From NCBI GenBank assembly GCA_963848295.1, contig CAWKDB010000010.1, positions 3,360,001-3,424,000 of the forward strand: DNA of 64,000 nucleotides, in the 5' to 3' direction. This DNA comes from an uncultured delta proteobacterium. Its GTDB lineage: Bacteria; Myxococcota_A; Polyangia; Haliangiales; Haliangiaceae. The position numbers and the translations under genes are program-made. This document shows, one piece after another, positions 1-64,000 of the stretch. Numbering within the stretch: position 1 is the stretch's first letter; every line of letters begins with the position of its first letter. The notes under the pieces were generated by a model that was not told the DNA's origin, did not search any database, and saw only the letters and a list, made by a program, of their open reading frames with translations.

Positions 1-459
1 CTGGTAGACCCCATTCGAGTCGAACGGAGCGGTATCCGAGGCGTCGCCGGCGAGCAGATACGAGCCGTCGGACGCCTGTTGGTTCGCCGCGCTCAGCGCG
101 GTCTGGAACAACCCGGCGACCTGGACGCCGAGCGACGCGCGTTCGGCGGCGTTGTAGGTTCCCGAGGACGCCTGCACGGCGAGTGCGCGAGCCTGCGAGA
201 CCACGTCCGCGATCGTCGACAGCGCGCCATCGGTTTGTTGCAGCTGGTCGAGCGTCGTCGAGATCGCCTTACCGCCGCCCTGGCTGAGCATCTGGTGGAT
301 CTTGTCGCGCTGAGCCGTCGCCCATGCGACCGGATCGTCCGACGGCACCGCGACGCGCAGTCCCGAGGTGGCGACCTCGCTCGCCTCCGCGACCGCCGAC
401 TGCGCGCGGGCAGCGGCCTCGTTCGCGACGTCGACGATGTGAGTGGAGGTCACGCGCAT
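1..459 (-). CDS. flgL: Flagellar hook-associated protein 3 FlgL (partial, runs off window)
   Basis: Not in the ORF track. Manual translation from ATG at 459 gives MRVTSTHIVDVANEAAARAQSAVAEASEVATSGLRVAVPSDDPVAWA, a flagellin-N/FlgL-type SG.R...PSDDP motif. It follows flgK and has a GAGGA RBS. Confidence 0.85.
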   Translation of the reverse strand, partial: MRVTSTHIVDVANEAAARAQSAVAEASEVATSGLRVAVPSDDPVAWATAQRDKIHQMLSQGGGKAISTTLDQLQQTDGALSTIADVVSQARALAVQASSGTYNAAERASLGVQVAGLFQTALSAANQQASDGSYLLAGDASDTAPFDSNGVYQ

Positions 460-466
460 CGGGTCC

Positions 467-1828
467 TCATAGGTTCTGGATCAGCGAGCTCAACATGTCG
501 TCGACCGCCGAGACGAACTTGGTCAGCGCCGCGGTCGTGTTCTGGAACTTCGCGAGATTCGCCTCTTCCTCGTTCTCGTCGACGCCCGACAGCGAGTCCT
601 GGAGATCGCCGAGGTGGTCGGCCACGGCCTGGTCGGTCGTCGTACTGGCCTTCGCGTCAGCGACCTGGGTGCCGAGGCCGGTCGAGATATCGAGGGCGGC
701 GTCGGTGAGCGACCGCGTTCCCCCGCTCGCGACCTGCTGGCTCGATAGCGCAAACAGCGCCTGCGCGCCCGCGTTGCTACCGCTCGCGCCGCCGACCGCG
801 GCGGTGGCGAGCTGGTTGCTGTTGGCGGCGAGGCCGGGATCGAGCGTCAGCGCCGCCGCCGCGCCCGCGACCTGCGTGAGCGGGGTGAAGATGGTGCGAC
901 CCGAGACACCGTCGAGCCCGGCGTTCGCCGTCGACACCGCGTTGAAGCTCGTCGCGACGTCCGATGCGTACTGGTCGTACTGTGCGGCGATCGTCGTGAG
1001 CTGGCCGCGCACCGCGAGCTCGCCGCCGAGCGAGCCACCCGAGATCTGCGTGGTCACGTCGCGCGTGGTCGAGCCGAGCGTGACGGTGACATCGTTGAGC
1101 CCGGTCGTCGCGTCCGGCGTCGCTTGCATCGTCGCGGCCTGCTGGCCATCGACCAAGACGGCGCCACCGTCGAGGATGAACCGCATCTGTCCATCGCTGC
1201 CGATCTGAGCCTGGCCGCCGACGAGCTGTGCGAGCTGCTGGGCGAGCGAGTCGCGGCGGTCCTGCGCGGTCGGATCGGAGGACGTCGCGACCGCCTTGTT
1301 CGCCGCCGCGAGCTGGTTCGCCAGCGACGTCGCTTGCGTCGCGATGTCGGCGACCTGCTGGTCGGCCGAGCTCGTCGCGGTGGCGACCGTGCTCGCCGCC
1401 GAGTTGATCGAGCCGACGAACGTGCCGAGCGCCGCCACCGTGGCATCGCGCAGGCTCTTGTCGGTCGGCGACGCCGACACCTGGTCGAGGTCGGAGAACA
1501 CGTTCGCGAGCTGATCGGTGATCGACGGGCCGGCGGCGAGCGTGTCCTCGAGATCGGACAGCGCATCGCTCGTCGTCTGTGACCGGCTCAGCGAGCCCTG
1601 CGACGATCGGATCTGCGTGGACAGCAGCTCGCTCGCCGCTCGAGTCGGCGAGCCCGCTACGACGCCCCCGAGCGACGGAGGCCCGATCAGGCTGTCGAGC
1701 TGCACGCTCTCGCGCGAGTAGCCCTGCGTGTTCATGTTCGCGACGTTGTTCGTCGCGACCGCCACTCCACTGTTCTGCGCCGAGATCGCGCTCGCGCCGA
1801 GGTTGAGGAGTGACAGTAAGTCGGACAT
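467..1828 (-). CDS. flgK: Flagellar hook-associated protein FlgK
   Basis: Start trimmed to MSDLLSLL. N-terminal NNVANMNTQGYSRE and C-terminal SGVDENEEEANL motifs. Confidence 0.92.
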   Translation of the reverse strand: MSDLLSLLNLGASAISAQNSGVAVATNNVANMNTQGYSRESVQLDSLIGPPSLGGVVAGSPTRAASELLSTQIRSSQGSLSRSQTTSDALSDLEDTLAAGPSITDQLANVFSDLDQVSASPTDKSLRDATVAALGTFVGSINSAASTVATATSSADQQVADIATQATSLANQLAAANKAVATSSDPTAQDRRDSLAQQLAQLVGGQAQIGSDGQMRFILDGGAVLVDGQQAATMQATPDATTGLNDVTVTLGSTTRDVTTQISGGSLGGELAVRGQLTTIAAQYDQYASDVATSFNAVSTANAGLDGVSGRTIFTPLTQVAGAAAALTLDPGLAANSNQLATAAVGGASGSNAGAQALFALSSQQVASGGTRSLTDAALDISTGLGTQVADAKASTTTDQAVADHLGDLQDSLSGVDENEEEANLAKFQNTTAALTKFVSAVDDMLSSLIQNL

Positions 1829-1830
1829 GA

Positions 1831-2175
1831 CTAGTAGCGAGCGTGAAGTCGATGCGAGGTCGTTTCGGTCCGGCGCGCGTGGCGGTCGTAACCGGTGACT
1901 TCGCGGCCGAGCAGCGCTCGGACCGCGGCGGTCGCGGTCGCGGCGAGCATCGCGGTCGCGCGCGCTTCCGCACGGATCGCTTCGAACAATGCTTTGATCG
2001 CAGGCGACGGGTGCGCGGGTCGTATGCTCGCTAGCCGGTCGGCGACGAGTCGCTTGTTCTCGGACAGCCACGCGAGCTTCTGATGATCGAGCTTGGCGAT
2101 CGCTTTGCGCTCTTCGAGAAACAGAGCGCGCAGCTCTTCGCCGAGGGCACGCAGCTCGTCATCGGTTGCGTTCAC
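1831..2175 (-). CDS. FlgN-like flagellar export chaperone
   Basis: 114-aa helical protein (EERKAIAKLD...LSENK) in the flgM-x-flgK position. Confidence 0.65.
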   Translation of the reverse strand: MNATDDELRALGEELRALFLEERKAIAKLDHQKLAWLSENKRLVADRLASIRPAHPSPAIKALFEAIRAEARATAMLAATATAAVRALLGREVTGYDRHARRTETTSHRLHARY

Positions 2176-2453
2176 GAAGTCGCCCCGCGGACCGAGTCGT
2201 CATCGAGAATGCGCGATGCGAGTTGATCGAGATCGATCGGATACGTGCCGGTCTCGAGCTGCGTGCGGATCTTCGCGATCTTCGCGGTCACCGCAGCGTC
2301 ACTCTTGTCCACCTCACCCGTCGAGCTCGCCGCGGACGTCGCTGCAGGAGACAGCTCGACGATATCGGCGTTGGTTCCGCGGGCGCGCGGAGGCTGTGCG
2401 TCGCGGGGCTCTTGAGCACTGATCGGAACGACAACCTTGGGATCGATTCGCAT
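2172..2453 (-). CDS. flgM: Anti-sigma28 factor FlgM
   Basis: VELS motif and C-terminal KIAKIRTQLETGTYPIDLDQLASRIL. Confidence 0.9.
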   Translation of the reverse strand: MRIDPKVVVPISAQEPRDAQPPRARGTNADIVELSPAATSAASSTGEVDKSDAAVTAKIAKIRTQLETGTYPIDLDQLASRILDDDSVRGATS

Positions 2454-2467
2454 ATCGGGCCTCTTGG

Positions 2468-3238
2468 CTACCGAATCGTCCGAGGTTTCGATCTGTTGAG
2501 AGGGAGTAAGGGCGCTGGATCTACTGTAGTTCCGTCGTGGCGGACCTCGAAGTGGAGGTGGGGACCGGTCGAATAGCCCGTCGTGCCGACCGCGCCGATC
2601 GGAGCGCCGGCGTCGACCCGGTCGCCGACCTTGACCGAGACCGCGCTCAAGTGCGCGTAACGCGTCTCGTATCCTCCTTCGTGGCGGATCGTCACGAGGT
2701 TGCCGTAGGTCCCGGCCGGACCGGCGTGGACCACCGTGCCGGCGGCGGCGGCAGAGACCGGCGTGCCGGTCTTCGCGGCGAGATCGAAGCCGGGGTGGAC
2801 CGAGGTCGTACCTTTGATCGGGTCGATCCGGGTGCCGTACCCGGACGTCGGCGTGCCCTGCACCGGCAGCACGAAGTGCGGCGCGTCTTCTAGCCCGGGC
2901 GGGAGCTGGCCCGGCATCGCTCGAATCGCGCCCGTCGTGATCGGCGCCTGGGGCTGCGCGCTCGCACCTTTGTTCTCGAGTTGCTGCGCGAACAGCTCGG
3001 ACATGCCGAGCCCGCTGCCGGACGACATCTTGTCGGCGAGCGCCTCGTTGAACATCTGCTTGAACGTGTCGCCGGCAAAGCCGCCGTCGAGCATCCCGCC
3101 GCCATCGGGCTGGGCTTCGGCGAGCAGGCGGCGGGTGAAGAACGCCTCGAGCTGCTTCGCAGCGACGTGCGCGTCATCGGGCTTCGCCGGTGCGGTAGGC
3201 GTCGCGAGCCCGTGCGTCGCGTGCGCGACGTGGCTCAC
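2468..3238 (-). CDS. FlgJ-type rod-binding domain fused to M23 metallopeptidase
   Basis: GTG start overlaps the flgI stop. AAKQLEAFF...FKQMFNEALADKMS..SGLGMSELF is a rod-binding domain. It is followed by M23 motifs HPGFD, YAHLS and GPHLHFE. Confidence 0.85.
   Translation of the reverse strand: MSHVAHATHGLATPTAPAKPDDAHVAAKQLEAFFTRRLLAEAQPDGGGMLDGGFAGDTFKQMFNEALADKMSSGSGLGMSELFAQQLENKGASAQPQAPITTGAIRAMPGQLPPGLEDAPHFVLPVQGTPTSGYGTRIDPIKGTTSVHPGFDLAAKTGTPVSAAAAGTVVHAGPAGTYGNLVTIRHEGGYETRYAHLSAVSVKVGDRVDAGAPIGAVGTTGYSTGPHLHFEVRHDGTTVDPAPLLPLNRSKPRTIR
2473..2499 (-). promoter_or_regulatory. Putative sigma28 (FliA) promoter of flgM-flgN-flgK-flgL
   Basis: Minus strand TCAA-N15-GACGATTC against the consensus TAAA-N15-GCCGATAA, 19 nt before the flgM ATG. 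Confidence 0.65.
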
Positions 3239-4338
3239 AACATCTCCAGGTCGGCCCGCAGCGCACCGGCGGCGCGCAAGGCACGCAAGATCGACACGAG
3301 ATCGCGCGGCTTCGCGCCGAGAGCCGCGAGCGCGGCCGCGACATCGCCGACGGTGGCCGAGGTCGACACGACCTTGAACTCGCTCGCCTGCTCCTCGGCT
3401 TTGAGGTCGGTGTGCTGGACGAGCTTGGTCTGGCCCTTCGTGAGCGCCGCGATCGGTTGCGACGCGGTCGGCGTCTCGTTGACCTCGATCGTCAGCGCGC
3501 CGAACGTGATCGCGGCGGGTCGCAGCCGCACCGCCTCGCCGATCACGATCGTGCCGGTCTTCTCGTCGACGATGACCTTCGCGCGGACGTCGGGTTCGAC
3601 CTCGATCGCCTCGAGTTGCGTGATCAGCGCGGCGACGTTTGTCCGAGCCGCCGCGGGGATCGGGACGACGACGGTACCGGCATCGCGCGCGATCGACGTG
3701 GTCGGACCGAGCACCGCCTCGATCGCGGCCTGCATGCGAGACGCGGTCGTGAAGTCGGGCTCCTTGAGTAGGAACACGATCTGTTTGTCGGGAACCACGC
3801 TCGGCGCGGCGACCTCGACGGTCGCGCCGCCGGGGAGCAGACCGACGGTGGGATGATTCTTCTTCGACGACGAGCCGGTCGCGCCCTCCGACACGAAGCC
3901 ACCGACCGACAGCGCACCCTGCGCGATCGCCCAGGTCTTGCCGTCCGGGCCTTTGAGCGGCGCCGCGATCAGCGTGCCACCGACCAGGCTCCTCGCGTTG
4001 CCCATCGACGACGCGGTGACGTCGAACGAGGTGCCGGGCTTCGCGAACGCCGGAAGCTCGGCGGTCAGCACGACCGCGGCGACGTTCTTCGCCTTCAGCA
4101 ACGTCGGATCGATCGTCAGACCGAGCCGCTTGAGCATCTTCGTCAGCGCGTCCTTGACGATCGGCGACATGATGTCGTCGCCGCTGCTGTCGAGACCGAC
4201 GACGACGCCGATGCCGGTGAGATGGTTGTCGCGAACGCCGGCGATCGTCGTCAGATCTTTGATCCGATCGGCGGACGCGGTGCCGCCCGAGGCAGCGACG
4301 ACGCCGAGGGCGATCGCGATGACGGCGAGCGTACGCAT
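3235..4338 (-). CDS. flgI: Flagellar P-ring protein FlgI
   Basis: Signal peptide; RIKDL...GVRDNHLTGIGVVVGL; KNVAAV; DEKTGTIVIG; AAGALRADL. Confidence 0.95.
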   Translation of the reverse strand: MRTLAVIAIALGVVAASGGTASADRIKDLTTIAGVRDNHLTGIGVVVGLDSSGDDIMSPIVKDALTKMLKRLGLTIDPTLLKAKNVAAVVLTAELPAFAKPGTSFDVTASSMGNARSLVGGTLIAAPLKGPDGKTWAIAQGALSVGGFVSEGATGSSSKKNHPTVGLLPGGATVEVAAPSVVPDKQIVFLLKEPDFTTASRMQAAIEAVLGPTTSIARDAGTVVVPIPAAARTNVAALITQLEAIEVEPDVRAKVIVDEKTGTIVIGEAVRLRPAAITFGALTIEVNETPTASQPIAALTKGQTKLVQHTDLKAEEQASEFKVVSTSATVGDVAAALAALGAKPRDLVSILRALRAAGALRADLEML

Positions 4339-5021
4339 CAGAAGGGCCACAGCTTGCTGAGGATGCGACCGAGCCAGCCGCGGCGTTGCGTGTCGCTGAT
4401 ATCCCCGCGCCCGGTGTACTCGACCTCGGCATCGGCGATGCGCGACGAAGGAATCGAGTCGTCGTCCGCGACGTCGATGCGACGAACGACGCCGCTGACG
4501 TAGATCTGATGCTCCTCGTTACCGACCATCACGACCTTGCTGCCTTCGATCACGAGATCGCTCGACGGCAAGACGTCGATGACGCGGACGGGCAGCGTCG
4601 CGGTGACTTGGCCTTGGCGGTTGACCGCGCCCTGGCCGGTGAACTTCTGGTCCGACGTCGACGAGAACAACGTCGTCGGATCGATGCCGGGATACTTGGC
4701 CTTGAGTGCGGCGATGAAGCCGAGCGCGGCCGGCATGCCGTACGTCGTCGCGTCCGACTTGTTGAGCGTCGTGTCGGCTTGGTGGCTCGCGAGATCCTTC
4801 TCGTCGACCTTGATCACCAGGATGTCGCCGATCCGCGAGGCGACTGGATCTTCGAGCAGGCCCGGGGTGCCGTCGGCGTACAAGCTGCCGTTGCTCGCCG
4901 CGTTGCGGTTGCCGAACTTACCGTAGTCGAACTTGCGATGCTTCGCGTGATATGGCGCGATGTGGGTCACGCACGCGCTACCGGCGAACGCTGCGATCGC
5001 GACGAGCGCCAGGCGGTTCAT
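4338..5021 (-). CDS. flgH: Flagellar L-ring lipoprotein FlgH
   Basis: Lipobox GSAC; GSLY...GDILVI; SSRIADAEVEYTGRG; GWL....KLWPF. Confidence 0.93.
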   Translation of the reverse strand: MNRLALVAIAAFAGSACVTHIAPYHAKHRKFDYGKFGNRNAASNGSLYADGTPGLLEDPVASRIGDILVIKVDEKDLASHQADTTLNKSDATTYGMPAALGFIAALKAKYPGIDPTTLFSSTSDQKFTGQGAVNRQGQVTATLPVRVIDVLPSSDLVIEGSKVVMVGNEEHQIYVSGVVRRIDVADDDSIPSSRIADAEVEYTGRGDISDTQRRGWLGRILSKLWPF

Positions 5022-5689
5022 GGAGCAGCTCCGATCACGACCGTCGCTGGTGCAACCAATATGCCGTGCAGCAGGGTCTTGGTCGCGAGCAGCCGGACCG
5101 TCGCGGGCTCGCCAAAACGGGCAGCTAGCTCGAGCACGCCAGTGCCGCGAATCCGCAGGCCACCGCGACGGACGTCAACGCTGACGTCGGTGCCGCGGGG
5201 TAGCGGCGCGGGGAGCGAGACGTCTTGGGCGCCGATCGTCGCCCCGGCTTCGAGGTCGCGGGTGAGCGTTCCGCCCACCACTTCCGTCGCCGCATCATCG
5301 CCGACCGCGCGATGCTCGATCACGACATCGGCATCCGTGATCACCGAGCCGATCGGCAAGGCCGCGCGCATGACCGCCACCGCGACGACGTGCGCGATCG
5401 TGACCGGCACGTAGGCGACCCGGCCACGAACCCTGATCTTGATGCTCGGCCGGCCGGCGCGCAGGTCGCGCGGCGCTTCGACCGTGATCGAGCTCGGCGC
5501 GATATCGAGGTGCGCGAGCGCGGGCGGCACATAGATCTCGGCGACGCCGAACCCGGCAGGTAGCGACGGCTCGAGCCGCGCGCGAATCGCGTCGGCGATC
5601 GACTCGGCGTGGGCCGGCCGCGCTGTCGCCAGCGCGACCGCGGCGGTCGCGACGAGCACGAGCACCGCGGTGACGATCGTGCGCCTCAT
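5018..5689 (-). CDS. flgA: P-ring assembly protein FlgA (SAF domain)
   Basis: Signal peptide, SAF-like and ChapFlgA C-terminal pattern; lies between flgG and flgH. Confidence 0.8.
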   Translation of the reverse strand: MRRTIVTAVLVLVATAAVALATARPAHAESIADAIRARLEPSLPAGFGVAEIYVPPALAHLDIAPSSITVEAPRDLRAGRPSIKIRVRGRVAYVPVTIAHVVAVAVMRAALPIGSVITDADVVIEHRAVGDDAATEVVGGTLTRDLEAGATIGAQDVSLPAPLPRGTDVSVDVRRGGLRIRGTGVLELAARFGEPATVRLLATKTLLHGILVAPATVVIGAAP

Positions 5690-6471
5690 CGCAGCTGCGC
5701 CGTGTCGGACAGCATCTCGTCCGCCGCCTTGACGACGCGCGAGTTGACCTCGTACGCGCGTTGCCCGGCGATCAGGTCGATCATCTCTTCGACGACGTTG
5801 ACGTTCGAGACTTCGAGCATGCCCTGTTGGATCGTGCCGGCGCCGCCCTGGCCGGGCTCGCCGAGCACCGCGGTGCCCGACGCGGCGGTCTCCTTGAACA
5901 GCGTCTGGCCCTGGGCTGCGAGGCCGGCGGGGTTCGCGAACGTCGCGAGCTGGATCTTGCCGAGCTCGGTGGGCTGCGCCTGGTTCGGCACGGTCGCCGA
6001 CACCGTGCCGTCGGTCGCGATCGTCACGGTCTGTGCGTCGGGTGGGATCGTGATGCCTCCGACGATCTCGTAGCCGTCGGAGGTGACGAGCTTGCCCTCC
6101 GAGCTCATCTGCAGCGCGCCGTTGCGGGTGTAGGCGGTCGTCCCGTCGGGCTCTTGCACCGGCAAGAATCCGTTGCCCTGGATCGCGACGTCGAGCGTGT
6201 TGCCGGTCTGGTGCAGCTCGCCTTGCGACAGCTCGCGCGACGTGTTGACCAGCCGGGTCCCGAGGCCGATCTCGGTCGCGCTCGGCGCCATGGTGCCGTT
6301 GCCGGTCGGCGTGCCGGCGGCGCGCACCTGTTGATACATGAGGTCGGCGAACTCGGCGCGGCCTTTCTTGAAGCCGTTGGTCGAGACGTTCGCGATGTTG
6401 TTGGCGGTGACGTCCAGCTTGGTCTGCTGGGCTTCCATGCCGGATGCGGCGGTGGCGAGTGAGCGAAACAT
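5686..6471 (-). CDS. flgG: Distal rod protein FlgG
   Basis: ANNIANVSTNGFKKGRAEFADLMYQ and LEVSNVNVVEEMIDLIAGQRAYEVNS. Confidence 0.96.
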   Translation of the reverse strand: MFRSLATAASGMEAQQTKLDVTANNIANVSTNGFKKGRAEFADLMYQQVRAAGTPTGNGTMAPSATEIGLGTRLVNTSRELSQGELHQTGNTLDVAIQGNGFLPVQEPDGTTAYTRNGALQMSSEGKLVTSDGYEIVGGITIPPDAQTVTIATDGTVSATVPNQAQPTELGKIQLATFANPAGLAAQGQTLFKETAASGTAVLGEPGQGGAGTIQQGMLEVSNVNVVEEMIDLIAGQRAYEVNSRVVKAADEMLSDTAQLR

Positions 6472-6491
6472 GTTGGCTCCTGTGCTCCTGG

Positions 6492-7202
6492 TTATTTCGG
6501 TCCGCCGAGATCGCGCGCCGCGCGATCCTCGCAGTCGTGATAGCCCTGGATGATCTTCATCAGCGACTCGTAGGTGCGCGACTCCTTGACGAGCTCGACG
6601 ACGCCGCGCACGATGTTGACGTTCGAAGACTCGAGCATGCCGGACCGCACTTTCGGCGGGTCACCGGCTGCGGGCGCGCCGGACGCCGAGAACAGCGAGC
6701 TGCCTTCGCGCTTCATCTGATTCGTCGCGAACCGGGTGAGCGCGAGCTTGCCGAGCGGTTGGCCGTCGGCGGTGACCATCCCATCGATCCCGACCGTGAC
6801 CGACGTCGTGTTCGGCGGGACCGTGATCGGCCCGGCGTCGCCGAGCACCGGGTTGCCGTCGCCGGTGACGAGCTGGCGCTGATCGTCGAGCTGGAAGTTG
6901 CCGGCGCGGGTGTAGCGCGTGCCGTTGCTGGTCTGCACCGAGAAGTAACCGTCGCCGTCGAGCGCGAGGTCGAGCGGGTTGTCGGTCGGGGTCAGGGCGC
7001 CACCCTGCGAGTCGACGCGAGCGGTGAGCGCGCTGACCGATGCGACGTCGGCGGACTTCACCGTGCCGAGCGCCTCCTTGAACGTGATCCGATCGCCGTG
7101 GAACCCTGCGGTGTTCGCGTTCGCGATGTTGTTCGCGGTGGCGTCGAGCGCCTGCGAGGCGGCGACCGCGCCGGCCGTCGCGACGTAGATGCCGCTGCTC
7201 AC
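6492..7202 (-). CDS. flgF: Proximal rod protein FlgF
   Basis: ANNIANANTAGF, NPLDLAL.GDGYF, YTRAGNF and LESSNVN; upstream of flgG. Confidence 0.9.
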   Translation of the reverse strand: MSSGIYVATAGAVAASQALDATANNIANANTAGFHGDRITFKEALGTVKSADVASVSALTARVDSQGGALTPTDNPLDLALDGDGYFSVQTSNGTRYTRAGNFQLDDQRQLVTGDGNPVLGDAGPITVPPNTTSVTVGIDGMVTADGQPLGKLALTRFATNQMKREGSSLFSASGAPAAGDPPKVRSGMLESSNVNIVRGVVELVKESRTYESLMKIIQGYHDCEDRAARDLGGPK

Positions 7203-7927
7203 TGGGCTCCTGTCATGGCTTCGGATCCGATGATCTCGACGCGCAGGCGAGCGATCGCACGACCGTGGAGCTGACAGACGCGCGACACGGTCACGCGCAA
7301 CACCTGCGCGATCTCGGCGTAGGTGAGCTCTTCGTTGTAGTAGAGCGACAACACGAGCACGTCGCGTTGGTCGAGCTTGTCGAGCGCGGTGCGAATCTTC
7401 GACAGCGCCTGCAGCCGGCCGGCTTGCGCCTCGGGCGAGTGCTCGTCGCTGGTCATCATCGCGGCGGTGTTGTCGCCGGTCTCGAGCGCGCCGACCGTCA
7501 CATGGACGAGCTGTTCGAGGTTTGCGCGGTATTCGTCGATCGTCACGCCGAGTCGCTCCGCGACCTGCTCGTCGCTCGGCGGCATCCCGAGCTCGCGCTC
7601 GAGCTCTTGGATCGTCTGGCCGACCTTGCGCGCGAGGTGACGCACGCGCCGAGGCATGATGTCGCCGCGGCGGAGCTCGTCGAGCACGGCCCCGCGGATG
7701 CGCTTCTCGGCGAACGACAAGAACGGCTCGTTGCGGGTGTCGTCGTAGCGCTCGGCCGCCTCGGTCAGCCCGAGCATGCCGGCGGCGACGAGATCATCGC
7801 GGGTGATCCAATCGGGGCAACGGCGAGCCATGCGAAGTGAGATCCGCCGGGCGATCTCGATGTGCTCGGAGATCAGCCGATCGCGTTCGGCGTTGGGTCT
7901 CCGGTTTTGTGCAGCGTAAGCCTTCAT
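7199..7927 (-). CDS. fliA: RNA polymerase sigma28 factor FliA/WhiG
   Basis: Start trimmed to MKAYAAQ (ATGA overlap). RIRGAVLDELR and LSLYYNEELTYAEIA...SRVCQLH. Confidence 0.93.
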   Translation of the reverse strand: MKAYAAQNRRPNAERDRLISEHIEIARRISLRMARRCPDWITRDDLVAAGMLGLTEAAERYDDTRNEPFLSFAEKRIRGAVLDELRRGDIMPRRVRHLARKVGQTIQELERELGMPPSDEQVAERLGVTIDEYRANLEQLVHVTVGALETGDNTAAMMTSDEHSPEAQAGRLQALSKIRTALDKLDQRDVLVLSLYYNEELTYAEIAQVLRVTVSRVCQLHGRAIARLRVEIIGSEAMTGAQ

Positions 7928-8790
7928 CGAGAGCCTCCTTGAGCACGAGCGGGAACGCGCCACCACGAAGCCGATGGCGTTGGAGCGAGCGTGGCGAGCG
8001 TCCGGGTCAGCTGGCGGATCGCGCGCGCGGCGGGCGAGTCGGGTGCGTGGGCGAGCAGCGGCACGCCGATCTGCGCGGCCTCGGCGACCGCGGGATCGGC
8101 TGGAATCGGCGGCAACGCGGTGACCTCGAGATCGAGGAAGCGCGCGACGAGGGCACCGAGCCGGGCGACGAGCTCGTCGGCGTGGGCGCGCGAGCTGACG
8201 CGATTCGGCACGAGGTACGCGTGGCGCACGCCCTGCTCGGTCGCGAGCACCTTGAGACACGCGTACGCATCCGCGATCGACAGCGGCTCGGGGTTGACGA
8301 CGACGATCGCGTCGGTCGTGGCGCCCGCGAACATCGTCTGCGCCTGGCCGATGCCGGCGGCGATGTCGACGATCAGCGTGTCGAACTGCGAAGCGAGCAT
8401 GTCGACGAGGTCGAGCATGCGGCGCTGTACGCTCGGGCCGATCGTCGACAGCAAGTAGCTGCCGTTCAGCGCGGGCAGGAGGTGGATGCCGTGCGCGGCG
8501 AGCAACACGTCTTGCACCGGGGTGCCGCCGAGCGCGTCGAGGATGCTGCGTTCCGGCGCGACGCCGAGCAGCAAGTTGAGGTCGGCCATGCCGAGATCGG
8601 TGTCGACGACGAGCGTGCGCGAGCCGGTCTGCGCGTAGGCGAGTGCGAGGTTGACCGCGATCGTGCTCTTGCCGACGCCGCCTTTGCCACCGGCGACCGC
8701 GATCGCCCGGCGCGCGGGGGCCACGAACGTCGGTGGCTGGCTGCCGCCGCCCCCTCGAATCACACGCAATGTAGCTGCTTGGTCGGTCAC
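7924..8790 (-). CDS. flhG: MinD-like flagellar number regulator FlhG/FleN
   Basis: N-terminal DQAATLR; GGKGGVGKS; DTDLGMADL; PEPLSIADAY. Confidence 0.92.
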   Translation of the reverse strand: MTDQAATLRVIRGGGGSQPPTFVAPARRAIAVAGGKGGVGKSTIAVNLALAYAQTGSRTLVVDTDLGMADLNLLLGVAPERSILDALGGTPVQDVLLAAHGIHLLPALNGSYLLSTIGPSVQRRMLDLVDMLASQFDTLIVDIAAGIGQAQTMFAGATTDAIVVVNPEPLSIADAYACLKVLATEQGVRHAYLVPNRVSSRAHADELVARLGALVARFLDLEVTALPPIPADPAVAEAAQIGVPLLAHAPDSPAARAIRQLTRTLATLAPTPSASWWRVPARAQGGSR

Positions 8791-8802
8791 GTCGGCTCCT
8801 GA

Positions 8803-9900
8803 TTACGCGGCGCGAGTACGGCTGTTGGACATCCCGGCGAGGCCAGCGGAGGCGAGCTCGAGCAAGCGCGCAGACGTCGGCTCCTCGAGATCTTCGGGAA
8901 CGGCCTGGCCGGTCGTGACCCAGGTGATCGGCAGCGCGAGACGCGCGGGTGATCGCGCGAGCTCGGGCGCGTCGTTGACCTCGTCGAGCTTCGTGAACAG
9001 CAAGCGCTGCGGGTTGAGAGCGCGCGTGCGGTGCGCGAGGTCGTCGATCGCGGCGACGTTCGTCGAGGCGGGAATGACCAGGTGGATCTCGATCGGCGGC
9101 AGGTTCGGCAGCGCCTCGGCGAGCTCGTCGATCGCGCGGTTGTCGCGCGGGCTGCGACCGGCGGTGTCGATCAAGACGAGGTCGTCGTTGCCGTCGAGGT
9201 AGTCGCGCAGGTCCGCCGGCGAATTCGCGACGTGGAGCGGCACGCCGATCAGGTCGGCGAACGTACGGATCTGCTCGATGCCGCCGACCCGATAGTTGTC
9301 GAGAGTGACGATCGAGACCCGCTTGCCTTCGACCAGCGCCGCGCGCGCGGCGAGCTTCGCGATCGTCGTGGTCTTGCCGGCGCCGGTCGGGCCGACCAGC
9401 ATGATCGCGTTGCCGATCGACGGGGCCGTCAGCGGCGCGTTCGGCGTGGGCACATCGTTGGCGATGTTCTTCGTGCTGTTCGGCTTCGCACCCGGCGCGG
9501 GTGCGAGCCGCAGCTCTTCGATCAGCTTGCGCAGCGCCGCGAGCTCGCCGCGGATCTCGGTCGTGCCACGGTTGTCGCTGCCGCTCGCGCGAACCAACGC
9601 GCGCAACGAGCGCAGCTCGCTGCGGATCGGCGCGATCAGCTTCTCGACGTTCTCCTCGTTGTTCACTTGCGGCGCGGCCTGAGCCTCGCGAGCGGCGGCG
9701 GCTGCTGCCGCGGCGAACCGTGGCATCCGCGGCGCGTCGTCGTCGCCGTCGTCGATCGCCGCCGAGATCTCCATCGCCGTGCCGAGCAGGCCGCGCCGGA
9801 TCTGCCGAGTCGCCACGATCACGGCTTCGTCGCCGAGCTCGGCTTTCACCTTCGCGACCGCCTCGCGCATCGTCGCGCCTTCGAACTTCATGATCTTCAT
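8803..9900 (-). CDS. flhF: SRP-type GTPase FlhF
   Basis: GPTGAGKTTTIAKLAA, DNYRVGG.EQ, DTAGRS, TKLDE and GQAVPEDL. Confidence 0.95.
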   Translation of the reverse strand: MKIMKFEGATMREAVAKVKAELGDEAVIVATRQIRRGLLGTAMEISAAIDDGDDDAPRMPRFAAAAAAAAREAQAAPQVNNEENVEKLIAPIRSELRSLRALVRASGSDNRGTTEIRGELAALRKLIEELRLAPAPGAKPNSTKNIANDVPTPNAPLTAPSIGNAIMLVGPTGAGKTTTIAKLAARAALVEGKRVSIVTLDNYRVGGIEQIRTFADLIGVPLHVANSPADLRDYLDGNDDLVLIDTAGRSPRDNRAIDELAEALPNLPPIEIHLVIPASTNVAAIDDLAHRTRALNPQRLLFTKLDEVNDAPELARSPARLALPITWVTTGQAVPEDLEEPTSARLLELASAGLAGMSNSRTRAA

Positions 9901-11972
9901 GCGGCCTCTTGTGCGGAGATCACTCCGCGCGTGACGAACGGAACCGACGGATCGACCTCGCGGTAACTCATGACCGCGAGACCGGGAACGTGACGGGAGG
10001 CGATCTGCGACATCGTGCGGCGCAGATCAGGGGCGACGACCAACAGCGGCGGCTCGTCGCGCATCGCCAGGTCGCGAGCGCGGCCGGCGAGGTCTTCGGT
10101 CAGCTTCGACAGCGCGCGCGCGTGCTTGCCGCTGCCGTCGCGCAAGAGCGATTCGGCGCGCGGGTCGAGCACGAGCGGGCGCAGCGCGCCGTCGGTCGAC
10201 AGCTGGGCGCGGGTCAGCCGGCGCGCGAGGCGCTGGCGAACGTGCTCGGTCAGATCGTCGGGGTTCTTGACCGTCGCGGCGTGATCGGCGAGCGCCTCGA
10301 GGATCGAGCGCATGTCGCGAATCGAGACCCCTTCGCGCAGCAAGTTGCGCAGCACCTGCATCACCGCGCCCATCGACATCAGGTGCGGGATGAGCTCTTC
10401 GACGACCTTCGCGTTGTGCTTGCCGGTGATGTCGAGCAGCTCTTGCGCTTCCTTGCGGCCGAGCAGCTCGTGCGCGTTGCGGCGCAGCAGCTCGGTCAGG
10501 TGAGTCGCGATCACGGCGGCGGCGTCGACGACGGTGCAGCCCGCGGCCTCGGCGCGCAGCCGGTCGGTCGGCAGCAACCACTTCGCCGGCAGGCCGAACG
10601 TCGGCTCGGTCGTCGCCTCGCCGGGCAGCGCGCGCGTCGCCATGCCGGTCGGATCGATCGCGAGCACGCGGTGGGTGTTGACCTCGGCCGACGCGATCGG
10701 CACGCCGGACAGCAGCACGCGATACGCGCCGGGGCGGAGCTGGAGATCGTCGCGGACGTGGACCGGCGGCACGATGACGCCGAGCTCGCTCGCGAGCTGC
10801 TTGCGCAACGACGCGATCCGCTTGAGCAACTCACCGCCGCGATTCGCGTCGACCATGCCGAGCAGGTCGAGTCCGACCTCGAGGCCGAGCAGCTCGACCG
10901 GCAGCGCGGCTTCGATCTCGCCGCGATGGACCTTCTCGTCGGGGCGGAGCGGGTCGCCGGACTTGGTCGGTTTTCCGGCCGGCGCTTCGTTGCCGTTCGC
11001 GGCGGACGGCGACGAGCCGTCCTTCGCTTTCGTCGACGCCCACGCGGCGAGGCCGCCGAGGCCCAAGAACAGGAAGTGCGGCATGCCGGGGAGTAGGCCG
11101 ATCACCGAGAGCATCGCCGCGGTGACCGCGAGCGGGCGGCGGCGCGACAACAGCTGACCGCCGAGCGCCTTGCCGAGCTCGGCATCGTCGCTGCGCGTCG
11201 TGAGCAGCGCGGCGCCGGTCGACACGAGCAGTGCGGGGATCTGCGCGACCAGGCCGTCACCGATCGACAACACGGTGTAGGTCTGCGCGGCATGGCCGAT
11301 CGACATGCCCTTCTGGGCGACGCCGATCACGATCCCGCCGACGATGTTGACCGCGAGGACGAGCAGGCCGGCGATCGCATCGCCGCGCACGAACTTCGAG
11401 GCGCCGTCCATCGCGCCGTGGAAGTCGGCATCGCGCTGGATGTACTTGCGGCGCTCGCGCGCTTCCTTTTCGGTGATCAGGCCAGCGCCGAGATCGGCGT
11501 CGATCGCCATCTGCTTGCCCGGCATCGAATCCAACGTGAAGCGCGCCGAGACCTCCGAGATCCGCTCGGCGCCCTTCGTGATCACGATGAAGTTGACGAT
11601 CACGAGGATGAGGAAGACGACGCCGCCGACGACGAAGTTGCCGCGGATCACGAACTGGCCGAACGCCGCGATCACCGCGCCGGCGGCGTGCGAGTCGTTG
11701 CCGGTCAAGATCAGGCGGGTCGAGGCGACATTGAGCGCGAGCCGGAACAGCGTGACGAACAGCAACAACGACGGGAACGAGGCGAAGTCGGTCGCCTTCT
11801 CGACGTAGAACGCGACGAGGAACGTCAGCGCCGCGAGGCACAGCGACAGGCCGAGCAGCAAGTCGAACAGCGTCGGCGGCAGCGGCGCCATCGCGACCGC
11901 GAGGATGCCGACGAGCGCGCCGGCCATCACCCACTGGCCCGAGCGCGCGGGGGTAGCGGCGGCTGCGGTCAC
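9897..11972 (-). CDS. flhA: Flagellar export gate protein FlhA
   Basis: FRLALNVASTRLIL, ARFTLDSMPGKQMAIDADL and GAMDGASKFVRGDAIAG. Confidence 0.96.
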   Translation of the reverse strand: MTAAAATPARSGQWVMAGALVGILAVAMAPLPPTLFDLLLGLSLCLAALTFLVAFYVEKATDFASFPSLLLFVTLFRLALNVASTRLILTGNDSHAAGAVIAAFGQFVIRGNFVVGGVVFLILVIVNFIVITKGAERISEVSARFTLDSMPGKQMAIDADLGAGLITEKEARERRKYIQRDADFHGAMDGASKFVRGDAIAGLLVLAVNIVGGIVIGVAQKGMSIGHAAQTYTVLSIGDGLVAQIPALLVSTGAALLTTRSDDAELGKALGGQLLSRRRPLAVTAAMLSVIGLLPGMPHFLFLGLGGLAAWASTKAKDGSSPSAANGNEAPAGKPTKSGDPLRPDEKVHRGEIEAALPVELLGLEVGLDLLGMVDANRGGELLKRIASLRKQLASELGVIVPPVHVRDDLQLRPGAYRVLLSGVPIASAEVNTHRVLAIDPTGMATRALPGEATTEPTFGLPAKWLLPTDRLRAEAAGCTVVDAAAVIATHLTELLRRNAHELLGRKEAQELLDITGKHNAKVVEELIPHLMSMGAVMQVLRNLLREGVSIRDMRSILEALADHAATVKNPDDLTEHVRQRLARRLTRAQLSTDGALRPLVLDPRAESLLRDGSGKHARALSKLTEDLAGRARDLAMRDEPPLLVVAPDLRRTMSQIASRHVPGLAVMSYREVDPSVPFVTRGVISAQEAA

Positions 11973-13003
11973 GCGCTACCTCGCTTGAGCCGGTAGACGT
12001 ACGCGAGCACCTCGGCGACCGCCTTGTAGAGGTTCGACGGGATCGCGCGACCTTCCTTGACGTGCTTGTGCAGCGCGCGGGCGAGCGGCGGCCGGCTGAG
12101 GATCGGCACGCCCTTCTGGCGAGCCACTTCGCGGATCTTCTCGGCCGACTCGTCCATGCCCTTCGCGACGACGACCGGCGCGCGATCTTGCTTGTCGTCG
12201 TAGCGCAGCGCGACCGCGTAGTGCGTCGGGTTGACGACGACGACATCGGCGGTCGCGACCGCGGCTGCCATCCGCCGCTTCGCGAGCTCTTTCATGCGCT
12301 GCTTGCGCTTGCCCTTCACCATCGGATCGCCGTCCGACTCGCGGTGCTCGCGCTTGACCTCGTCCGAGGTCATCTTCATCTGCTCGTTGATCTTGCGGCG
12401 CGCCAGGATGTAGTCGACCGCGGCGACGACCGCGAGCGCGGGGACGACGAACCACAGCACGCGCGACACTTGGTGACCGGCGAGCGCCGCGAGGCTCGAC
12501 GCCTGCATCGGATGTGCTGCCATGCCCGGGCCGAGCGCGAGGTAGACGACCGCGCCGACGACGATCAGCTTCGCGAGCGCGGTGCCGGAGCGCTTGACCA
12601 TGCCGCCGAGCCCGAACACGTTCGGCAGGTTCTTGACCGGCGACATCCGGCTGAAGTCGATCGACGGCAGCTTGAACGCCGGTGGCCAGCCGAGCTGGAC
12701 CAGGATCGCGATGATCGCGGCGATCGCGGCGCCGGCGAGCACCGGTGCGGTCGCGGCGAAGAACGTGTGAACCGCGGCGCTCGGCAGGTCGATCGTCGGA
12801 GCGCCGTCGCTCGCGGTCGCGGCATCGCGCGTGAGCTGGAGCAGCGCCGACAACGCGAACGACGCGCCGGCGACCAGGGCGATCGCACCACCCGCGAGGG
12901 TCGCGGTCGACACCAGATCCTTCGACAACGCGAGCTCGCCGCGCTTGCGGAATTCTCTGATCCGCTTCGGCGAAGGCTTGTGGGTGCGTTGCGGATCGGA
13001 CAC
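11969..13003 (-). CDS. flhB: Export substrate-specificity switch FlhB
   Basis: KMTSDEVKREHRESDGDP and the NPTH autocleavage motif. Confidence 0.95.
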   Translation of the reverse strand: MSDPQRTHKPSPKRIREFRKRGELALSKDLVSTATLAGGAIALVAGASFALSALLQLTRDAATASDGAPTIDLPSAAVHTFFAATAPVLAGAAIAAIIAILVQLGWPPAFKLPSIDFSRMSPVKNLPNVFGLGGMVKRSGTALAKLIVVGAVVYLALGPGMAAHPMQASSLAALAGHQVSRVLWFVVPALAVVAAVDYILARRKINEQMKMTSDEVKREHRESDGDPMVKGKRKQRMKELAKRRMAAAVATADVVVVNPTHYAVALRYDDKQDRAPVVVAKGMDESAEKIREVARQKGVPILSRPPLARALHKHVKEGRAIPSNLYKAVAEVLAYVYRLKRGSA

Positions 13004-13018
13004 GGCGAGCGGAGTGAT

Positions 13019-13034
13019 TGCAACGCTCGCGCCG
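13019..13034 (-). promoter_or_regulatory. Putative sigma54 promoter of the flhB-flhA... block
   Basis: Minus strand cGGcgcgagcgttGCa (GG-N10-GC), 16 nt before the GTG start. Confidence 0.7.
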
Positions 13035-13076
13035 TCGCCAAGTCTGCGAGAATGCTCGCGATTGACGCGAGGCTGT

Positions 13077-13090
13077 CGCCAGCGCTGGCG
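13077..13090. promoter_or_regulatory. Candidate enhancer (bEBP) site upstream of the flhB promoter
   Basis: CGCCA-gcgc-TGGCG palindrome, 43 nt upstream of the -24 GG. Confidence 0.5.
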
Positions 13091-13122
13091 ATCGTCGCGA
13101 GCCTCGGCTGACGGCCTCGAGG

Positions 13123-13848
13123 CTACAGCGCGTCGTACAGCCGCGCCGCGGCGTCGCGTGCGAGCGCGGTGCAGTCGTTCGCGAAGCTCGCCGAGGTCGC
13201 GAGCAGCGTGAGCCCGCCGATGATCAGCACCGACGCGAGCGAGATCGAGAACACGTTGATCGACGGCACGGCGCGGTTCAGCACGGCGAGCCCGAGGTTG
13301 CCGACGAGCGCGGCGAGCACGATCGGCGCCGCGAGCGCGAAGCCGCGACCGAAAGCGGCGGTGCCCTCGGCGAGCAGTTGCGGGCCGAGTGCGGCGAAGT
13401 GGGAGAGCTGAGCGGGCCCGGCGGCGACGCCGCGGACGACCGCTTCGAGCCCGCCGACCGACAGAAACGCGAGGCTCGCGATCGTCGTCGCCATCGTCCG
13501 GATCACGCCGGCGTTCTCACCCGCGTGAACGTCGTACTCCGACGCGAAGCCCAGGCCGAGCGACAGGCCGATGAGCTGGCCGGCGATCGCCGCGCGCGCC
13601 ATCACGAACCGCGCGACCAGCCCGGTGACGATACCGGCGGCGAGCTCGAGCACCGCGGTCGCCGGTAGATCGCCGAGCGGTAGCGGCGCGCGATTGGCGC
13701 CGATCGCGAGGCCGACCGCGACGACGAACACCAGCTTCGCGCGCGCGGGGACTCCGGCGTCGCCGATCACCGGCGCGGTCACGGTCAGCGCGCCAGTGCG
13801 GAGCATCGACGCAATCGCCGCCGCGACCTCGCCTTCGCTCACCGTCAT
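13123..13848 (-). CDS. fliR: Export apparatus protein FliR
   Basis: Hydrophobic; AGQLIGLSLGLGFA..YD and LNRAVPSINVF. Start trimmed to MTVSEG. Confidence 0.9.
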   Translation of the reverse strand: MTVSEGEVAAAIASMLRTGALTVTAPVIGDAGVPARAKLVFVVAVGLAIGANRAPLPLGDLPATAVLELAAGIVTGLVARFVMARAAIAGQLIGLSLGLGFASEYDVHAGENAGVIRTMATTIASLAFLSVGGLEAVVRGVAAGPAQLSHFAALGPQLLAEGTAAFGRGFALAAPIVLAALVGNLGLAVLNRAVPSINVFSISLASVLIIGGLTLLATSASFANDCTALARDAAARLYDAL

Positions 13849-14156
13849 CGCGGTCCCTGGACGCCCACCGGATCTTCCCCGGTCGATGCCGCCGGCTGCG
13901 TGGACGATGCGGTGAACGCCTGCGTCGCGAATCGGCCGAGCTGATCGAGCATCCAGTGCCCGGCGAGCGCGATCACGAGCAGCGCCGCGGCGAGCTTCGG
14001 TACGAACGTCAGCACGCTCTCTTGCAGCTGAGTCGCCGTCTGGAACACGGCGACGGTGAGCCCGACGACGAGGCCAGCGACGAGGAACGGCGCGGCGACC
14101 GAGACGGTCACCGACAGCGCGTCGCGCCACAGGTCGAGCAGAGAATCGGTGGTCAC
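13845..14156 (-). CDS. fliQ: Export apparatus protein FliQ
   Basis: GTG start overlaps the fliP stop; VGLTVAVFQTATQLQESVLTFVPKL. Confidence 0.93.
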   Translation of the reverse strand: MTTDSLLDLWRDALSVTVSVAAPFLVAGLVVGLTVAVFQTATQLQESVLTFVPKLAAALLVIALAGHWMLDQLGRFATQAFTASSTQPAASTGEDPVGVQGPR

Positions 14157-14884
14157 GCCATCGCCCCGCGGAGCAGCGACTCGACGACGAGGTGCCAACC
14201 GTCGATCATCACGAACACGAGCAACTTGATCGGCAGCGCGACGACCGAGGGCGGCACCATCACCATGCCGAGCGACGTGAGGATCGTCGCGGCGACCAGG
14301 TCGATGACGAGGAACGGCAAGAGGATCGTGAGGCCGATCTTGAACGCCGTGCGCAGCTCGGACACGATGAACGCGGGAATCGCGACGCGCAACGGAACGT
14401 CGTCGATCGTGGCAGGGCGCGGCGCCTTCGCGACCTCGAAGAACAGCGACAGATCGGACTCGCTCGTGCGCGACACGAGGAACTTGCGCAGCGGGGGCGT
14501 CGCGGCTTCGATCGCTTGCTTCTCGTCCATCTCGCCGTGCAGGTACGCGCGCCCGCCGGCGTCGTACATCTGGACGGCGACCGGCGCGGACACGAACACG
14601 GTCATGAACAGCGCGAGCCCGACGAGGACCTGATTCGGCGGCGCGGCCGGGGTGCCGAGACCGGTGCGAACGAAGCCCAAGACGACGACGAATCGCACGA
14701 AGCTCGTACACGACAAGATGATCGCGGGCAGCAGCGTGATCAGCGTCAGGACGACGACCATGCCGATCGCGCCGAACGGTCCTGCGCCGCCGGCGGATTG
14801 CGTCGCGCTCTGCAGCAGGTTTGCGGGCGCGACCGGCGCCTGAGCTGCCGCGGCGGTGACCGCTGCTGCGAGTCCGAAGATCAT
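14153..14884 (-). CDS. fliP: Export apparatus protein FliP
   Basis: TSFVRFVVVL, PPNQVL, PAFIVSELRTAF and LPIKLLVFVMIDGW. Confidence 0.95.
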   Translation of the reverse strand: MIFGLAAAVTAAAAQAPVAPANLLQSATQSAGGAGPFGAIGMVVVLTLITLLPAIILSCTSFVRFVVVLGFVRTGLGTPAAPPNQVLVGLALFMTVFVSAPVAVQMYDAGGRAYLHGEMDEKQAIEAATPPLRKFLVSRTSESDLSLFFEVAKAPRPATIDDVPLRVAIPAFIVSELRTAFKIGLTILLPFLVIDLVAATILTSLGMVMVPPSVVALPIKLLVFVMIDGWHLVVESLLRGAMA

Positions 14885-15936
14885 CGCTTGCCACCCGCAG
14901 CCGCGAGGATCTCGCGCGCCCACAGCGCGTCGGCGTCGACGTCATCGGTCGCGACATCCTCGTTGACCGGCTGCACCGTCTGGGCGCGCAGGCGGAGGAT
15001 GCCGTTGACCGCGGGGGAGCGATTCAGGGTCGTCGTGCGCGCTGTCGCGATCGTCGCCTGCGCGGTCGGGATGTCTTGCGCCTGGGCCCGCGGCATCATC
15101 GCCGGCGCCTGGCTCGAGCCGCGCGGCCACGAACCGAGCATGCGGACGTGCTGCGGCGTCACCGACACGATCAGCTCGCGATCACCGGCCGCGAGCCACA
15201 TCATCTTGGCCTTCGCGCCGAGCGACCGTTGCGCGATCAGCTCGATCGTTTGCATCGCCGACGGCTGCGCCTTCTTGCGCCGCATCAACCACACCCCGCA
15301 GCCCGCGGCGGCCAGGCCGAGCGCTCCGTAGGTCGTGATCTTCGACCACGCGTCGCTCTGATCGGGAGCGCCGAGCGTGGGTGCCGGCGACGCGGTCTGC
15401 GCCTTGTGCTCGGTCGCTACAGCGGCGAGCGGCTCGTGCTCGGTCTCGCTCGGACGCGGCGCGGGCTTGGCCGCCGGCGGCTCTGGGGCCACCACCTTGG
15501 GCGGTGCGATCGCCGCGGGCAGCGTCGGCTCGGGCAGCTTCGCGAGCTCGCCCTCGGCCGGGACTTTGCGCGGGAACAGCAAGTGGAGGTCGTCGCCGAC
15601 CTGGATCGCTTGTGCGAACCGGGCGAGCACCTTGACGCCGGCATGCTCGAAGCCGAGCTTGACGCTCAGTACCTTCGTCGAGTCTTCGTCCGCGATCTCG
15701 ATCTCTTTGACCGTGGCATCGGCCGGCAGCGCGCGCTTGATCGACGGTCGACCGGCGATCGCGACTTCGAGCCGCGACCGGATCGGGTAGACGATCGTGT
15801 GCGTCGCCTTGACGTTGTGCGCGATCACCTCGACCGCGTCGCCGCGATCGCGGAGCTCGAAGCTCGGCACGTCAGGCTCGGCGATGGCGAGCGATGGCGC
15901 GAGCAGGACGGCCGCGACGGCGAGCGCGCGCATCAC
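14881..15936 (-). CDS. Extended FliO-like protein with N-terminal periplasmic domain
   Basis: Between fliN and fliP. Signal peptide, ~130-aa domain, Pro-rich linker, TM, then FliO-like IELIAQRSLGAKAK...ELIVSVT. Confidence 0.7.
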   Translation of the reverse strand: MMRALAVAAVLLAPSLAIAEPDVPSFELRDRGDAVEVIAHNVKATHTIVYPIRSRLEVAIAGRPSIKRALPADATVKEIEIADEDSTKVLSVKLGFEHAGVKVLARFAQAIQVGDDLHLLFPRKVPAEGELAKLPEPTLPAAIAPPKVVAPEPPAAKPAPRPSETEHEPLAAVATEHKAQTASPAPTLGAPDQSDAWSKITTYGALGLAAAGCGVWLMRRKKAQPSAMQTIELIAQRSLGAKAKMMWLAAGDRELIVSVTPQHVRMLGSWPRGSSQAPAMMPRAQAQDIPTAQATIATARTTTLNRSPAVNGILRLRAQTVQPVNEDVATDDVDADALWAREILAAAGGKR

Positions 15937-16220
15937 GAGTCCTTCTCGCCGGTGAGCTCGACGACGCGGATGCCGCAGCGTTCGCCGACCGCGATCGCTT
16001 CGGCGCGAGCGACGAGCCGGCCGTTGACCCGAACGTCGAGCCGCGCGCCGGTCGGCTTATCGAGCGTGATGATCGAGCCCGGGCCGAGTCGGGCCGCGAG
16101 CTCGGACAGGTTCATGCGGACGCGGCCGAGCTCGACCGTGAGCTCTAGCGGGACGTCGTGTAGTAACGATTCGAGCGCGGCGGGCTCGAAACCGGCGGGC
16201 TCTTCGATCGGGTCGCTCAT
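15933..16220 (-). CDS. fliN: C-ring protein FliN
   Basis: DVPLELTVELGR...GSIITLDK...VRVNGRLVARAE...GIRV. Confidence 0.93.
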   Translation of the reverse strand: MSDPIEEPAGFEPAALESLLHDVPLELTVELGRVRMNLSELAARLGPGSIITLDKPTGARLDVRVNGRLVARAEAIAVGERCGIRVVELTGEKDS

Positions 16221-17152
16221 GACTTGGCTCCTTGACCGTGAACGATGCTGACGATCTGAACGGCGAGCACTCCGCGGCTCACCACCGGGCGGGCCCAGGC
16301 TTTCAGCGTGCCTTCGCAGAACACGGGCACGCGCGAATCGACGAAGCCGGGCAGCGTCAACGTCGTGCCCGGATCGAGCGCGCGCAGCTCGCGCATCCGC
16401 ATCCGCAGCGTGCCGAGCTCGACGACGACCTCGACCGGGACGTTCGCGAGCGCGTTCGCGACGAGCTGCGTGTTCGCCTTGATCGCGGCGAGCGCGAGCG
16501 GGCGTGGCACGAGCGCTTCGGGCCGCGCATAGATCTGGACGCGGCCGGCCGACGAGCCGTTGAACGCGAGCGCGACCCGCACGAGGCTGCGGGTCTCGAT
16601 CAGCCGGGCGACGACCGCGAGGTCGGTGCTCGCCGGCAATTCCTTGTCGAACACTTCGCGCCACGCCGAACCGAAGCTGTCGAGGATCACGCGGCCGGCG
16701 GGATGAAACAACCGCAGCGACGCACCGGTCGCGACGCGGTTGGCATCGGCGGTCGGGGCAGCGGCGCCACAGCGTCGAGCGGCGGCGACGTCGATGACGC
16801 CGCCGTGGACGGCGAGGACGAGCTCGGCGTCCGGCGACTGCATCGCACCGACCCAGCCGCCGCGCAGCTCTTCTTTCGCGGTCTGACCGTCGATGACTTC
16901 GGCGCCGACGACGTCGAGCTGCCACCCGGCCGGCAGGTGGCTGCGCAGCGCGCGATGTACGAGCCGTGTCCACCGGGTCGCCAGGTTGATCAGCACCGGA
17001 CGAGCTGCCTCGGCGAGCCGATCGTCGGCGATCAGCGCGAGCGGTGCGGCATCGCTCGCGTCGATCGCGGGGCTGGAGCGGCGCGGGGCCGACTGGCGAA
17101 TCGCGTCCTGGATCGCCTCCAGCTCTTCGTTATCGAGCAGCGCATCACTCAC
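16217..17152 (-). CDS. fliM: Divergent C-ring switch protein FliM
   Basis: C-terminal SpoA domain (NVPVEVVVELG...LDPGTTL), ~310 aa, directly upstream of fliN. N-terminal and middle motifs are degenerate. Confidence 0.75.
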   Translation of the reverse strand: MSDALLDNEELEAIQDAIRQSAPRRSSPAIDASDAAPLALIADDRLAEAARPVLINLATRWTRLVHRALRSHLPAGWQLDVVGAEVIDGQTAKEELRGGWVGAMQSPDAELVLAVHGGVIDVAAARRCGAAAPTADANRVATGASLRLFHPAGRVILDSFGSAWREVFDKELPASTDLAVVARLIETRSLVRVALAFNGSSAGRVQIYARPEALVPRPLALAAIKANTQLVANALANVPVEVVVELGTLRMRMRELRALDPGTTLTLPGFVDSRVPVFCEGTLKAWARPVVSRGVLAVQIVSIVHGQGAKS

Positions 17153-17164
17153 GCTGCGGGGTTT

Positions 17165-17180
17165 TGCAACCGCCGGGCCG
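17165..17180 (-). promoter_or_regulatory. Putative sigma54 promoter of fliM-fliR
   Basis: Minus strand cGGcccggcggttGCa, 13 nt before the GTG start. Confidence 0.72.
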
Positions 17181-17221
17181 CGCTACGTGCTCGATTCTAC
17201 TGAGAGCTCGCGCGGCGCTGT

Positions 17222-17235
17222 CGGCGACCTTGGCG
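17222..17235. promoter_or_regulatory. Candidate enhancer site upstream of the fliM promoter
   Basis: CGGCG-acct-TGGCG, 42 nt upstream of the -24 GG. Confidence 0.45.
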
Positions 17236-18513
17236 TTACTGCTTGAGGTTCGTCGTGTCCTGCATCATCTGATCGGCGGTCGTGACGGTCTTCGAGTTCG
17301 CCTCGTACGCGCGCTGATACGCGATCAGCGTGACGAGCTCGTTGCCGAGGTCGACGTTGGACTGCTCGAGCGCACCTTGCGAGATCGAACCGCGGCCGCC
17401 GGTTCCGGCCGCGTCGACGAGCGCCTGGCCCGAGGTCGCGCTCTCGCTGTAGAGCTGGTCACCCTCACGGGTGAGACCCTGCTCGTTCGAGAACGTCGCG
17501 AGCGCGACCTGGGCGATGTCGATCGTCTGGCCGTTGTCGAACGTGCCGGTGACCTTGCCGTCACTCGAGATCGAGATGCCGGTGAGGTTGCCCGCCGAGT
17601 GGCCATCGATGTCGGTCGACGTAACCGTGGAGGTGCCGCTGTACTGCGTCGAGCCGGCCATGCCCGTGCCGCCGCTCGCGATGTCGTCGCCGAAGCTGAA
17701 GTTGATCGCCTGGTTCGGAGTCGCGCCCACGAAGCTCGCGCTCGACGACGTCGTCGATTGCGCGGCGAGTGCGCCGGTCGAGTTGAACGTCAGCGTGCCG
17801 GCCGCGATCTGAGTCGGCGTGCCCTTCGTGCCACCCGCGAGGTCACCGCCGTCGACCATCGCGTGCCAGGTCCAGCCGCGGGCGCCGTTCGAGTCGAAGT
17901 AGACGTTCGCCTGATGCGCCGTGCCGAGCGAGTCGTAGACGGTCTCGGACGTCGAGTAGTTCGACGAGGTCGCCGGGTTCGCCGGGTCGAACGTCATCGC
18001 CGTGGAGCCCGAGTCGAGGTTGACGGACATCTTCGCGTCGGTCGTCGCGACCGGCGGACTCTGGCGCGCGCCGAGCTGTAGGTTGCCGACCGTCTTCGAC
18101 ACCGCACCTGTCGGATCGATCGCGTAGCCCTGTAGCATCATCCCGTTCTGGTCGACGACGTTCCCCGAGCTGTCGAGCGAGAACTGCCCGTCGCGCGTGT
18201 AGAAGTTCCCGTTCTGACCGTCGTGCATGCCGTTGACGACGAACATGCCGTTGCCGCTGATCGCCATGTCCAGCGGGTTCCCGGTCTGTTCGAGCGCGCC
18301 TTGCGTCTCGATCGTCTCGGGCGCGAGCAGCGACGCACCACCGCCGAGGTTCTGACCGTCGAGCTGACCGCCGAGCATGTCGGCAAAGTCCGCGCGCTCG
18401 GACTTGAAGCCGATCGTCGACGCGTTCGCGATGTTGTCGCCGACGATGCTGATCGCATCGCTATGCGCGTCGAGGCCGCTGACGCCGATGTAGAGAGAGT
18501 TCGTGATGCTCAT
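17236..18513 (-). CDS. flgE: Flagellar hook protein FlgE
   Basis: GDNIANASTIGFK, YTRDGQF, VYDSLG.AH and LEQSNVDLGNELV.LI..QRAYEANSK. Confidence 0.96.
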   Translation of the reverse strand: MSITNSLYIGVSGLDAHSDAISIVGDNIANASTIGFKSERADFADMLGGQLDGQNLGGGASLLAPETIETQGALEQTGNPLDMAISGNGMFVVNGMHDGQNGNFYTRDGQFSLDSSGNVVDQNGMMLQGYAIDPTGAVSKTVGNLQLGARQSPPVATTDAKMSVNLDSGSTAMTFDPANPATSSNYSTSETVYDSLGTAHQANVYFDSNGARGWTWHAMVDGGDLAGGTKGTPTQIAAGTLTFNSTGALAAQSTTSSSASFVGATPNQAINFSFGDDIASGGTGMAGSTQYSGTSTVTSTDIDGHSAGNLTGISISSDGKVTGTFDNGQTIDIAQVALATFSNEQGLTREGDQLYSESATSGQALVDAAGTGGRGSISQGALEQSNVDLGNELVTLIAYQRAYEANSKTVTTADQMMQDTTNLKQ

Positions 18514-19241
18514 GTCGAGGCTCCTTGCAGCGCTTTGACCGCGGTGATCGCGGAGGTGGTGGCGGTGGTCGTCGAAGTAGTCGAGGAAATTGCATCGGGG
18601 GCGCCGATCATCGAGATCGAGCTCGGCGCGACGAGGAGGTCGCCCATCTGCAGCGAGCTACCGCTGGCGCTGAGCTGGACCGAGTCGATCCGGCCTTGCC
18701 ACTGCGCGGTGATCGCGGCGTTGTTCGCGCTCGTCACCGCGACGTGATAGCTGCCGGGTGGCACGACGTTGCCCGACGAGTCGCGGCCGTCCCATTGGAT
18801 CATCGCCGACGTCCCGTTCGGCACCGCGATCGTGCGGATCGTCTTGCCGCTCGAGTCGGTGATCGTGACCTGCGCGTCCTTGGTCGCGCTCGTCGAGGTG
18901 ATCGACAGTGGCGGCGGCGTGCCGGTGCCGCTGATCGTGAAGTCGCCAGCACTCGCGTTGCAGTTGCGCCCGACGAGGCTCGACAGCGACGCGTTCGAGC
19001 TCGACGTCTGCGCCGCCACCAAGCTCGACAGGTCGGTGTTCGCCGTCGCGCCTTGTTCGACCTGGGTGAACTGCGCGAGCTGCGCGACCATGTCGGAGTT
19101 GCTCTGGGGATCGAGCGGATCCTGGTTCTGCAGCTGCGACATGAACAGCTTGAGGAACTCGTCCTGCGTGCCCGCGAGCTCGTTTGCCGGCGCGGCGGGA
19201 GTGGACGTGTTTGACGATTGACTGATCGAGGTGACGGTCAT
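18510..19241 (-). CDS. flgD: Hook capping protein FlgD
   Basis: FLKLFMSQLQNQDPLDP...AQLAQF and WDGRDSSG...PPGSY. Confidence 0.93.
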   Translation of the reverse strand: MTVTSISQSSNTSTPAAPANELAGTQDEFLKLFMSQLQNQDPLDPQSNSDMVAQLAQFTQVEQGATANTDLSSLVAAQTSSSNASLSSLVGRNCNASAGDFTISGTGTPPPLSITSTSATKDAQVTITDSSGKTIRTIAVPNGTSAMIQWDGRDSSGNVVPPGSYHVAVTSANNAAITAQWQGRIDSVQLSASGSSLQMGDLLVAPSSISMIGAPDAISSTTSTTTATTSAITAVKALQGAST

Positions 19242-20266
19242 GGCAGCTCCTCGAGCCGAAACGGCTCGCTCTGGTCGTCGCGACGCTTTGGGTCGCGCTC
19301 GGAATCGCGGTTGCTCTTGCTGTGGTCGTGATCTCGTTCGGCAGAGAAGCTCGACAGGTCGAGACCGCGGGCGCGCATCGCGTGCTCGAGCACGCCGGCG
19401 TTACGCGCGAGCGCCGCGGCGGTCAGCTCGTCGTTGCCGCGCACCGCGACGTTGACGTCGTTGCCGCGCACCGCGACGGTCACGACGACGCGATCGCTGT
19501 CGTCACCGAGCACGAGGTGGAGGTGGCTGGGGTTCGCGTTGGGCTCGGGCAGCTCGCGCATCTCGCGCACCGCCGCCGCCGGTGCCGCGGCCGGCGTGGC
19601 CCGAACGTCACGCGCCGGCGCGGCCTCGACCACGACCGCGGGATGCAGCGTCGGGCTCGCGCTCGTCACGTGCGGTAGCGCCGGCTCGCCGCCTTGGTGC
19701 GCGGGCTGGTCGCGCCGATCGTGCAGCTGCTCGAGCAGATCGTGCAGCGCCTGTTCGAGTGGGGTCAGCGCGGGTGCCGCCGGTTGCGCGTCGGTCTGCG
19801 CGATCGCAGCTTGCGCGATCGCGGCGAGCTCGGTCGGCGCCGGCTCGGCGTCGCCGGGACTCGGCGCCTCGGCCTTCGCGGCTGATGGTGGCGCCGGCGG
19901 GTCGTCGGTCGCCTGCGGCGCGGCTCGTGGATCGGCGGTCGCGACGGCAGCGGTCGGGGTAGGTGTCGCGCCGTTCACGATCGCGGCGAGCGCGCGGCCG
20001 AACGAGGCGGCGATCAGCGCCGACGCCGGCGAGGTCTGCGAGATCGGGACGAGCACGATCGGCTTGGGATCGACGGTGGGTGGAGGCGGCAGCGGCGCGA
20101 TGGTCGCCTCGTCGTGCGCGGGCTCGCCGGTGTTCTTTGCCTTGCGCGCGCGTTGCGTGGCGAGGTGATCGCCGAAGCTGTCGCCGTGCTCGTCGTCGCT
20201 CGCGCGCGCGGTGCGCGGTTCGCTCGCGTCCGGCTCCTGGTGGATCGCACCGGTCGCTATTCTCAT
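19238..20266 (-). CDS. fliK: Hook-length control protein FliK-like
   Basis: Pro/Ala-rich low-complexity body with a C-terminal T3S4-like domain; upstream of flgD. Confidence 0.72.
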   Translation of the reverse strand: MRIATGAIHQEPDASEPRTARASDDEHGDSFGDHLATQRARKAKNTGEPAHDEATIAPLPPPPTVDPKPIVLVPISQTSPASALIAASFGRALAAIVNGATPTPTAAVATADPRAAPQATDDPPAPPSAAKAEAPSPGDAEPAPTELAAIAQAAIAQTDAQPAAPALTPLEQALHDLLEQLHDRRDQPAHQGGEPALPHVTSASPTLHPAVVVEAAPARDVRATPAAAPAAAVREMRELPEPNANPSHLHLVLGDDSDRVVVTVAVRGNDVNVAVRGNDELTAAALARNAGVLEHAMRARGLDLSSFSAERDHDHSKSNRDSERDPKRRDDQSEPFRLEELP

Positions 20267-20697
20267 CGGCGGCTCCCGGCCATGTCGTCATGCGAGCGTT
20301 GCTCGTCGCGGTTATCGCGGTCGGCGCGATCGCGATCGACGAGATCGATCACGCGTTCGGCCGACTTGAGCTGGCGAGTCCGTTCGCGCAGCTTCGAGGC
20401 CGCCTCGGCGACGTGGGCGTCGGCGTCGGCGTGGCTGCGCTGCGCGTCGGCGATCGCCCGGTGATGCGACGTGATGTGCTCGGCGACCCACGACAGGTCG
20501 TGAACGGTGCGAGCCGACGCGAGCGCGGCGGGAGCGGTGTCGAGATACGCGCTGAGCCGATCGTGCTCGCTCGCGAGCTCCTCGGCGGCGCGTTCGCGCT
20601 CGGTGGCGGCGGCGCTGTGGTCGGCGGCGGCGGCATCGCGCATCCGCTCGCGCGCATCGCGGACCGCACGGGCGACGCGACGGTTGATCGTCATCAT
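20263..20697 (-). CDS. FliJ-like export protein
   Basis: 144-aa coiled coil immediately after fliI, ending in REQ..DD-like RDEQRSHDD. Confidence 0.7.
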   Translation of the reverse strand: MMTINRRVARAVRDARERMRDAAAADHSAAATERERAAEELASEHDRLSAYLDTAPAALASARTVHDLSWVAEHITSHHRAIADAQRSHADADAHVAEAASKLRERTRQLKSAERVIDLVDRDRADRDNRDEQRSHDDMAGSRR

Positions 20698-21995
20698 GAA
20701 AGCTCCTCGCCGATCGCGCCCGCGAGGCCGCGAACCGTCTCGTCGTAGGTCGCCGGCTCGTAAGGGGCTTGCCGCGCCCAGGCGTCGACCCGATCACCGA
20801 TCGCGAGCGCGAGGTCGAGCGCGGGGCTCGCTCCGGCGGTATACGCGCCGAGCGCTTGGAGCTCGACCGCTTGGCGACGGCGCGACAGATGCTCGCGCGT
20901 CTTGCCGGCGAGCCGGGTCATCGCCGGTTTCGCGACCCGGCGCGCGACGCGCGACGCGCTTGCGAGCACGTCGACCGCGGGAAACTGGCCGCGGCCCGCG
21001 AGGTCGCGAGACAGCACGATGTGAGCGTCGAGCAGCGAGCGCGCCGCGTCGGCGACCGGGTCGCTGAGGTCGTCGCCCTCGACGAGCACGGTGTAGAACG
21101 CGGTGATCGAGCCACCGGCCGCGCGCGGCGAGACCCGCTCGAGCAGGCGGGGCAGCGTCGCGAACACGCTCGGCGGATAGCCCTTCGTCGCGGGCGGCTC
21201 GCCGAGGGCGAGGCCGAGCTCGCGCAGCGCCATCGCAAACCGGGTCAGCGAATCGAGCACGAGCAACACGTTCTTGCCGCGATCGCGGAAATACTCGGCG
21301 ATCGCGCTCGCGGCGAGCGCGCCGCGGATGCGTTCGAGCGGCGAGCGATCGGCGGTCGCCGCGACCATCACCATCTTGTCGCGGCGCGAGCTCGACAACA
21401 GCTCGCGGACCTCGCGGCCGCGTTCGCCGACGAGCCCGACCACGATGACATCGGCATCGGCTTGGCTCGCGATCTGTTCCACGAGCACGCTCTTGCCGCA
21501 GCCGGCGCCGGCGAAGATGCCGACGCGCTGGCCGCGACCGCACGTCAACAGGCCGTCGATGACGCGTACGCCCGTGTCGAACCGAGTCTCGACCTCGCCG
21601 CGTTGATCGACCGGCAGTGCGAGGCCGTCGAGCGCGATGCGATGCGCGCAGCGTGGCGCCGGCTTGCCATCGAGCGGGACGCCGAACGGATCGACGAGCC
21701 GGCCGATCAGCGCATCGCCGACCGGGATCGTGGCGAGCGCTCCTCTCGCCCGAGCCGCGGCGCCCGGCGCGATCCGGCGCGACGCGGTCAGCGGCAGCGC
21801 GAGCAAGCCATCGCCGCGAAACCCGACGACCTCGCACGGCACCGGTCCACCGGTCGCGTCGATCTCGAGCACGTTGCCGATCTCGACGCCGGTCATCTCG
21901 ACCTTCACGATCGTGCCGGCGACCTCGACGACCCGGCCGAGTGGGCGCGGCGTCGACCAGCCGGTCACGAGCGTGCGCATGGTCTCGGCGATCAT
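20694..21995 (-). CDS. fliI: Flagellar export ATPase FliI
   Basis: GQRVGIFAGAGCGKS, GERGREV, DSLTRFAMA and GEPPATKGYPPS. Start trimmed to MIAET. Confidence 0.95.
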   Translation of the reverse strand: MIAETMRTLVTGWSTPRPLGRVVEVAGTIVKVEMTGVEIGNVLEIDATGGPVPCEVVGFRGDGLLALPLTASRRIAPGAAARARGALATIPVGDALIGRLVDPFGVPLDGKPAPRCAHRIALDGLALPVDQRGEVETRFDTGVRVIDGLLTCGRGQRVGIFAGAGCGKSVLVEQIASQADADVIVVGLVGERGREVRELLSSSRRDKMVMVAATADRSPLERIRGALAASAIAEYFRDRGKNVLLVLDSLTRFAMALRELGLALGEPPATKGYPPSVFATLPRLLERVSPRAAGGSITAFYTVLVEGDDLSDPVADAARSLLDAHIVLSRDLAGRGQFPAVDVLASASRVARRVAKPAMTRLAGKTREHLSRRRQAVELQALGAYTAGASPALDLALAIGDRVDAWARQAPYEPATYDETVRGLAGAIGEELS

Positions 21996-22609
21996 CGGTC
22001 GGCTCCATCGGCCGCGGTCGCGATCGCTTGGCGCAGCTCGGCGAGCCGCGCGGTCCAGTCGTGATCGATCTCGAGGCCGGCATTCCCGATGCGCAGCGAA
22101 TTCGCCGCGATCGCCGGGTCGGGCTCGACCGAGATCAGTGCGTCGCCCACCGCTGCGCGCAGCGCGTCGGCGTCCGCAGGGTTGCACTTCGCGATCGCAC
22201 CGGCACCATCGCCCGTGCGTTGCAGCCAACCGCGGATGACCGGCAGGAATCGATCCTTGGGCTCGAGCTCGCTATCGAGCCACGTCTCGATCACCGCGAT
22301 CGCCGCGTCGGCGATCAGCTCCGACGCCTTGCCGGTGTTCGCGCTGCGTTGGCGGTCGAGCGCTTCGATCGCCGCGGCGAGCTTCTTGCGGAGCTCTTCG
22401 GTCTCGCGCGTGCCTTGCGCGCGACCTTCTTCGATCGCGGTCGCCCGGAGCTGCTCGAGCTCGCGCAGCGTCGCGGGATCTTGGCCGAGCGCCGGGTACG
22501 GGCCCCACGGCGAGGTCGCGACCGCACCGCGTTGCGCGGGCAGCGTCGCGCCGAGCGAGCGCGTCGGCGACGCGAGCGCGGTCAGCCACGGCTGGATGTC
22601 GTCGCTCAC
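21992..22609 (-). CDS. fliH: FliH-like export ATPase regulator
   Basis: AxxxGxxxG repeats and a CNPAD motif; lies between fliG and fliI. Confidence 0.78.
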   Translation of the reverse strand: MSDDIQPWLTALASPTRSLGATLPAQRGAVATSPWGPYPALGQDPATLRELEQLRATAIEEGRAQGTRETEELRKKLAAAIEALDRQRSANTGKASELIADAAIAVIETWLDSELEPKDRFLPVIRGWLQRTGDGAGAIAKCNPADADALRAAVGDALISVEPDPAIAANSLRIGNAGLEIDHDWTARLAELRQAIATAADGADR

Positions 22610-23613
22610 TCTTCACCTCGCGCCGGCATCGTCAGCTTGCCTTCGCTCGCGAGTCGCATCGCGGCTTCGACGACCTCGCGCTGCGCGGTCTCGACCTCGG
22701 ACAGCCGCTTGGGCGCAGCCGCAGAGAGGTCGTCGCGCAACGTGCTCGCCGCGCGTTGCGACAGCGACGACAAGAAGTGGTCCTTGAGCTCGGGCGTCGC
22801 GGTCTGCAACGCGGTGACGAGGGTCTCGCTCTGGACCGCGCGCAGGAGGTTCGCCACTTCGCGCGTCGCGATCCGCGTCAAGTCATCGAACGTGAACATC
22901 GCTTCGCGGATGCGGGTCGCGGTCTGTTCGTCCTTCGCCGCGATCTCGCCGAGCAGGCTGTCGCCGGCCTCACTCGCCATCTCGTTGACGATCGACGCGC
23001 TGAACGCGAGCCCGTCGAATTCGGCGCGCGCGTCCGACGATGCCAGGCCGCCCGCGGCCTCGAGCGCGCGGACCAAGCTCTCCGACGCCTCGGCGACCGC
23101 ATGCTCCGGAATCTCTTCGAGCTCCGAGACGCGGGTCGCGAGCTCCGCCGCGATCTCTTGCGGCATGAGCGCGAGCACTTTCGCGGCGAGTCGCGCCGAC
23201 AGTTGGGTCAACACGACCGCGGCGACTTGCGGATGCTCCTCGGCGAGCAGCTGGGCGAGCGTGTTCGTCCGCGCGGTGCGCAGCAATTGCAGCGGTTCGT
23301 GGTTCGGCGCTTGGAGGCCGAGCATCTTCTGCGCGCGGTCGGTGCCGAGCGCCTTGTTCGCGAGCTTGCGCATGTAGGCGGTGCCGCCGGTCTTCGCGAG
23401 CGCGAAGGGATCGATGAGGCCGCGCTCGAGATCCTCGAGCACGCCGACGATGACCTCGCTGCCGATCTCGCCGAGGTCCTCGACTGCTTCGACGAGCACG
23501 CGGATATCTTTCTCCGCCATCTTGCCGAGGACGAGCGCGGCGGCTTCTTCGTCGAGCGACAGCAAGGCGATCGCCGCACGGCGCTGACCAGACATCGCTG
23601 CTTGGGGGTTCAC
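22606..23613 (-). CDS. fliG: Rotor protein FliG
   Basis: EHPQ, MFTF, SQRAA.TLRDDL and RLSEVE.AQ. Confidence 0.95.
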   Translation of the reverse strand: MNPQAAMSGQRRAAIALLSLDEEAAALVLGKMAEKDIRVLVEAVEDLGEIGSEVIVGVLEDLERGLIDPFALAKTGGTAYMRKLANKALGTDRAQKMLGLQAPNHEPLQLLRTARTNTLAQLLAEEHPQVAAVVLTQLSARLAAKVLALMPQEIAAELATRVSELEEIPEHAVAEASESLVRALEAAGGLASSDARAEFDGLAFSASIVNEMASEAGDSLLGEIAAKDEQTATRIREAMFTFDDLTRIATREVANLLRAVQSETLVTALQTATPELKDHFLSSLSQRAASTLRDDLSAAAPKRLSEVETAQREVVEAAMRLASEGKLTMPARGEE

Positions 23614-25217
23614 TTGGCTCCCTTGGCTGCCGGCACGGGCTCGTGGAGCCACGCGGTCAGCACGCTCGCGGCGCGCGCGGCGTCACCGCGCACCGATTGA
23701 ACGACGCGATCGTGAACCGACGAGCCCGGTGGCAGGCCGGGCGGAGGCGAATCGAGCGACGGACCCTGATCGAGCACGCGCTCGAAGGCGGCGACCGGCG
23801 CGGGCAGCGCGAGCGGCGAGCTGCCGAGCTGCGCGAGTTGCCGCTGCTTCTTGCCGCGGCGGGCGAGCACGACGACGAGCGTGATCATGACGAGCAACGC
23901 TGCGCCGCCGCCGATCGCGAGTGGAATCAGCGGCAGCTCGGCCTTGGCCGGCGGCTGGTTCGCAGCGGCCGCCTCGGCAACCGCTTCCGCATCTTCGACA
24001 AACGGAATCGAGTGCAGCTCGATCTTGTCGCCGCGCGTGTCGTCGATGCCCGCGGCCTGGCGCGCGACCGCGGTGAGCTCGGCGAGCTCCTGCTCGGTGC
24101 GCGGGACGGGCTTGCCCTTCGCGTCGGTCTTGTAATCGACCACGACCGCGACGTGCAGGCGTTGTAGCTGCGCTTCCGGCGTCAGCGTCTGCCGCACGGT
24201 GTGCGTGACCTCGTAGTTCTTCGTCTCCTGCAGCCGCCCGTTCGGCGTACCGGGGGTCGTCGTGGCACCGGGAGCGCCCGGGAGGTTGCCGCGCGAGCCG
24301 GCGATGCCGCCGACCGACGAGCCCGCGTTGCCCATCGCATCGACGCCTTCGAGCGTGCGCGACTCGCTCCGCACCGCGGTGTGGTCCTTGTCGTAGACGT
24401 CCTCGGTCTCGCTGATCTTGCGCTCGTCGACATCGGCGGTCGCGACGACCGACACCTTGCCCGGGCCGACGACGCGTTCGAGCATCGTCCGCACGCGAGT
24501 CGTCACGTCGTGCTCGAGCTGGGCCTTGTGATCGATGCCGTTCGCGTCGTTCGAGTCGAGCAGGTTGCCGTGGTTGTCGACGATCACGACCGCGTCGGGC
24601 TTGAGGCCTTCGACACTCGCCGCGACGAGCTCGCGCACGCCGCGCACTTGCGACGCGGTCAGGACCTGACCGGCATGGAGGTGCAGCGCGACCGATGCCG
24701 ACGGCGCCTCGTCTTGTTCCTTGAACACCGAGCGCCGACCGAGCGCGAGATGCACGCGCGCGCCATCGACCTGAGCGAGCGCGGTGATCGAGCGAGACAG
24801 CTCGCCTTGCAGCGCGCGACGGAAGTTGACCTGCTCGGCGAAGCTCGACTGACCGAGGTTGTTGCCATCGAACAGCTCGAAGCCTTTGCCTGCGTGGGGC
24901 AGGCCCGAGCTCGCGGCGGCGGCGCGCGCTTCGTCGGCGCGATCGTCCGGGACTTCGACCTTGCCTTCGTGGAGGCGCGCTGGGATGTTGCGGCTCTGCA
25001 GCATCGCGTACATCTCTTGCGAGTCGTCGGGCGAGGCGCCATCGGCGACCGCGACCCAGGTGTCGTTGTGGTGCGCGAGCGTCGTGTAACCGACCCAGCC
25101 GATCACGCCGAGCACGACCGCGAACGCCGCGGTCTTGCGGCGCTTGCTCTGCCGCGCCCACAGGTCGCGCAGCTGCGCGAGCATGGCGACCAGACTTTGT
25201 GGAGAGGCGTCGGCCAT
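23610..25217 (-). CDS. fliF: MS-ring protein FliF
   Basis: GFELFD...SSFAEQVNFRRALQGELSRSI, ARVHLA, NYEV; two TM segments. Confidence 0.96.
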   Translation of the reverse strand: MADASPQSLVAMLAQLRDLWARQSKRRKTAAFAVVLGVIGWVGYTTLAHHNDTWVAVADGASPDDSQEMYAMLQSRNIPARLHEGKVEVPDDRADEARAAAASSGLPHAGKGFELFDGNNLGQSSFAEQVNFRRALQGELSRSITALAQVDGARVHLALGRRSVFKEQDEAPSASVALHLHAGQVLTASQVRGVRELVAASVEGLKPDAVVIVDNHGNLLDSNDANGIDHKAQLEHDVTTRVRTMLERVVGPGKVSVVATADVDERKISETEDVYDKDHTAVRSESRTLEGVDAMGNAGSSVGGIAGSRGNLPGAPGATTTPGTPNGRLQETKNYEVTHTVRQTLTPEAQLQRLHVAVVVDYKTDAKGKPVPRTEQELAELTAVARQAAGIDDTRGDKIELHSIPFVEDAEAVAEAAAANQPPAKAELPLIPLAIGGGAALLVMITLVVVLARRGKKQRQLAQLGSSPLALPAPVAAFERVLDQGPSLDSPPPGLPPGSSVHDRVVQSVRGDAARAASVLTAWLHEPVPAAKGAK

Positions 25218-25220
25218 GGC

Positions 25221-25562
25221 TTACACCTGGGTGTTCATCAGATCGCGGTACGCTTCGAGCGCCTTGTTCTTGAGCGTCGTCGCGTAGCGCACGGCGATGT
25301 TCGCCTTCTCGGTCGCGATCATGACCTCGTGGATGCCCATCGACGGATCGCCAGCCGCGAACTTCTCGGCCGCGTCGGTCGCCTTGTGATCGAGCTCGCG
25401 CGCGTCGCTCAGCGCCTTGCCGAACGACGACGCGAGGTCCTCGGCGTTCACCTGCGGGGTCTGCTGCGTCGCGTCGGTCGTCGAGCCGGTCTTCTTCAGC
25501 TCGGTGGTCACGAGCTGGTCGAGCATCGGCGCTTGCGGCAGGTTGATCGGGGCGATCGCCAT
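25221..25562 (-). CDS. fliE: Hook-basal body protein FliE
   Basis: IHEVMIATEKA...KNKALEAYRDLMNTQV. Confidence 0.93.
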   Translation of the reverse strand: MAIAPINLPQAPMLDQLVTTELKKTGSTTDATQQTPQVNAEDLASSFGKALSDARELDHKATDAAEKFAAGDPSMGIHEVMIATEKANIAVRYATTLKNKALEAYRDLMNTQV

Positions 25563-25565
25563 GGC

Positions 25566-25991
25566 TTACTTCCCGATGCCGAGCGCGCTTTGCGCCATGT
25601 TGACCGCGGTCGACATCGACGTGATGCCGGCCTCGTAGGCGCGCGACGCGGTGATCATGTCGACCATCTCCTCGACCGGATTGATGTTGGGATACGCGAC
25701 GTAGCCCTGCGCGTTCGCTTGCGGGTGGCCGGGATCGTATTCCATGCGCGGCGGCGACGGGTCCTGCGCGATCGAGCTGACCGAGACGCCGCGCACCGAC
25801 TGCTGGAACGGCGTGCCTTGCGTGCCCGGGACGTCGACCGCCGACAACACGACATCGCGCCGCTTGTACGGTCCGCCGCCGTCGGCTTGCGTCGTCTGCG
25901 CGTTCGCGAGGTTCGACGCGGCGACGTTCATCCGGGTGCGCTCGGCCGACAAGCCGGACGCGGACACTTCCATGGCGGTGAAGAAATCCAT
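25566..25991 (-). CDS. flgC: Rod protein FlgC
   Basis: SASGLSAERTRMNVAASNLANA, YDPGHPQA..GYV.YPNIN and EMVDMITASRAYEA. Confidence 0.96.
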   Translation of the reverse strand: MDFFTAMEVSASGLSAERTRMNVAASNLANAQTTQADGGGPYKRRDVVLSAVDVPGTQGTPFQQSVRGVSVSSIAQDPSPPRMEYDPGHPQANAQGYVAYPNINPVEEMVDMITASRAYEAGITSMSTAVNMAQSALGIGK

Positions 25992-25999
25992 CGTCGACC

Positions 26000-26380
26000 T
26001 CAGGTGCCGTCCCCGGCGCAATACCGGAGCAAAGCGATGCGGCGCGAGACCAGCTCGGCCGACGTCGAGTAGCGGACGCGGTTCGCATCGATCTTCGCCA
26101 TCTCGCGCTCGAGCGAGACCGCGTTGCCGTCGGGGCTCGACAGCTTGCCGCCGTCGTCGAACGTCGTGACGTAGTCGCCGTCCTCGGCGCCGCTGTCGAT
26201 CTGGTTCGGGTTCGTGATCGCCATGCTCGTGCCGTCGGCCGCGGGCTTGCGCTCGAGGTCGAGAGGGCGATATCCAGGCGTATCGATATTCGCGATGTTG
26301 CCGGCGAGCACCGTGTGCCGCTCGCGGTGGAACGACAGCGCCGCCCCGAGCTTGTCGATGGTGGAAAAATCGGCGGGCAC
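26000..26380 (-). CDS. flgB: Rod protein FlgB
   Basis: NIANIDTPGY...D and DGNAVSLEREM. Confidence 0.94.
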   Translation of the reverse strand: MPADFSTIDKLGAALSFHRERHTVLAGNIANIDTPGYRPLDLERKPAADGTSMAITNPNQIDSGAEDGDYVTTFDDGGKLSSPDGNAVSLEREMAKIDANRVRYSTSAELVSRRIALLRYCAGDGT

Positions 26381-26392
26381 GCTCCCGGTCTC

Positions 26393-26408
26393 AGCAAGTC
26401 GCGGGCCG
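26393..26408 (-). promoter_or_regulatory. Putative sigma54 promoter of the flgB operon
   Basis: Minus strand cGGcccgcgacttGCt, 13 nt before the GTG start. Confidence 0.72.
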
Positions 26409-26460
26409 ATCGCGATCCGAAATGCTGCGCGGTGTTGCGGGATCGGCGGATCGCTGACGT

Positions 26461-26474
26461 CGGCGGGGTTGACG
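26461..26474. promoter_or_regulatory. Candidate enhancer site upstream of the flgB promoter
   Basis: CGGCG-gggt-TGACG, 53 nt upstream of the -24 GG. Confidence 0.45.
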
Positions 26475-26484
26475 GCGGGTCGCG

Positions 26485-27312
26485 GTGGTCGATTCAGCTT
26501 CCGTGGCTGACCAGATCTCGCAGGCGGTGTTCGGGCTGCTGTTCGAGAACACCTCGGAGGCGCTGTTCATCGTCGACCGCACGACCGGTCGTGTCGTGTC
26601 GGCCAATGTGCGCATGAGTGAGATGCTCGCGCGCGAGCCGAGAGAGCTCGTCGGTTCGACCGTGGAGCAGCTCCAGCACGAGGCGATGCGCGACGTGTCG
26701 CTGCCCGGCCATTACGAAGACGTCGAGCTCGCGCGCAGCGATGGCTACCCGGTGTTCGTCACGCTCAACGTCGCCCACGTCGACCATCCCGCGCACGGTG
26801 CGCTCGCGGCTTATGTCGCGCGCGACACGACCGAGCGTCGCTTGCTCGAGCAAGAGCTCCTCGCGAAACACTCGGCGCTGTTCGCGGCGTACGCCGACCT
26901 CGAACGCGCGTACGAGCAACTGCATACGACGAAGCAGGAGCTCGAGGATCGCAACCGCGAGATCGCGCTGCTGGCGTGGCGGGCCGCGGTCGGCGAGCTC
27001 GTCGCCGGGATCGCGCATCACCTCAACAACCCGGTCGGCGCGCTGTCGAGCACGCTGCGCCGGATGGCGCTCGTCGCCGCCGGCGGGCCGAAGATCGACC
27101 CGAGTCGAGCGGGGCCCGAGCTCGAACGACTGGTGGTGCGCGCCACGCAGATCGCGACGCGGATCGAGTCGAACGTGAACGCGATCGTCAAGGCGAGTCG
27201 CTCGGCCACCGCGGCCGGCTCGCAGCGCCTGGAACTGCCTCCGGAGCTGTCGTCGGTGCTGTCGACGTTCTCGGAACGACTCGACGACATCCCCACGAAG
27301 GACCCCTCGTAA
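26485..27312 (+). CDS. PAS-domain protein with HisKA/DHp region but no ATPase domain
   Basis: PAS (LFENTSEALF...ARDTTERR), coiled coil and H-box GELVAGIAHHLNNP. No N/G1/G2 boxes before the stop. Start may be the GTG at 26503. Confidence 0.8.
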   Translation: MVDSASVADQISQAVFGLLFENTSEALFIVDRTTGRVVSANVRMSEMLAREPRELVGSTVEQLQHEAMRDVSLPGHYEDVELARSDGYPVFVTLNVAHVDHPAHGALAAYVARDTTERRLLEQELLAKHSALFAAYADLERAYEQLHTTKQELEDRNREIALLAWRAAVGELVAGIAHHLNNPVGALSSTLRRMALVAAGGPKIDPSRAGPELERLVVRATQIATRIESNVNAIVKASRSATAAGSQRLELPPELSSVLSTFSERLDDIPTKDPS

Positions 27313-27325
27313 TGTTGAGCAAATC

Positions 27326-28801
27326 GTGAAGACCGCGCGGATTCTCGTCGTCGATGATGACGATCACGTTCGCGACGCACTCGTCGACGAGCTGTCGGAG
27401 CAATATCGCGTCGAAGCGGTCGGCTCGGGCGGCGAAGCATTCGACTGCCTCGCGACCAATCAGTACGACGTGATCATCTCGGATCTCAAGATGCCCGACC
27501 ACGACGGCATCGAGGTCCTCGAGTTTGCTCGCCAGCACCAGCGCGACGTCGTGCGCGTGCTGTTGACCGGATATCTCGACGAGCGCGCGCACCGCGCGCT
27601 GCTCACACCCGATGCGCCGTACAAGGTCGGCAAGCCTTGGCACGACGAGATCGAGGTCGTGGTTCGCCGCGGCCTCGAGCAACGCGATCTCGCTCGCCGG
27701 TTGTCGGCGTCGGTCGAAGACGCGCTCAGCCTCAACACGTTCGACGAGGAGCTCGCAGCTACGCGTACTCCTCTCGAGCTCAGCGAGGTCGTCGTGCGGC
27801 GCGCGCTCACCGTCGAAGGTGTCGGGGCGTGCGCGACCGTCGTGCGCGGTGACACCGGCGAGCACCCTTTCACCGGCGGCGCGGTGCCGCGCGACGGCAC
27901 CGGCTGGTACGTCGACCTACCGCTCGATGGCGAAGGCGAGCTCCGCTTGCGCGCGCGCGGCATCGGCGAGAGTGCGCGCCAGCTGCTCAGCTACATGGCG
28001 CATCGCGCTCAACGCCGCTGCGGCGTGCTCGAGGCGCGCGTGTCGTCGGTCCAGCAGCTCGTCGGGCCGGGCTCTCGCATGAACCAGTTGATGCGGCAGG
28101 CGACGCTCGGGGCGCTGACCTCGTCGCTGCTCCACGACGTGTCATCGATGATGCAGACGCTGTCGGTGGCGCTCGCCGATGTCACCGCCCTCGCCGCAGA
28201 AGGCGCGACGCCGATGTTGACCGAAGCGATCGCGGAAGCCGGTGCCGCCGGCGAGGAGGCGATCCAGCTGTTCGTCCAGATGCGCAAGTTCATCCGCGAC
28301 GGCGAGGTCGCGCTGCGGCGGGTGCGCGCGGATCGACTCGTGTCGCGGGCGGTGCGGCTCGCCGGTGGCTACGTGCGCGAACGCGCGCAGCTCCGTGTCG
28401 GCGAGCTCCCGGTCGTCGACGTTCCGGTCGCCGAGCCGCTGTTCCTGCAGGTGCTCGTGAACCTGCTGCGTAACGCCGCGAATGCGTCGCCGCGCCAAGG
28501 CATCGTCGATCTGCGCGTCAAGCACACCGAGACCGAGGTGATCTTCACCGTCGTCGACGACGGCCCGGGCGTCGCGCCCGAGATCGCCGACTACATGTTC
28601 GAGCCGTTCGCGAGCACGACTCACGGCGGCACCGGCTTGGGTCTCGCGATCTCCGCGTACGTCGTGCAGTTGCTCGGCGGCCGGATCAACTACCGGCGCG
28701 ATGCCGACCGCGGCGCTTGTTTCACGGTCTCGTTGCCGCTCACGAGCTCGGACGACACGCCGACCGGCAAGCTCGCTCGCGCGGGCACGGTCGGCGACTG
28801 A
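27326..28801 (+). CDS. Hybrid response regulator / histidine kinase (REC-HisKA-HATPase)
   Basis: ILVVDDD...ISDLKMP...KPW receiver; atypical H-box LLHDVSS; NLLRNA, DDGPG and GTGLGL boxes. Confidence 0.88.
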   Translation: MKTARILVVDDDDHVRDALVDELSEQYRVEAVGSGGEAFDCLATNQYDVIISDLKMPDHDGIEVLEFARQHQRDVVRVLLTGYLDERAHRALLTPDAPYKVGKPWHDEIEVVVRRGLEQRDLARRLSASVEDALSLNTFDEELAATRTPLELSEVVVRRALTVEGVGACATVVRGDTGEHPFTGGAVPRDGTGWYVDLPLDGEGELRLRARGIGESARQLLSYMAHRAQRRCGVLEARVSSVQQLVGPGSRMNQLMRQATLGALTSSLLHDVSSMMQTLSVALADVTALAAEGATPMLTEAIAEAGAAGEEAIQLFVQMRKFIRDGEVALRRVRADRLVSRAVRLAGGYVRERAQLRVGELPVVDVPVAEPLFLQVLVNLLRNAANASPRQGIVDLRVKHTETEVIFTVVDDGPGVAPEIADYMFEPFASTTHGGTGLGLAISAYVVQLLGGRINYRRDADRGACFTVSLPLTSSDDTPTGKLARAGTVGD

Positions 28802-29673
28802 TCGAGCACCGACAGGAACACCTTCGACTGCTCGAGTTGCCTGCGTGTGCGGTCGCACAGGTCTTCGAGCTGCTTGCCGGTAAACCCGTTGTCCGCGAGC
28901 ATCGGCGCGAGCTCGTGGTCGCCGTCCTCGCAGCCATCGGAGGTGCCGAACGTCGTCGCGCACAGCTGCGACACGTAGTCCGAGCACGCGACGATCTCGG
29001 TGATCGAGCGCAGCGGGTGGGTGAGCCGATTTCGGACCTCGGGCTTGTGGATCGTGTGATGGCGCTCGATCGGCGTCGCGAGCGTGACCGGGAACCGCCA
29101 ATGCTTCGCGAGCAGCGAGCCGACCCGATCGTGCGAAGGCAGGTCGTGGCGCGCCTCGGCTTCGTGCATGCCGATGCCCTCGGATTTCATCGTGGCGTGC
29201 GCCGCGGCGAGTCGTTCGGGCTCGAGCTTCGCGAGCGCGATCTTGCCCATGTCGTGCAGCAGCCCCGCGGTGAAGCATGCACCGGGGTCGGCGAGCTTGA
29301 GCTCGTTCGCGAGCTCGCGCGCCGCGGTAGCGACGGTGAGCGAGTGTAGCCAAAGCGCGCGTACGTCGAACCCGCCGCCCGTGTCGAGGACGTCGAGCAC
29401 CGAGATGCTCAGCACGAGCTGATACAGCGTGTTGAACCCCACGAACGGGATCGCGCGGGCGACGTCGGACACGCCGCCGGGAATGCCGAAGTACGGCGAG
29501 TTGACGAGCCGGAGCAGCTTCGCCGAGGTCGCCGGATCGGTGCGCAGGATGTCGGCGACCTGCTGGACCGTGACCTGCTTCGAGTGCACGACCTCGCCGA
29601 TGCGCAATGCGACGATCGGCAGGGTCGGCAAGCTGTCGAGAGCGCGAGCGATACGTTCGGTTTCTTGGCCCAT
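28690..29673 (-). CDS. HDOD domain protein
   Basis: LPTLP...DPATSAKLLRLVNSPYFG, LWLHS, AGLLHDMGK and W.FP. Start trimmed to MGQETER. Confidence 0.92.
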   Translation of the reverse strand: MGQETERIARALDSLPTLPIVALRIGEVVHSKQVTVQQVADILRTDPATSAKLLRLVNSPYFGIPGGVSDVARAIPFVGFNTLYQLVLSISVLDVLDTGGGFDVRALWLHSLTVATAARELANELKLADPGACFTAGLLHDMGKIALAKLEPERLAAAHATMKSEGIGMHEAEARHDLPSHDRVGSLLAKHWRFPVTLATPIERHHTIHKPEVRNRLTHPLRSITEIVACSDYVSQLCATTFGTSDGCEDGDHELAPMLADNGFTGKQLEDLCDRTRRQLEQSKVFLSVLDQSPTVPARASLPVGVSSELVSGNETVKQAPRSASRR

Positions 29674-29948
29674 CACGGTCCTCCGTCGAGTTGCGCGTCG
29701 ACGGCAGCGTCGACGGATTCGATCGCGGCATCGCTGCCGGCATCGAGCGGCCCGCCGTCGCTCGCGTCCACGCCGGCATCGGGGACGCCGAGGTCGTTGC
29801 GCTCGTGGCAGCTGCCGTCGTTCCAGCACACGTCCCCGTCGTCGCAGTCGCTGTTGCGCGCGCAGGCCGCTTGGCCGCAGCCGGCGACGCCGAGCGCCCA
29901 GCACAGCTCGATGACGAGGAGCGCGATCGTGCGCGGCTCAAGGCGCAT
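29673..29948 (-). CDS. Small Cys-rich putative lipoprotein
   Basis: Lipobox VAGC; CARNSDCDDGDVCWNDGSC; acidic DAG repeats; overlaps both neighbours. Confidence 0.65.
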   Translation of the reverse strand: MRLEPRTIALLVIELCWALGVAGCGQAACARNSDCDDGDVCWNDGSCHERNDLGVPDAGVDASDGGPLDAGSDAAIESVDAAVDAQLDGGP

Positions 29949-30435
29949 CGAACACCATGCTCATGACGAGCTGCGCCTGCATCACGGTATGGCCCGACGG
30001 CAGGTCGTCGCCCGCGAAGTACGCGGTGACCTCGGCCGAGCCGCAGCCCTGCATGTTCGCGGCGACGCGCTTGCACGTCCCGGCGCTCACGACCCCGCCC
30101 CACAGCGTGTAGGGCTTGAAGATGCGCACGCCTCCGCCGGCGAGCCGGACCTTACCGACGAGCAGGCGCACGCCGGCGACCGCGCCGACGCTGCTGCGAT
30201 CGAGCGTCTCGATCAACATGCCGCCGTAACCGTAGACCAGCGGGTCCTCGTTGAACGCGACCGAAGCGGTGCCCGAGAACGTCAGCGGCGAGCTGCGTGT
30301 CGATGGCATGCCATCGCCACCGCCGACCGAGATGCCGTAACCGAGCCGGAGCTCGGCCTCCCACAGCGATTCGGCGTGCGCGCTCGAAGCGAGCCCCGCC
30401 ATCAGGAGAACTCCGAGCGTCAGAGCGAGTCGCAC
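29938..30435 (-). CDS. Small secreted, probable outer-membrane beta-barrel protein
   Basis: Signal peptide (AHA-E), alternating beta-strand pattern, Phe near the C-terminus. Confidence 0.6.
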   Translation of the reverse strand: MRLALTLGVLLMAGLASSAHAESLWEAELRLGYGISVGGGDGMPSTRSSPLTFSGTASVAFNEDPLVYGYGGMLIETLDRSSVGAVAGVRLLVGKVRLAGGGVRIFKPYTLWGGVVSAGTCKRVAANMQGCGSAEVTAYFAGDDLPSGHTVMQAQLVMSMVFDAP

Positions 30436-30447
30436 GCAGCTCGTAAA

Positions 30448-30463
30448 GGCAAGCGGCGTGCCG
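30448..30463 (-). promoter_or_regulatory. Putative sigma54 promoter of the OMP-lipoprotein-HDOD operon
   Basis: Minus strand cGGCACGccgcTTGCc, near-consensus, 13 nt before the GTG start. Confidence 0.8.
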
Positions 30464-30489
30464 CGGCGGAGCGCAGCGGTTCTAGCGAG

Positions 30490-31278
30490 TTACTGGTGCA
30501 GCTCCTTCACGAGCGCGCCAGAATTGGCGACGCGCACCAAGATCGACAGCCGGCGGTTCTGCGGCGCCATCGGATCGGTCTTGACGTACAGCTGTGACGA
30601 CCCGCGCGCGAATACACCGGCGATCTGCGCGCCAGGTACGCCGGCTCCCTCGAACACCTCGCGCGCTTTGGCGGCGCGCTGATACGAGAGGTCCCAGTTC
30701 GATAACTTCGCGCCCGCTGCAAACGGCCGCGCATCGGTGTGGCCGTTGATCTCGAGCGGCGCCTTCGTCGCGGCGAGCATCGGCGCGAGCGCGCGCAAGA
30801 AGCGTTCGAGCGGTTCCTTGAGCTTGGCCGACGACACGTCGAACAGCAGGCCCTTGCCATCGTCGACCGCTTCGATCAACACGCCATCGGAGGTGACCTC
30901 GACGTGGACGTTGCGAATGACGTCGGCGAGCTCGGCGTCGACTGCGGCGAGGCGCGCGAGCGAGTCCTTGAGCTCGTGCGAGATCGTGTCCATCGACTCT
31001 TGCCCGGGCGGCGGCGGGGTCGGTGCCTCTTCGATCACCGACGGCGTGACCTGCGCAGCCTTGTTCATCGCGAGATCGCCGGTCGGCAAGATGCCGGTGC
31101 GGAAGTACTCCGAGATCTCTTTGCGGCTCGCCGCGTCGGTCGACGCGAGCAGCCACATCACCATGAACAACGCCATCATCGCGGTGACGAAGTCGGCATA
31201 CGCGACCTTCCACGCTCCGCCGTGGTGACCGTGGCCACCGTCGACCTTCTTGATGACTCTGCGCCGCGCGGCTTCCAT
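30490..31278 (-). CDS. motB: Stator protein MotB
   Basis: HHGGAWKVAYADFVTAMMALF with the conserved Asp; OmpA-like GHTD, NWDLSYQRA and NRR. Confidence 0.95.
   Translation of the reverse strand: MEAARRRVIKKVDGGHGHHGGAWKVAYADFVTAMMALFMVMWLLASTDAASRKEISEYFRTGILPTGDLAMNKAAQVTPSVIEEAPTPPPPGQESMDTISHELKDSLARLAAVDAELADVIRNVHVEVTSDGVLIEAVDDGKGLLFDVSSAKLKEPLERFLRALAPMLAATKAPLEINGHTDARPFAAGAKLSNWDLSYQRAAKAREVFEGAGVPGAQIAGVFARGSSQLYVKTDPMAPQNRRLSILVRVANSGALVKELHQ
30516..30529. promoter_or_regulatory. Candidate enhancer site inside the motB 3' end
   Basis: CGCCA-gaat-TGGCG palindrome, 53 nt upstream of the -24 GG. Confidence 0.5.
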
Positions 31279-31279
31279 C

Positions 31280-32134
31280 TCAGCTGCCCTTGATCGATTG
31301 CAGGGCCTTGTCGACGTCGGCGAAGCTCGGCCGCTCGTCGCTGAAGATCTGCTTGCGGCCGAACTCGACCGCGGTCGGCGGCGCGACGCCACGCGCCGAC
31401 GCGATCACCGCAGCCTTGATCACTTGCAGGAAGCGCAGCTGGTGCACCTCCTGCGTCTCGGCGTTGTTCGCGAGCGGCGACAGCACGCCGTAGCACATCA
31501 GGATGCCGAGGAACGTCCCGACGAGCGCGGCCGCGACATGGTGGCCGATCTCGGCCGGCGGCGCATCCATGTGTCCCATCGTCACGATGATGCCGAGCAC
31601 GGCGGCGACGATGCCGATGCCGGGCAGCGCGTCACCGACGGTCTTGACCAGGCCGGTCGCGAGATGGCCCTCGGCCTTGAGCGTGTCGATCTCGGCGTCG
31701 AGCAATGACTCGAGATCGTCCGGAGAGATGCCGTTGACGATCTGTTGCAGCGCCTCGGCGAGATACGTCCGGGCATGGTGTTGCTTCGCGACGCCGGGGT
31801 ACTTCTTGAAGATGTCGGACTTCGCGGGCTCGTTGACGTGTGCCTCGAGCGCGAGCACGCCTTGCCGGCGCGCGAGCATGAACAGCTCGTACTGACACTT
31901 GAGCAGATCGAGGTAATCGGCCTTCTTCGGGATCGCATCCTTCATCGCAGTCTTGAACGCGGCGATCACGCGCTTCTTCATCATGCCGGGCGAGCTCGTG
32001 ATCAACGTGCCGACCGCCGCCCCGAGGATGACGACGAACTCCGACGGCTGGAGCAGCACGCCGAAGTGGCCGCCGGCCATCGTGAAGCCGCCCGCGACGG
32101 CACCGAATACGAGCAGGACTCCAAGCATGTTCAC
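31280..32134 (-). CDS. motA: Stator protein MotA
   Basis: QPSEFVVILGAA.G, GDALPGIGIVAAVLG, AALVGTFLGI and AVEFGRK. Confidence 0.95.
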   Translation of the reverse strand: MNMLGVLLVFGAVAGGFTMAGGHFGVLLQPSEFVVILGAAVGTLITSSPGMMKKRVIAAFKTAMKDAIPKKADYLDLLKCQYELFMLARRQGVLALEAHVNEPAKSDIFKKYPGVAKQHHARTYLAEALQQIVNGISPDDLESLLDAEIDTLKAEGHLATGLVKTVGDALPGIGIVAAVLGIIVTMGHMDAPPAEIGHHVAAALVGTFLGILMCYGVLSPLANNAETQEVHQLRFLQVIKAAVIASARGVAPPTAVEFGRKQIFSDERPSFADVDKALQSIKGS

Positions 32135-32139
32135 TGCAC

Positions 32140-32166
32140 GAATCGACCAGCGCGAGAGCGAGTACA
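32140..32166 (-). promoter_or_regulatory. Weak candidate sigma28 promoter of motAB
   Basis: TGTA-N15-GTCGATTC. The -10 is nearly identical to that before flgM; the -35 is poor. Confidence 0.35.
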
Positions 32167-32301
32167 GGTGCGGCCTGTCCTACACGGACGGATTGCCCCG
32201 AGGTTGTCGAGCGAAGCGGCTCGATTGACTCCTCGCCGTCATGTTTGCCGGCACACGGAAATCGGACCGGGCAAACCGCGTGGAATCGCTCGGCGCCCAG
32301 A

Positions 32302-32317
32302 TGGCATCCGGGCTGCA
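32302..32317 (+). promoter_or_regulatory. Putative sigma54 promoter of the Ser/Thr kinase gene
   Basis: TGGCATccgggctGCA, 13 nt before ATG 32330. Confidence 0.68.
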
Positions 32318-32329
32318 CATGTCGCCGGC

Positions 32330-33250
32330 ATGATGGAAGCGACCGCGCGGATCGGCAGTTTCAACAACGACGTGGCTGTCCTGCCACGCCGCGATCGCGA
32401 TCCGTCGACACGCCTCGGCGATTACACGGTGCTCGCGCAGCTGTCGCGCGGGGGTATGTGCCGCGTCTACCTCGCGGAACATCTGACGACCGGTGAGCGC
32501 GTCGCCCTCAAGATCCTCGACCCCCAGTTCGCGCGCAGCAAAGAGATCGTCGACCAGCTGTTCGCCGAGCGCGAGGTTTCCGAGCGCGTGCGTCATCCCG
32601 GCCTGCTCGATGTCCGTACCGCGTGCTCGGGCGGCGATTTTCCGTACGTCGTCATGGAATATCTCGACGGCGAGAACCTCGGCGAGCTCGCCGAGAAGGG
32701 CGAGCTCGAGTTCGGCGCGATCGCCGCGGTCGGCTCGCAGATCGCTGCTGCGATCGCCGCGCTCCATAGCGCGAACGTCATCCACTGCGACATCAAGCCG
32801 AGCAACGTGTTCGTGCTCTATCAACAAGGCCCGGGCGGCTGGCCGCGCGTCAAGGTCATCGACTACGGCATCGCGCGCTGCCTCGACACGCCGAAGCTCG
32901 AAGAGGGCACGATCGCGGGCACGCCGTCGTACATGGCACCGGAGCAATGGCAAGGCACGGTCAGCGTGAAGACCGACGTCTACTCCCTCGGCTGCCTGCT
33001 CTACGAGCTCGCGATCGGCGCGCCGCCGTTCGTCGGGCCGCTGCCGATGTTGATGGTCGCGCACACCGAGCAGCGCCCGGAGCGGCCGTCGTGGCTGCGC
33101 AAGAACATGCCGGTCGAGCTCGAGCGCGCGATCCTCGGTGCCCTGGCGAAAGACCCCGCGATGCGGCCGACGATGCTCGACCTCGCGCACACGCTCGCCG
33201 CGATCGCCGATGCGACGCTGCACGCCGAAGCCGAGCGCGCCGTCGGCTGA
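32330..33250 (+). CDS. Hanks-type Ser/Thr protein kinase (cytoplasmic, kinase domain only)
   Basis: RGGM..VY, VALK, HCDIKPSN, DYG, GTPSYMAPE and DVYSLG. Confidence 0.93.
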   Translation: MMEATARIGSFNNDVAVLPRRDRDPSTRLGDYTVLAQLSRGGMCRVYLAEHLTTGERVALKILDPQFARSKEIVDQLFAEREVSERVRHPGLLDVRTACSGGDFPYVVMEYLDGENLGELAEKGELEFGAIAAVGSQIAAAIAALHSANVIHCDIKPSNVFVLYQQGPGGWPRVKVIDYGIARCLDTPKLEEGTIAGTPSYMAPEQWQGTVSVKTDVYSLGCLLYELAIGAPPFVGPLPMLMVAHTEQRPERPSWLRKNMPVELERAILGALAKDPAMRPTMLDLAHTLAAIADATLHAEAERAVG

Positions 33251-33288
33251 GGTACCCGCCGATCGGCGGTCGGTGGTAAGACCGCCGG

Positions 33289-35347
<2,059 letters not shown>

Positions 35348-35486
35348 GGCGCTACCGTCGCGCCGCGCGCCGACCCGAACAACTGGGAGTTTCGCCTCCG
35401 CTGCAACCTAGAGGTGGCAGCCTCACCCGCCATGTATGGATATCGCGTCCCGCGTCGCCGGACGCGACGCGATCGATGCGGCTCGG

Positions 35487-36338
35487 TCAGGCCGGCAGCC
35501 CGGTCCACTCGGCGCTGCGCGACCACAGGCTGCTCTGCAGCTCGACATCGTCGGCGAGCTTCGACGGCTTCTTCTCGCGCCCGTCGTCGGTGTAGTAGCG
35601 CCCGGTCTCGGTCGCGAGCTCCGGATCGGTCGCGCACCGCAAGCTCGAGCGCGCGCCTTGCTCGGTCGTCACCATGAACAACTTCATCAGCCAGCGAAAC
35701 GGTTGCGGCACGCGGCGCCACACATCGCTCGCGACGACGCCGGGGTGCACGGCATAGGTCGTGACGCCGCTGCCGTCGAGCCGGCGCGCGAGCTCTTTCG
35801 TGAACAGCACGTTCGCGAGCTTCGACACTTCGTACTCGCGCAGGCCGCTCACGCTCTTCGTCGGCGCGCGTTGGGCGTCCCAGTTGATGCCCTTGGCCGC
35901 GTAATGCGAAGCGCTCGATACGTTGACGATGCGCGCATGACCGCTGTCTTTGATCCGATCGAGCAACAGGCGCGTGAACAGGTAGTGGCCGAGGTGGTTC
36001 GTGCCGAACGTCAGCTCGAAGCCATCCTTGGTCAACCCGCGCTTGCCGGCGAGGCCGGCGTTGTTGATCAGGCCGTGGATCGGAAGCTTGCGCGCGAGCA
36101 GCTCCTCGGCGCAGCGCCGCACCGATCCGAGGTCGCCGAGGTCGAGCTCGACCAGCTCGACGTTGTCGTTGCCGGTCTCGGCCTTGATCTCGGCGATCAC
36201 CGGCTCGGTCTTGCTGCGCGAGCGGCACGCGAGGATCACGTGCGCACCGCGGCGCGCGAGCTCCTGCGCGGTGATCTTGCCGATGCCGGTGTTCGCGCCG
36301 GTGACGACGAAAGTCTTGGATTCGAGGTCGCGAGTCAT
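35487..36338 (-). CDS. Short-chain dehydrogenase/reductase (retinol dehydrogenase-like)
   Basis: TGANTGIG, LINNAG, NHLGH, YEVSK and VHPG. Confidence 0.93.
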   Translation of the reverse strand: MTRDLESKTFVVTGANTGIGKITAQELARRGAHVILACRSRSKTEPVIAEIKAETGNDNVELVELDLGDLGSVRRCAEELLARKLPIHGLINNAGLAGKRGLTKDGFELTFGTNHLGHYLFTRLLLDRIKDSGHARIVNVSSASHYAAKGINWDAQRAPTKSVSGLREYEVSKLANVLFTKELARRLDGSGVTTYAVHPGVVASDVWRRVPQPFRWLMKLFMVTTEQGARSSLRCATDPELATETGRYYTDDGREKKPSKLADDVELQSSLWSRSAEWTGLPA

Positions 36339-36475
36339 CGCGCGGCAACATGGGGTGCAAACCGGTATCGTCAATGGGTGATCGCGATACGTGAGCTGGC
36401 TCGCGGGTCTTACCCCGTGTTACGAACCCGATCCGCGTGCGAGGTTGGCTCGTACGCGCATCGGAGGAATCGAGC

Positions 36476-36946
36476 ATGCGTATTCGTTTCATGTCGTTAG
36501 CCGCGATCGCGGCGCTTAGCTTCACCGCTTGTCACGGCAAGAAGGCCGACACTGCGACCGCTGGAGATAATTCCGCCAGCACCAAGTCGCTCTACGATCG
36601 GCTAGGCGGCACGCCCGCGATCACCGCCGTCGTCGACGATTTCGTCGCGAACGTCGCGGCCGATGCGCGGATCAACGCGTACTTCGCCAATGCCGACATC
36701 CCGCACCTCAAGCAGATGCTCGTGCTGCAGATCTCCGAGGCCGGTGGCTGCACGACGCCCGAATGCAAGTACACGGGCAAGGACATGAAGACCGCCCACA
36801 AAGGCATGAAGATCAAAGACGCCGACTTCGATGCGCTGGTCGACGATCTCAAGAAGTCGCTCGACAAGTTCAAGGTGCCGGCGAAGGAGCAGGGAGATCT
36901 GCTCGGCGCGCTCGGGCCGATGAAGCCCGACATCGTCGGCCAGTAG
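36476..36946 (+). CDS. Group I truncated haemoglobin with lipoprotein signal
   Basis: GGAGG RBS; lipobox FTAC; SLYDRLGG..AI.AVVDDF, D.RI...F and YTGKDMKTAHKGMKI...DFDA. Confidence 0.9.
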   Translation: MRIRFMSLAAIAALSFTACHGKKADTATAGDNSASTKSLYDRLGGTPAITAVVDDFVANVAADARINAYFANADIPHLKQMLVLQISEAGGCTTPECKYTGKDMKTAHKGMKIKDADFDALVDDLKKSLDKFKVPAKEQGDLLGALGPMKPDIVGQ

Positions 36947-37039
36947 CGGCTTGCCCGCCTCCGCGATTGACACGGACCGCCCGATCGGGCGACATCGTGC
37001 GCGGAGGCACTGCACGACGAAGCAGACGAACTGACGCCA

Positions 37040-37206
37040 ATCTCGACGGACGCAGGGAAGCCGACGGCGCTACTCAGGTAGCCCCAGACGGCACAGCCCC
37101 CGCTACTGTGAACCGAGGACGACGCAGCACGGCGAAAGCCAGCCACTGGGCAACTGGGAAGGCGCTGCTAGGACGAATCGGAAGTCAGGACACCTCGCCG
37201 TCGCGA
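37040..37206 (+). ncRNA. Cobalamin riboswitch
   Basis: AGGGAA (37054), CCCCCGCTACTGTG (37097), GCCACTGGG..CTGGGAAGGC (37142) and B12-box AAGTCAGGACACCT (37182); upstream of a TonB-dependent receptor. Confidence 0.85.
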
Positions 37207-37261
37207 CCTCGGGATGGAGGATGCGCGTCTGCGCCGTCATCCCGCGTTACGTGGGGTGACG

Positions 37262-39343
37262 ATGACTCGAATCGCTTTCATACTCGCGCTCGCTCCGGCG
37301 ATCGCGGCGGCGGACCCGACCGGCGATGTGCCGGCGGCGGGGTCCGGCGAGACGATCGTCATCGAGGGCCACGCGCCGGATCACGCGACCGCGCGGGATC
37401 GCGGGCGCGCACTCGACGAGGCGCCGTTCGTCACAGTCGTTCACCCCGACGAGCATCCCGCGACCGCCTCGGTCGCCGATGCGCTCGGTCAGACGGTCGG
37501 CGTGCAGACCCGCAGCCTCGGGGGGCTCGGCGCGTACGAGTCGATCTCGGTGCGCGGTGCCGCGCCGGGCCACACCGAAGTGCTCGTCGACGGCATCCCG
37601 CTCGCGCGCCTCGCGCAGGTGACGACCGACCTCGGCCAGTACTCCCTCGATGCGTTCGGTCGGGTCGATCTCTATCGCGGCGCGGTCCCGGTCGAGCTCG
37701 GCGGTGCGGGCGTCGGTGGCGCGCTGAACCTGGTCACGCTGCTCGGCCCGAATGCGCGCGGCGACACGGTGCAAGCCTCCGCCGGCATCGGCTCGTACGG
37801 CGCGCGCCACGTCCGCGTTCACTACGGCGATACGCACGCGGACGGCCGCGTGGTGTCGTCGACGACGCTCGGTTACTCCGGCGCGACCGGTGACTTCACG
37901 TACTTCGACAACGGCGGCACGCCGCTGAACCTCGACGACGACACGACGCAGACCCGCCACAACAACGGCTTCGATCAAGTCGACGGCGCGAGTCGCCTCG
38001 GCGCGACCGATGGCAGCGCCTCGGGAGGAATTCGCGCCGCGTACAAACACCAGGGCCTCGCGGGGAGCGTCGCTGCGCCAGCGACCGACGCTTCGCTGTC
38101 GACCGTCGACGTGATCGGCGATGCGCGTGCGCGCCACCGGATCACCGAGTGCATCACCGAACGCGAGCTCGGGTACCTGCTCGTCGAAACGCAACGGCTG
38201 CGCGATCCGCTCGGCGAGCTCGGCCTCGGCACGCAAGAGCGCGCGTATCTCACGCTGTCGGGTGGCGCCTCGTCGGCATGGACCGCGCCGGTCGCCGGCG
38301 AGAAAGCGAGCTGGGGCGTCGAGCTACGCGGCGATCACTTTCGCGACCGCGATGTCAGCGGCGTCCAACCGTCGGTCACCGGCGCGCGCGAAGCGGGCGC
38401 GGCGATGGCGAGCGTCGCTGTCGCGCTCGGGCGCGAGCTCGTCGTCACGCCCGCGATCCGGCTCGAGCTCGTGCACACCGCGCCGGCGCCGACCGAGGTC
38501 GGGCCCGATGCGATGATGCCGGTGCCATCGCGTTGGGACACGCTGCCCAGTCCGCGGTTGACCGCGCGCTACCTCGTCGCGCGCGACGTCTCGATCAAAG
38601 GCAGCGGCGGCTGGTACTCGCGGTTGCCGACGCTGGTCGAGCTGTTCGGCGATCGCGGCTATATCCTCGGCTCGCCGGACCTGCGGCCGGAGCACGGGCC
38701 CACCGCCGAGCTCGGCGCGGTGTGGGCGCCGGCGGCCGCGATCGGGGCGGTCGATCGCGTGCTGGTCGAGGTCGACGGCTTCATCAACAAGCCCCACGAC
38801 ACGATCGCGTTCATCACGAGTGCGGGCTATGTCGCGCGCGCCGAGAACATCGGCGATACGCAGAGCGCCGGCGCCGAGCTCGTCGCATCGGCGCGACTGT
38901 GGAAGCTGGTGTCGGTGACCGCGAGCTACACGCAGCTCGAGACCGAACAGCTCACGACCGACGTCAACTACGACGGCAAGGCATTGCCGCGCGAGCCCGA
39001 GCACACGTTGTACGCGCGGCTCGACGTCACGCCTCGACTCGCCGGTCGCGCGATCGATGGCTGGGCCGACGCCAGCGCGCAATCGACTAGCTTTCTCGAC
39101 AAGGCAAACCTGGGTCGCGTGCCCGGTCGCGTGCTGTTCGGCGCTGGCCTGCGCGTCGAGCTCGTCGCGCGGGTCGCGGTCGCAGCCTCGGTCTCGAACC
39201 TCGCCGACACCCGCATCGCGCAACTCCCTCTCGATCCGCCACCGAGCCCCACGTTCACGTCGACGCCGACCGCACTCGCGGATGTCGCCGGCTTTCCCTT
39301 ACCCGGGCGCAGCTTCTACGCGTCCATCGAATGGAGCCACTGA
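37262..39343 (+). CDS. TonB-dependent receptor, probable cobalamin transporter (BtuB-like)
   Basis: Plug motif SISVRG...VLVDGIP; RLPTLVELFG; LRPE; C-terminal PLPGRSFYASIEW; riboswitch upstream. Confidence 0.88.
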   Translation: MTRIAFILALAPAIAAADPTGDVPAAGSGETIVIEGHAPDHATARDRGRALDEAPFVTVVHPDEHPATASVADALGQTVGVQTRSLGGLGAYESISVRGAAPGHTEVLVDGIPLARLAQVTTDLGQYSLDAFGRVDLYRGAVPVELGGAGVGGALNLVTLLGPNARGDTVQASAGIGSYGARHVRVHYGDTHADGRVVSSTTLGYSGATGDFTYFDNGGTPLNLDDDTTQTRHNNGFDQVDGASRLGATDGSASGGIRAAYKHQGLAGSVAAPATDASLSTVDVIGDARARHRITECITERELGYLLVETQRLRDPLGELGLGTQERAYLTLSGGASSAWTAPVAGEKASWGVELRGDHFRDRDVSGVQPSVTGAREAGAAMASVAVALGRELVVTPAIRLELVHTAPAPTEVGPDAMMPVPSRWDTLPSPRLTARYLVARDVSIKGSGGWYSRLPTLVELFGDRGYILGSPDLRPEHGPTAELGAVWAPAAAIGAVDRVLVEVDGFINKPHDTIAFITSAGYVARAENIGDTQSAGAELVASARLWKLVSVTASYTQLETEQLTTDVNYDGKALPREPEHTLYARLDVTPRLAGRAIDGWADASAQSTSFLDKANLGRVPGRVLFGAGLRVELVARVAVAASVSNLADTRIAQLPLDPPPSPTFTSTPTALADVAGFPLPGRSFYASIEWSH

Positions 39344-39345
39344 CT

Positions 39346-40479
39346 ATGACGATGAATCGACCGATCACCCTCGCGTTCGTCTCGGTTGTGCTCGCCGCGT
39401 GCGGCGACAACAGCGCGCCGCTCACCGATGCACATGGCCATGTCGGCGACGGCGGCGGCGACGCCGGCGGGTCGGGCTCGACCGCTACGGTCGCGGCGGG
39501 CGACTTCACGCCCGGCGATCCGGGCACGATGGCGACGCTCGACACCGCGAGCTTCGCGCTCGCGACGAACGTCGCGCCGGCGGGTTCGGTCGGCGACGAC
39601 CCGGTGTTGCGGCGATTCGCCGGCGAGCTCTTCATCGTCAATCGCTCGGACGGCGACAACGTCACGGTCCTCGATGCGGCGACGCACGCGCTCGTCGAGC
39701 AGGATTCGACCGGCACGGGCTCGAACCCGCAGGACGTCGCGGTGCACGGCAACAAGCTCTACGTGCCGATCTACAACGGCAAGGGCGTCGCGGTGATCAC
39801 GCGAGGCTCGAGCGACAAGCCCGCGATCATCGATCTGTCGGCGGATGATCCAGACGGCGATCCGAACTGCAACTCGGCGTTCACCGTCGGCGATGATGTC
39901 TACGTCGCTTGCGAGCTACTCGACGCGACGTTCACGCCGCGCGGCAACGGCAAGATCTACGTGATCGATACCGCGAGCGACACCGTGTCGAAGACGATCG
40001 CGATGATGAACCCGAACCCGTTCGGCGTGTTCGAACAGTTGCCGACCGGCGAGCTCGTGATCCCCACCACCGACTTTGCGAGCGGCGGATGCATCGAGAA
40101 GATCTCGACCGGCCCGAGCGCGGCCTCCGGCGGTTGCATCGTGACGAACGTGGCGCTCGGCGGGTTCGTCAATCGCTTCGACTTCCAGACCGTCGGCTCG
40201 GCGAGCATCATGTGGATCGTGGTCAACATCTCGTTCGGTGTTGGCAACGTGCAGAAGTACGACCTGACCGCGGGCATGCTCGCCGCCACGCCGATCACGC
40301 GCGGTGTCGAGGACCCAGTCGATCTCGCCGCGTGCCCCGACGGCTCGCTCGTGATCTCCGATGGCGCTTCAGGCGACGCCGGCCTGCGCGTCTACGCGAA
40401 CGACCACGAGATCAGCGGCGAAGCCCCGATCGCGATCGGCCTCCCCACCGGCAGCGCGAACGCACTGCTGTGCGACTGA
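39346..40479 (+). CDS. Beta-propeller (YncE/BtuG-like) lipoprotein
   Basis: Lipobox LAAC; repeated blades (LFIVNR...VTVLD; NPQDVAV..KLYV; IYVIDTASDTV). Confidence 0.7.
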   Translation: MTMNRPITLAFVSVVLAACGDNSAPLTDAHGHVGDGGGDAGGSGSTATVAAGDFTPGDPGTMATLDTASFALATNVAPAGSVGDDPVLRRFAGELFIVNRSDGDNVTVLDAATHALVEQDSTGTGSNPQDVAVHGNKLYVPIYNGKGVAVITRGSSDKPAIIDLSADDPDGDPNCNSAFTVGDDVYVACELLDATFTPRGNGKIYVIDTASDTVSKTIAMMNPNPFGVFEQLPTGELVIPTTDFASGGCIEKISTGPSAASGGCIVTNVALGGFVNRFDFQTVGSASIMWIVVNISFGVGNVQKYDLTAGMLAATPITRGVEDPVDLAACPDGSLVISDGASGDAGLRVYANDHEISGEAPIAIGLPTGSANALLCD

Positions 40480-40483
40480 CTCA

Positions 40484-40507
40484 GGGACGGAGCGGATTCT
40501 CCGTCCC
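40484..40507. terminator. Hairpin between convergent genes
   Basis: GGGACGGAG-cggatt-CTCCGTCCC with a 9-bp stem; no strong U-tract. Confidence 0.5.
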
Positions 40508-40509
40508 CG

Positions 40510-41211
40510 TCACTCGCGCGGGTGCACGCAGTAGACCTCGGCGACGATCTCGATCGTCGACGACGGCGAGGTGTTGCGATAATCGCAGCGCCACGCCGAC
40601 GCGGTTGCGCCATCGGTGATCGCGACGGGGCGCGTCGCGATCAGCTGCGCGAGCCACTGCGGATCGGCGAAGCATCCACCGGTGACGACCAGGTCGGCGG
40701 CGCGGTCGCAGCTCGCGACCGCTGTCGCGACGAGGGTCGGCCCGACCGAGATCCTCGCTTCTTTGCGGATCAAGTCGGTCTTGTTGCCATACGCGCCGGT
40801 CGGGCCGGGCGGACCCTTCGGTCCCTGCGCACCTTGAGGCCCTTGCAAGCCTTGCGGGCCTTGCAGGCCTTGCACGCCTTGTTGGCCCTCGGGCCCGGGT
40901 GGCCCGGGATCGCCTTTGCTACCGCGCGGACCTTCCGGCCCGGCCGGCCCGACGCCAGCGGGACCCGGTGGCCCGAGCGGACCCGGTGGGCCGAGCGGGC
41001 CGAGCGGCCCAGGCGGACCGGTGAGCCCTGCGTCCGAGCCTTTCGCGAGCAGCTCGGCGGCGACCGCGTGGACGTCGAGTGGTCCGCGCTTCTCGAGCGC
41101 GGCGAGGCGCTGGTCTTGCGCCGCGAGCTTCACGCCCTGCTGCTCGATCTTCTGGTCGAGCTCTCCAGACCTGCACGCGGCGAGAATGATTAGAAGCCCC
41201 GCGCGGTGCAC
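40510..41211 (-). CDS. Collagen-like lipoprotein
   Basis: Lipobox LAAC, coiled coil, long Gly-X-Y run and a 4-Cys C-terminal beta domain. Confidence 0.85.
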
Positions 41212-41269
41212 GCCGCCATCCTACCGATTTTTTGCCCACGCGATCGAAGCGGCGTAGGACCTAAAGGCG

Positions 41270-42067
41270 ATGATCGAGCTGGTCGATGTTCGTCTCGACC
41301 ACCCGGGAGGTGGCTCTCCGCTGGTGGCGGAAGCGACGTTCTCGGTAGCGCGCGGCGAGATCGCGCTCGTGATCGGCGCGGCCGGCGTCGGAACGTCGCG
41401 GCTCGTCGCCGCGGCACTCGGCGAGGCCGTGATGGGTCGCGGTCGCATCGAAGTATTCGGCCGCGACGTCGCAAAGCTGCGGCGTGCGTCGCTCCGGCTG
41501 TTGCGCCGCCGGATCGGCATCGTGCCGCAAGACCTGTGCTTGCTCGACGATCGCAGCGCTCAGCTCAATGTCGTGCTGCCGCTCGAGATCGACGGCATTC
41601 CGCGCTCGATGTCGGTCGTGCGCGCCGCGGCGATCCTCAGCCAGCTCGGCCTGGAGTCCGAAGCGTCGCTGCCGATCGATTGCCTATCGATGTCGGCCCG
41701 CCAGCGCGTCGCGGTGGCGCGCGCGCTCGTGCGCGAGCCGGAGCTCGTGATCGCGGATCACCCGACCTGCTGGCAGGACGCGGCGGGCGCGGAGCTCGTC
41801 GCGGGCGCGCTGATGGGCGCCGCGGCCGCGGGTGCCTCGTGCCTCGTGTTCGGTCGCGACCCCGCGTTGCGCGAGATCGCCGAGCGCGAAGGTTGGCGCA
41901 TGCTCGCGATCGTCGACGGGCGCGTCCTTCCGCTCGCCGAGATCGCGCTCGCCGGCGCGGCGATCGACGAGCTGCTGGCGGATAGCCGCTCGGCGCCGAT
42001 CCGGCCCGAGAGCGAAGACGAGTTGCTGCCGAACGTGCTGCCGTTCCCGACCGCGGGGGTCGCGTGA
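41270..42067 (+). CDS. FtsE-like ABC protein with degenerate ATPase motifs
   Basis: LRRRIGIVPQD..LL and RQRVAVARALV.EP. Walker A is GAAGVGTS, Walker B is VIADH. Upstream of an ftsX-like gene. Confidence 0.8.
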   Translation: MIELVDVRLDHPGGGSPLVAEATFSVARGEIALVIGAAGVGTSRLVAAALGEAVMGRGRIEVFGRDVAKLRRASLRLLRRRIGIVPQDLCLLDDRSAQLNVVLPLEIDGIPRSMSVVRAAAILSQLGLESEASLPIDCLSMSARQRVAVARALVREPELVIADHPTCWQDAAGAELVAGALMGAAAAGASCLVFGRDPALREIAEREGWRMLAIVDGRVLPLAEIALAGAAIDELLADSRSAPIRPESEDELLPNVLPFPTAGVA

Positions 42068-42270
42068 CTCGCATGCGAACGCTGCGCATCCTGCGCAAGA
42101 CCAAGCCGGTCGCGCGGCGGTCGAGCCGCGGCGACTTCGATCTCACCGACGCGACGATGGAAGCCGACCCGGGTCCTCCTCCGGAGGCGGTGTTCGATCG
42201 GATGACCGGCCCGTTCGATCATCGTCGCCACGCGTTCGCCTCGCCCGGCTCCGCCGACGAGGAGACGTAG
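42064..42270 (+). CDS. Small hypothetical protein
   Basis: GTGA-coupled to the upstream gene and fills the gap to the ftsX-like gene; no recognisable motif. Confidence 0.4.
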   Translation: MTRMRTLRILRKTKPVARRSSRGDFDLTDATMEADPGPPPEAVFDRMTGPFDHRRHAFASPGSADEET

Positions 42271-42274
42271 CCAC

Positions 42275-43165
42275 GTGACGAGGCTCGCCGCCGCGCTGCG
42301 CCGCGCCGCGCGGATCGCAGTCGAGCGGCCGCGCACCGCGTGGTGGACGATGCTCGCGTTGACCGCGGCGCTGTTCGCGGTCGGCGTCGCTGGGGTCACC
42401 GCGTGGAACATCGACGCGTGGACGAGCACGCCGCGCGGCTCGGCGAGCATGGTCGTCTATCTCGGCGAAGGCGTCGACGGCGCGCGTGCCCAAGCGCTGG
42501 TCGCCGATCTGTCGAAGCTCGCCGGTGTCGAGCGCGCCGAGCTGGTGTCGCCGCAAGAGACCGCGCATCGCCTCCAGCTCGCGCTCGGTGGCGATTCGGC
42601 GTTACTCGCCGGCGTCGAGCTCGCGAGCTTGCCGGCGAGCGTCGAGGTCACGCTCGATCCCGGCGTACGCGATGTCGTCGAGATGAGCCCGACCGTGCGC
42701 GAATTGCGTGGCACGCGCGGCGTGGATGACGTGATCGTCGAAGACAGCGGCGCGGATCGGTTCGGCGCCGCGCTGCGCGTCGTGCGCGGGGTCGCGTGGG
42801 TCGGCGGCGCGCTGCTCGCAGGACTCGCGCTCGTCATCGTGCTCGCCGCGATTCGCGTCCGGCTCGATCGCGGCGCGCGCGAACAAGCGACGCTGCACTT
42901 GCTCGGCGCCAGTCCGGCCTTCTCGATCGTCCCGACCGCGCTCGCCGGTGCGCTGCAAGGCGCGCTCGCCGCGCTGCTCGCCGCCGCGGCGCTGTGGCTG
43001 TTGGTCGCGAAGTTCTCGACCGCGATCACCGCGGCACTCGCCACCGCGATCGGATCGGCGCAAGTCGCGCTGCCGTCGCTCGCCGCGGCCGCGGCGTTCG
43101 TCGCGCTCGGCGGTGCGCTCGGCCTGGTCGGCGGCAGCCTCGCCGGGGTCCCGCGTGCGCGGTAG
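42275..43165 (+). CDS. FtsX-like permease
   Basis: TM1; periplasmic loop (MVVYL...LPASVEV); three C-terminal TMs with an LLGAS..F...P motif. Confidence 0.8.
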   Translation: MTRLAAALRRAARIAVERPRTAWWTMLALTAALFAVGVAGVTAWNIDAWTSTPRGSASMVVYLGEGVDGARAQALVADLSKLAGVERAELVSPQETAHRLQLALGGDSALLAGVELASLPASVEVTLDPGVRDVVEMSPTVRELRGTRGVDDVIVEDSGADRFGAALRVVRGVAWVGGALLAGLALVIVLAAIRVRLDRGAREQATLHLLGASPAFSIVPTALAGALQGALAALLAAAALWLLVAKFSTAITAALATAIGSAQVALPSLAAAAAFVALGGALGLVGGSLAGVPRAR

Positions 43166-43937
43166 CTGGCTCGTCGCGGTCGCGCTCGCGGGTGCGCTCT
43201 CCGGTCCGGTCCGCGCCGACGAAGAGCCCGCCGCAGCGCCGGCGGTCCACGCCCCGACGGGCGGCCTCGCGGATCAGCTCGCGGAGCAGCAAGACGCCAT
43301 CGAGCGCGCGCTGGCGATGGTGACCGACAAGCTCACGATCGCAGATGCCGCGCGCCTCGCTCGGCTGCGCGCCGCGTACCGCGCGATCGCGCCGGCCGAG
43401 GATCTGATGACCGCCGCCCGCCGCCGGGCCGCCGCGCGCTTGTTGCTCGATCGCGATCTGTTCGAGCGCACGTTGCTCGCCGACGAGGCGACCCGGCTGC
43501 GCACCGCGCACGAGAGGGTGATCACGGCGACCACGGTGCTGCCGACACTCGTGCTGCCCACCGATCTCGCGTGGCCGGCCCACGGCAAGATCGCGCGCAA
43601 GTTCGGCGAGCTGGTCCACGAGCGGTCGAAAGCGACGCTGTCGCGGCGCGGTGTCGACATCGAAGTCGAGGAGCACGCGCCCGCGACCGCGCCAGCCGAC
43701 GGGATCGTGCGCTACGCCGGGCCGATCCGCGGCCTCGACAACGGCGTCGTGATCGATCACGGCGACTTCGTCACGGTGATCGCGAAGCTCGGCGAGCTCT
43801 CGCTCCCGATCGGGACCCACCTCGAGCGCGGGGATCGCATCGGTCGAGCGGCGCGCCATCGCGTCTACTTCGAAGTTCGCGTCAAGGTCGGTCCGGGCGG
43901 TCTGCCGATCGACCCCGAAGCCGCCATAAGCAAGTAA
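43155..43937 (+). CDS. EnvC-like murein hydrolase activator (degenerate M23)
   Basis: Signal peptide, helical stalk, WP..G...KFG, GVDI, VVIDHG and YFEVR. Zn-ligand histidines are absent. Confidence 0.8.
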   Translation: MRGSWLVAVALAGALSGPVRADEEPAAAPAVHAPTGGLADQLAEQQDAIERALAMVTDKLTIADAARLARLRAAYRAIAPAEDLMTAARRRAAARLLLDRDLFERTLLADEATRLRTAHERVITATTVLPTLVLPTDLAWPAHGKIARKFGELVHERSKATLSRRGVDIEVEEHAPATAPADGIVRYAGPIRGLDNGVVIDHGDFVTVIAKLGELSLPIGTHLERGDRIGRAARHRVYFEVRVKVGPGGLPIDPEAAISK

Positions 43938-43947
43938 GCTCGGCCCG

Positions 43948-45213
43948 ATGTCCCGTGCTTCGCACATCGCGACCTTCGTCGCCGGCGCGCTCGTCGCCTC
44001 GGCGTTCGCTGCGCTCGCCGTCCCGCGCGACACGATCCGGTTTCGCACGTTCGATACCTTCGCGCAGGCGCTCCACCTGGTCGAGACCGACTACGTCGAT
44101 CCGGTCGACGAGCACGCGCTGCTCTACGACGCGACGCGCGGCATGATCCACAACCTCGACAAGTACTCGACGTTCTTGCCGCCGAACCGCTACGAGAAGT
44201 TGCGGCAAGACACCGAGGGCGAGTTCGGCGGCGTCGGCATCGTGCTCGCACCGGGCGAGCTCGACGACGCGCATCCCGGGCGCCCGCCGTACCCGATCGT
44301 CGACGAGCTGATCCGCGGCTCGCCCGCCGACGTCGCCGGCCTCCAGCTCGACGATCGGATCACCGCGATCGATGGCTCGCCGACCGCCGAGGCCGGGCGC
44401 GAGCTCAAAGAAGCCGGCGCGTGGGAGGCGAAGCTGCGCGGCGCGTCGGGTACCCGTGTCGCGGTCGATGCCTTGCGCGTCGGCTGGAAGGATCCGAAGC
44501 GGTTCACGATCGTGCGCGCGCAGGTCAAGCAGCCGAGCGTCACGCATCGCGTGCTCGCGCCGCACGTCGGTTACATCGCGATCGCGCGGTTCGCCGAGGC
44601 CACCGCGAACGACGTCGCGGTCGCGCTCGCCGATCTCAAGCAACACGATGCGCTCCGCGCGCTCGTCCTCGATCTGCGCAGCGATCCAGGCGGCCTCGTC
44701 GATCAGGCGATCGCGGTCGCCGACCATTTTCTCGATCACGGCACGATCGTGACGATCCAAGGTCGCCAGGGCTCGGCCGAGCATCCGTCGGCGCATCCCG
44801 GTGGCCCGGCGGTCGCGGTGCCGGTCATCGCGCTCGTCGATCAGGGCACGGCGTCCGCCGCGGAGATCCTCGCCGCCGCGCTCCACGACAACGGCCGCGC
44901 GAAGCTCGTCGGAACGCCGACGTACGGCAAGGGCACGGTTCAGACGTTCTACGATCTCGACGACGGTTCTGGACTCAAGCTGACCACAGCGCGCTACCTC
45001 ACTCCGAAAGGCAACTCGTTGGAATCAAAAGGCATCACGCCGGACGTCCGGGTGGAGGCGTTTGTCGGCGAGCAGATCGTCGCCGGGGGCAGCAACGGAG
45101 GTGGCGCAAAGCCCGGGACCAATGCCACAATTACGGCTCAGGGTGACGACGATCCACAACTCGCCGCCGCAGTCCAGCTCGCAACTCAGGCGGCGCGCGC
45201 TGGGATCAAGTAG
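43948..45213 (+). CDS. Carboxyl-terminal processing protease (S41, CtpA-like)
   Basis: GEFGGVG, PDZ, DLR..PGG, TASAAEI, GKGTVQ and KLTTARY.TP.G. Confidence 0.93.
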   Translation: MSRASHIATFVAGALVASAFAALAVPRDTIRFRTFDTFAQALHLVETDYVDPVDEHALLYDATRGMIHNLDKYSTFLPPNRYEKLRQDTEGEFGGVGIVLAPGELDDAHPGRPPYPIVDELIRGSPADVAGLQLDDRITAIDGSPTAEAGRELKEAGAWEAKLRGASGTRVAVDALRVGWKDPKRFTIVRAQVKQPSVTHRVLAPHVGYIAIARFAEATANDVAVALADLKQHDALRALVLDLRSDPGGLVDQAIAVADHFLDHGTIVTIQGRQGSAEHPSAHPGGPAVAVPVIALVDQGTASAAEILAAALHDNGRAKLVGTPTYGKGTVQTFYDLDDGSGLKLTTARYLTPKGNSLESKGITPDVRVEAFVGEQIVAGGSNGGGAKPGTNATITAQGDDDPQLAAAVQLATQAARAGIK

Positions 45214-45309
45214 TCGGCCCATCGGTTGTTTTGAGAAAGCTCGGACTGGTACAACCAATGGAACGCTGGTGACCGCTCTTACACCATCGAGACCGCGGGG
45301 ACGCATCTG

Positions 45310-47184
45310 ATGTTCAAGCTGGTGATCCAGGATGACGAGGGGAAGACGACGGTCGTCCCTCTGATCCGGGACGAGATCACGATCGGCCGCAAAGAGGGGA
45401 ACACGATCCGGCTCACCGAGCGGAACGTGTCGCGCCGGCACGCCCGCATCCTGCGTAACAACGGCGAGGTCCAGATCGAGGATCTCGGCAGCTACAACGG
45501 CATCCGCGTCAACAACGCGCGGATCGCCGAGCGGGTCTCGCTCCGGCTCAGCGACCAGGTCCAGATCGGCGACTACAAGCTGTACCTCAAAGCCGAGGGC
45601 GTCGAGCAAGTCGACGAGGCGCGGACGATGCCGATCGAGCGGATCGACAGCTCGACCGAGGTCATGGCGGTGGTGCAAACGCCGACGTCGCCGATGGTGG
45701 CGGTCGGAACGCAGCCCCCGGCGCCCGCGGCCGCCCCCGCGCGCCCAGGCGTTGGCGTCGCCGATACCGATCCGGCCGGCCGCCCGGTCGCGACACCGGC
45801 GCAAGTCGCCGCGCTCACCCAATCGGCGTCCTACGGCAAGCTCGTCGTGGTGTCGTCGAACTTCGCCGGCAAAGAATTCGATCTGACGCGGCCGCAGATG
45901 ATCATCGGCCGCACCGACGAGAACGACCTCGTCATCAACCACCGCTCGATCAGCCGCAACCACGCCAAGGTCGTGCGCGACACCGAGACCGGCCGCTACA
46001 CGATCAGCGATCTGCAGTCGAGCAATGGCGTGCGGGTCAACGGCCAGGACTACGGCAAGGTCGAGCTGCGTCGCACCGACGTCGTCGATCTCGGCCACGT
46101 CCGGCTGCGCTTCGTCGAGCCCGGCGAAGACTTCATCTTCGCGCGCGACGCGGTGATCGCCGACGTCCCCGAGGCCGGCGGCAAGCGCAGCCTGATGATC
46201 GCGGTCGTGCTCGCGATCTTGGTGCTCGGCGTCGTCGCGGTCGTGTTCCTCATGCGCTCGGGCAGCACGAACACCGAGGCGAACGGCAAGGGCGGCGACA
46301 ACTCCGGGCCCAAGCGCAACGGTGGCACCGACATCGCGGCCAACGCCCTTCCGGCCGACGCTGCGGTCGTTCAACCCGCGGTCGCGATGGACGCCGCGAC
46401 GGTCGCGGTGAATCCGCCGCCGGGCGACGACGACAAGGGCCGGATCAAGGTCGAGTGTCTGCAGAACAAGGCCGACAAGGACTGGCAGGCGCTCGCGAAC
46501 TGCGCCGCCAAGCTCGAGCAATTCGATCCCGCGACCGCGACCGAGCTCAAGGCGAAGGCGAAAGCCGAGCAGGCGAACCAACTCGCCGTCGATCGCGTGA
46601 AGACCGCGCTCAACGACGGCAGCCTGCCGAAGGCGGCGCGCGAGATCGCCAAGATCGACGACGACTCGGTCTACAAGGCCGAGGTGAAGGCCGACTACGA
46701 AGCGGCGTCGCAGAAGGTCATGGAAGACTTCAAGGGTCGCGCGCAGGCCGCGAATCGCGCGAAGCGCTGCGCCGACGTCGACAAGTTGATCTCGCAAGCG
46801 GCGGCGCAGGGCCAAGCGGTCGTCGATGTCGTGCGTCCGTTCAAGTGCGTGACCGAGGTCGCCGCGAACCCCGTCGATCACGGGCAAGAGCACAAGCCGA
46901 ATCAGGGGAGCGCCGTGACGCCGCCGGCGGGCTGCGACGCGCAGGCGTTGGCGGACAAGGCCCGGCAAGAGCTCGGCATCAACGACCACGCCCATGCCCT
47001 GGTCGACTTCGAGAGGTCGCTCAGGTGCAGGCCCGACCCGGGCATGTACCCGTCGGCGTATATGGCGGCTTGCGGCGCGGGGAACAAGGTGCTCGCCAAG
47101 CACTACTTCAACATGCTGCCCGCTTCACGCCAGATGTCGCTCGTCCAGATCTGCCTGCGCATCGGCATCGACCCGCGACAATAG
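45310..47184 (+). CDS. Membrane protein with two cytoplasmic FHA domains and Cys/TPR-like extracytoplasmic region
   Basis: IGR...VSRRHA...SYNG and IGR...ISRNHA...SSNG; single TM. Confidence 0.88.
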   Translation: MFKLVIQDDEGKTTVVPLIRDEITIGRKEGNTIRLTERNVSRRHARILRNNGEVQIEDLGSYNGIRVNNARIAERVSLRLSDQVQIGDYKLYLKAEGVEQVDEARTMPIERIDSSTEVMAVVQTPTSPMVAVGTQPPAPAAAPARPGVGVADTDPAGRPVATPAQVAALTQSASYGKLVVVSSNFAGKEFDLTRPQMIIGRTDENDLVINHRSISRNHAKVVRDTETGRYTISDLQSSNGVRVNGQDYGKVELRRTDVVDLGHVRLRFVEPGEDFIFARDAVIADVPEAGGKRSLMIAVVLAILVLGVVAVVFLMRSGSTNTEANGKGGDNSGPKRNGGTDIAANALPADAAVVQPAVAMDAATVAVNPPPGDDDKGRIKVECLQNKADKDWQALANCAAKLEQFDPATATELKAKAKAEQANQLAVDRVKTALNDGSLPKAAREIAKIDDDSVYKAEVKADYEAASQKVMEDFKGRAQAANRAKRCADVDKLISQAAAQGQAVVDVVRPFKCVTEVAANPVDHGQEHKPNQGSAVTPPAGCDAQALADKARQELGINDHAHALVDFERSLRCRPDPGMYPSAYMAACGAGNKVLAKHYFNMLPASRQMSLVQICLRIGIDPRQ

Positions 47185-47351
47185 ATCACCTCTCGCGAGT
47201 AGCCGCGGATGTCGAAACACCTGCGGCGGATTCGCTAATGCCTGCGCTTGCGCTTACGCTCGCGTCCGTAAGTGCCCGCAGTTATTTGACCGATTGATCC
47301 CGTGTGTGGTGTAACCAGAACGTGGGGACGGTGCACCATCTCGGAGGAGCC

Positions 47352-49265
<1,914 letters not shown>

Positions 49266-49297
49266 CGGTTCGCCGACCGCCGCGCTAGGCTTGCTGG

Positions 49298-49573
49298 GTG
49301 ATCAAGCTCCTCGTGTACTTGGTAATCATCGTCGCGCTCGTCTATGCGGGCTCGACGGTGAAGCTCGGCAAGCGCACGTTCTTCGGTCACGTGCGCGCGA
49401 TCTGGCACACCGAAGAGGTGCAAGACCTCAAAGACGGCGTCAAAGAGACCGCGGGCCCGACCGTCGACAAGCTCGAGCGCGGCGCGAAGGCCGGCTACAA
49501 CGCGATGACGAACAACAGCGACGCGAGCGCGGTCGGCTCCGGTTCGGCGACGCCGGCGCCGGCGACGCCTTGA
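49298..49573 (+). CDS. Small membrane-anchored hypothetical protein
   Basis: N-terminal hydrophobic helix, then VKLGKRTFFGHVRAIW; TAGGCT -10 box 6 nt upstream. Confidence 0.75.
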   Translation: MIKLLVYLVIIVALVYAGSTVKLGKRTFFGHVRAIWHTEEVQDLKDGVKETAGPTVDKLERGAKAGYNAMTNNSDASAVGSGSATPAPATP

Positions 49574-49785
49574 CGTTTCCGCTGACCGACGAGCTGATCG
49601 CCGAGGCGAAGCGATTCGAGCTGCGCTCGGCGTGTCGCGACTGTTTTCATTGGGACGTCGCTCGCCAGGCTTGCTTTCACGACTGGCCCGACGAAGGTCA
49701 GCGGCGCTGGCCGATCGACGCGCCCGACGAGACCGGCGCGCGCCCGACGGAAGTGGCGTTCTGCAAGGAATTCGAGCTCAAGTAG
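49570..49785 (+). CDS. Small Cys-rich hypothetical protein
   Basis: TTG start overlaps the previous stop; CRDC..W....C.H...FCKEFEL. Confidence 0.6.
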   Translation: MTFPLTDELIAEAKRFELRSACRDCFHWDVARQACFHDWPDEGQRRWPIDAPDETGARPTEVAFCKEFELK

Positions 49786-49917
49786 GCCTCCGCGACGGGC
49801 TTCGAGCTGATTTGCCCCGGTGCGCGCTGACGCATTGCACCGTGCGTGACCGTCACGATCGTTAACAAAGGGCGCCAGCCGAGAGTCTAGGTCCGTGCCG
49901 GATCGGGCAGATAGCGG

Positions 49918-49933
49918 TGGCACGGCCCGTGCT
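49918..49933 (+). promoter_or_regulatory. Putative sigma54 promoter (leadered)
   Basis: TGGCACGgcccgTGCT followed by a GGAGGG RBS and ATG at 49965. Confidence 0.75.
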
Positions 49934-49964
49934 GATACTATGGACAGGAAAACGGAGGGTTTAT

Positions 49965-50459
49965 ATGCGTGTACTACTTCCAGCTGCAATCCTCGTCGCC
50001 GCGCTCGCAGGCGGGGGATGCTACAGCGACGACGTCGCGGTCGGTCCCGGTTACGCTGCGGGCTACGCGGGCGATCCGGGCATGGTCTACATCAGCCCGG
50101 ACGTCGAGGTGATCTCTGACTACGACTATCCGGTGTTCTACTCGACCGGGTTGTTTTGGCGAAACGACGGCGGCATCTGGTACAGCTCGCGCTGGCGCGA
50201 TCGCGGTTGGGGGGTCTCGTACAACGTGCCGATGGGGATCCGCGGCATCGATCGCCCGTTCGCGTACGCGCACTATCACGGCGGCGGGATCTACGGTCGT
50301 GGGGCTCGCGGCGGCGTCTACGCTCGTGGCGGCGGCTACGGCCGTGGCAACGTCGGCGCGGTGCGCGGACCGGGTCGCGTCGAGAGCCGCGGCGCGGTTC
50401 ACTCGGCGCCGCGTTCGGGCGCGGTGCACTCGGCCGGTGGTCACAGCGGCCGCCGCTAA
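49965..50459 (+). CDS. Gly/Arg/Tyr-rich putative lipoprotein
   Basis: Signal ending GGGC, aromatic beta region, RGG-rich tail. Confidence 0.75.
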   Translation: MRVLLPAAILVAALAGGGCYSDDVAVGPGYAAGYAGDPGMVYISPDVEVISDYDYPVFYSTGLFWRNDGGIWYSSRWRDRGWGVSYNVPMGIRGIDRPFAYAHYHGGGIYGRGARGGVYARGGGYGRGNVGAVRGPGRVESRGAVHSAPRSGAVHSAGGHSGRR

Positions 50460-50476
50460 TTCTAACTACGAACAGC

Positions 50477-50511
50477 AACGCCGATCTCCCGCGAGGTCGG
50501 CGTTTTGATTT
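50477..50511 (+). terminator. Intrinsic terminator
   Basis: AACGCCGATCTC-ccgc-GAGGTCGGCGTT followed by TTGATTT. Confidence 0.7.
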
Positions 50512-50517
50512 CGGTCG

Positions 50518-51405
50518 CTACGCCGACTCGCGCTGAAAGGTGCGGTTCGCGATCCACAAGCCGACGACCGCGAGCGCGGACGAGCACACCAGGCCGATCG
50601 CGAGCGAGTTATCGCCGAGGTCGTCGCGGAACGCCGCGCGCGCGCCGTCGACGACGTGACTGAACGGGTTGAAGTCCGCGATCCGGCGCAGCCAGCGCGG
50701 CGCGAGCGTCATCGGCAGCAAGATGCCGGACAGCAGCAGCACCGGCACGCTCACCATGTTGAGCAGCGGCGCGAGCGCGTCCTCGCTCTTGAGCCACATG
50801 CCGGCGGCATACGACAGCGACGATAGCGACACGCCGAGCATCGCGACGATCGCGACCGTGATCAGCGCGCCCGACGCCGGCACGCGGAGGCCGAACGCGA
50901 CCGCGATCAGGGTGAGCAGCGTCGCCTGGACGATCAGCACGAGCGTATCGCGCAGCACTCGACCGAGCAGCAGACCGAGGCGACTCGCCGGCGTCACGCG
51001 CATCCGCTCGATCGTGCCGAATCGGATCTCGGCGATCAGGCCGAATCCGACGAACATGCTGCCGAAGATGCCGAGCTGGATCAGCAGGCCGGGCACGAAC
51101 ACCTGCCACGCGTCGCCGGGCGGGAAGCCTGGCGTCTTCGACACCTGATCGAGCAGCGGTGCGAACAGTGCGAGGTAGAGCAACGGTTGGATCATCACGA
51201 CGACGATCCACACCGGCTCGCGCAGGAGCAGCTGCATCTGGTAGCGGAACGTCGTCATCGCGTCGCGAAGCATCGAAGGACCCTCGTCGGGTTGGGGCGC
51301 GAGAGCGCCGAGGTAGGTCAGGTAACCGGGTGGAGTGAGCATCGATCGAACCGCGCCGTCCTGCGGCGGCGCTGCCGCCGGCGGGCGAGCCCCCACCGTT
51401 GTCAT
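50518..51405 (-). CDS. ABC-2 type exporter permease (DrrB-like)
   Basis: LLREP...QPLLYL.LF, FVPG, GTIERMRVTP.SR and NPFSH. Alternative start at 51273. Confidence 0.9.
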   Translation of the reverse strand: MTTVGARPPAAAPPQDGAVRSMLTPPGYLTYLGALAPQPDEGPSMLRDAMTTFRYQMQLLLREPVWIVVVMIQPLLYLALFAPLLDQVSKTPGFPPGDAWQVFVPGLLIQLGIFGSMFVGFGLIAEIRFGTIERMRVTPASRLGLLLGRVLRDTLVLIVQATLLTLIAVAFGLRVPASGALITVAIVAMLGVSLSSLSYAAGMWLKSEDALAPLLNMVSVPVLLLSGILLPMTLAPRWLRRIADFNPFSHVVDGARAAFRDDLGDNSLAIGLVCSSALAVVGLWIANRTFQRESA

Positions 51406-52361
51406 GCGGCCGGGGCGCCGGCGTCGTCGCGAAGCGAGCGACCGGTCAGGGTCAAGAACACATCGTCGAGTGAGGGGTGGCGTACGCCGAGCGCGGCGAC
51501 GGCGATACCAGCCTCGTCGAGCGCGCGCATGAGCGGCAATGCCTGCTGCTCGCCGCGGTCGACGGTGACGCGCAAGCCGCCTTCGGTCGCGGTGACGTCG
51601 CGCGCCTCGGGGCGACCGCGGAGCAGCTCGGCGGCGCGGTCGGCGTCCTTGAGCTCGAACGTGACGAGGTCACCGGAGATCCGGCGCTTGAGCTCCGCCG
51701 GCGTGCCGGTCGCGACGATCTTGCCGTGGTCGATGATCAGGATCCGATCGCACAGCGCATCGGCTTCGTCGAGGTAATGGGTCGTCAGCAGCACGGTCGC
51801 GCGATCGCGGTCGCGCAACGCGCGGATGTGGTTCCATAGATTGGCGCGGCTCTGCGGATCGAGCCCGGTCGATGGCTCGTCGAGGAACACCAGCTTCGGC
51901 TGGTGGACGAGGCCGAGCGCGATGTCGAGGCGCCGGCGCTGGCCGCCCGACAGCGACTTGACCAGCCGATCGCCCATGTCGGCAAGATCGAGCACGGTGC
52001 GCAAGGTCTTTGCACGTTCCCCGGCCGCAGCGCGCGTCATGCCGTAGAGCCGGCCCTGCGTCACGAGCTCCTCGTCGACTTTAGCCGCCGGGTTCGTGCC
52101 GCCCGATTGCGACACGTAGCCGAGCTGGCGGCGGACGCCGACCGGGTCGCGGCGCAGATCGCAGCCGGCGACGGTCGCTTCGCCTGCCGTCGGCACGAGC
52201 AACGTCGCGAGCATCCGCTGAGTCGTCGTCTTGCCGGCGCCGTTCGGGCCGAGCAGAGCGACGATCTCGCCTTCGCCGACATCGAAGTCGATCCCGCGCA
52301 CCGCTTCGACCGGGCCAGTGCGCGCTTTGAACGTCCGGGCCAGACCTCGGGCTTCGATCAT
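51402..52361 (-). CDS. ABC exporter ATP-binding protein (DrrA-like)
   Basis: GPNGAGKTT, LSGGQRRRLD, FLDEP, TTHY and C-terminal PSLDDVFL.LTG. Confidence 0.93.
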   Translation of the reverse strand: MIEARGLARTFKARTGPVEAVRGIDFDVGEGEIVALLGPNGAGKTTTQRMLATLLVPTAGEATVAGCDLRRDPVGVRRQLGYVSQSGGTNPAAKVDEELVTQGRLYGMTRAAAGERAKTLRTVLDLADMGDRLVKSLSGGQRRRLDIALGLVHQPKLVFLDEPSTGLDPQSRANLWNHIRALRDRDRATVLLTTHYLDEADALCDRILIIDHGKIVATGTPAELKRRISGDLVTFELKDADRAAELLRGRPEARDVTATEGGLRVTVDRGEQQALPLMRALDEAGIAVAALGVRHPSLDDVFLTLTGRSLRDDAGAPAA

Positions 52362-52369
52362 GCCAGCAA

Positions 52370-52398
52370 TCATTAGTCAAGTTTGACTAATGAGTCAA
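52370..52398. promoter_or_regulatory. Perfect inverted repeat operator overlapping the exporter promoter
   Basis: TCATTAGTCAA-gt-TTGACTAATGA plus overlapping TTGACT-aatg-AGTCAA; AT-rich island in GC-rich DNA. Confidence 0.8.
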
Positions 52399-53027
52399 CT
52401 ACGTCGTTTGTTTCGTCTCGAGCGCCCGGTCTTGGCTGGCTTCTTGAGTGGTTGCGGCGACCATTTGTTCTCGCCGAGCGTGTGGTATTCGCCGCCCTTG
52501 AGCCGGGCGATCAGCGCCTTGGACCACGGCAGCTCCGCGCCGATCCGAGCGCTGATCAGCCGCATCATCTCGCGGACGTGATCGGGTGTCGTGATGTTGT
52601 CGACCGCTGCGATCTGGTACTCGTTGTGCTGCAACATGCCTTTGATCGTCGCAGCGCGCGCCTCGAGCGCGGCGATCAGCTCGGCGCGGTCGACGAACCC
52701 CATCATCGAGATCGCGACGATCAGCGGATCGATCGGCGGGCGGACCTGCCACAGCTGGTCGCGCATGAGATCTCGCAGCTCCTGCTCGCCTTCCTGGGTC
52801 AGCTCGTAGGTCGTGCGCTCCGGCCGGTTGCCGACCGCCTTCGTACCGACGACTGCGAGCATGCCTTCCTTCGCGAGCGTCTTGAGCGCGCTGTAGATCG
52901 AGCCCGGCGCCACCGAGGCCCAGTCCGCGACGTGCCAGCCGGTCAGCTCGCGGCGTACGTCATAGCCGTGAACCGGTTGGAAGATGCGGACCACTCCGAG
53001 CACGAGCAAGCGGGTCGCGTGAGCCAC
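52395..53027 (-). CDS. PadR-family transcriptional regulator
   Basis: HGYDV, PGSIYSAL..L..EG and YELTQEG. Start trimmed to GTG 53027. Confidence 0.92.
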   Translation of the reverse strand: MAHATRLLVLGVVRIFQPVHGYDVRRELTGWHVADWASVAPGSIYSALKTLAKEGMLAVVGTKAVGNRPERTTYELTQEGEQELRDLMRDQLWQVRPPIDPLIVAISMMGFVDRAELIAALEARAATIKGMLQHNEYQIAAVDNITTPDHVREMMRLISARIGAELPWSKALIARLKGGEYHTLGENKWSPQPLKKPAKTGRSRRNKRRS

Positions 53028-53071
53028 AGCGCAACGCGTAGCACAGGTCGGCGCAACGAGTAAGATGAGGC

Positions 53072-53971
53072 GTGGAGCTCGCACTGTCTGCCGAGGTCGC
53101 CGCCGCCCGCGCCGCGGGCACGCCGATCGTCGCGCTCGAGTCCACGATCATCGCGCACGGCCTGCCGTGGCCGGACAACCTCGACATCGCACGCGCGCTC
53201 GAGGCCGTGGTGCGCGATCGCGGTGCCGTACCGGCGACGATCGCGGTCGTCGACGGCGTGCCTTGCGTCGGGCTCGGCGCGAGTCAGGTGGAGCAGCTCG
53301 CCCGCGATGGCGAACGGTTCGCGAAGGCGAGCGCGATCGATCTCGCCGTTCACATCGCGCGTGGCACGAGCGCGGCGACGACGGTGAGCGCGACTTGTAC
53401 GCTCGCCGCGCGCGCGGGCCTGCGCGTGTTCGCGACCGGCGGCATCGGTGGTGTCCACCGCGGCGACGGCGACGACGTCTCGCATGATCTCGTCTCGCTC
53501 GCGAAGACACCGATCGTCGTGGTGTCGGCCGGCGCGAAGGCGATCCTCGACCTGCCGCGCACGCTCGAACAACTCGAGACACTCGGCGTGCTCGTGATCG
53601 GCTATCGCACGGACGAGCTCCCCGCGTTCTACGCACGATCGAGTGGGCTTCGGCTCGATCATCGCGTCGACCGTGCGCGCGAGCTCGCTCGCATCGCGCA
53701 CGCCCACTGGCAGCTCGGCGGCGGCGGCGTGCTCGCTTGCAATCCGATCCCCGCCGGTGATGCGCTCGATCTCGGCGCGCCGCTCGTCAGAGCACTCTCC
53801 GCGGCGGCGGCGGAAGGCATCACCGGCAAGCGGCTCACGCCTTTCTTGTTGGCGAAGCTCGCCGACCTCACCGGTGGCGCCTCGATCCGCGCGAATCGCG
53901 CGCTCGCGATCAACAACGCCGAGGTCGCGGCCGAGCTCGCAGTCGAGCTCGCCACCGAGGAGACGGTGTGA
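53072..53971 (+). CDS. psuG: Pseudouridine-5'-phosphate glycosidase
   Basis: VALESTIIAHGLP.P.N, ATTVSAT, FATGGIGGVHR, GAKAILD and TPFLL. Confidence 0.95.
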   Translation: MELALSAEVAAARAAGTPIVALESTIIAHGLPWPDNLDIARALEAVVRDRGAVPATIAVVDGVPCVGLGASQVEQLARDGERFAKASAIDLAVHIARGTSAATTVSATCTLAARAGLRVFATGGIGGVHRGDGDDVSHDLVSLAKTPIVVVSAGAKAILDLPRTLEQLETLGVLVIGYRTDELPAFYARSSGLRLDHRVDRARELARIAHAHWQLGGGGVLACNPIPAGDALDLGAPLVRALSAAAAEGITGKRLTPFLLAKLADLTGGASIRANRALAINNAEVAAELAVELATEETV

Positions 53972-54705
53972 CCCGCTTCCAGATGATCGTCATCTATTCG
54001 ATCGTCGGAGTCGTCGCCGGGACGGCAGCGACGATCGCGGAGCTCGTTCGCCCGGCTCGCCCGGTGAGCTATCGCAGCGTCGTGCTCCGCGACGCGGTTG
54101 CGTTCGCGCTGTACATCGCGGCGGTCGTGCCGCTCGCCGACTATTTCGCCGGCCACGTCCAGCCATATGTCCAGTTTCATTGGCCCGTCGCGAAGCTGCC
54201 GCTGGTCGCGCGCGTCATCCTGTATTACCTCGTCGCGGATCTGGGCTCGTACCTGCTGCACATCACGATGCACACGAAGCTGCTATGGCGGATCCACAAG
54301 TGGCATCACGCGCCGAAGTACATGTACTGGTTCGCCGGGGTGCGCGCGACGATCCCGCAGCAGTTCTTGTTCAACCTCCCGGGCCTGCTCGCCGTGCCGA
54401 TCCTCGCGCCCGCTCCGGTGTGGCTGTACGTCGCGTTGCCCGCCGAAGTCATCTTCCGCAACGACTGGATGCACATGAACGTCGCGTGGCGGTCGAACTG
54501 GCTCGAATGGATCTTCGTGACTCCGCGCTATCACCACATCCATCACAGCGCGGACCAACCGCGTCACCTCGGCAACTACGGCTCGCTGTTCACGATCTGG
54601 GATCGGATCTTCGGTACCCGGATCGACCCCGATGCGATCAAAGAGCCGCTCGCGTTCGGCACCGGCACCGACGACAACCCGGTGCGCGTCATCGTCGGCC
54701 TGTAA
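53968..54705 (+). CDS. Sterol desaturase / fatty acid hydroxylase family protein
   Basis: His boxes HITMH, HKWHH and HHIHH; NYG....WDRIFGT. Confidence 0.9.
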   Translation: MTRFQMIVIYSIVGVVAGTAATIAELVRPARPVSYRSVVLRDAVAFALYIAAVVPLADYFAGHVQPYVQFHWPVAKLPLVARVILYYLVADLGSYLLHITMHTKLLWRIHKWHHAPKYMYWFAGVRATIPQQFLFNLPGLLAVPILAPAPVWLYVALPAEVIFRNDWMHMNVAWRSNWLEWIFVTPRYHHIHHSADQPRHLGNYGSLFTIWDRIFGTRIDPDAIKEPLAFGTGTDDNPVRVIVGL

Positions 54706-54755
54706 ATCCCACCGCCCCTAGTCAAGTGCCGCGTTTCATTGAGGCGCTCGGCCAA

Positions 54756-55379
54756 TCACTCCGCGCAGCGCGGCTCGACTTGGACGAGCGTCGCTCCAGC
54801 GACTCGCCAGTGATCCGCGCAGCCGTTGCCAGCACTGCGCTCGATCTGACCGTTCGCGATGGTCGGCGCGGTCGTCGACCGATCGACGGTCGCGCTCGCG
54901 ATCGGATGGACGGCGCCATCGCGCACCGAATACGCGAGCAAGTGAGTCGTGGCGAACGAGCCCTGGTTGCCGCAGCCGACGTAACGCTGGTCGATCGTCA
55001 CGAGCGCGTCCGCGATGCCGTCGCCGTCGAGATCGCCACTCGCGGTGGACCGGAGGCTGAGCTCGAACGTGACGTGCTCGCCTTCGTAGGGTGTGCCGTC
55101 GCAGGCGTAGACGTGCGATTCCCAGTCGCCGTCCTCGAGCGTGAGCCCTCCGGGTCCGCTCGCTTGCAGCTCGTCGCCGTACGTGTGATTGCACCAATCG
55201 ACGCCGAGAGCGCGACACGGCCGCGGTGCAACCGCGGGTTCAGCCATCGGTGGCGCGGACCGATCTCGAGACGTCACCTCCATCGCCGGTGGCGACATCG
55301 GGGCCGCAGGGGCCGGTGCCACGGCGCGCGACGCGGCGCAACCCACCGCGACGATCGTCAGCAGCGCGAGGCGAATCAT
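54756..55379 (-). CDS. Hypothetical lipoprotein
   Basis: MIRLALLTIVAVGC; VDWCNHTY; GDLDGDGIADA. Confidence 0.7.
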   Translation of the reverse strand: MIRLALLTIVAVGCAASRAVAPAPAAPMSPPAMEVTSRDRSAPPMAEPAVAPRPCRALGVDWCNHTYGDELQASGPGGLTLEDGDWESHVYACDGTPYEGEHVTFELSLRSTASGDLDGDGIADALVTIDQRYVGCGNQGSFATTHLLAYSVRDGAVHPIASATVDRSTTAPTIANGQIERSAGNGCADHWRVAGATLVQVEPRCAE

Positions 55380-55381
55380 CG

Positions 55382-56530
55382 TTAGTGAGCGAGCTGGTAC
55401 AGCGTGAGGCTCTTGCCGCCGCGGTCGAAGCCATTCGAGCGCTCGAGCAGCCAGAACTTGTCGCCGATCACGCCGAGTCGAAACCGCGTGTTGGTCCCGA
55501 GGATGCGCGCCCTGCGCGTGGCCTTGCCGTCGGCGGTGACCGTGAAGACATCGAAGTACTCGGGGTCGGCCTTCTGGCGCGCGACCGCGTCGGGGTTGAC
55601 CGGATCGACCTTGAGCGCGATCCATGCGCTGCCGTCAGCAGCGACGATACCTTGGAGCGATTTCGGATCGTACTGCTGCATCGCTTGGTCGAGCTCGACC
55701 GGCTTGGGATGGCCGTTGTGCCAGAGCTGGGGCGCGCTGTTGTCCCAGGTCATGTGCACGAAGTCGACGACGCCGCCGGCGTCGGCCATCACCTGGTAGC
55801 GCTTGCGCTGCTCGAACAGATCGCTGATCGCGCGCTTGTCGATAAACCTGTCGGTCGCCAGGTCGTACGTCGCTTCGCCATCGGGCGTGCGCTGGTTCTC
55901 TTTCGGATCCCACGCGCCACCCTTCGTGCCGATCGCTCGCGAGAACCCGTCGGCCCAGTGGTTGACATGGAGCTCGAGCTTGGGGTCGTTGCCGGTCGCG
56001 TCTAGCTCGAGGTGCCCGCTCGCCAGTGCGCGCCCGGTGTCGAGCGCGAGGATCTGGACGTCGTGGCGCGTGCCGGTCTTCGTTGCAACGGCGCGGTGCA
56101 CGGCGAGCCGCTGCCTGCCGTCGCGCATGATCAGTGTCATCGTGGTCGCGGCCGGGATGGTGTACTCGACTTTGCCGCGCGCCGACAGCTCGACGAGGGT
56201 GGCGGTCTGCTGGCCGTCATCGCCCTGGCCGATGACGAGCGCGCGATCGCCGACGAGCGCGAGCGCGATCGGGTGCAACGTAACCGCCGAGATGTCGACG
56301 GCCTGGTCTTGCTTGGTCGCGATCGTCATCACGTGCAGCTCGCTCTTGGTCGAGTCGCCGAGCACGTACGCGAGGCGCTGGCCATCGCTCGCGACCGGGT
56401 CGTCGACGAAGCCGGTCTGAGCCGTGACCGTTATGACTGGCTCGGCGCCGATCAGCGCCGCTGGTTTGGGGGCGGCGGCGACCGCGCCGGCCGTGCAGAG
56501 AGACACCACGCAGGCGAGGCTTCGGACCAT
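55382..56530 (-). CDS. Secreted beta-rich (propeller-like) hypothetical protein
   Basis: Signal peptide MVRSLACVVSL..AAA; SDGQRLAY; repeated beta strands. Confidence 0.7.
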   Translation of the reverse strand: MVRSLACVVSLCTAGAVAAAPKPAALIGAEPVITVTAQTGFVDDPVASDGQRLAYVLGDSTKSELHVMTIATKQDQAVDISAVTLHPIALALVGDRALVIGQGDDGQQTATLVELSARGKVEYTIPAATTMTLIMRDGRQRLAVHRAVATKTGTRHDVQILALDTGRALASGHLELDATGNDPKLELHVNHWADGFSRAIGTKGGAWDPKENQRTPDGEATYDLATDRFIDKRAISDLFEQRKRYQVMADAGGVVDFVHMTWDNSAPQLWHNGHPKPVELDQAMQQYDPKSLQGIVAADGSAWIALKVDPVNPDAVARQKADPEYFDVFTVTADGKATRRARILGTNTRFRLGVIGDKFWLLERSNGFDRGGKSLTLYQLAH

Positions 56531-56599
56531 CCGGCCTGGGATGCCACACCGTGGTGGTCGCGCGCAAGTGCCGGTGTTTTTCGGGTTAGATTCATGGCA

Positions 56600-57247
56600 A
56601 TGGGCAGTATCGCTTTCACCCGTAACTACACGGACCACAGCAGTGACACCGGATATCAATTCGAGTTCCACTGCGACAAGTGCGGTAACGGCTACCGCTC
56701 GTCGTTCCAGACGAGTGCGCTCGGCGTCGGCGGCAAGCTCGCGAAGGGGATCGGCAGTCTGTTCGGCGGAGGCAACCTGTTCGCAGCCGGGCAGGCGAGC
56801 GAGTACATGAAAGATGGCCTGCGCGGTCCGGCGTGGGATACCGCGTTCGAACACGCGGTCGGTGAGATCAAGCCGAAGTTTCACCAGTGCGGGCGTTGCG
56901 GCCGTTGGGTCTGCCCGGAAGTGTGCTGGAACGATGGGCGCCAGCAGTGCATGGAGTGCGCGCCCGATCTCGCCCAAGAGAATGCAGCGGCCCAGGCGAG
57001 GATCGCCGCGGACCAAGCCGCCGAGAAGATGCGCAACGTCGATCAAGTCTCCGGGTTCGACCCACTCGCCCAGCAGGTCTCGGCGTGTCCGAGCTGTCGC
57101 GCGCACATTCAAGCCGGCACGAAGTTCTGCGCGAGTTGCGGCAAGCCCGTCGCGGGGCCGGTCCAGAAGCAGTTCTGCACGGGATGCGGCGCCCAGCTCG
57201 CGCCCGGCGCGCGGTTCTGCGGCGGCTGCGGTCAGCAGCAAGGCTGA
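56600..57247 (+). CDS. Multi-zinc-ribbon (double zinc ribbon) protein
   Basis: FTRNYTD.S...GYQFEF.CDKC and multiple CxxC pairs (KFCASCG, FCTGCG, RFCGGCG). Confidence 0.88.
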   Translation: MGSIAFTRNYTDHSSDTGYQFEFHCDKCGNGYRSSFQTSALGVGGKLAKGIGSLFGGGNLFAAGQASEYMKDGLRGPAWDTAFEHAVGEIKPKFHQCGRCGRWVCPEVCWNDGRQQCMECAPDLAQENAAAQARIAADQAAEKMRNVDQVSGFDPLAQQVSACPSCRAHIQAGTKFCASCGKPVAGPVQKQFCTGCGAQLAPGARFCGGCGQQQG

Positions 57248-57276
57248 CTGCGGCGATCGAGCCCGTCATGGGCAGG

Positions 57277-57630
57277 CTACCCACGTGGGTCAAGCTTTGG
57301 CGGAAACCTCGCGAGCTCGCGCAGCACGCGCGCGTGCTCGCGTTGCCACGCAGCGATCTGCGCCTCCTCGGTATGCGCGCGCGGATGAGCGACCGCGTAG
57401 TAGCCGGTGCTCGGGCGATTCGCGCCGGAACGCCATACGATCGCCGGCAAGCACGGCAGCGCGTTGTGCCGGCACGCGTTGCTGACCTCGCCGAGCGCGG
57501 CGTGGAGGAGCGGGCTGCGCGGATGCAGATCCCCGACCTGGTGCGCGAGCTCGCCGTACGTGATCGACGGTCGGTTCGAGCGGGCGCGATAGATCAACCG
57601 GCGATAGATGTGGAGGGCTAGCGGGCTCAT
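57277..57630 (-). CDS. Small hypothetical protein with ATL/MGMT-like HTH
   Basis: ITYGELA...LGEV...LPCLPAIV....RPS.GYY; coupled to comM. Confidence 0.6.
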   Translation of the reverse strand: MSPLALHIYRRLIYRARSNRPSITYGELAHQVGDLHPRSPLLHAALGEVSNACRHNALPCLPAIVWRSGANRPSTGYYAVAHPRAHTEEAQIAAWQREHARVLRELARFPPKLDPRG

Positions 57631-59186
57631 GCGACTTCCTTGTGGTCGGGTGGTGGTGCGAACGCGAGGTCATCACCCGGCTCGGTGCCGCGATAGGCTG
57701 CGGCTTCGCGCAGACAATCGGCATCGATCGCGTCGCGGTCGGTGAGATCGGCGATCGTGCGTGCGACTTTGAGCAGCCGATCGATCGATCGCGCGGTCAG
57801 CGTCGTACGGCGAGCGACGATCGCGGCGAGCACGCGTTCGCAAGCGTCGTCGAGCCGGCAGACGTCGCGCACCATCGCGGTGGTCAGCTCGGCGTTACAG
57901 CGGGCGCCGTGCTTGCCTAGCCGGACACGCTGGCGCTCGCGAGCCGCAACGACCCGGGCTCGCACCGCGGCGGACGACTCCGAGGGCTCCCCGCGGCGCA
58001 GCTCGGCGAGCGGGACCGGCTGGACATAGACCCGAAGGTCGATGCGATCGAGCAGCGGTCCGCTCATGCGCGCGCGGTAACGCTCGATGCTAAGAGAGCT
58101 GCAGGTGCACTCGCGCACGCCGCTGTCGTACCAACCGCAGGGGCATGGATTCGCGGCCGCGACGAGCAAGAACGAGGCGGGCAACTTCGCGGTCCCGTGG
58201 ACTCGGCCGATCGTGACCGAGCGCTCTTCGAGCGGCTGCCGCAGCGCCTCGATCGCCGCTCGCCCGAACTCGGGAAGCTCGTCGAGGAACAGCACCCCGT
58301 TGTGGGCCAGCGAGATCTCGCCCGGCCGCGGATGCGAGCCGCCGCCGAGAAGCGCGGCCGAGCTGATCGTGTGATGCGGCGCGCGGAACGGCCGATCTTC
58401 GAGCAAGCCGCACGGGGCGAGTCCGACCGCGCCATAGACTTTGGTGGTCTCCAGCGCTTCGTCTCGCGTCATCGGCGGCAACACCGTGGGGATCCGCCGC
58501 GCGAGCATAGTCTTGCCGGTGCCTGGCGGTCCGCACATTAACAAGTTGTGGCCGCCGGCCACCGCGACCTCGATCGCGGCCCGCGCGAACGCTTGGCCGC
58601 GCACGTCGGCGAGATCGTACGGGCGAATGATGCGGCGCCGCTTGCGCGGTGCTCGGGTCGCCAACGGCAGTGGCGCGCGACCGGCGAGCGCATCGATCAG
58701 CTGCGCCAAGTGCGAGATCGCATAGACTTCGAGATCCTCGACAAGCGCGGCTTCCGCTACCGAAGCCTCGGGGACGAGCACCCCGCGCATCCCGAGTTGT
58801 TTCGCGAGCATCGCCGCGGCGAGCGAACCGCGCACCGACTTGAGCGCACCGTTGAGACCGAGCTCGCCGAGCACGAGCACGTCTTCGAGCACGCGGCTGG
58901 GGTAGGTGCCCTCGGCGAGCAGGACCGCTGCGGCGATCGGGAGATCGAGCCCGCTGCCTGGCTTCGGGAGATCCGCGGGGGCCAAGTTGATCGTGACCTT
59001 CTTGAGCGGCAGATCTTGTCCGGCCGAGAGCAACGCCGCGCGGATGCGGACCGCGCCTTCTTTGACCGCCGGAGCGGCGAGCCCGACGACGTGATAGCCC
59101 GGCAAGCCGCGCGCGATCTCGCACTCGACCTCGACCGGCGCTGCATCGATCCCGACCAGCGTGCAGCTCTTGATGATCGCGACCAC
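57627..59186 (-). CDS. comM: YifB/ComM Mg-chelatase-like AAA+ ATPase
   Basis: INLAPADLPK.G...DLPIA, GPPGTGKTMLA, RPFRAPHHT, PGEISLAHNGVLFLDE and NPCPCG. Confidence 0.95.
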   Translation of the reverse strand: MVAIIKSCTLVGIDAAPVEVECEIARGLPGYHVVGLAAPAVKEGAVRIRAALLSAGQDLPLKKVTINLAPADLPKPGSGLDLPIAAAVLLAEGTYPSRVLEDVLVLGELGLNGALKSVRGSLAAAMLAKQLGMRGVLVPEASVAEAALVEDLEVYAISHLAQLIDALAGRAPLPLATRAPRKRRRIIRPYDLADVRGQAFARAAIEVAVAGGHNLLMCGPPGTGKTMLARRIPTVLPPMTRDEALETTKVYGAVGLAPCGLLEDRPFRAPHHTISSAALLGGGSHPRPGEISLAHNGVLFLDELPEFGRAAIEALRQPLEERSVTIGRVHGTAKLPASFLLVAAANPCPCGWYDSGVRECTCSSLSIERYRARMSGPLLDRIDLRVYVQPVPLAELRRGEPSESSAAVRARVVAARERQRVRLGKHGARCNAELTTAMVRDVCRLDDACERVLAAIVARRTTLTARSIDRLLKVARTIADLTDRDAIDADCLREAAAYRGTEPGDDLAFAPPPDHKEVA

Positions 59187-59198
59187 CCCACGGCATTC

Positions 59199-59215
59199 AG
59201 CACATCACGCGCCAA
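59199..59215 (-). promoter_or_regulatory. Putative sigma54 promoter of comM
   Basis: TTGGCGCGtgatgTGCT, 13 nt before the GTG start. Confidence 0.72.
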
Positions 59216-59401
59216 CGGTAACCGCCCGGATCTACTTCCGGCGCTCGGTCGCGTGTCCGGCAGCCGGACGAATCCGGCCAACATCCGGCCAGTCGCGGAC
59301 ACGGTGCGACTTTCTCGGCCAATTCGTCGTTGCTCGGCGATTCTTCCGCCGACGCTATGATTGCGGCCCGGCAACCGAATGTTGCTCGCTATCCACTTGG
59401 C

Positions 59402-59610
59402 TCAAAGTTCGAGGGAGTAATGCGTGTAGGGCTCGCGCACCGTCATGCCCAGCTTTTCGTACAGCGTGAGGGCCCCGGTGCCCGAATCGGTCGACGTGCC
59501 GGTGGTGGCATAGCCGAGCTCGAACGAGCGCACGAAGGCCGCTCGGGCGAGTCAAAGCGCGCGCCACCGCGGTCGCAAAGGCCGTCGGCACACCCCGATG
59601 TTCACGCGAA
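59402..59610 (-). pseudogene. GNAT acetyltransferase C-terminal remnant (frameshifted)
   Basis: One frame gives REHRG...VARAL. After a 1-nt shift near 59552 it reads LARAAFVRSFELGYATTGTSTDSGTGALTLYEKLGMTVREPYTHYSLEL*. The N-terminus is absent. Confidence 0.7.
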
Positions 59611-59633
59611 GGTCGTCCGGCATCGCCGTGCCA

Positions 59634-59736
59634 CAAGTTGACAATAGCGACAGCGTCACCACGCAATGTCCTGCGATTACGGTCGACTGCGACGACGGCG
59701 TTTTCTCGCAAGTTGACAATAGAGACAGCGTCACCA
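59634..59736. repeat. 28-bp direct repeat pair with 47-nt spacer
   Basis: CAAGTTGACAATAG(C/A)GACAGCGTCACCA at 59634-59661 and 59709-59736; 27/28 identical. Confidence 0.9.
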
Positions 59737-59814
59737 TTGTCAGGTTTCTTCATGTAGCGGCTGGCGGAGGCGAAACACGCGCTGGTCATCCTGGGTTCGT
59801 AGAAGGAGCCCACC

Positions 59815-60324
59815 ATGATTTGTCTCGCACTCGGACTCGGAGTCCTCGGTTTCTGCGCGATGCGTAAAGCTCACCGTTGCCACGCTATGGCGATGGGTTA
59901 CGGCCCGTACTACGGCGGCTGGCATGGCCACGGTGGCTGGCAGCGCCGCGGTTGGGGCGGCGGCAATCGCCGGCGGTGGATGCTCAACGCGATGTTGAGC
60001 CGGATCGACGCGACGCCGGCGCAAGAGCGCGCGATCGTCAACGAGCTCGACCAGCTCGAGCATCGCGTGCGCGGTGCGAAGTCTGGGTTGCGGGACGCTC
60101 GCGGTGACCTCGCCGCTGCGGTGCGCGGTCCTAGCCTCGACGACGCGGCACTCGGCGGTGCGCTCGGCCGGCTCGACGCGACGACCGCGGAGGTTCGCGG
60201 TGCGGCACTCGACGCGCTCCGCAATATCCACGCGGTGCTCGACGACCGCCAGCGCGAGCAGGTCGCCGACATCATCGACAGCGGCTGGTGGCGGCGCGGC
60301 GGCGGAGCTCCGTACCGCGTATGA
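59815..60324 (+). CDS. CpxP/Spy/ZraP-like (LTXXQ-type) accessory protein
   Basis: AAGGAG RBS; hydrophobic N-terminus; His/Gly/Trp-rich linker; IDATPAQ and VLDDRQRE motifs; upstream of a two-component pair. Confidence 0.72.
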   Translation: MICLALGLGVLGFCAMRKAHRCHAMAMGYGPYYGGWHGHGGWQRRGWGGGNRRRWMLNAMLSRIDATPAQERAIVNELDQLEHRVRGAKSGLRDARGDLAAAVRGPSLDDAALGGALGRLDATTAEVRGAALDALRNIHAVLDDRQREQVADIIDSGWWRRGGGAPYRV

Positions 60325-60591
60325 CTGCTGCGACGGCACTTCGCTCGCCCGAAACGAGCGAGCGAACCGCGTGGCGACTCGCTGGCGCTGACTCCGGACA
60401 GCAAGCCCCGGTCGTCGCAGCGCACAAGTCGCTGCGGCCATCGGCGCGTGACCGGACGCGCGCGTTGATCGACGGTCACGGCTTGCGCGGGACCGGCAGC
60501 ACCGCCGCATGGCGGTGCGGTTCGATCGCACGCTGCGCGGAGCTGCTACTCGAAATGGCTAGTCCGAGCGAGGCGAGGGCATAATCACTCG

Positions 60592-61278
60592 ATGCGGGTC
60601 CTGCTGATCGATGACGACGCGCGGCTCGCCGAGCTGCTGGTCGGCTATCTCGGCCCGCAAGGCGTGACGCTGGTCCACGCCGGGGGTGGTCAGGCCGGGC
60701 TCGGTCAGCTCGCGACCGGTGGGTTCGACGCGATCCTGCTGGACGTCATGATGCCCGGGATGGATGGCCTCGCGGTGCTGCGCAAGATCCGCGACGCTGG
60801 CCACCGCGTGCCGGTGCTGATGTTGACCGCGCGTGGTGACGAGGCGGATCGCGTGGTCGGTCTCGAGCTCGGTGCCGACGATTACGTCGCGAAGCCGTTC
60901 TCGCCGCGCGAGCTGCTCGCGAGGCTGCGCGCCGTGTTGCGCCGGGCCGCGCCTGATGCGGTGGCCGAGAAGCTGTCGGCCGCGGGCATCGCGGTCGACA
61001 TCGGTGCACGCGAAGCGTGGGTCGACGGCACGCCGGTCGAGCTCACCGCGCTGGAGATCGACTTGCTCGTCGCGCTGCTGCGTCGCGCCGGTCGGGTCGT
61101 GCCGCGCGCGGCGTTGCTCGAGCTCGCGGGACGCGGCGACGTCACGGTCGGCGAACGCGCGGTCGACGTTCACATCTCGCGGCTGCGCAAGAAGCTCGGG
61201 GACGAGGCCGCGAGTCGGATCCGCACCGTGCGGGGCGTCGGCTACGTGCTCGCGCGCTCGACCGAGGATCCGGCGTGA
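60592..61278 (+). CDS. OmpR-family response regulator
   Basis: LIDDD, LDVMMP, GADDYVAKPF, VDVHISRLRKKL and IRTVRGVGY. Confidence 0.95.
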   Translation: MRVLLIDDDARLAELLVGYLGPQGVTLVHAGGGQAGLGQLATGGFDAILLDVMMPGMDGLAVLRKIRDAGHRVPVLMLTARGDEADRVVGLELGADDYVAKPFSPRELLARLRAVLRRAAPDAVAEKLSAAGIAVDIGAREAWVDGTPVELTALEIDLLVALLRRAGRVVPRAALLELAGRGDVTVGERAVDVHISRLRKKLGDEAASRIRTVRGVGYVLARSTEDPA

Positions 61279-62708
61279 CCGAGGACTCGTACAGCAAGCT
61301 CCACGTGATGATGGGCAACATCGAGCGCCGCGGTGCGTGGACCGTGCCCGAGTATCTCGATCTCAGCGTGCATTTCGGGAACATCGAGCTCGACTTCCGC
61401 GAAGCGCTGTTGGGCCCCGGCACGACGACGATCCACGTGCATTGTCGGATGGGCAACGTCGAGCTGATCGTGCCCGAAGAGATGCAGGTCGAGCTCAACG
61501 TCACGCCTTTCGCGGGCAACGTCGTCGAGCATCGCGCGCGCCCCGCCGGTGGCGATCCGAGCCAGCCGCGGCTACGGATCATCGGCACGGTGAAGGCGGG
61601 CAACTGCGAGGTCTTCGCACTGCAGCCCGGCGAGTCGCGGCGCGACGCGCACGAGCGCCATCGTCACCATCGTCATGGTCACCACGGCGGCCATCTCGAG
61701 TGGCGGCGCCAACGGTTCGAGGCGATCAAGGCCGAGCGCGCGCTGTGGATGCGCGATGGTCGCCGGTCGTGGCTGCCGTGGTGGCTGATGTCGCGGATGC
61801 GGCGCCGGATGTTCGGCTGGTTCGCGATCGCGTTCTCCGCGGGAGTGTTCGTGGGGGTCTACGCGTGGGACAGCCCGCGCTGGTGGCACATCGTGCTCGC
61901 GTTCATCGGGCTGTCGATGTTCTCCGGCGCGATCGCGTACCGACTGACCCGGCCGATGCTGATGGCGATCAAGGCGGCGACCGACATCGGCGACGGCAAG
62001 CTCGATACGCGGCTCGACACCGATCGCCACGGCGGCGAGATGCGGATCCTCGCGATGGCGCTCAACGAGATGGCCGGCAAGATCAAGCAGCAGCTCGCCG
62101 ATCAGCGCCAGCTGCTCGCGGCGGTGTCGCACGAGCTGCGCACGCCGCTCGGTCATATGCGCGTGCTGATCGAGACGGCGCGCGACACCGGCGGCACGAA
62201 ACCGCTCGACGAGCTCGAGCGCGAAGTGTTGATGCTCGACGATCTGGTCGGCAAGCTGCTCGCGCAATCGCGGTTGGAATTCGGCAACCTCGATCGCCAA
62301 CCGGTCGATCTCGGGGAGCTCGTCGCCGACGTCGCGACCTCCGCCGGCATCGCAGCCGAGGCGATCGAGGCCGAGGGCGATGTCCACGCGCCGATCGACC
62401 CGACCCTGGTTCGCCGCGCGGTCTCCAACCTGATCGACAACGCGCGCGTCCACGGCGGCGGTGCGATCGCGGTCCGCATCGTTCGCCGCGCCGCACAAGT
62501 CGCGATCGAGGTCGACGATGCCGGCCCCGGGGTCGCGCAAGACCGCCGCGCCGACGCGTTTCGCGCGTTCGTGCCGTCGAGCGCTGGCGGGCTCGGGCTC
62601 GGCCTGTCGCTCGTCTCGCGCATCGCGGTCGCGCACGGCGGCGGTGCCTGGATCTCGGACCGTCCGGGCGGCGGTGCGCGCGTCGGCTTCACGATCGCGA
62701 CGGTTTAG
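61275..62708 (+). CDS. HAMP sensor histidine kinase with N-terminal LiaF/DUF2154-like beta domain
   Basis: GTG start overlaps the regulator stop. Repeated (M/F)GN(I/V)E units, His-rich linker, two close TMs, HAMP, SHELRTPL, NLIDNA, DAGPG and GLGL. Confidence 0.88.
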   Translation: MTEDSYSKLHVMMGNIERRGAWTVPEYLDLSVHFGNIELDFREALLGPGTTTIHVHCRMGNVELIVPEEMQVELNVTPFAGNVVEHRARPAGGDPSQPRLRIIGTVKAGNCEVFALQPGESRRDAHERHRHHRHGHHGGHLEWRRQRFEAIKAERALWMRDGRRSWLPWWLMSRMRRRMFGWFAIAFSAGVFVGVYAWDSPRWWHIVLAFIGLSMFSGAIAYRLTRPMLMAIKAATDIGDGKLDTRLDTDRHGGEMRILAMALNEMAGKIKQQLADQRQLLAAVSHELRTPLGHMRVLIETARDTGGTKPLDELEREVLMLDDLVGKLLAQSRLEFGNLDRQPVDLGELVADVATSAGIAAEAIEAEGDVHAPIDPTLVRRAVSNLIDNARVHGGGAIAVRIVRRAAQVAIEVDDAGPGVAQDRRADAFRAFVPSSAGGLGLGLSLVSRIAVAHGGGAWISDRPGGGARVGFTIATV

Positions 62709-62747
62709 TCGTACTAAAACCGCGCCTGACCCAGGTCGGTGCGCGAT

Positions 62748-63146
62748 CTACGGTTTCGCTGCCGAGTATCCGCATGCGTGCTCGTCGATGACGCAGCTGT
62801 ATGCGGCTTTCACGGCCGGATCAGAGCTCAATGCCGAGCTGGCCCGCGCCCTCGCCCGTGCCTTGGACAGGATCAGGTTGATGTCGACATCGTTCGGCGT
62901 GCACAGGCCGAGCTGGACGAGGCTCTTCGCCGACGACAGGCAGCCGATCGTCTTCTGATCCCACTCGCGCTTCGTACATTCGTGCCCGAGCACGTCGTGG
63001 CGGGCGTCGCCGAGCACGCGGCTCGCGGGGGTCACCGGGTGCGCCGGGACCGCATGTTCGATGTCGATCACCGCGGTCGCGCAGTCGATCGTGCTGGTCT
63101 TGCGACAGCCCAGCAGCAACGCCAACGCGATCGCGAACCGGCTCAC
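62748..63146 (-). CDS. Hypothetical Cys-rich lipoprotein
   Basis: Lipobox LLGC; C...W......C motif. Confidence 0.65.
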   Translation of the reverse strand: MSRFAIALALLLGCRKTSTIDCATAVIDIEHAVPAHPVTPASRVLGDARHDVLGHECTKREWDQKTIGCLSSAKSLVQLGLCTPNDVDINLILSKARARARASSALSSDPAVKAAYSCVIDEHACGYSAAKP

Positions 63147-64000
63147 GCGCCGTCCATCGTGACCGTGCCGGTCGGCGAATCGCTGTGCTGGAGGATCGGC
63201 GCCGACGTGAATGGCAAGTTGAAGATCTCGAACAGGCCGTGCGTGATCTTGCGAGCGGTCTTCGCTTTGTTTGACTGATGGCCTTCGAACACCCAGTCGA
63301 AGAACCCCTGCGCGTTGAACGAGACGCCGATGAACAGGTTCTGGTGGTGCGCGTTGTCGGCGTAACCCGCCGGCGGGCTCGGCTTGTAACCGCGGCTATC
63401 AAAGCCGGCGGTGAGATCGATGAAGCGCGACAGGGTTCCGACCACGGGCTGCTCCCTTAGAGAGTGGATCGATCCGAGGTGATACGCGAGTAGATACGTC
63501 TCACCACTGTAATCTTCTGCGATGTTCAGGCGACCGTAATTGTTGCTGCCCGCGACGTTGTCCCAATACTCCTTGCTCGGGAAGTACTGGACTCGATAGT
63601 CGAACATCTCGTCGATCTTTGGAATGTTGTCGAACAGCAGCGCCATGATCGCGCCGACCGTGTCGCCCGTGAGATCGCTCGGGGAGAACTCGTAGAAGAA
63701 GCCGTCTTTGACCTCGACGAAGAAGAACAGGGTTTCGGACAACGCGGTCGAGATCAGGCTCGACTTGAAGTGATCGTAACCGCCGTACTTCGACAGGATC
63801 AGCGTGCCGGCGCGCGCGAGGTTCATCGTCGCCCACGCGTGCCCGAACTTGTCGGCACCGCCGGCGTAGGTGCGCGAGCCAAGCCACCCGTCGCCGCCCC
63901 ACTTGTAGTAGCTGAGCGGCTTGTGCTTGACGTACCAGGCTAGATACGCCCACGAGCTGAACGTGAGGTACATGCCGCCGACGATCGCGATCGACGCGGT
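63143..64000 (-). CDS. DUF2279/YfiM-like outer-membrane-associated protein (5' end outside window)
   Basis: GGADKFGHAW, EVKDG..Y.FS..DL..D..G and EDYSGETY; frame stays open to the window edge. Confidence 0.75.
   Translation of the reverse strand, partial: TASIAIVGGMYLTFSSWAYLAWYVKHKPLSYYKWGGDGWLGSRTYAGGADKFGHAWATMNLARAGTLILSKYGGYDHFKSSLISTALSETLFFFVEVKDGFFYEFSPSDLTGDTVGAIMALLFDNIPKIDEMFDYRVQYFPSKEYWDNVAGSNNYGRLNIAEDYSGETYLLAYHLGSIHSLREQPVVGTLSRFIDLTAGFDSRGYKPSPPAGYADNAHHQNLFIGVSFNAQGFFDWVFEGHQSNKAKTARKITHGLFEIFNLPFTSAPILQHSDSPTGTVTMDGA

What the first reader, a model, noticed from the sequence alone, without database searches (positions are those of the whole stretch)
1..32134. Intact flagellar system in a probable myxobacterium
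Seen: 32 contiguous, mostly translationally coupled genes for MS/C rings, export gate, rod, L/P rings, hook, hook-filament junction, FlhFG and FliA/FlgM, plus motAB. Key residues are intact (FlhB NPTH, FliI Walker A, FliG EHPQ/MFxF and charged helix, MotB Asp). The same contig carries myxobacterial hallmarks (MYXO-CTERM-like tail, Hanks kinase, double-FHA membrane protein, TSP3-OmpA), with no visible compositional break or mobile element. Established: cultured myxobacteria are described as non-flagellated gliders, and the order flgBC-fliEFGHIJK-flgDE-fliMNOPQR-flhB / flhA-flhF-flhG-fliA-flgFGAHIJMNKL resembles the Geobacter-type deltaproteobacterial arrangement. Inference: a vertically retained flagellum in a swimming-capable myxobacterial lineage or life stage. 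Flagellin and fliD/fliS are not in the window, and I cannot check whether this lineage is already reported as flagellated.
Basis: partly seen in the sequence, partly recalled or inferred. Interest (0 to 1): 0.85.

Follow-up and report, generated by a model that had tools for sequence, protein, structure and literature searches.

The report
Complete flagellum in a gliding myxobacterium
An uncultured myxobacterium, from a group described in reviews as lacking flagella, carries an intact, native set of flagellum genes beside its gliding genes, as do over four in ten related genomes, so many myxobacteria likely swim as well as glide.

Summary
In detail: 32 flagellar genes plus motAB with intact key residues. 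Flagellin, cap, FliS, FliL and pseudaminic-acid genes lie just outside the window. The host is a Kofleriaceae-type myxobacterium (RpoB 93-97% to records so titled) that also keeps gliding genes. The cluster is native: codon use matches the flank (r 0.995), dN/dS 0.10, trees largely follow RpoB. It is not unique: FlgI occurs in 167 of 401 class and 181 of 401 phylum genomes. Precedent exists: Anaeromyxobacter's cluster and swimming (PMC2330069), and flagellar FliOPQR tabulated for UBA2376 and Labilithrix (PMC12403147, Dataset S2). So this is a new member of a known kind; the prevalence is what my nine searches did not find stated. Swimming and expression are untested. Side finding: four same-genus genomes lost rod, hook, rings, filament, stator, FliG's torque domain and FlhB's NPTH but keep the export gate, an independent flagellum-to-export-module reduction.

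The parts
1..459 (-). flgL, 5' part; gene ends at G000:C10:3359578. Beyond it, outside the window: fliC (C10:3358668-3359510, 280 aa), fliD, fliS, pseC, pseG-like, flhG-like, maf-like, Pse methylase, pseI, fliL, response regulator, kinase, RR-HK, two sigma54 activators, second fliA
467..1828 (-). flgK hook-filament junction
   Evidence: TIGR02492 above cut-off
1831..2175 (-). flgN-like chaperone, named by position; no family hit
2172..2453 (-). flgM anti-sigma28
   Evidence: TIGR03824, PF04316
2468..3238 (-). flgJ: rod-binding domain fused to an M23 peptidase
   Evidence: PF10135 and PF01551
3235..5689 (-). flgI (P ring), flgH (L ring), flgA
5686..7202 (-). flgG and flgF rod genes
   Evidence: TIGR02488, TIGR02490 above cut-off
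7199..9900 (-). fliA, flhG, flhF
   Evidence: TIGR02479 and TIGR03499 above cut-off; flhG is MinD-like and named by position
9897..15936 (-). export gate flhA, flhB (NPTH), fliR, fliQ, fliP, fliO
15933..17152 (-). fliN and fliM (C ring)
17236..20266 (-). flgE hook, flgD hook cap, fliK (weak PF02120 hit)
20263..22609 (-). fliJ, fliI ATPase, fliH
22606..25217 (-). fliG (N, M and C domains) and fliF MS ring
25221..26380 (-). fliE, flgC, flgB
26394..26408 (-). sigma54-type GG-N10-GC box upstream of flgB (predicted promoter)
   Evidence: pattern in 6 of 9 loci, background 0.03 per window; RpoN present
26485..28801 (+). PAS protein and receiver-histidine kinase, kept next to flgB in relatives
28690..30435 (-). 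HDOD protein, 91-aa putative lipoprotein, 165-aa secreted protein; HDOD and the 165-aa gene travel with motAB in relatives
30490..32134 (-). motB and motA stator
32330..33250 (+). Ser/Thr kinase divergent from motA; a kinase sits beside motA in 3 of 4 relatives where motA was in view

Best explanation
This is a complete, native flagellar gene cluster in a Kofleriaceae-type myxobacterium that also keeps gliding genes, and it likely builds a rotating polar flagellum for swimming between surfaces. Shown: all structural classes are encoded (MS and C rings, export gate and ATPase, rod, L and P rings, hook, junction, one 280-aa flagellin, cap, MotAB) and are under purifying selection. Inferred from known flagellar biology: sigma54 with the neighbouring activators would start the basal-body operon at flgB; after hook completion FliK and FlhB would switch export, FlgM would leave and FliA would turn on fliC; FlhF/FlhG would place and limit the flagellum at a pole; Pse enzymes and the Maf-like protein would glycosylate flagellin; an ion flux through MotAB would turn FliG. 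With only 3 chemoreceptor hits, steering is probably weak, which fits dispersal better than fine chemotaxis. Inferred history: flagella were present in the ancestor of the family and probably of the class, and were lost many times, including in most cultured fruiting genera.
For: Gene set and residues. No frameshift in any of the 32 genes or motAB, while the same assembly has gltC split over two frames. dN/dS 0.099 over 17 genes against L032, range 0.03-0.25. Codon use r 0.995 to the flank. Same gene order in genus, family and order relatives and shared flanking regulators. RpoB and FlhA identities fall together over 18 named genomes. FlgGHIKL versus RpoB trees for 54 genomes: 23 supported splits shared of 38 and 33; G000 nests in its genus in both. 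All same-class FlhA sequences in the FlhA tree form one clade (0.999) apart from 17 outgroups. FlgI in 30 of 60 genus, 47 of 97 family, 167 of 401 class and 181 of 401 phylum genomes; 164 of the 167 also have FliG_M. FlgI-negative genus members are scattered in the RpoB tree while g25, g29, g33 outgroups are positive. GltC-like genes in 41 of 41 genus genomes, flagellated or not. Swimming precedent in Anaeromyxobacter strain K (PMC2330069).
Against: No expression, filament or swimming was observed. In Anaeromyxobacter 2CP-C swimming is 'not commonly observed' despite the genes. G000 has 3 MCP hits and 3 chemosensory clusters; the one linked to flagellar genes in relatives has no CheR, CheB or single-domain CheY here (genome 85% complete). 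G000's own fliC and flgM lack the strict sigma28 pattern; 0 of 15 fliC and 6 of 17 flgM rows match, two flgM rows being identical. Descent is not purely vertical: 4 of 38 supported flagellar splits conflict with RpoB; f14-g96 and f29 join G000's family and f12 falls outside the class; phylum-level FlhA is not resolved as one clade. Trees are FastTree on one marker and within-genus nodes are often weak. Glt hits are below NCBIfam cut-offs.
Confidence: 0.72

Rival explanations
1. The flagellum is built but serves mainly adhesion, surface sensing or prey contact, or is almost always silent, so the cells remain gliders in practice.
For: Few chemoreceptors across flagellated genus members: median 3, range 1-10, n 24, against median 1, range 0-8, n 17 in FlgI-negative ones. 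Rare swimming in Anaeromyxobacter 2CP-C. Labilithrix luteola, a cultured species, has flagellar FliOPQR in Dataset S2 and my search listing showed no paper on its flagella.
Against: Stator and the FliG torque domain are intact, and these are what the reduced sister clade lost. Several relatives carry CheA-CheW-MCP-CheR-CheB clusters on the flagellar contig, in G212 right after fliS.
Confidence: 0.2
2. The cluster is decaying towards an export-only module, as in the four reduced relatives.
For: The reduced state exists in the same genus; FliH, FliK, FlgA, FliR and FliG score below NCBIfam or Pfam cut-offs.
Against: All axial genes are present and unbroken; dN/dS for flgE, flgF, flgG, flgH, flgI is 0.04-0.17; FlhB keeps NPTH.
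Confidence: 0.05
3. The block is a recent horizontal acquisition or a chimeric join of a flagellated organism's DNA into a myxobacterial contig.
For: Tetranucleotide distance at the 95th percentile of 249 windows; some within-phylum tree conflicts.
Against: Closest FlhA relatives are records titled Kofleriaceae; junction genes are shared with relatives; codon use matches; 30 of 60 genus genomes have FlgI.
Confidence: 0.03

Closest known systems
Flagellar cluster of Anaeromyxobacter dehalogenans 2CP-C (Thomas et al. 2008, PMC2330069; passages read)
   Same: One large flagellar cluster with motAB and fliC in a myxobacterium; argued to be inherited, with order close to Desulfuromonas; swimming seen in strain K.
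   Different: Another class (Myxococcia). That paper found no fliJ, flgN, flgA, flgJ or fliK and found a che cluster with four MCPs inside the locus; here fliJ, flgA and flgJ have family hits, fliK a weak one, flgN is named by position, no che genes lie inside the locus, and Pse/Maf genes do.
Flagellar FliO with FliPQR in Haliangiaceae UBA2376 and J016, Labilithrix and many uncultured Polyangia (PMC12403147 Dataset S2; rows and parts 368, 370, 371 of 400 read)
   Same: Same family; one listed contig is my locus L027 (FlhA 72%, RpoB 89% to G000).
   Different: A table of four export genes, not discussed for this group in the passages seen; it cannot tell a whole flagellum from the export-only form found here.
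Myxococcal non-flagellar T3SS ('Myxo' system, Abby and Rocha 2012, PMC3459982; passages)
   Same: Homologous export gate; G000 has a separate SctV-like gene at C10:4726408-4728264.
   Different: That system lacks FlgBCDEK, FliEG, FlgH and MotAB; all are present here, and the two FlhA/SctV genes are far apart in the tree.
Zodletone Myxococcota MAGs (Murphy et al., 10.1101/2021.07.06.451402; one passage)
   Same: 'Flagellar assembly' listed for uncultured Myxococcota.

Membership tests
Bacterial flagellar system | MS ring and C ring (FliF, FliG with C domain, FliM, FliN) | tested here: met
   FliM by fold
Bacterial flagellar system | Export gate and ATPase (FlhA, FlhB with NPTH, FliPQR, FliHIJ); FlhA scoring as flagellar, not SctV | tested here: met
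   FlhA 776.6 on TIGR01398 against 553 on TIGR01399; motifs
Bacterial flagellar system | Rod, hook, junction, L and P rings (FlgBCFG, FliE, FlgDE, FlgKL, FlgHI) | tested here: met
Bacterial flagellar system | Flagellin, cap and chaperone (FliC, FliD, FliS) | tested here: met
   just outside the window
Bacterial flagellar system | MotAB stator with conserved charged residues | tested here: met
Bacterial flagellar system | Expression, filament assembly and rotation | not testable with these tools
   needs cells or RNA data
Bacterial flagellar system | Coupling to a CheA/CheY pathway | tested here: inconclusive
   FliM N-terminal LLDNEELEAI resembles the CheY site (recalled motif); cluster C10:4879-4886 kb is flagellum-linked in G212 and G019 but lacks CheR, CheB and a lone CheY here
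Myxococcal non-flagellar T3SS | Absence of FlgBCDEK, FliEG, FlgH and MotAB | tested here: not met
   all present; criterion from PMC3459982
Lateral flagellum (Laf type) | LafA and LafU as best-scoring families | tested here: not met
   flagellin 299 on PRK12802 against 203 on LafA; MotB 181 on PRK09041 against 122 on LafU; none above cut-off; flhF and flhG present
Kofleriaceae / Haliangiales (Myxococcota) | Housekeeping marker nearest to that family | tested here: met
   RpoB 93-97% to 7 records titled Kofleriaceae, 89% to the UBA2376 record, 62-65% to Desulfobacterota-type records; one marker only
Kofleriaceae / Haliangiales (Myxococcota) | Glt gliding gene cluster | tested here: inconclusive
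   gltC-TPR-TPR-cglF-gltG order on the same contig, all below Myxococcus-trained cut-offs
Kofleriaceae / Haliangiales (Myxococcota) | Fruiting-body and spore genes | not tested
   no search run

The most novel reading that the evidence does not exclude
Flagella are the ancestral and still common state of myxobacteria: about 45% of species-level genomes keep them next to the gliding engine, and the non-flagellated picture is an artefact of which genera were cultured. Within this one genus every stage is preserved: the whole motor (G000 and about half the genus), total loss, and a clade of four genomes (G224, G318, G035, G001) that deleted rod, hook, rings, filament, stator, FliK, FliG's torque domain and FlhB's cleavage site but kept MS ring, ATPase, export gate and FliA/FlgM. 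That clade would be a young, independent replay of the step from flagellum to non-flagellar type III secretion.
Probability: 0.5. Interest if true: 0.78.

Novelty: new member of a known kind. Interest (0 to 1): 0.52.

Why it matters
Reviews state that myxobacteria lack flagella (PMC6060248) or list only pili and gliding (PMC13104615). If the genes work, many uncultured myxobacterial predators can cross water films, which changes models of how they find prey and disperse, and suggests liquid or motility-based enrichment for groups that resist plate isolation. A cultured test case may exist: Labilithrix luteola has flagellar FliOPQR. The reduced sister clade would make the flagellum-to-secretion transition testable against intact close relatives.

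Tried and rejected
No RNA holder listed for the fliC region. DNA contigs of run X1 match both sides of the flgB-motA junction without differences at depth about 3-6, but no piece spans it and X1 may be the source sample, so I do not count it. The strict sigma28 pattern failed for fliC (0 of 15) and for G000's flgM. A search for lone CheY genes gave one weak candidate at C2:1149021-1149374. No NCBIfam MYXO-CTERM hit for the tail at 33836. The Geobacter gene order itself was not tested; only two Syntrophus-type loci show the same backbone. Supplements of PMC11937823 gave no 'flagell' hit in the text held, so I cannot say whether its expressed flagellins are myxococcal. PMC12199754 has no 'Myxo' in its main text; PMC13445942 has no 'flagell'; PMC10576062, PMC11821767, PMC11613949 and PMC12397197 mention flagella only in references or for M. 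xanthus. Two look-ups in earlier findings were blank. Rows dropped: 6 of 60 sampled genomes had no RpoB match or only a short one and G563 had too few flagellar genes, leaving 54 with G000; family f10 and f12 FlhA were outside the fetched stretches and are missing; G367 was left out.
Full report
Observation. The window is G000:C10:3360001-3424000 of a 7.78 Mb, 11-contig genome, 85% complete, 2.4% contaminated. Family scans confirm 32 minus-strand genes from flgB to flgL and motAB 4 kb upstream; flgN has no family hit and is named by position; 21 of 31 junctions overlap. FliM has no Pfam middle-domain hit, but its model from an 18-sequence alignment matches full-length Salmonella FliM.

Host. 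RpoB is 93-97% identical to seven records titled Kofleriaceae and 62-65% to Desulfobacterota-type records; FlhA identity falls in step. The genome behind L027 (RpoB 89%) is listed as Polyangia, Haliangiales, Haliangiaceae, UBA2376 in Dataset S2 of PMC12403147, so I read the tool's unnamed class as Polyangia and its phylum as Myxococcota; this is an inference. The same contig carries a gltC-TPR-TPR-cglF-gltG cluster, below cut-offs and with gltC split over two frames, and a separate SctV-like gene.

Native and maintained. GC is flat. Tetranucleotide distance is at the 95th percentile of 249 windows, but synonymous codon use of 16 flagellar genes correlates 0.995 with 15 flank genes. Genus, family and order relatives have the same gene order and share the flanking PAS/kinase, motAB-HDOD and fliL-kinase-sigma54 modules. 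dN/dS against L032 is 0.099 over 17 genes. For 54 genomes, trees of FlgGHIKL and RpoB share 23 supported splits of 38 and 33, with 4 conflicts: f14-g96 and f29 flagella join G000's family and f12 falls outside the class. Same-class FlhA forms one clade against 17 outgroups; the phylum is unresolved. So descent is mostly vertical with some exchange inside the phylum.

Prevalence. FlgI was found in 30 of 60 genus, 47 of 97 family and 167 of 401 class genomes (at least 85% complete) and in 181 of 401 phylum genomes (at least 90%); 164 of the 167 also have FliG_M. These are draws, kin are not independent, misses in incomplete genomes do not show absence, and the class tallies include two unpublished genomes (G010, G367) as negatives. 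FlgI-negative genus members are scattered among positives in an RpoB tree with weak inner nodes, and the family outgroups are positive, which fits repeated loss. GltC-like genes occur in 41 of 41 genus genomes tested, so flagella add to gliding and do not replace it.

Mechanism. Shown: the parts list and its conservation. Inferred from known flagellar systems: a sigma54 start at flgB (box in 6 of 9 loci, background 0.03; RpoN present), FlgM/FliA control of fliC, polar placement by FlhF/FlhG, Pse glycosylation, ion-driven MotAB rotation. Against a rich chemotactic life: G000 has 3 MCP hits and 3 che clusters; flagellated genus members have a median of 3, non-flagellated 1. The cluster at C10:4879-4886 kb has orthologs beside the flagellar genes in G212 and G019 but no CheR, CheB or lone CheY in G000. 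I put swimming, probably for dispersal, at 0.72 and a silent or adhesive role at 0.2. Nothing here shows expression or motion.

What is known. PMC2330069 (passages) reported the Anaeromyxobacter cluster, swimming in strain K and vertical descent. 10.1101/2021.07.06.451402 (one passage) lists flagellar assembly in uncultured Myxococcota. 10.64898/2026.06.16.732483 (two passages) calls Myxococcota a motile phylum. PMC11937823 (passages) reports flagellins expressed in Bdellovibrionota and Myxococcota MAGs without separating them. Dataset S2 of PMC12403147 (six Haliangiales rows and three of 400 parts) gives flagellar FliO with FliPQR for 4 of 6 Haliangiales, Labilithrix and Anaeromyxobacter dehalogenans, and none for Haliangium ochraceum, Nannocystis, Plesiocystis, Sorangium, Polyangium, Chondromyces, Minicystis, Sandaracinus or the named Myxococcaceae isolates in the part read. 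PMC6060248 still states that myxobacteria lack flagella. Nine searches (listings, with passages of 15 papers) found no paper describing a whole flagellar cluster in Kofleriaceae or its prevalence in the phylum; most subscription journals are not in the library and bioRxiv supplements were closed, so such a statement may exist.

Side finding. G224, G318, G035 and G001 form one clade (RpoB support 1.0). In 0 of 4 were flagellin, the rod domain or MotA found, nor FlgI. Their loci read PAS-kinase, fliF, fliG, fliH, fliI, fliJ (three genomes; G001's contig ends in fliF) and fliM to flhA, flhG, fliA, flgM, flgN, flgL-like. FliG lacks its C domain in 3 of 3; FlhB's NPTH is APGE in two and cut off in one. 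Their FlhA nests within this family's flagellar FlhA, far from the SctV-like gene. They are 86-93% complete; FlhA diverges faster than in intact relatives, so slow decay is not excluded. Only 5 of 234 FlgI-negative class genomes had a strong FliG_M hit, so the form is rare. An earlier finding, e1-5285239, describes a shaft-less base in another lineage that keeps the stator; I did not test it.

Verdict. Interest 0.52; the bold reading, flagella as the common myxobacterial state with a young export-only offshoot, 0.78 if true at probability 0.5.

Noticed in passing
L256, L257, L298 (G035); L258, L299 (G001); L290-L293 (G224); L294-L296 (G318): Same-genus clade with a flagellum-derived export-only module: rod, hook, rings, filament, stator, fliK and flhF gone, FliG without its C domain, FlhB without NPTH, but FliA, FlgM, FlgN and an FlgL-like gene kept. 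Deserves its own study.
   Followed up: partly
G051 and G134: Two other class genomes with a strong FliG_M hit and no FlgI; possible further reductions or assembly gaps.
   Followed up: no
L148, L149 (G195, G237) and L156 (G147): Flagellar genes of f14-g96 and f29 group with G000's family against RpoB: likely whole-cluster transfer inside the class.
   Followed up: partly
window 2468-3238: FlgJ joins a rod-binding domain to an M23 peptidase instead of the usual glycosidase (usual form recalled); kept in relatives.
   Followed up: partly
L115:2497-5674 and L112:2463-5461: A three-gene unit (RR-histidine kinase, Ser/Thr kinase with an extra N-terminal domain, receiver protein) occurs twice: beside fliL and beside a chemosensory cluster; the flagellar copy survives in the reduced clade.
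   Followed up: partly
L114:11408-13264: SctV-like gene standing without other recognisable T3SS genes among the neighbours scanned.
   Followed up: no
L110:17491-18964: gltC split over two frames in G000, whole in most relatives; probably an assembly indel.
   Followed up: partly
window 29673-30435: Two small secreted proteins without family hits between motB and the HDOD gene; the 165-aa one is conserved with motAB and has a sigma54-type box upstream.
   Followed up: partly
window 40510-41211: Collagen-repeat protein upstream of an ftsE-ftsX-M23-S41 protease run.
   Followed up: no
window 45310-49265: Double-FHA membrane protein next to a TraB-like OmpA protein.
   Followed up: no
L294-L295 (G318): Several tandem fliA-like pieces in the reduced locus; G001 also has two.
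   Followed up: no
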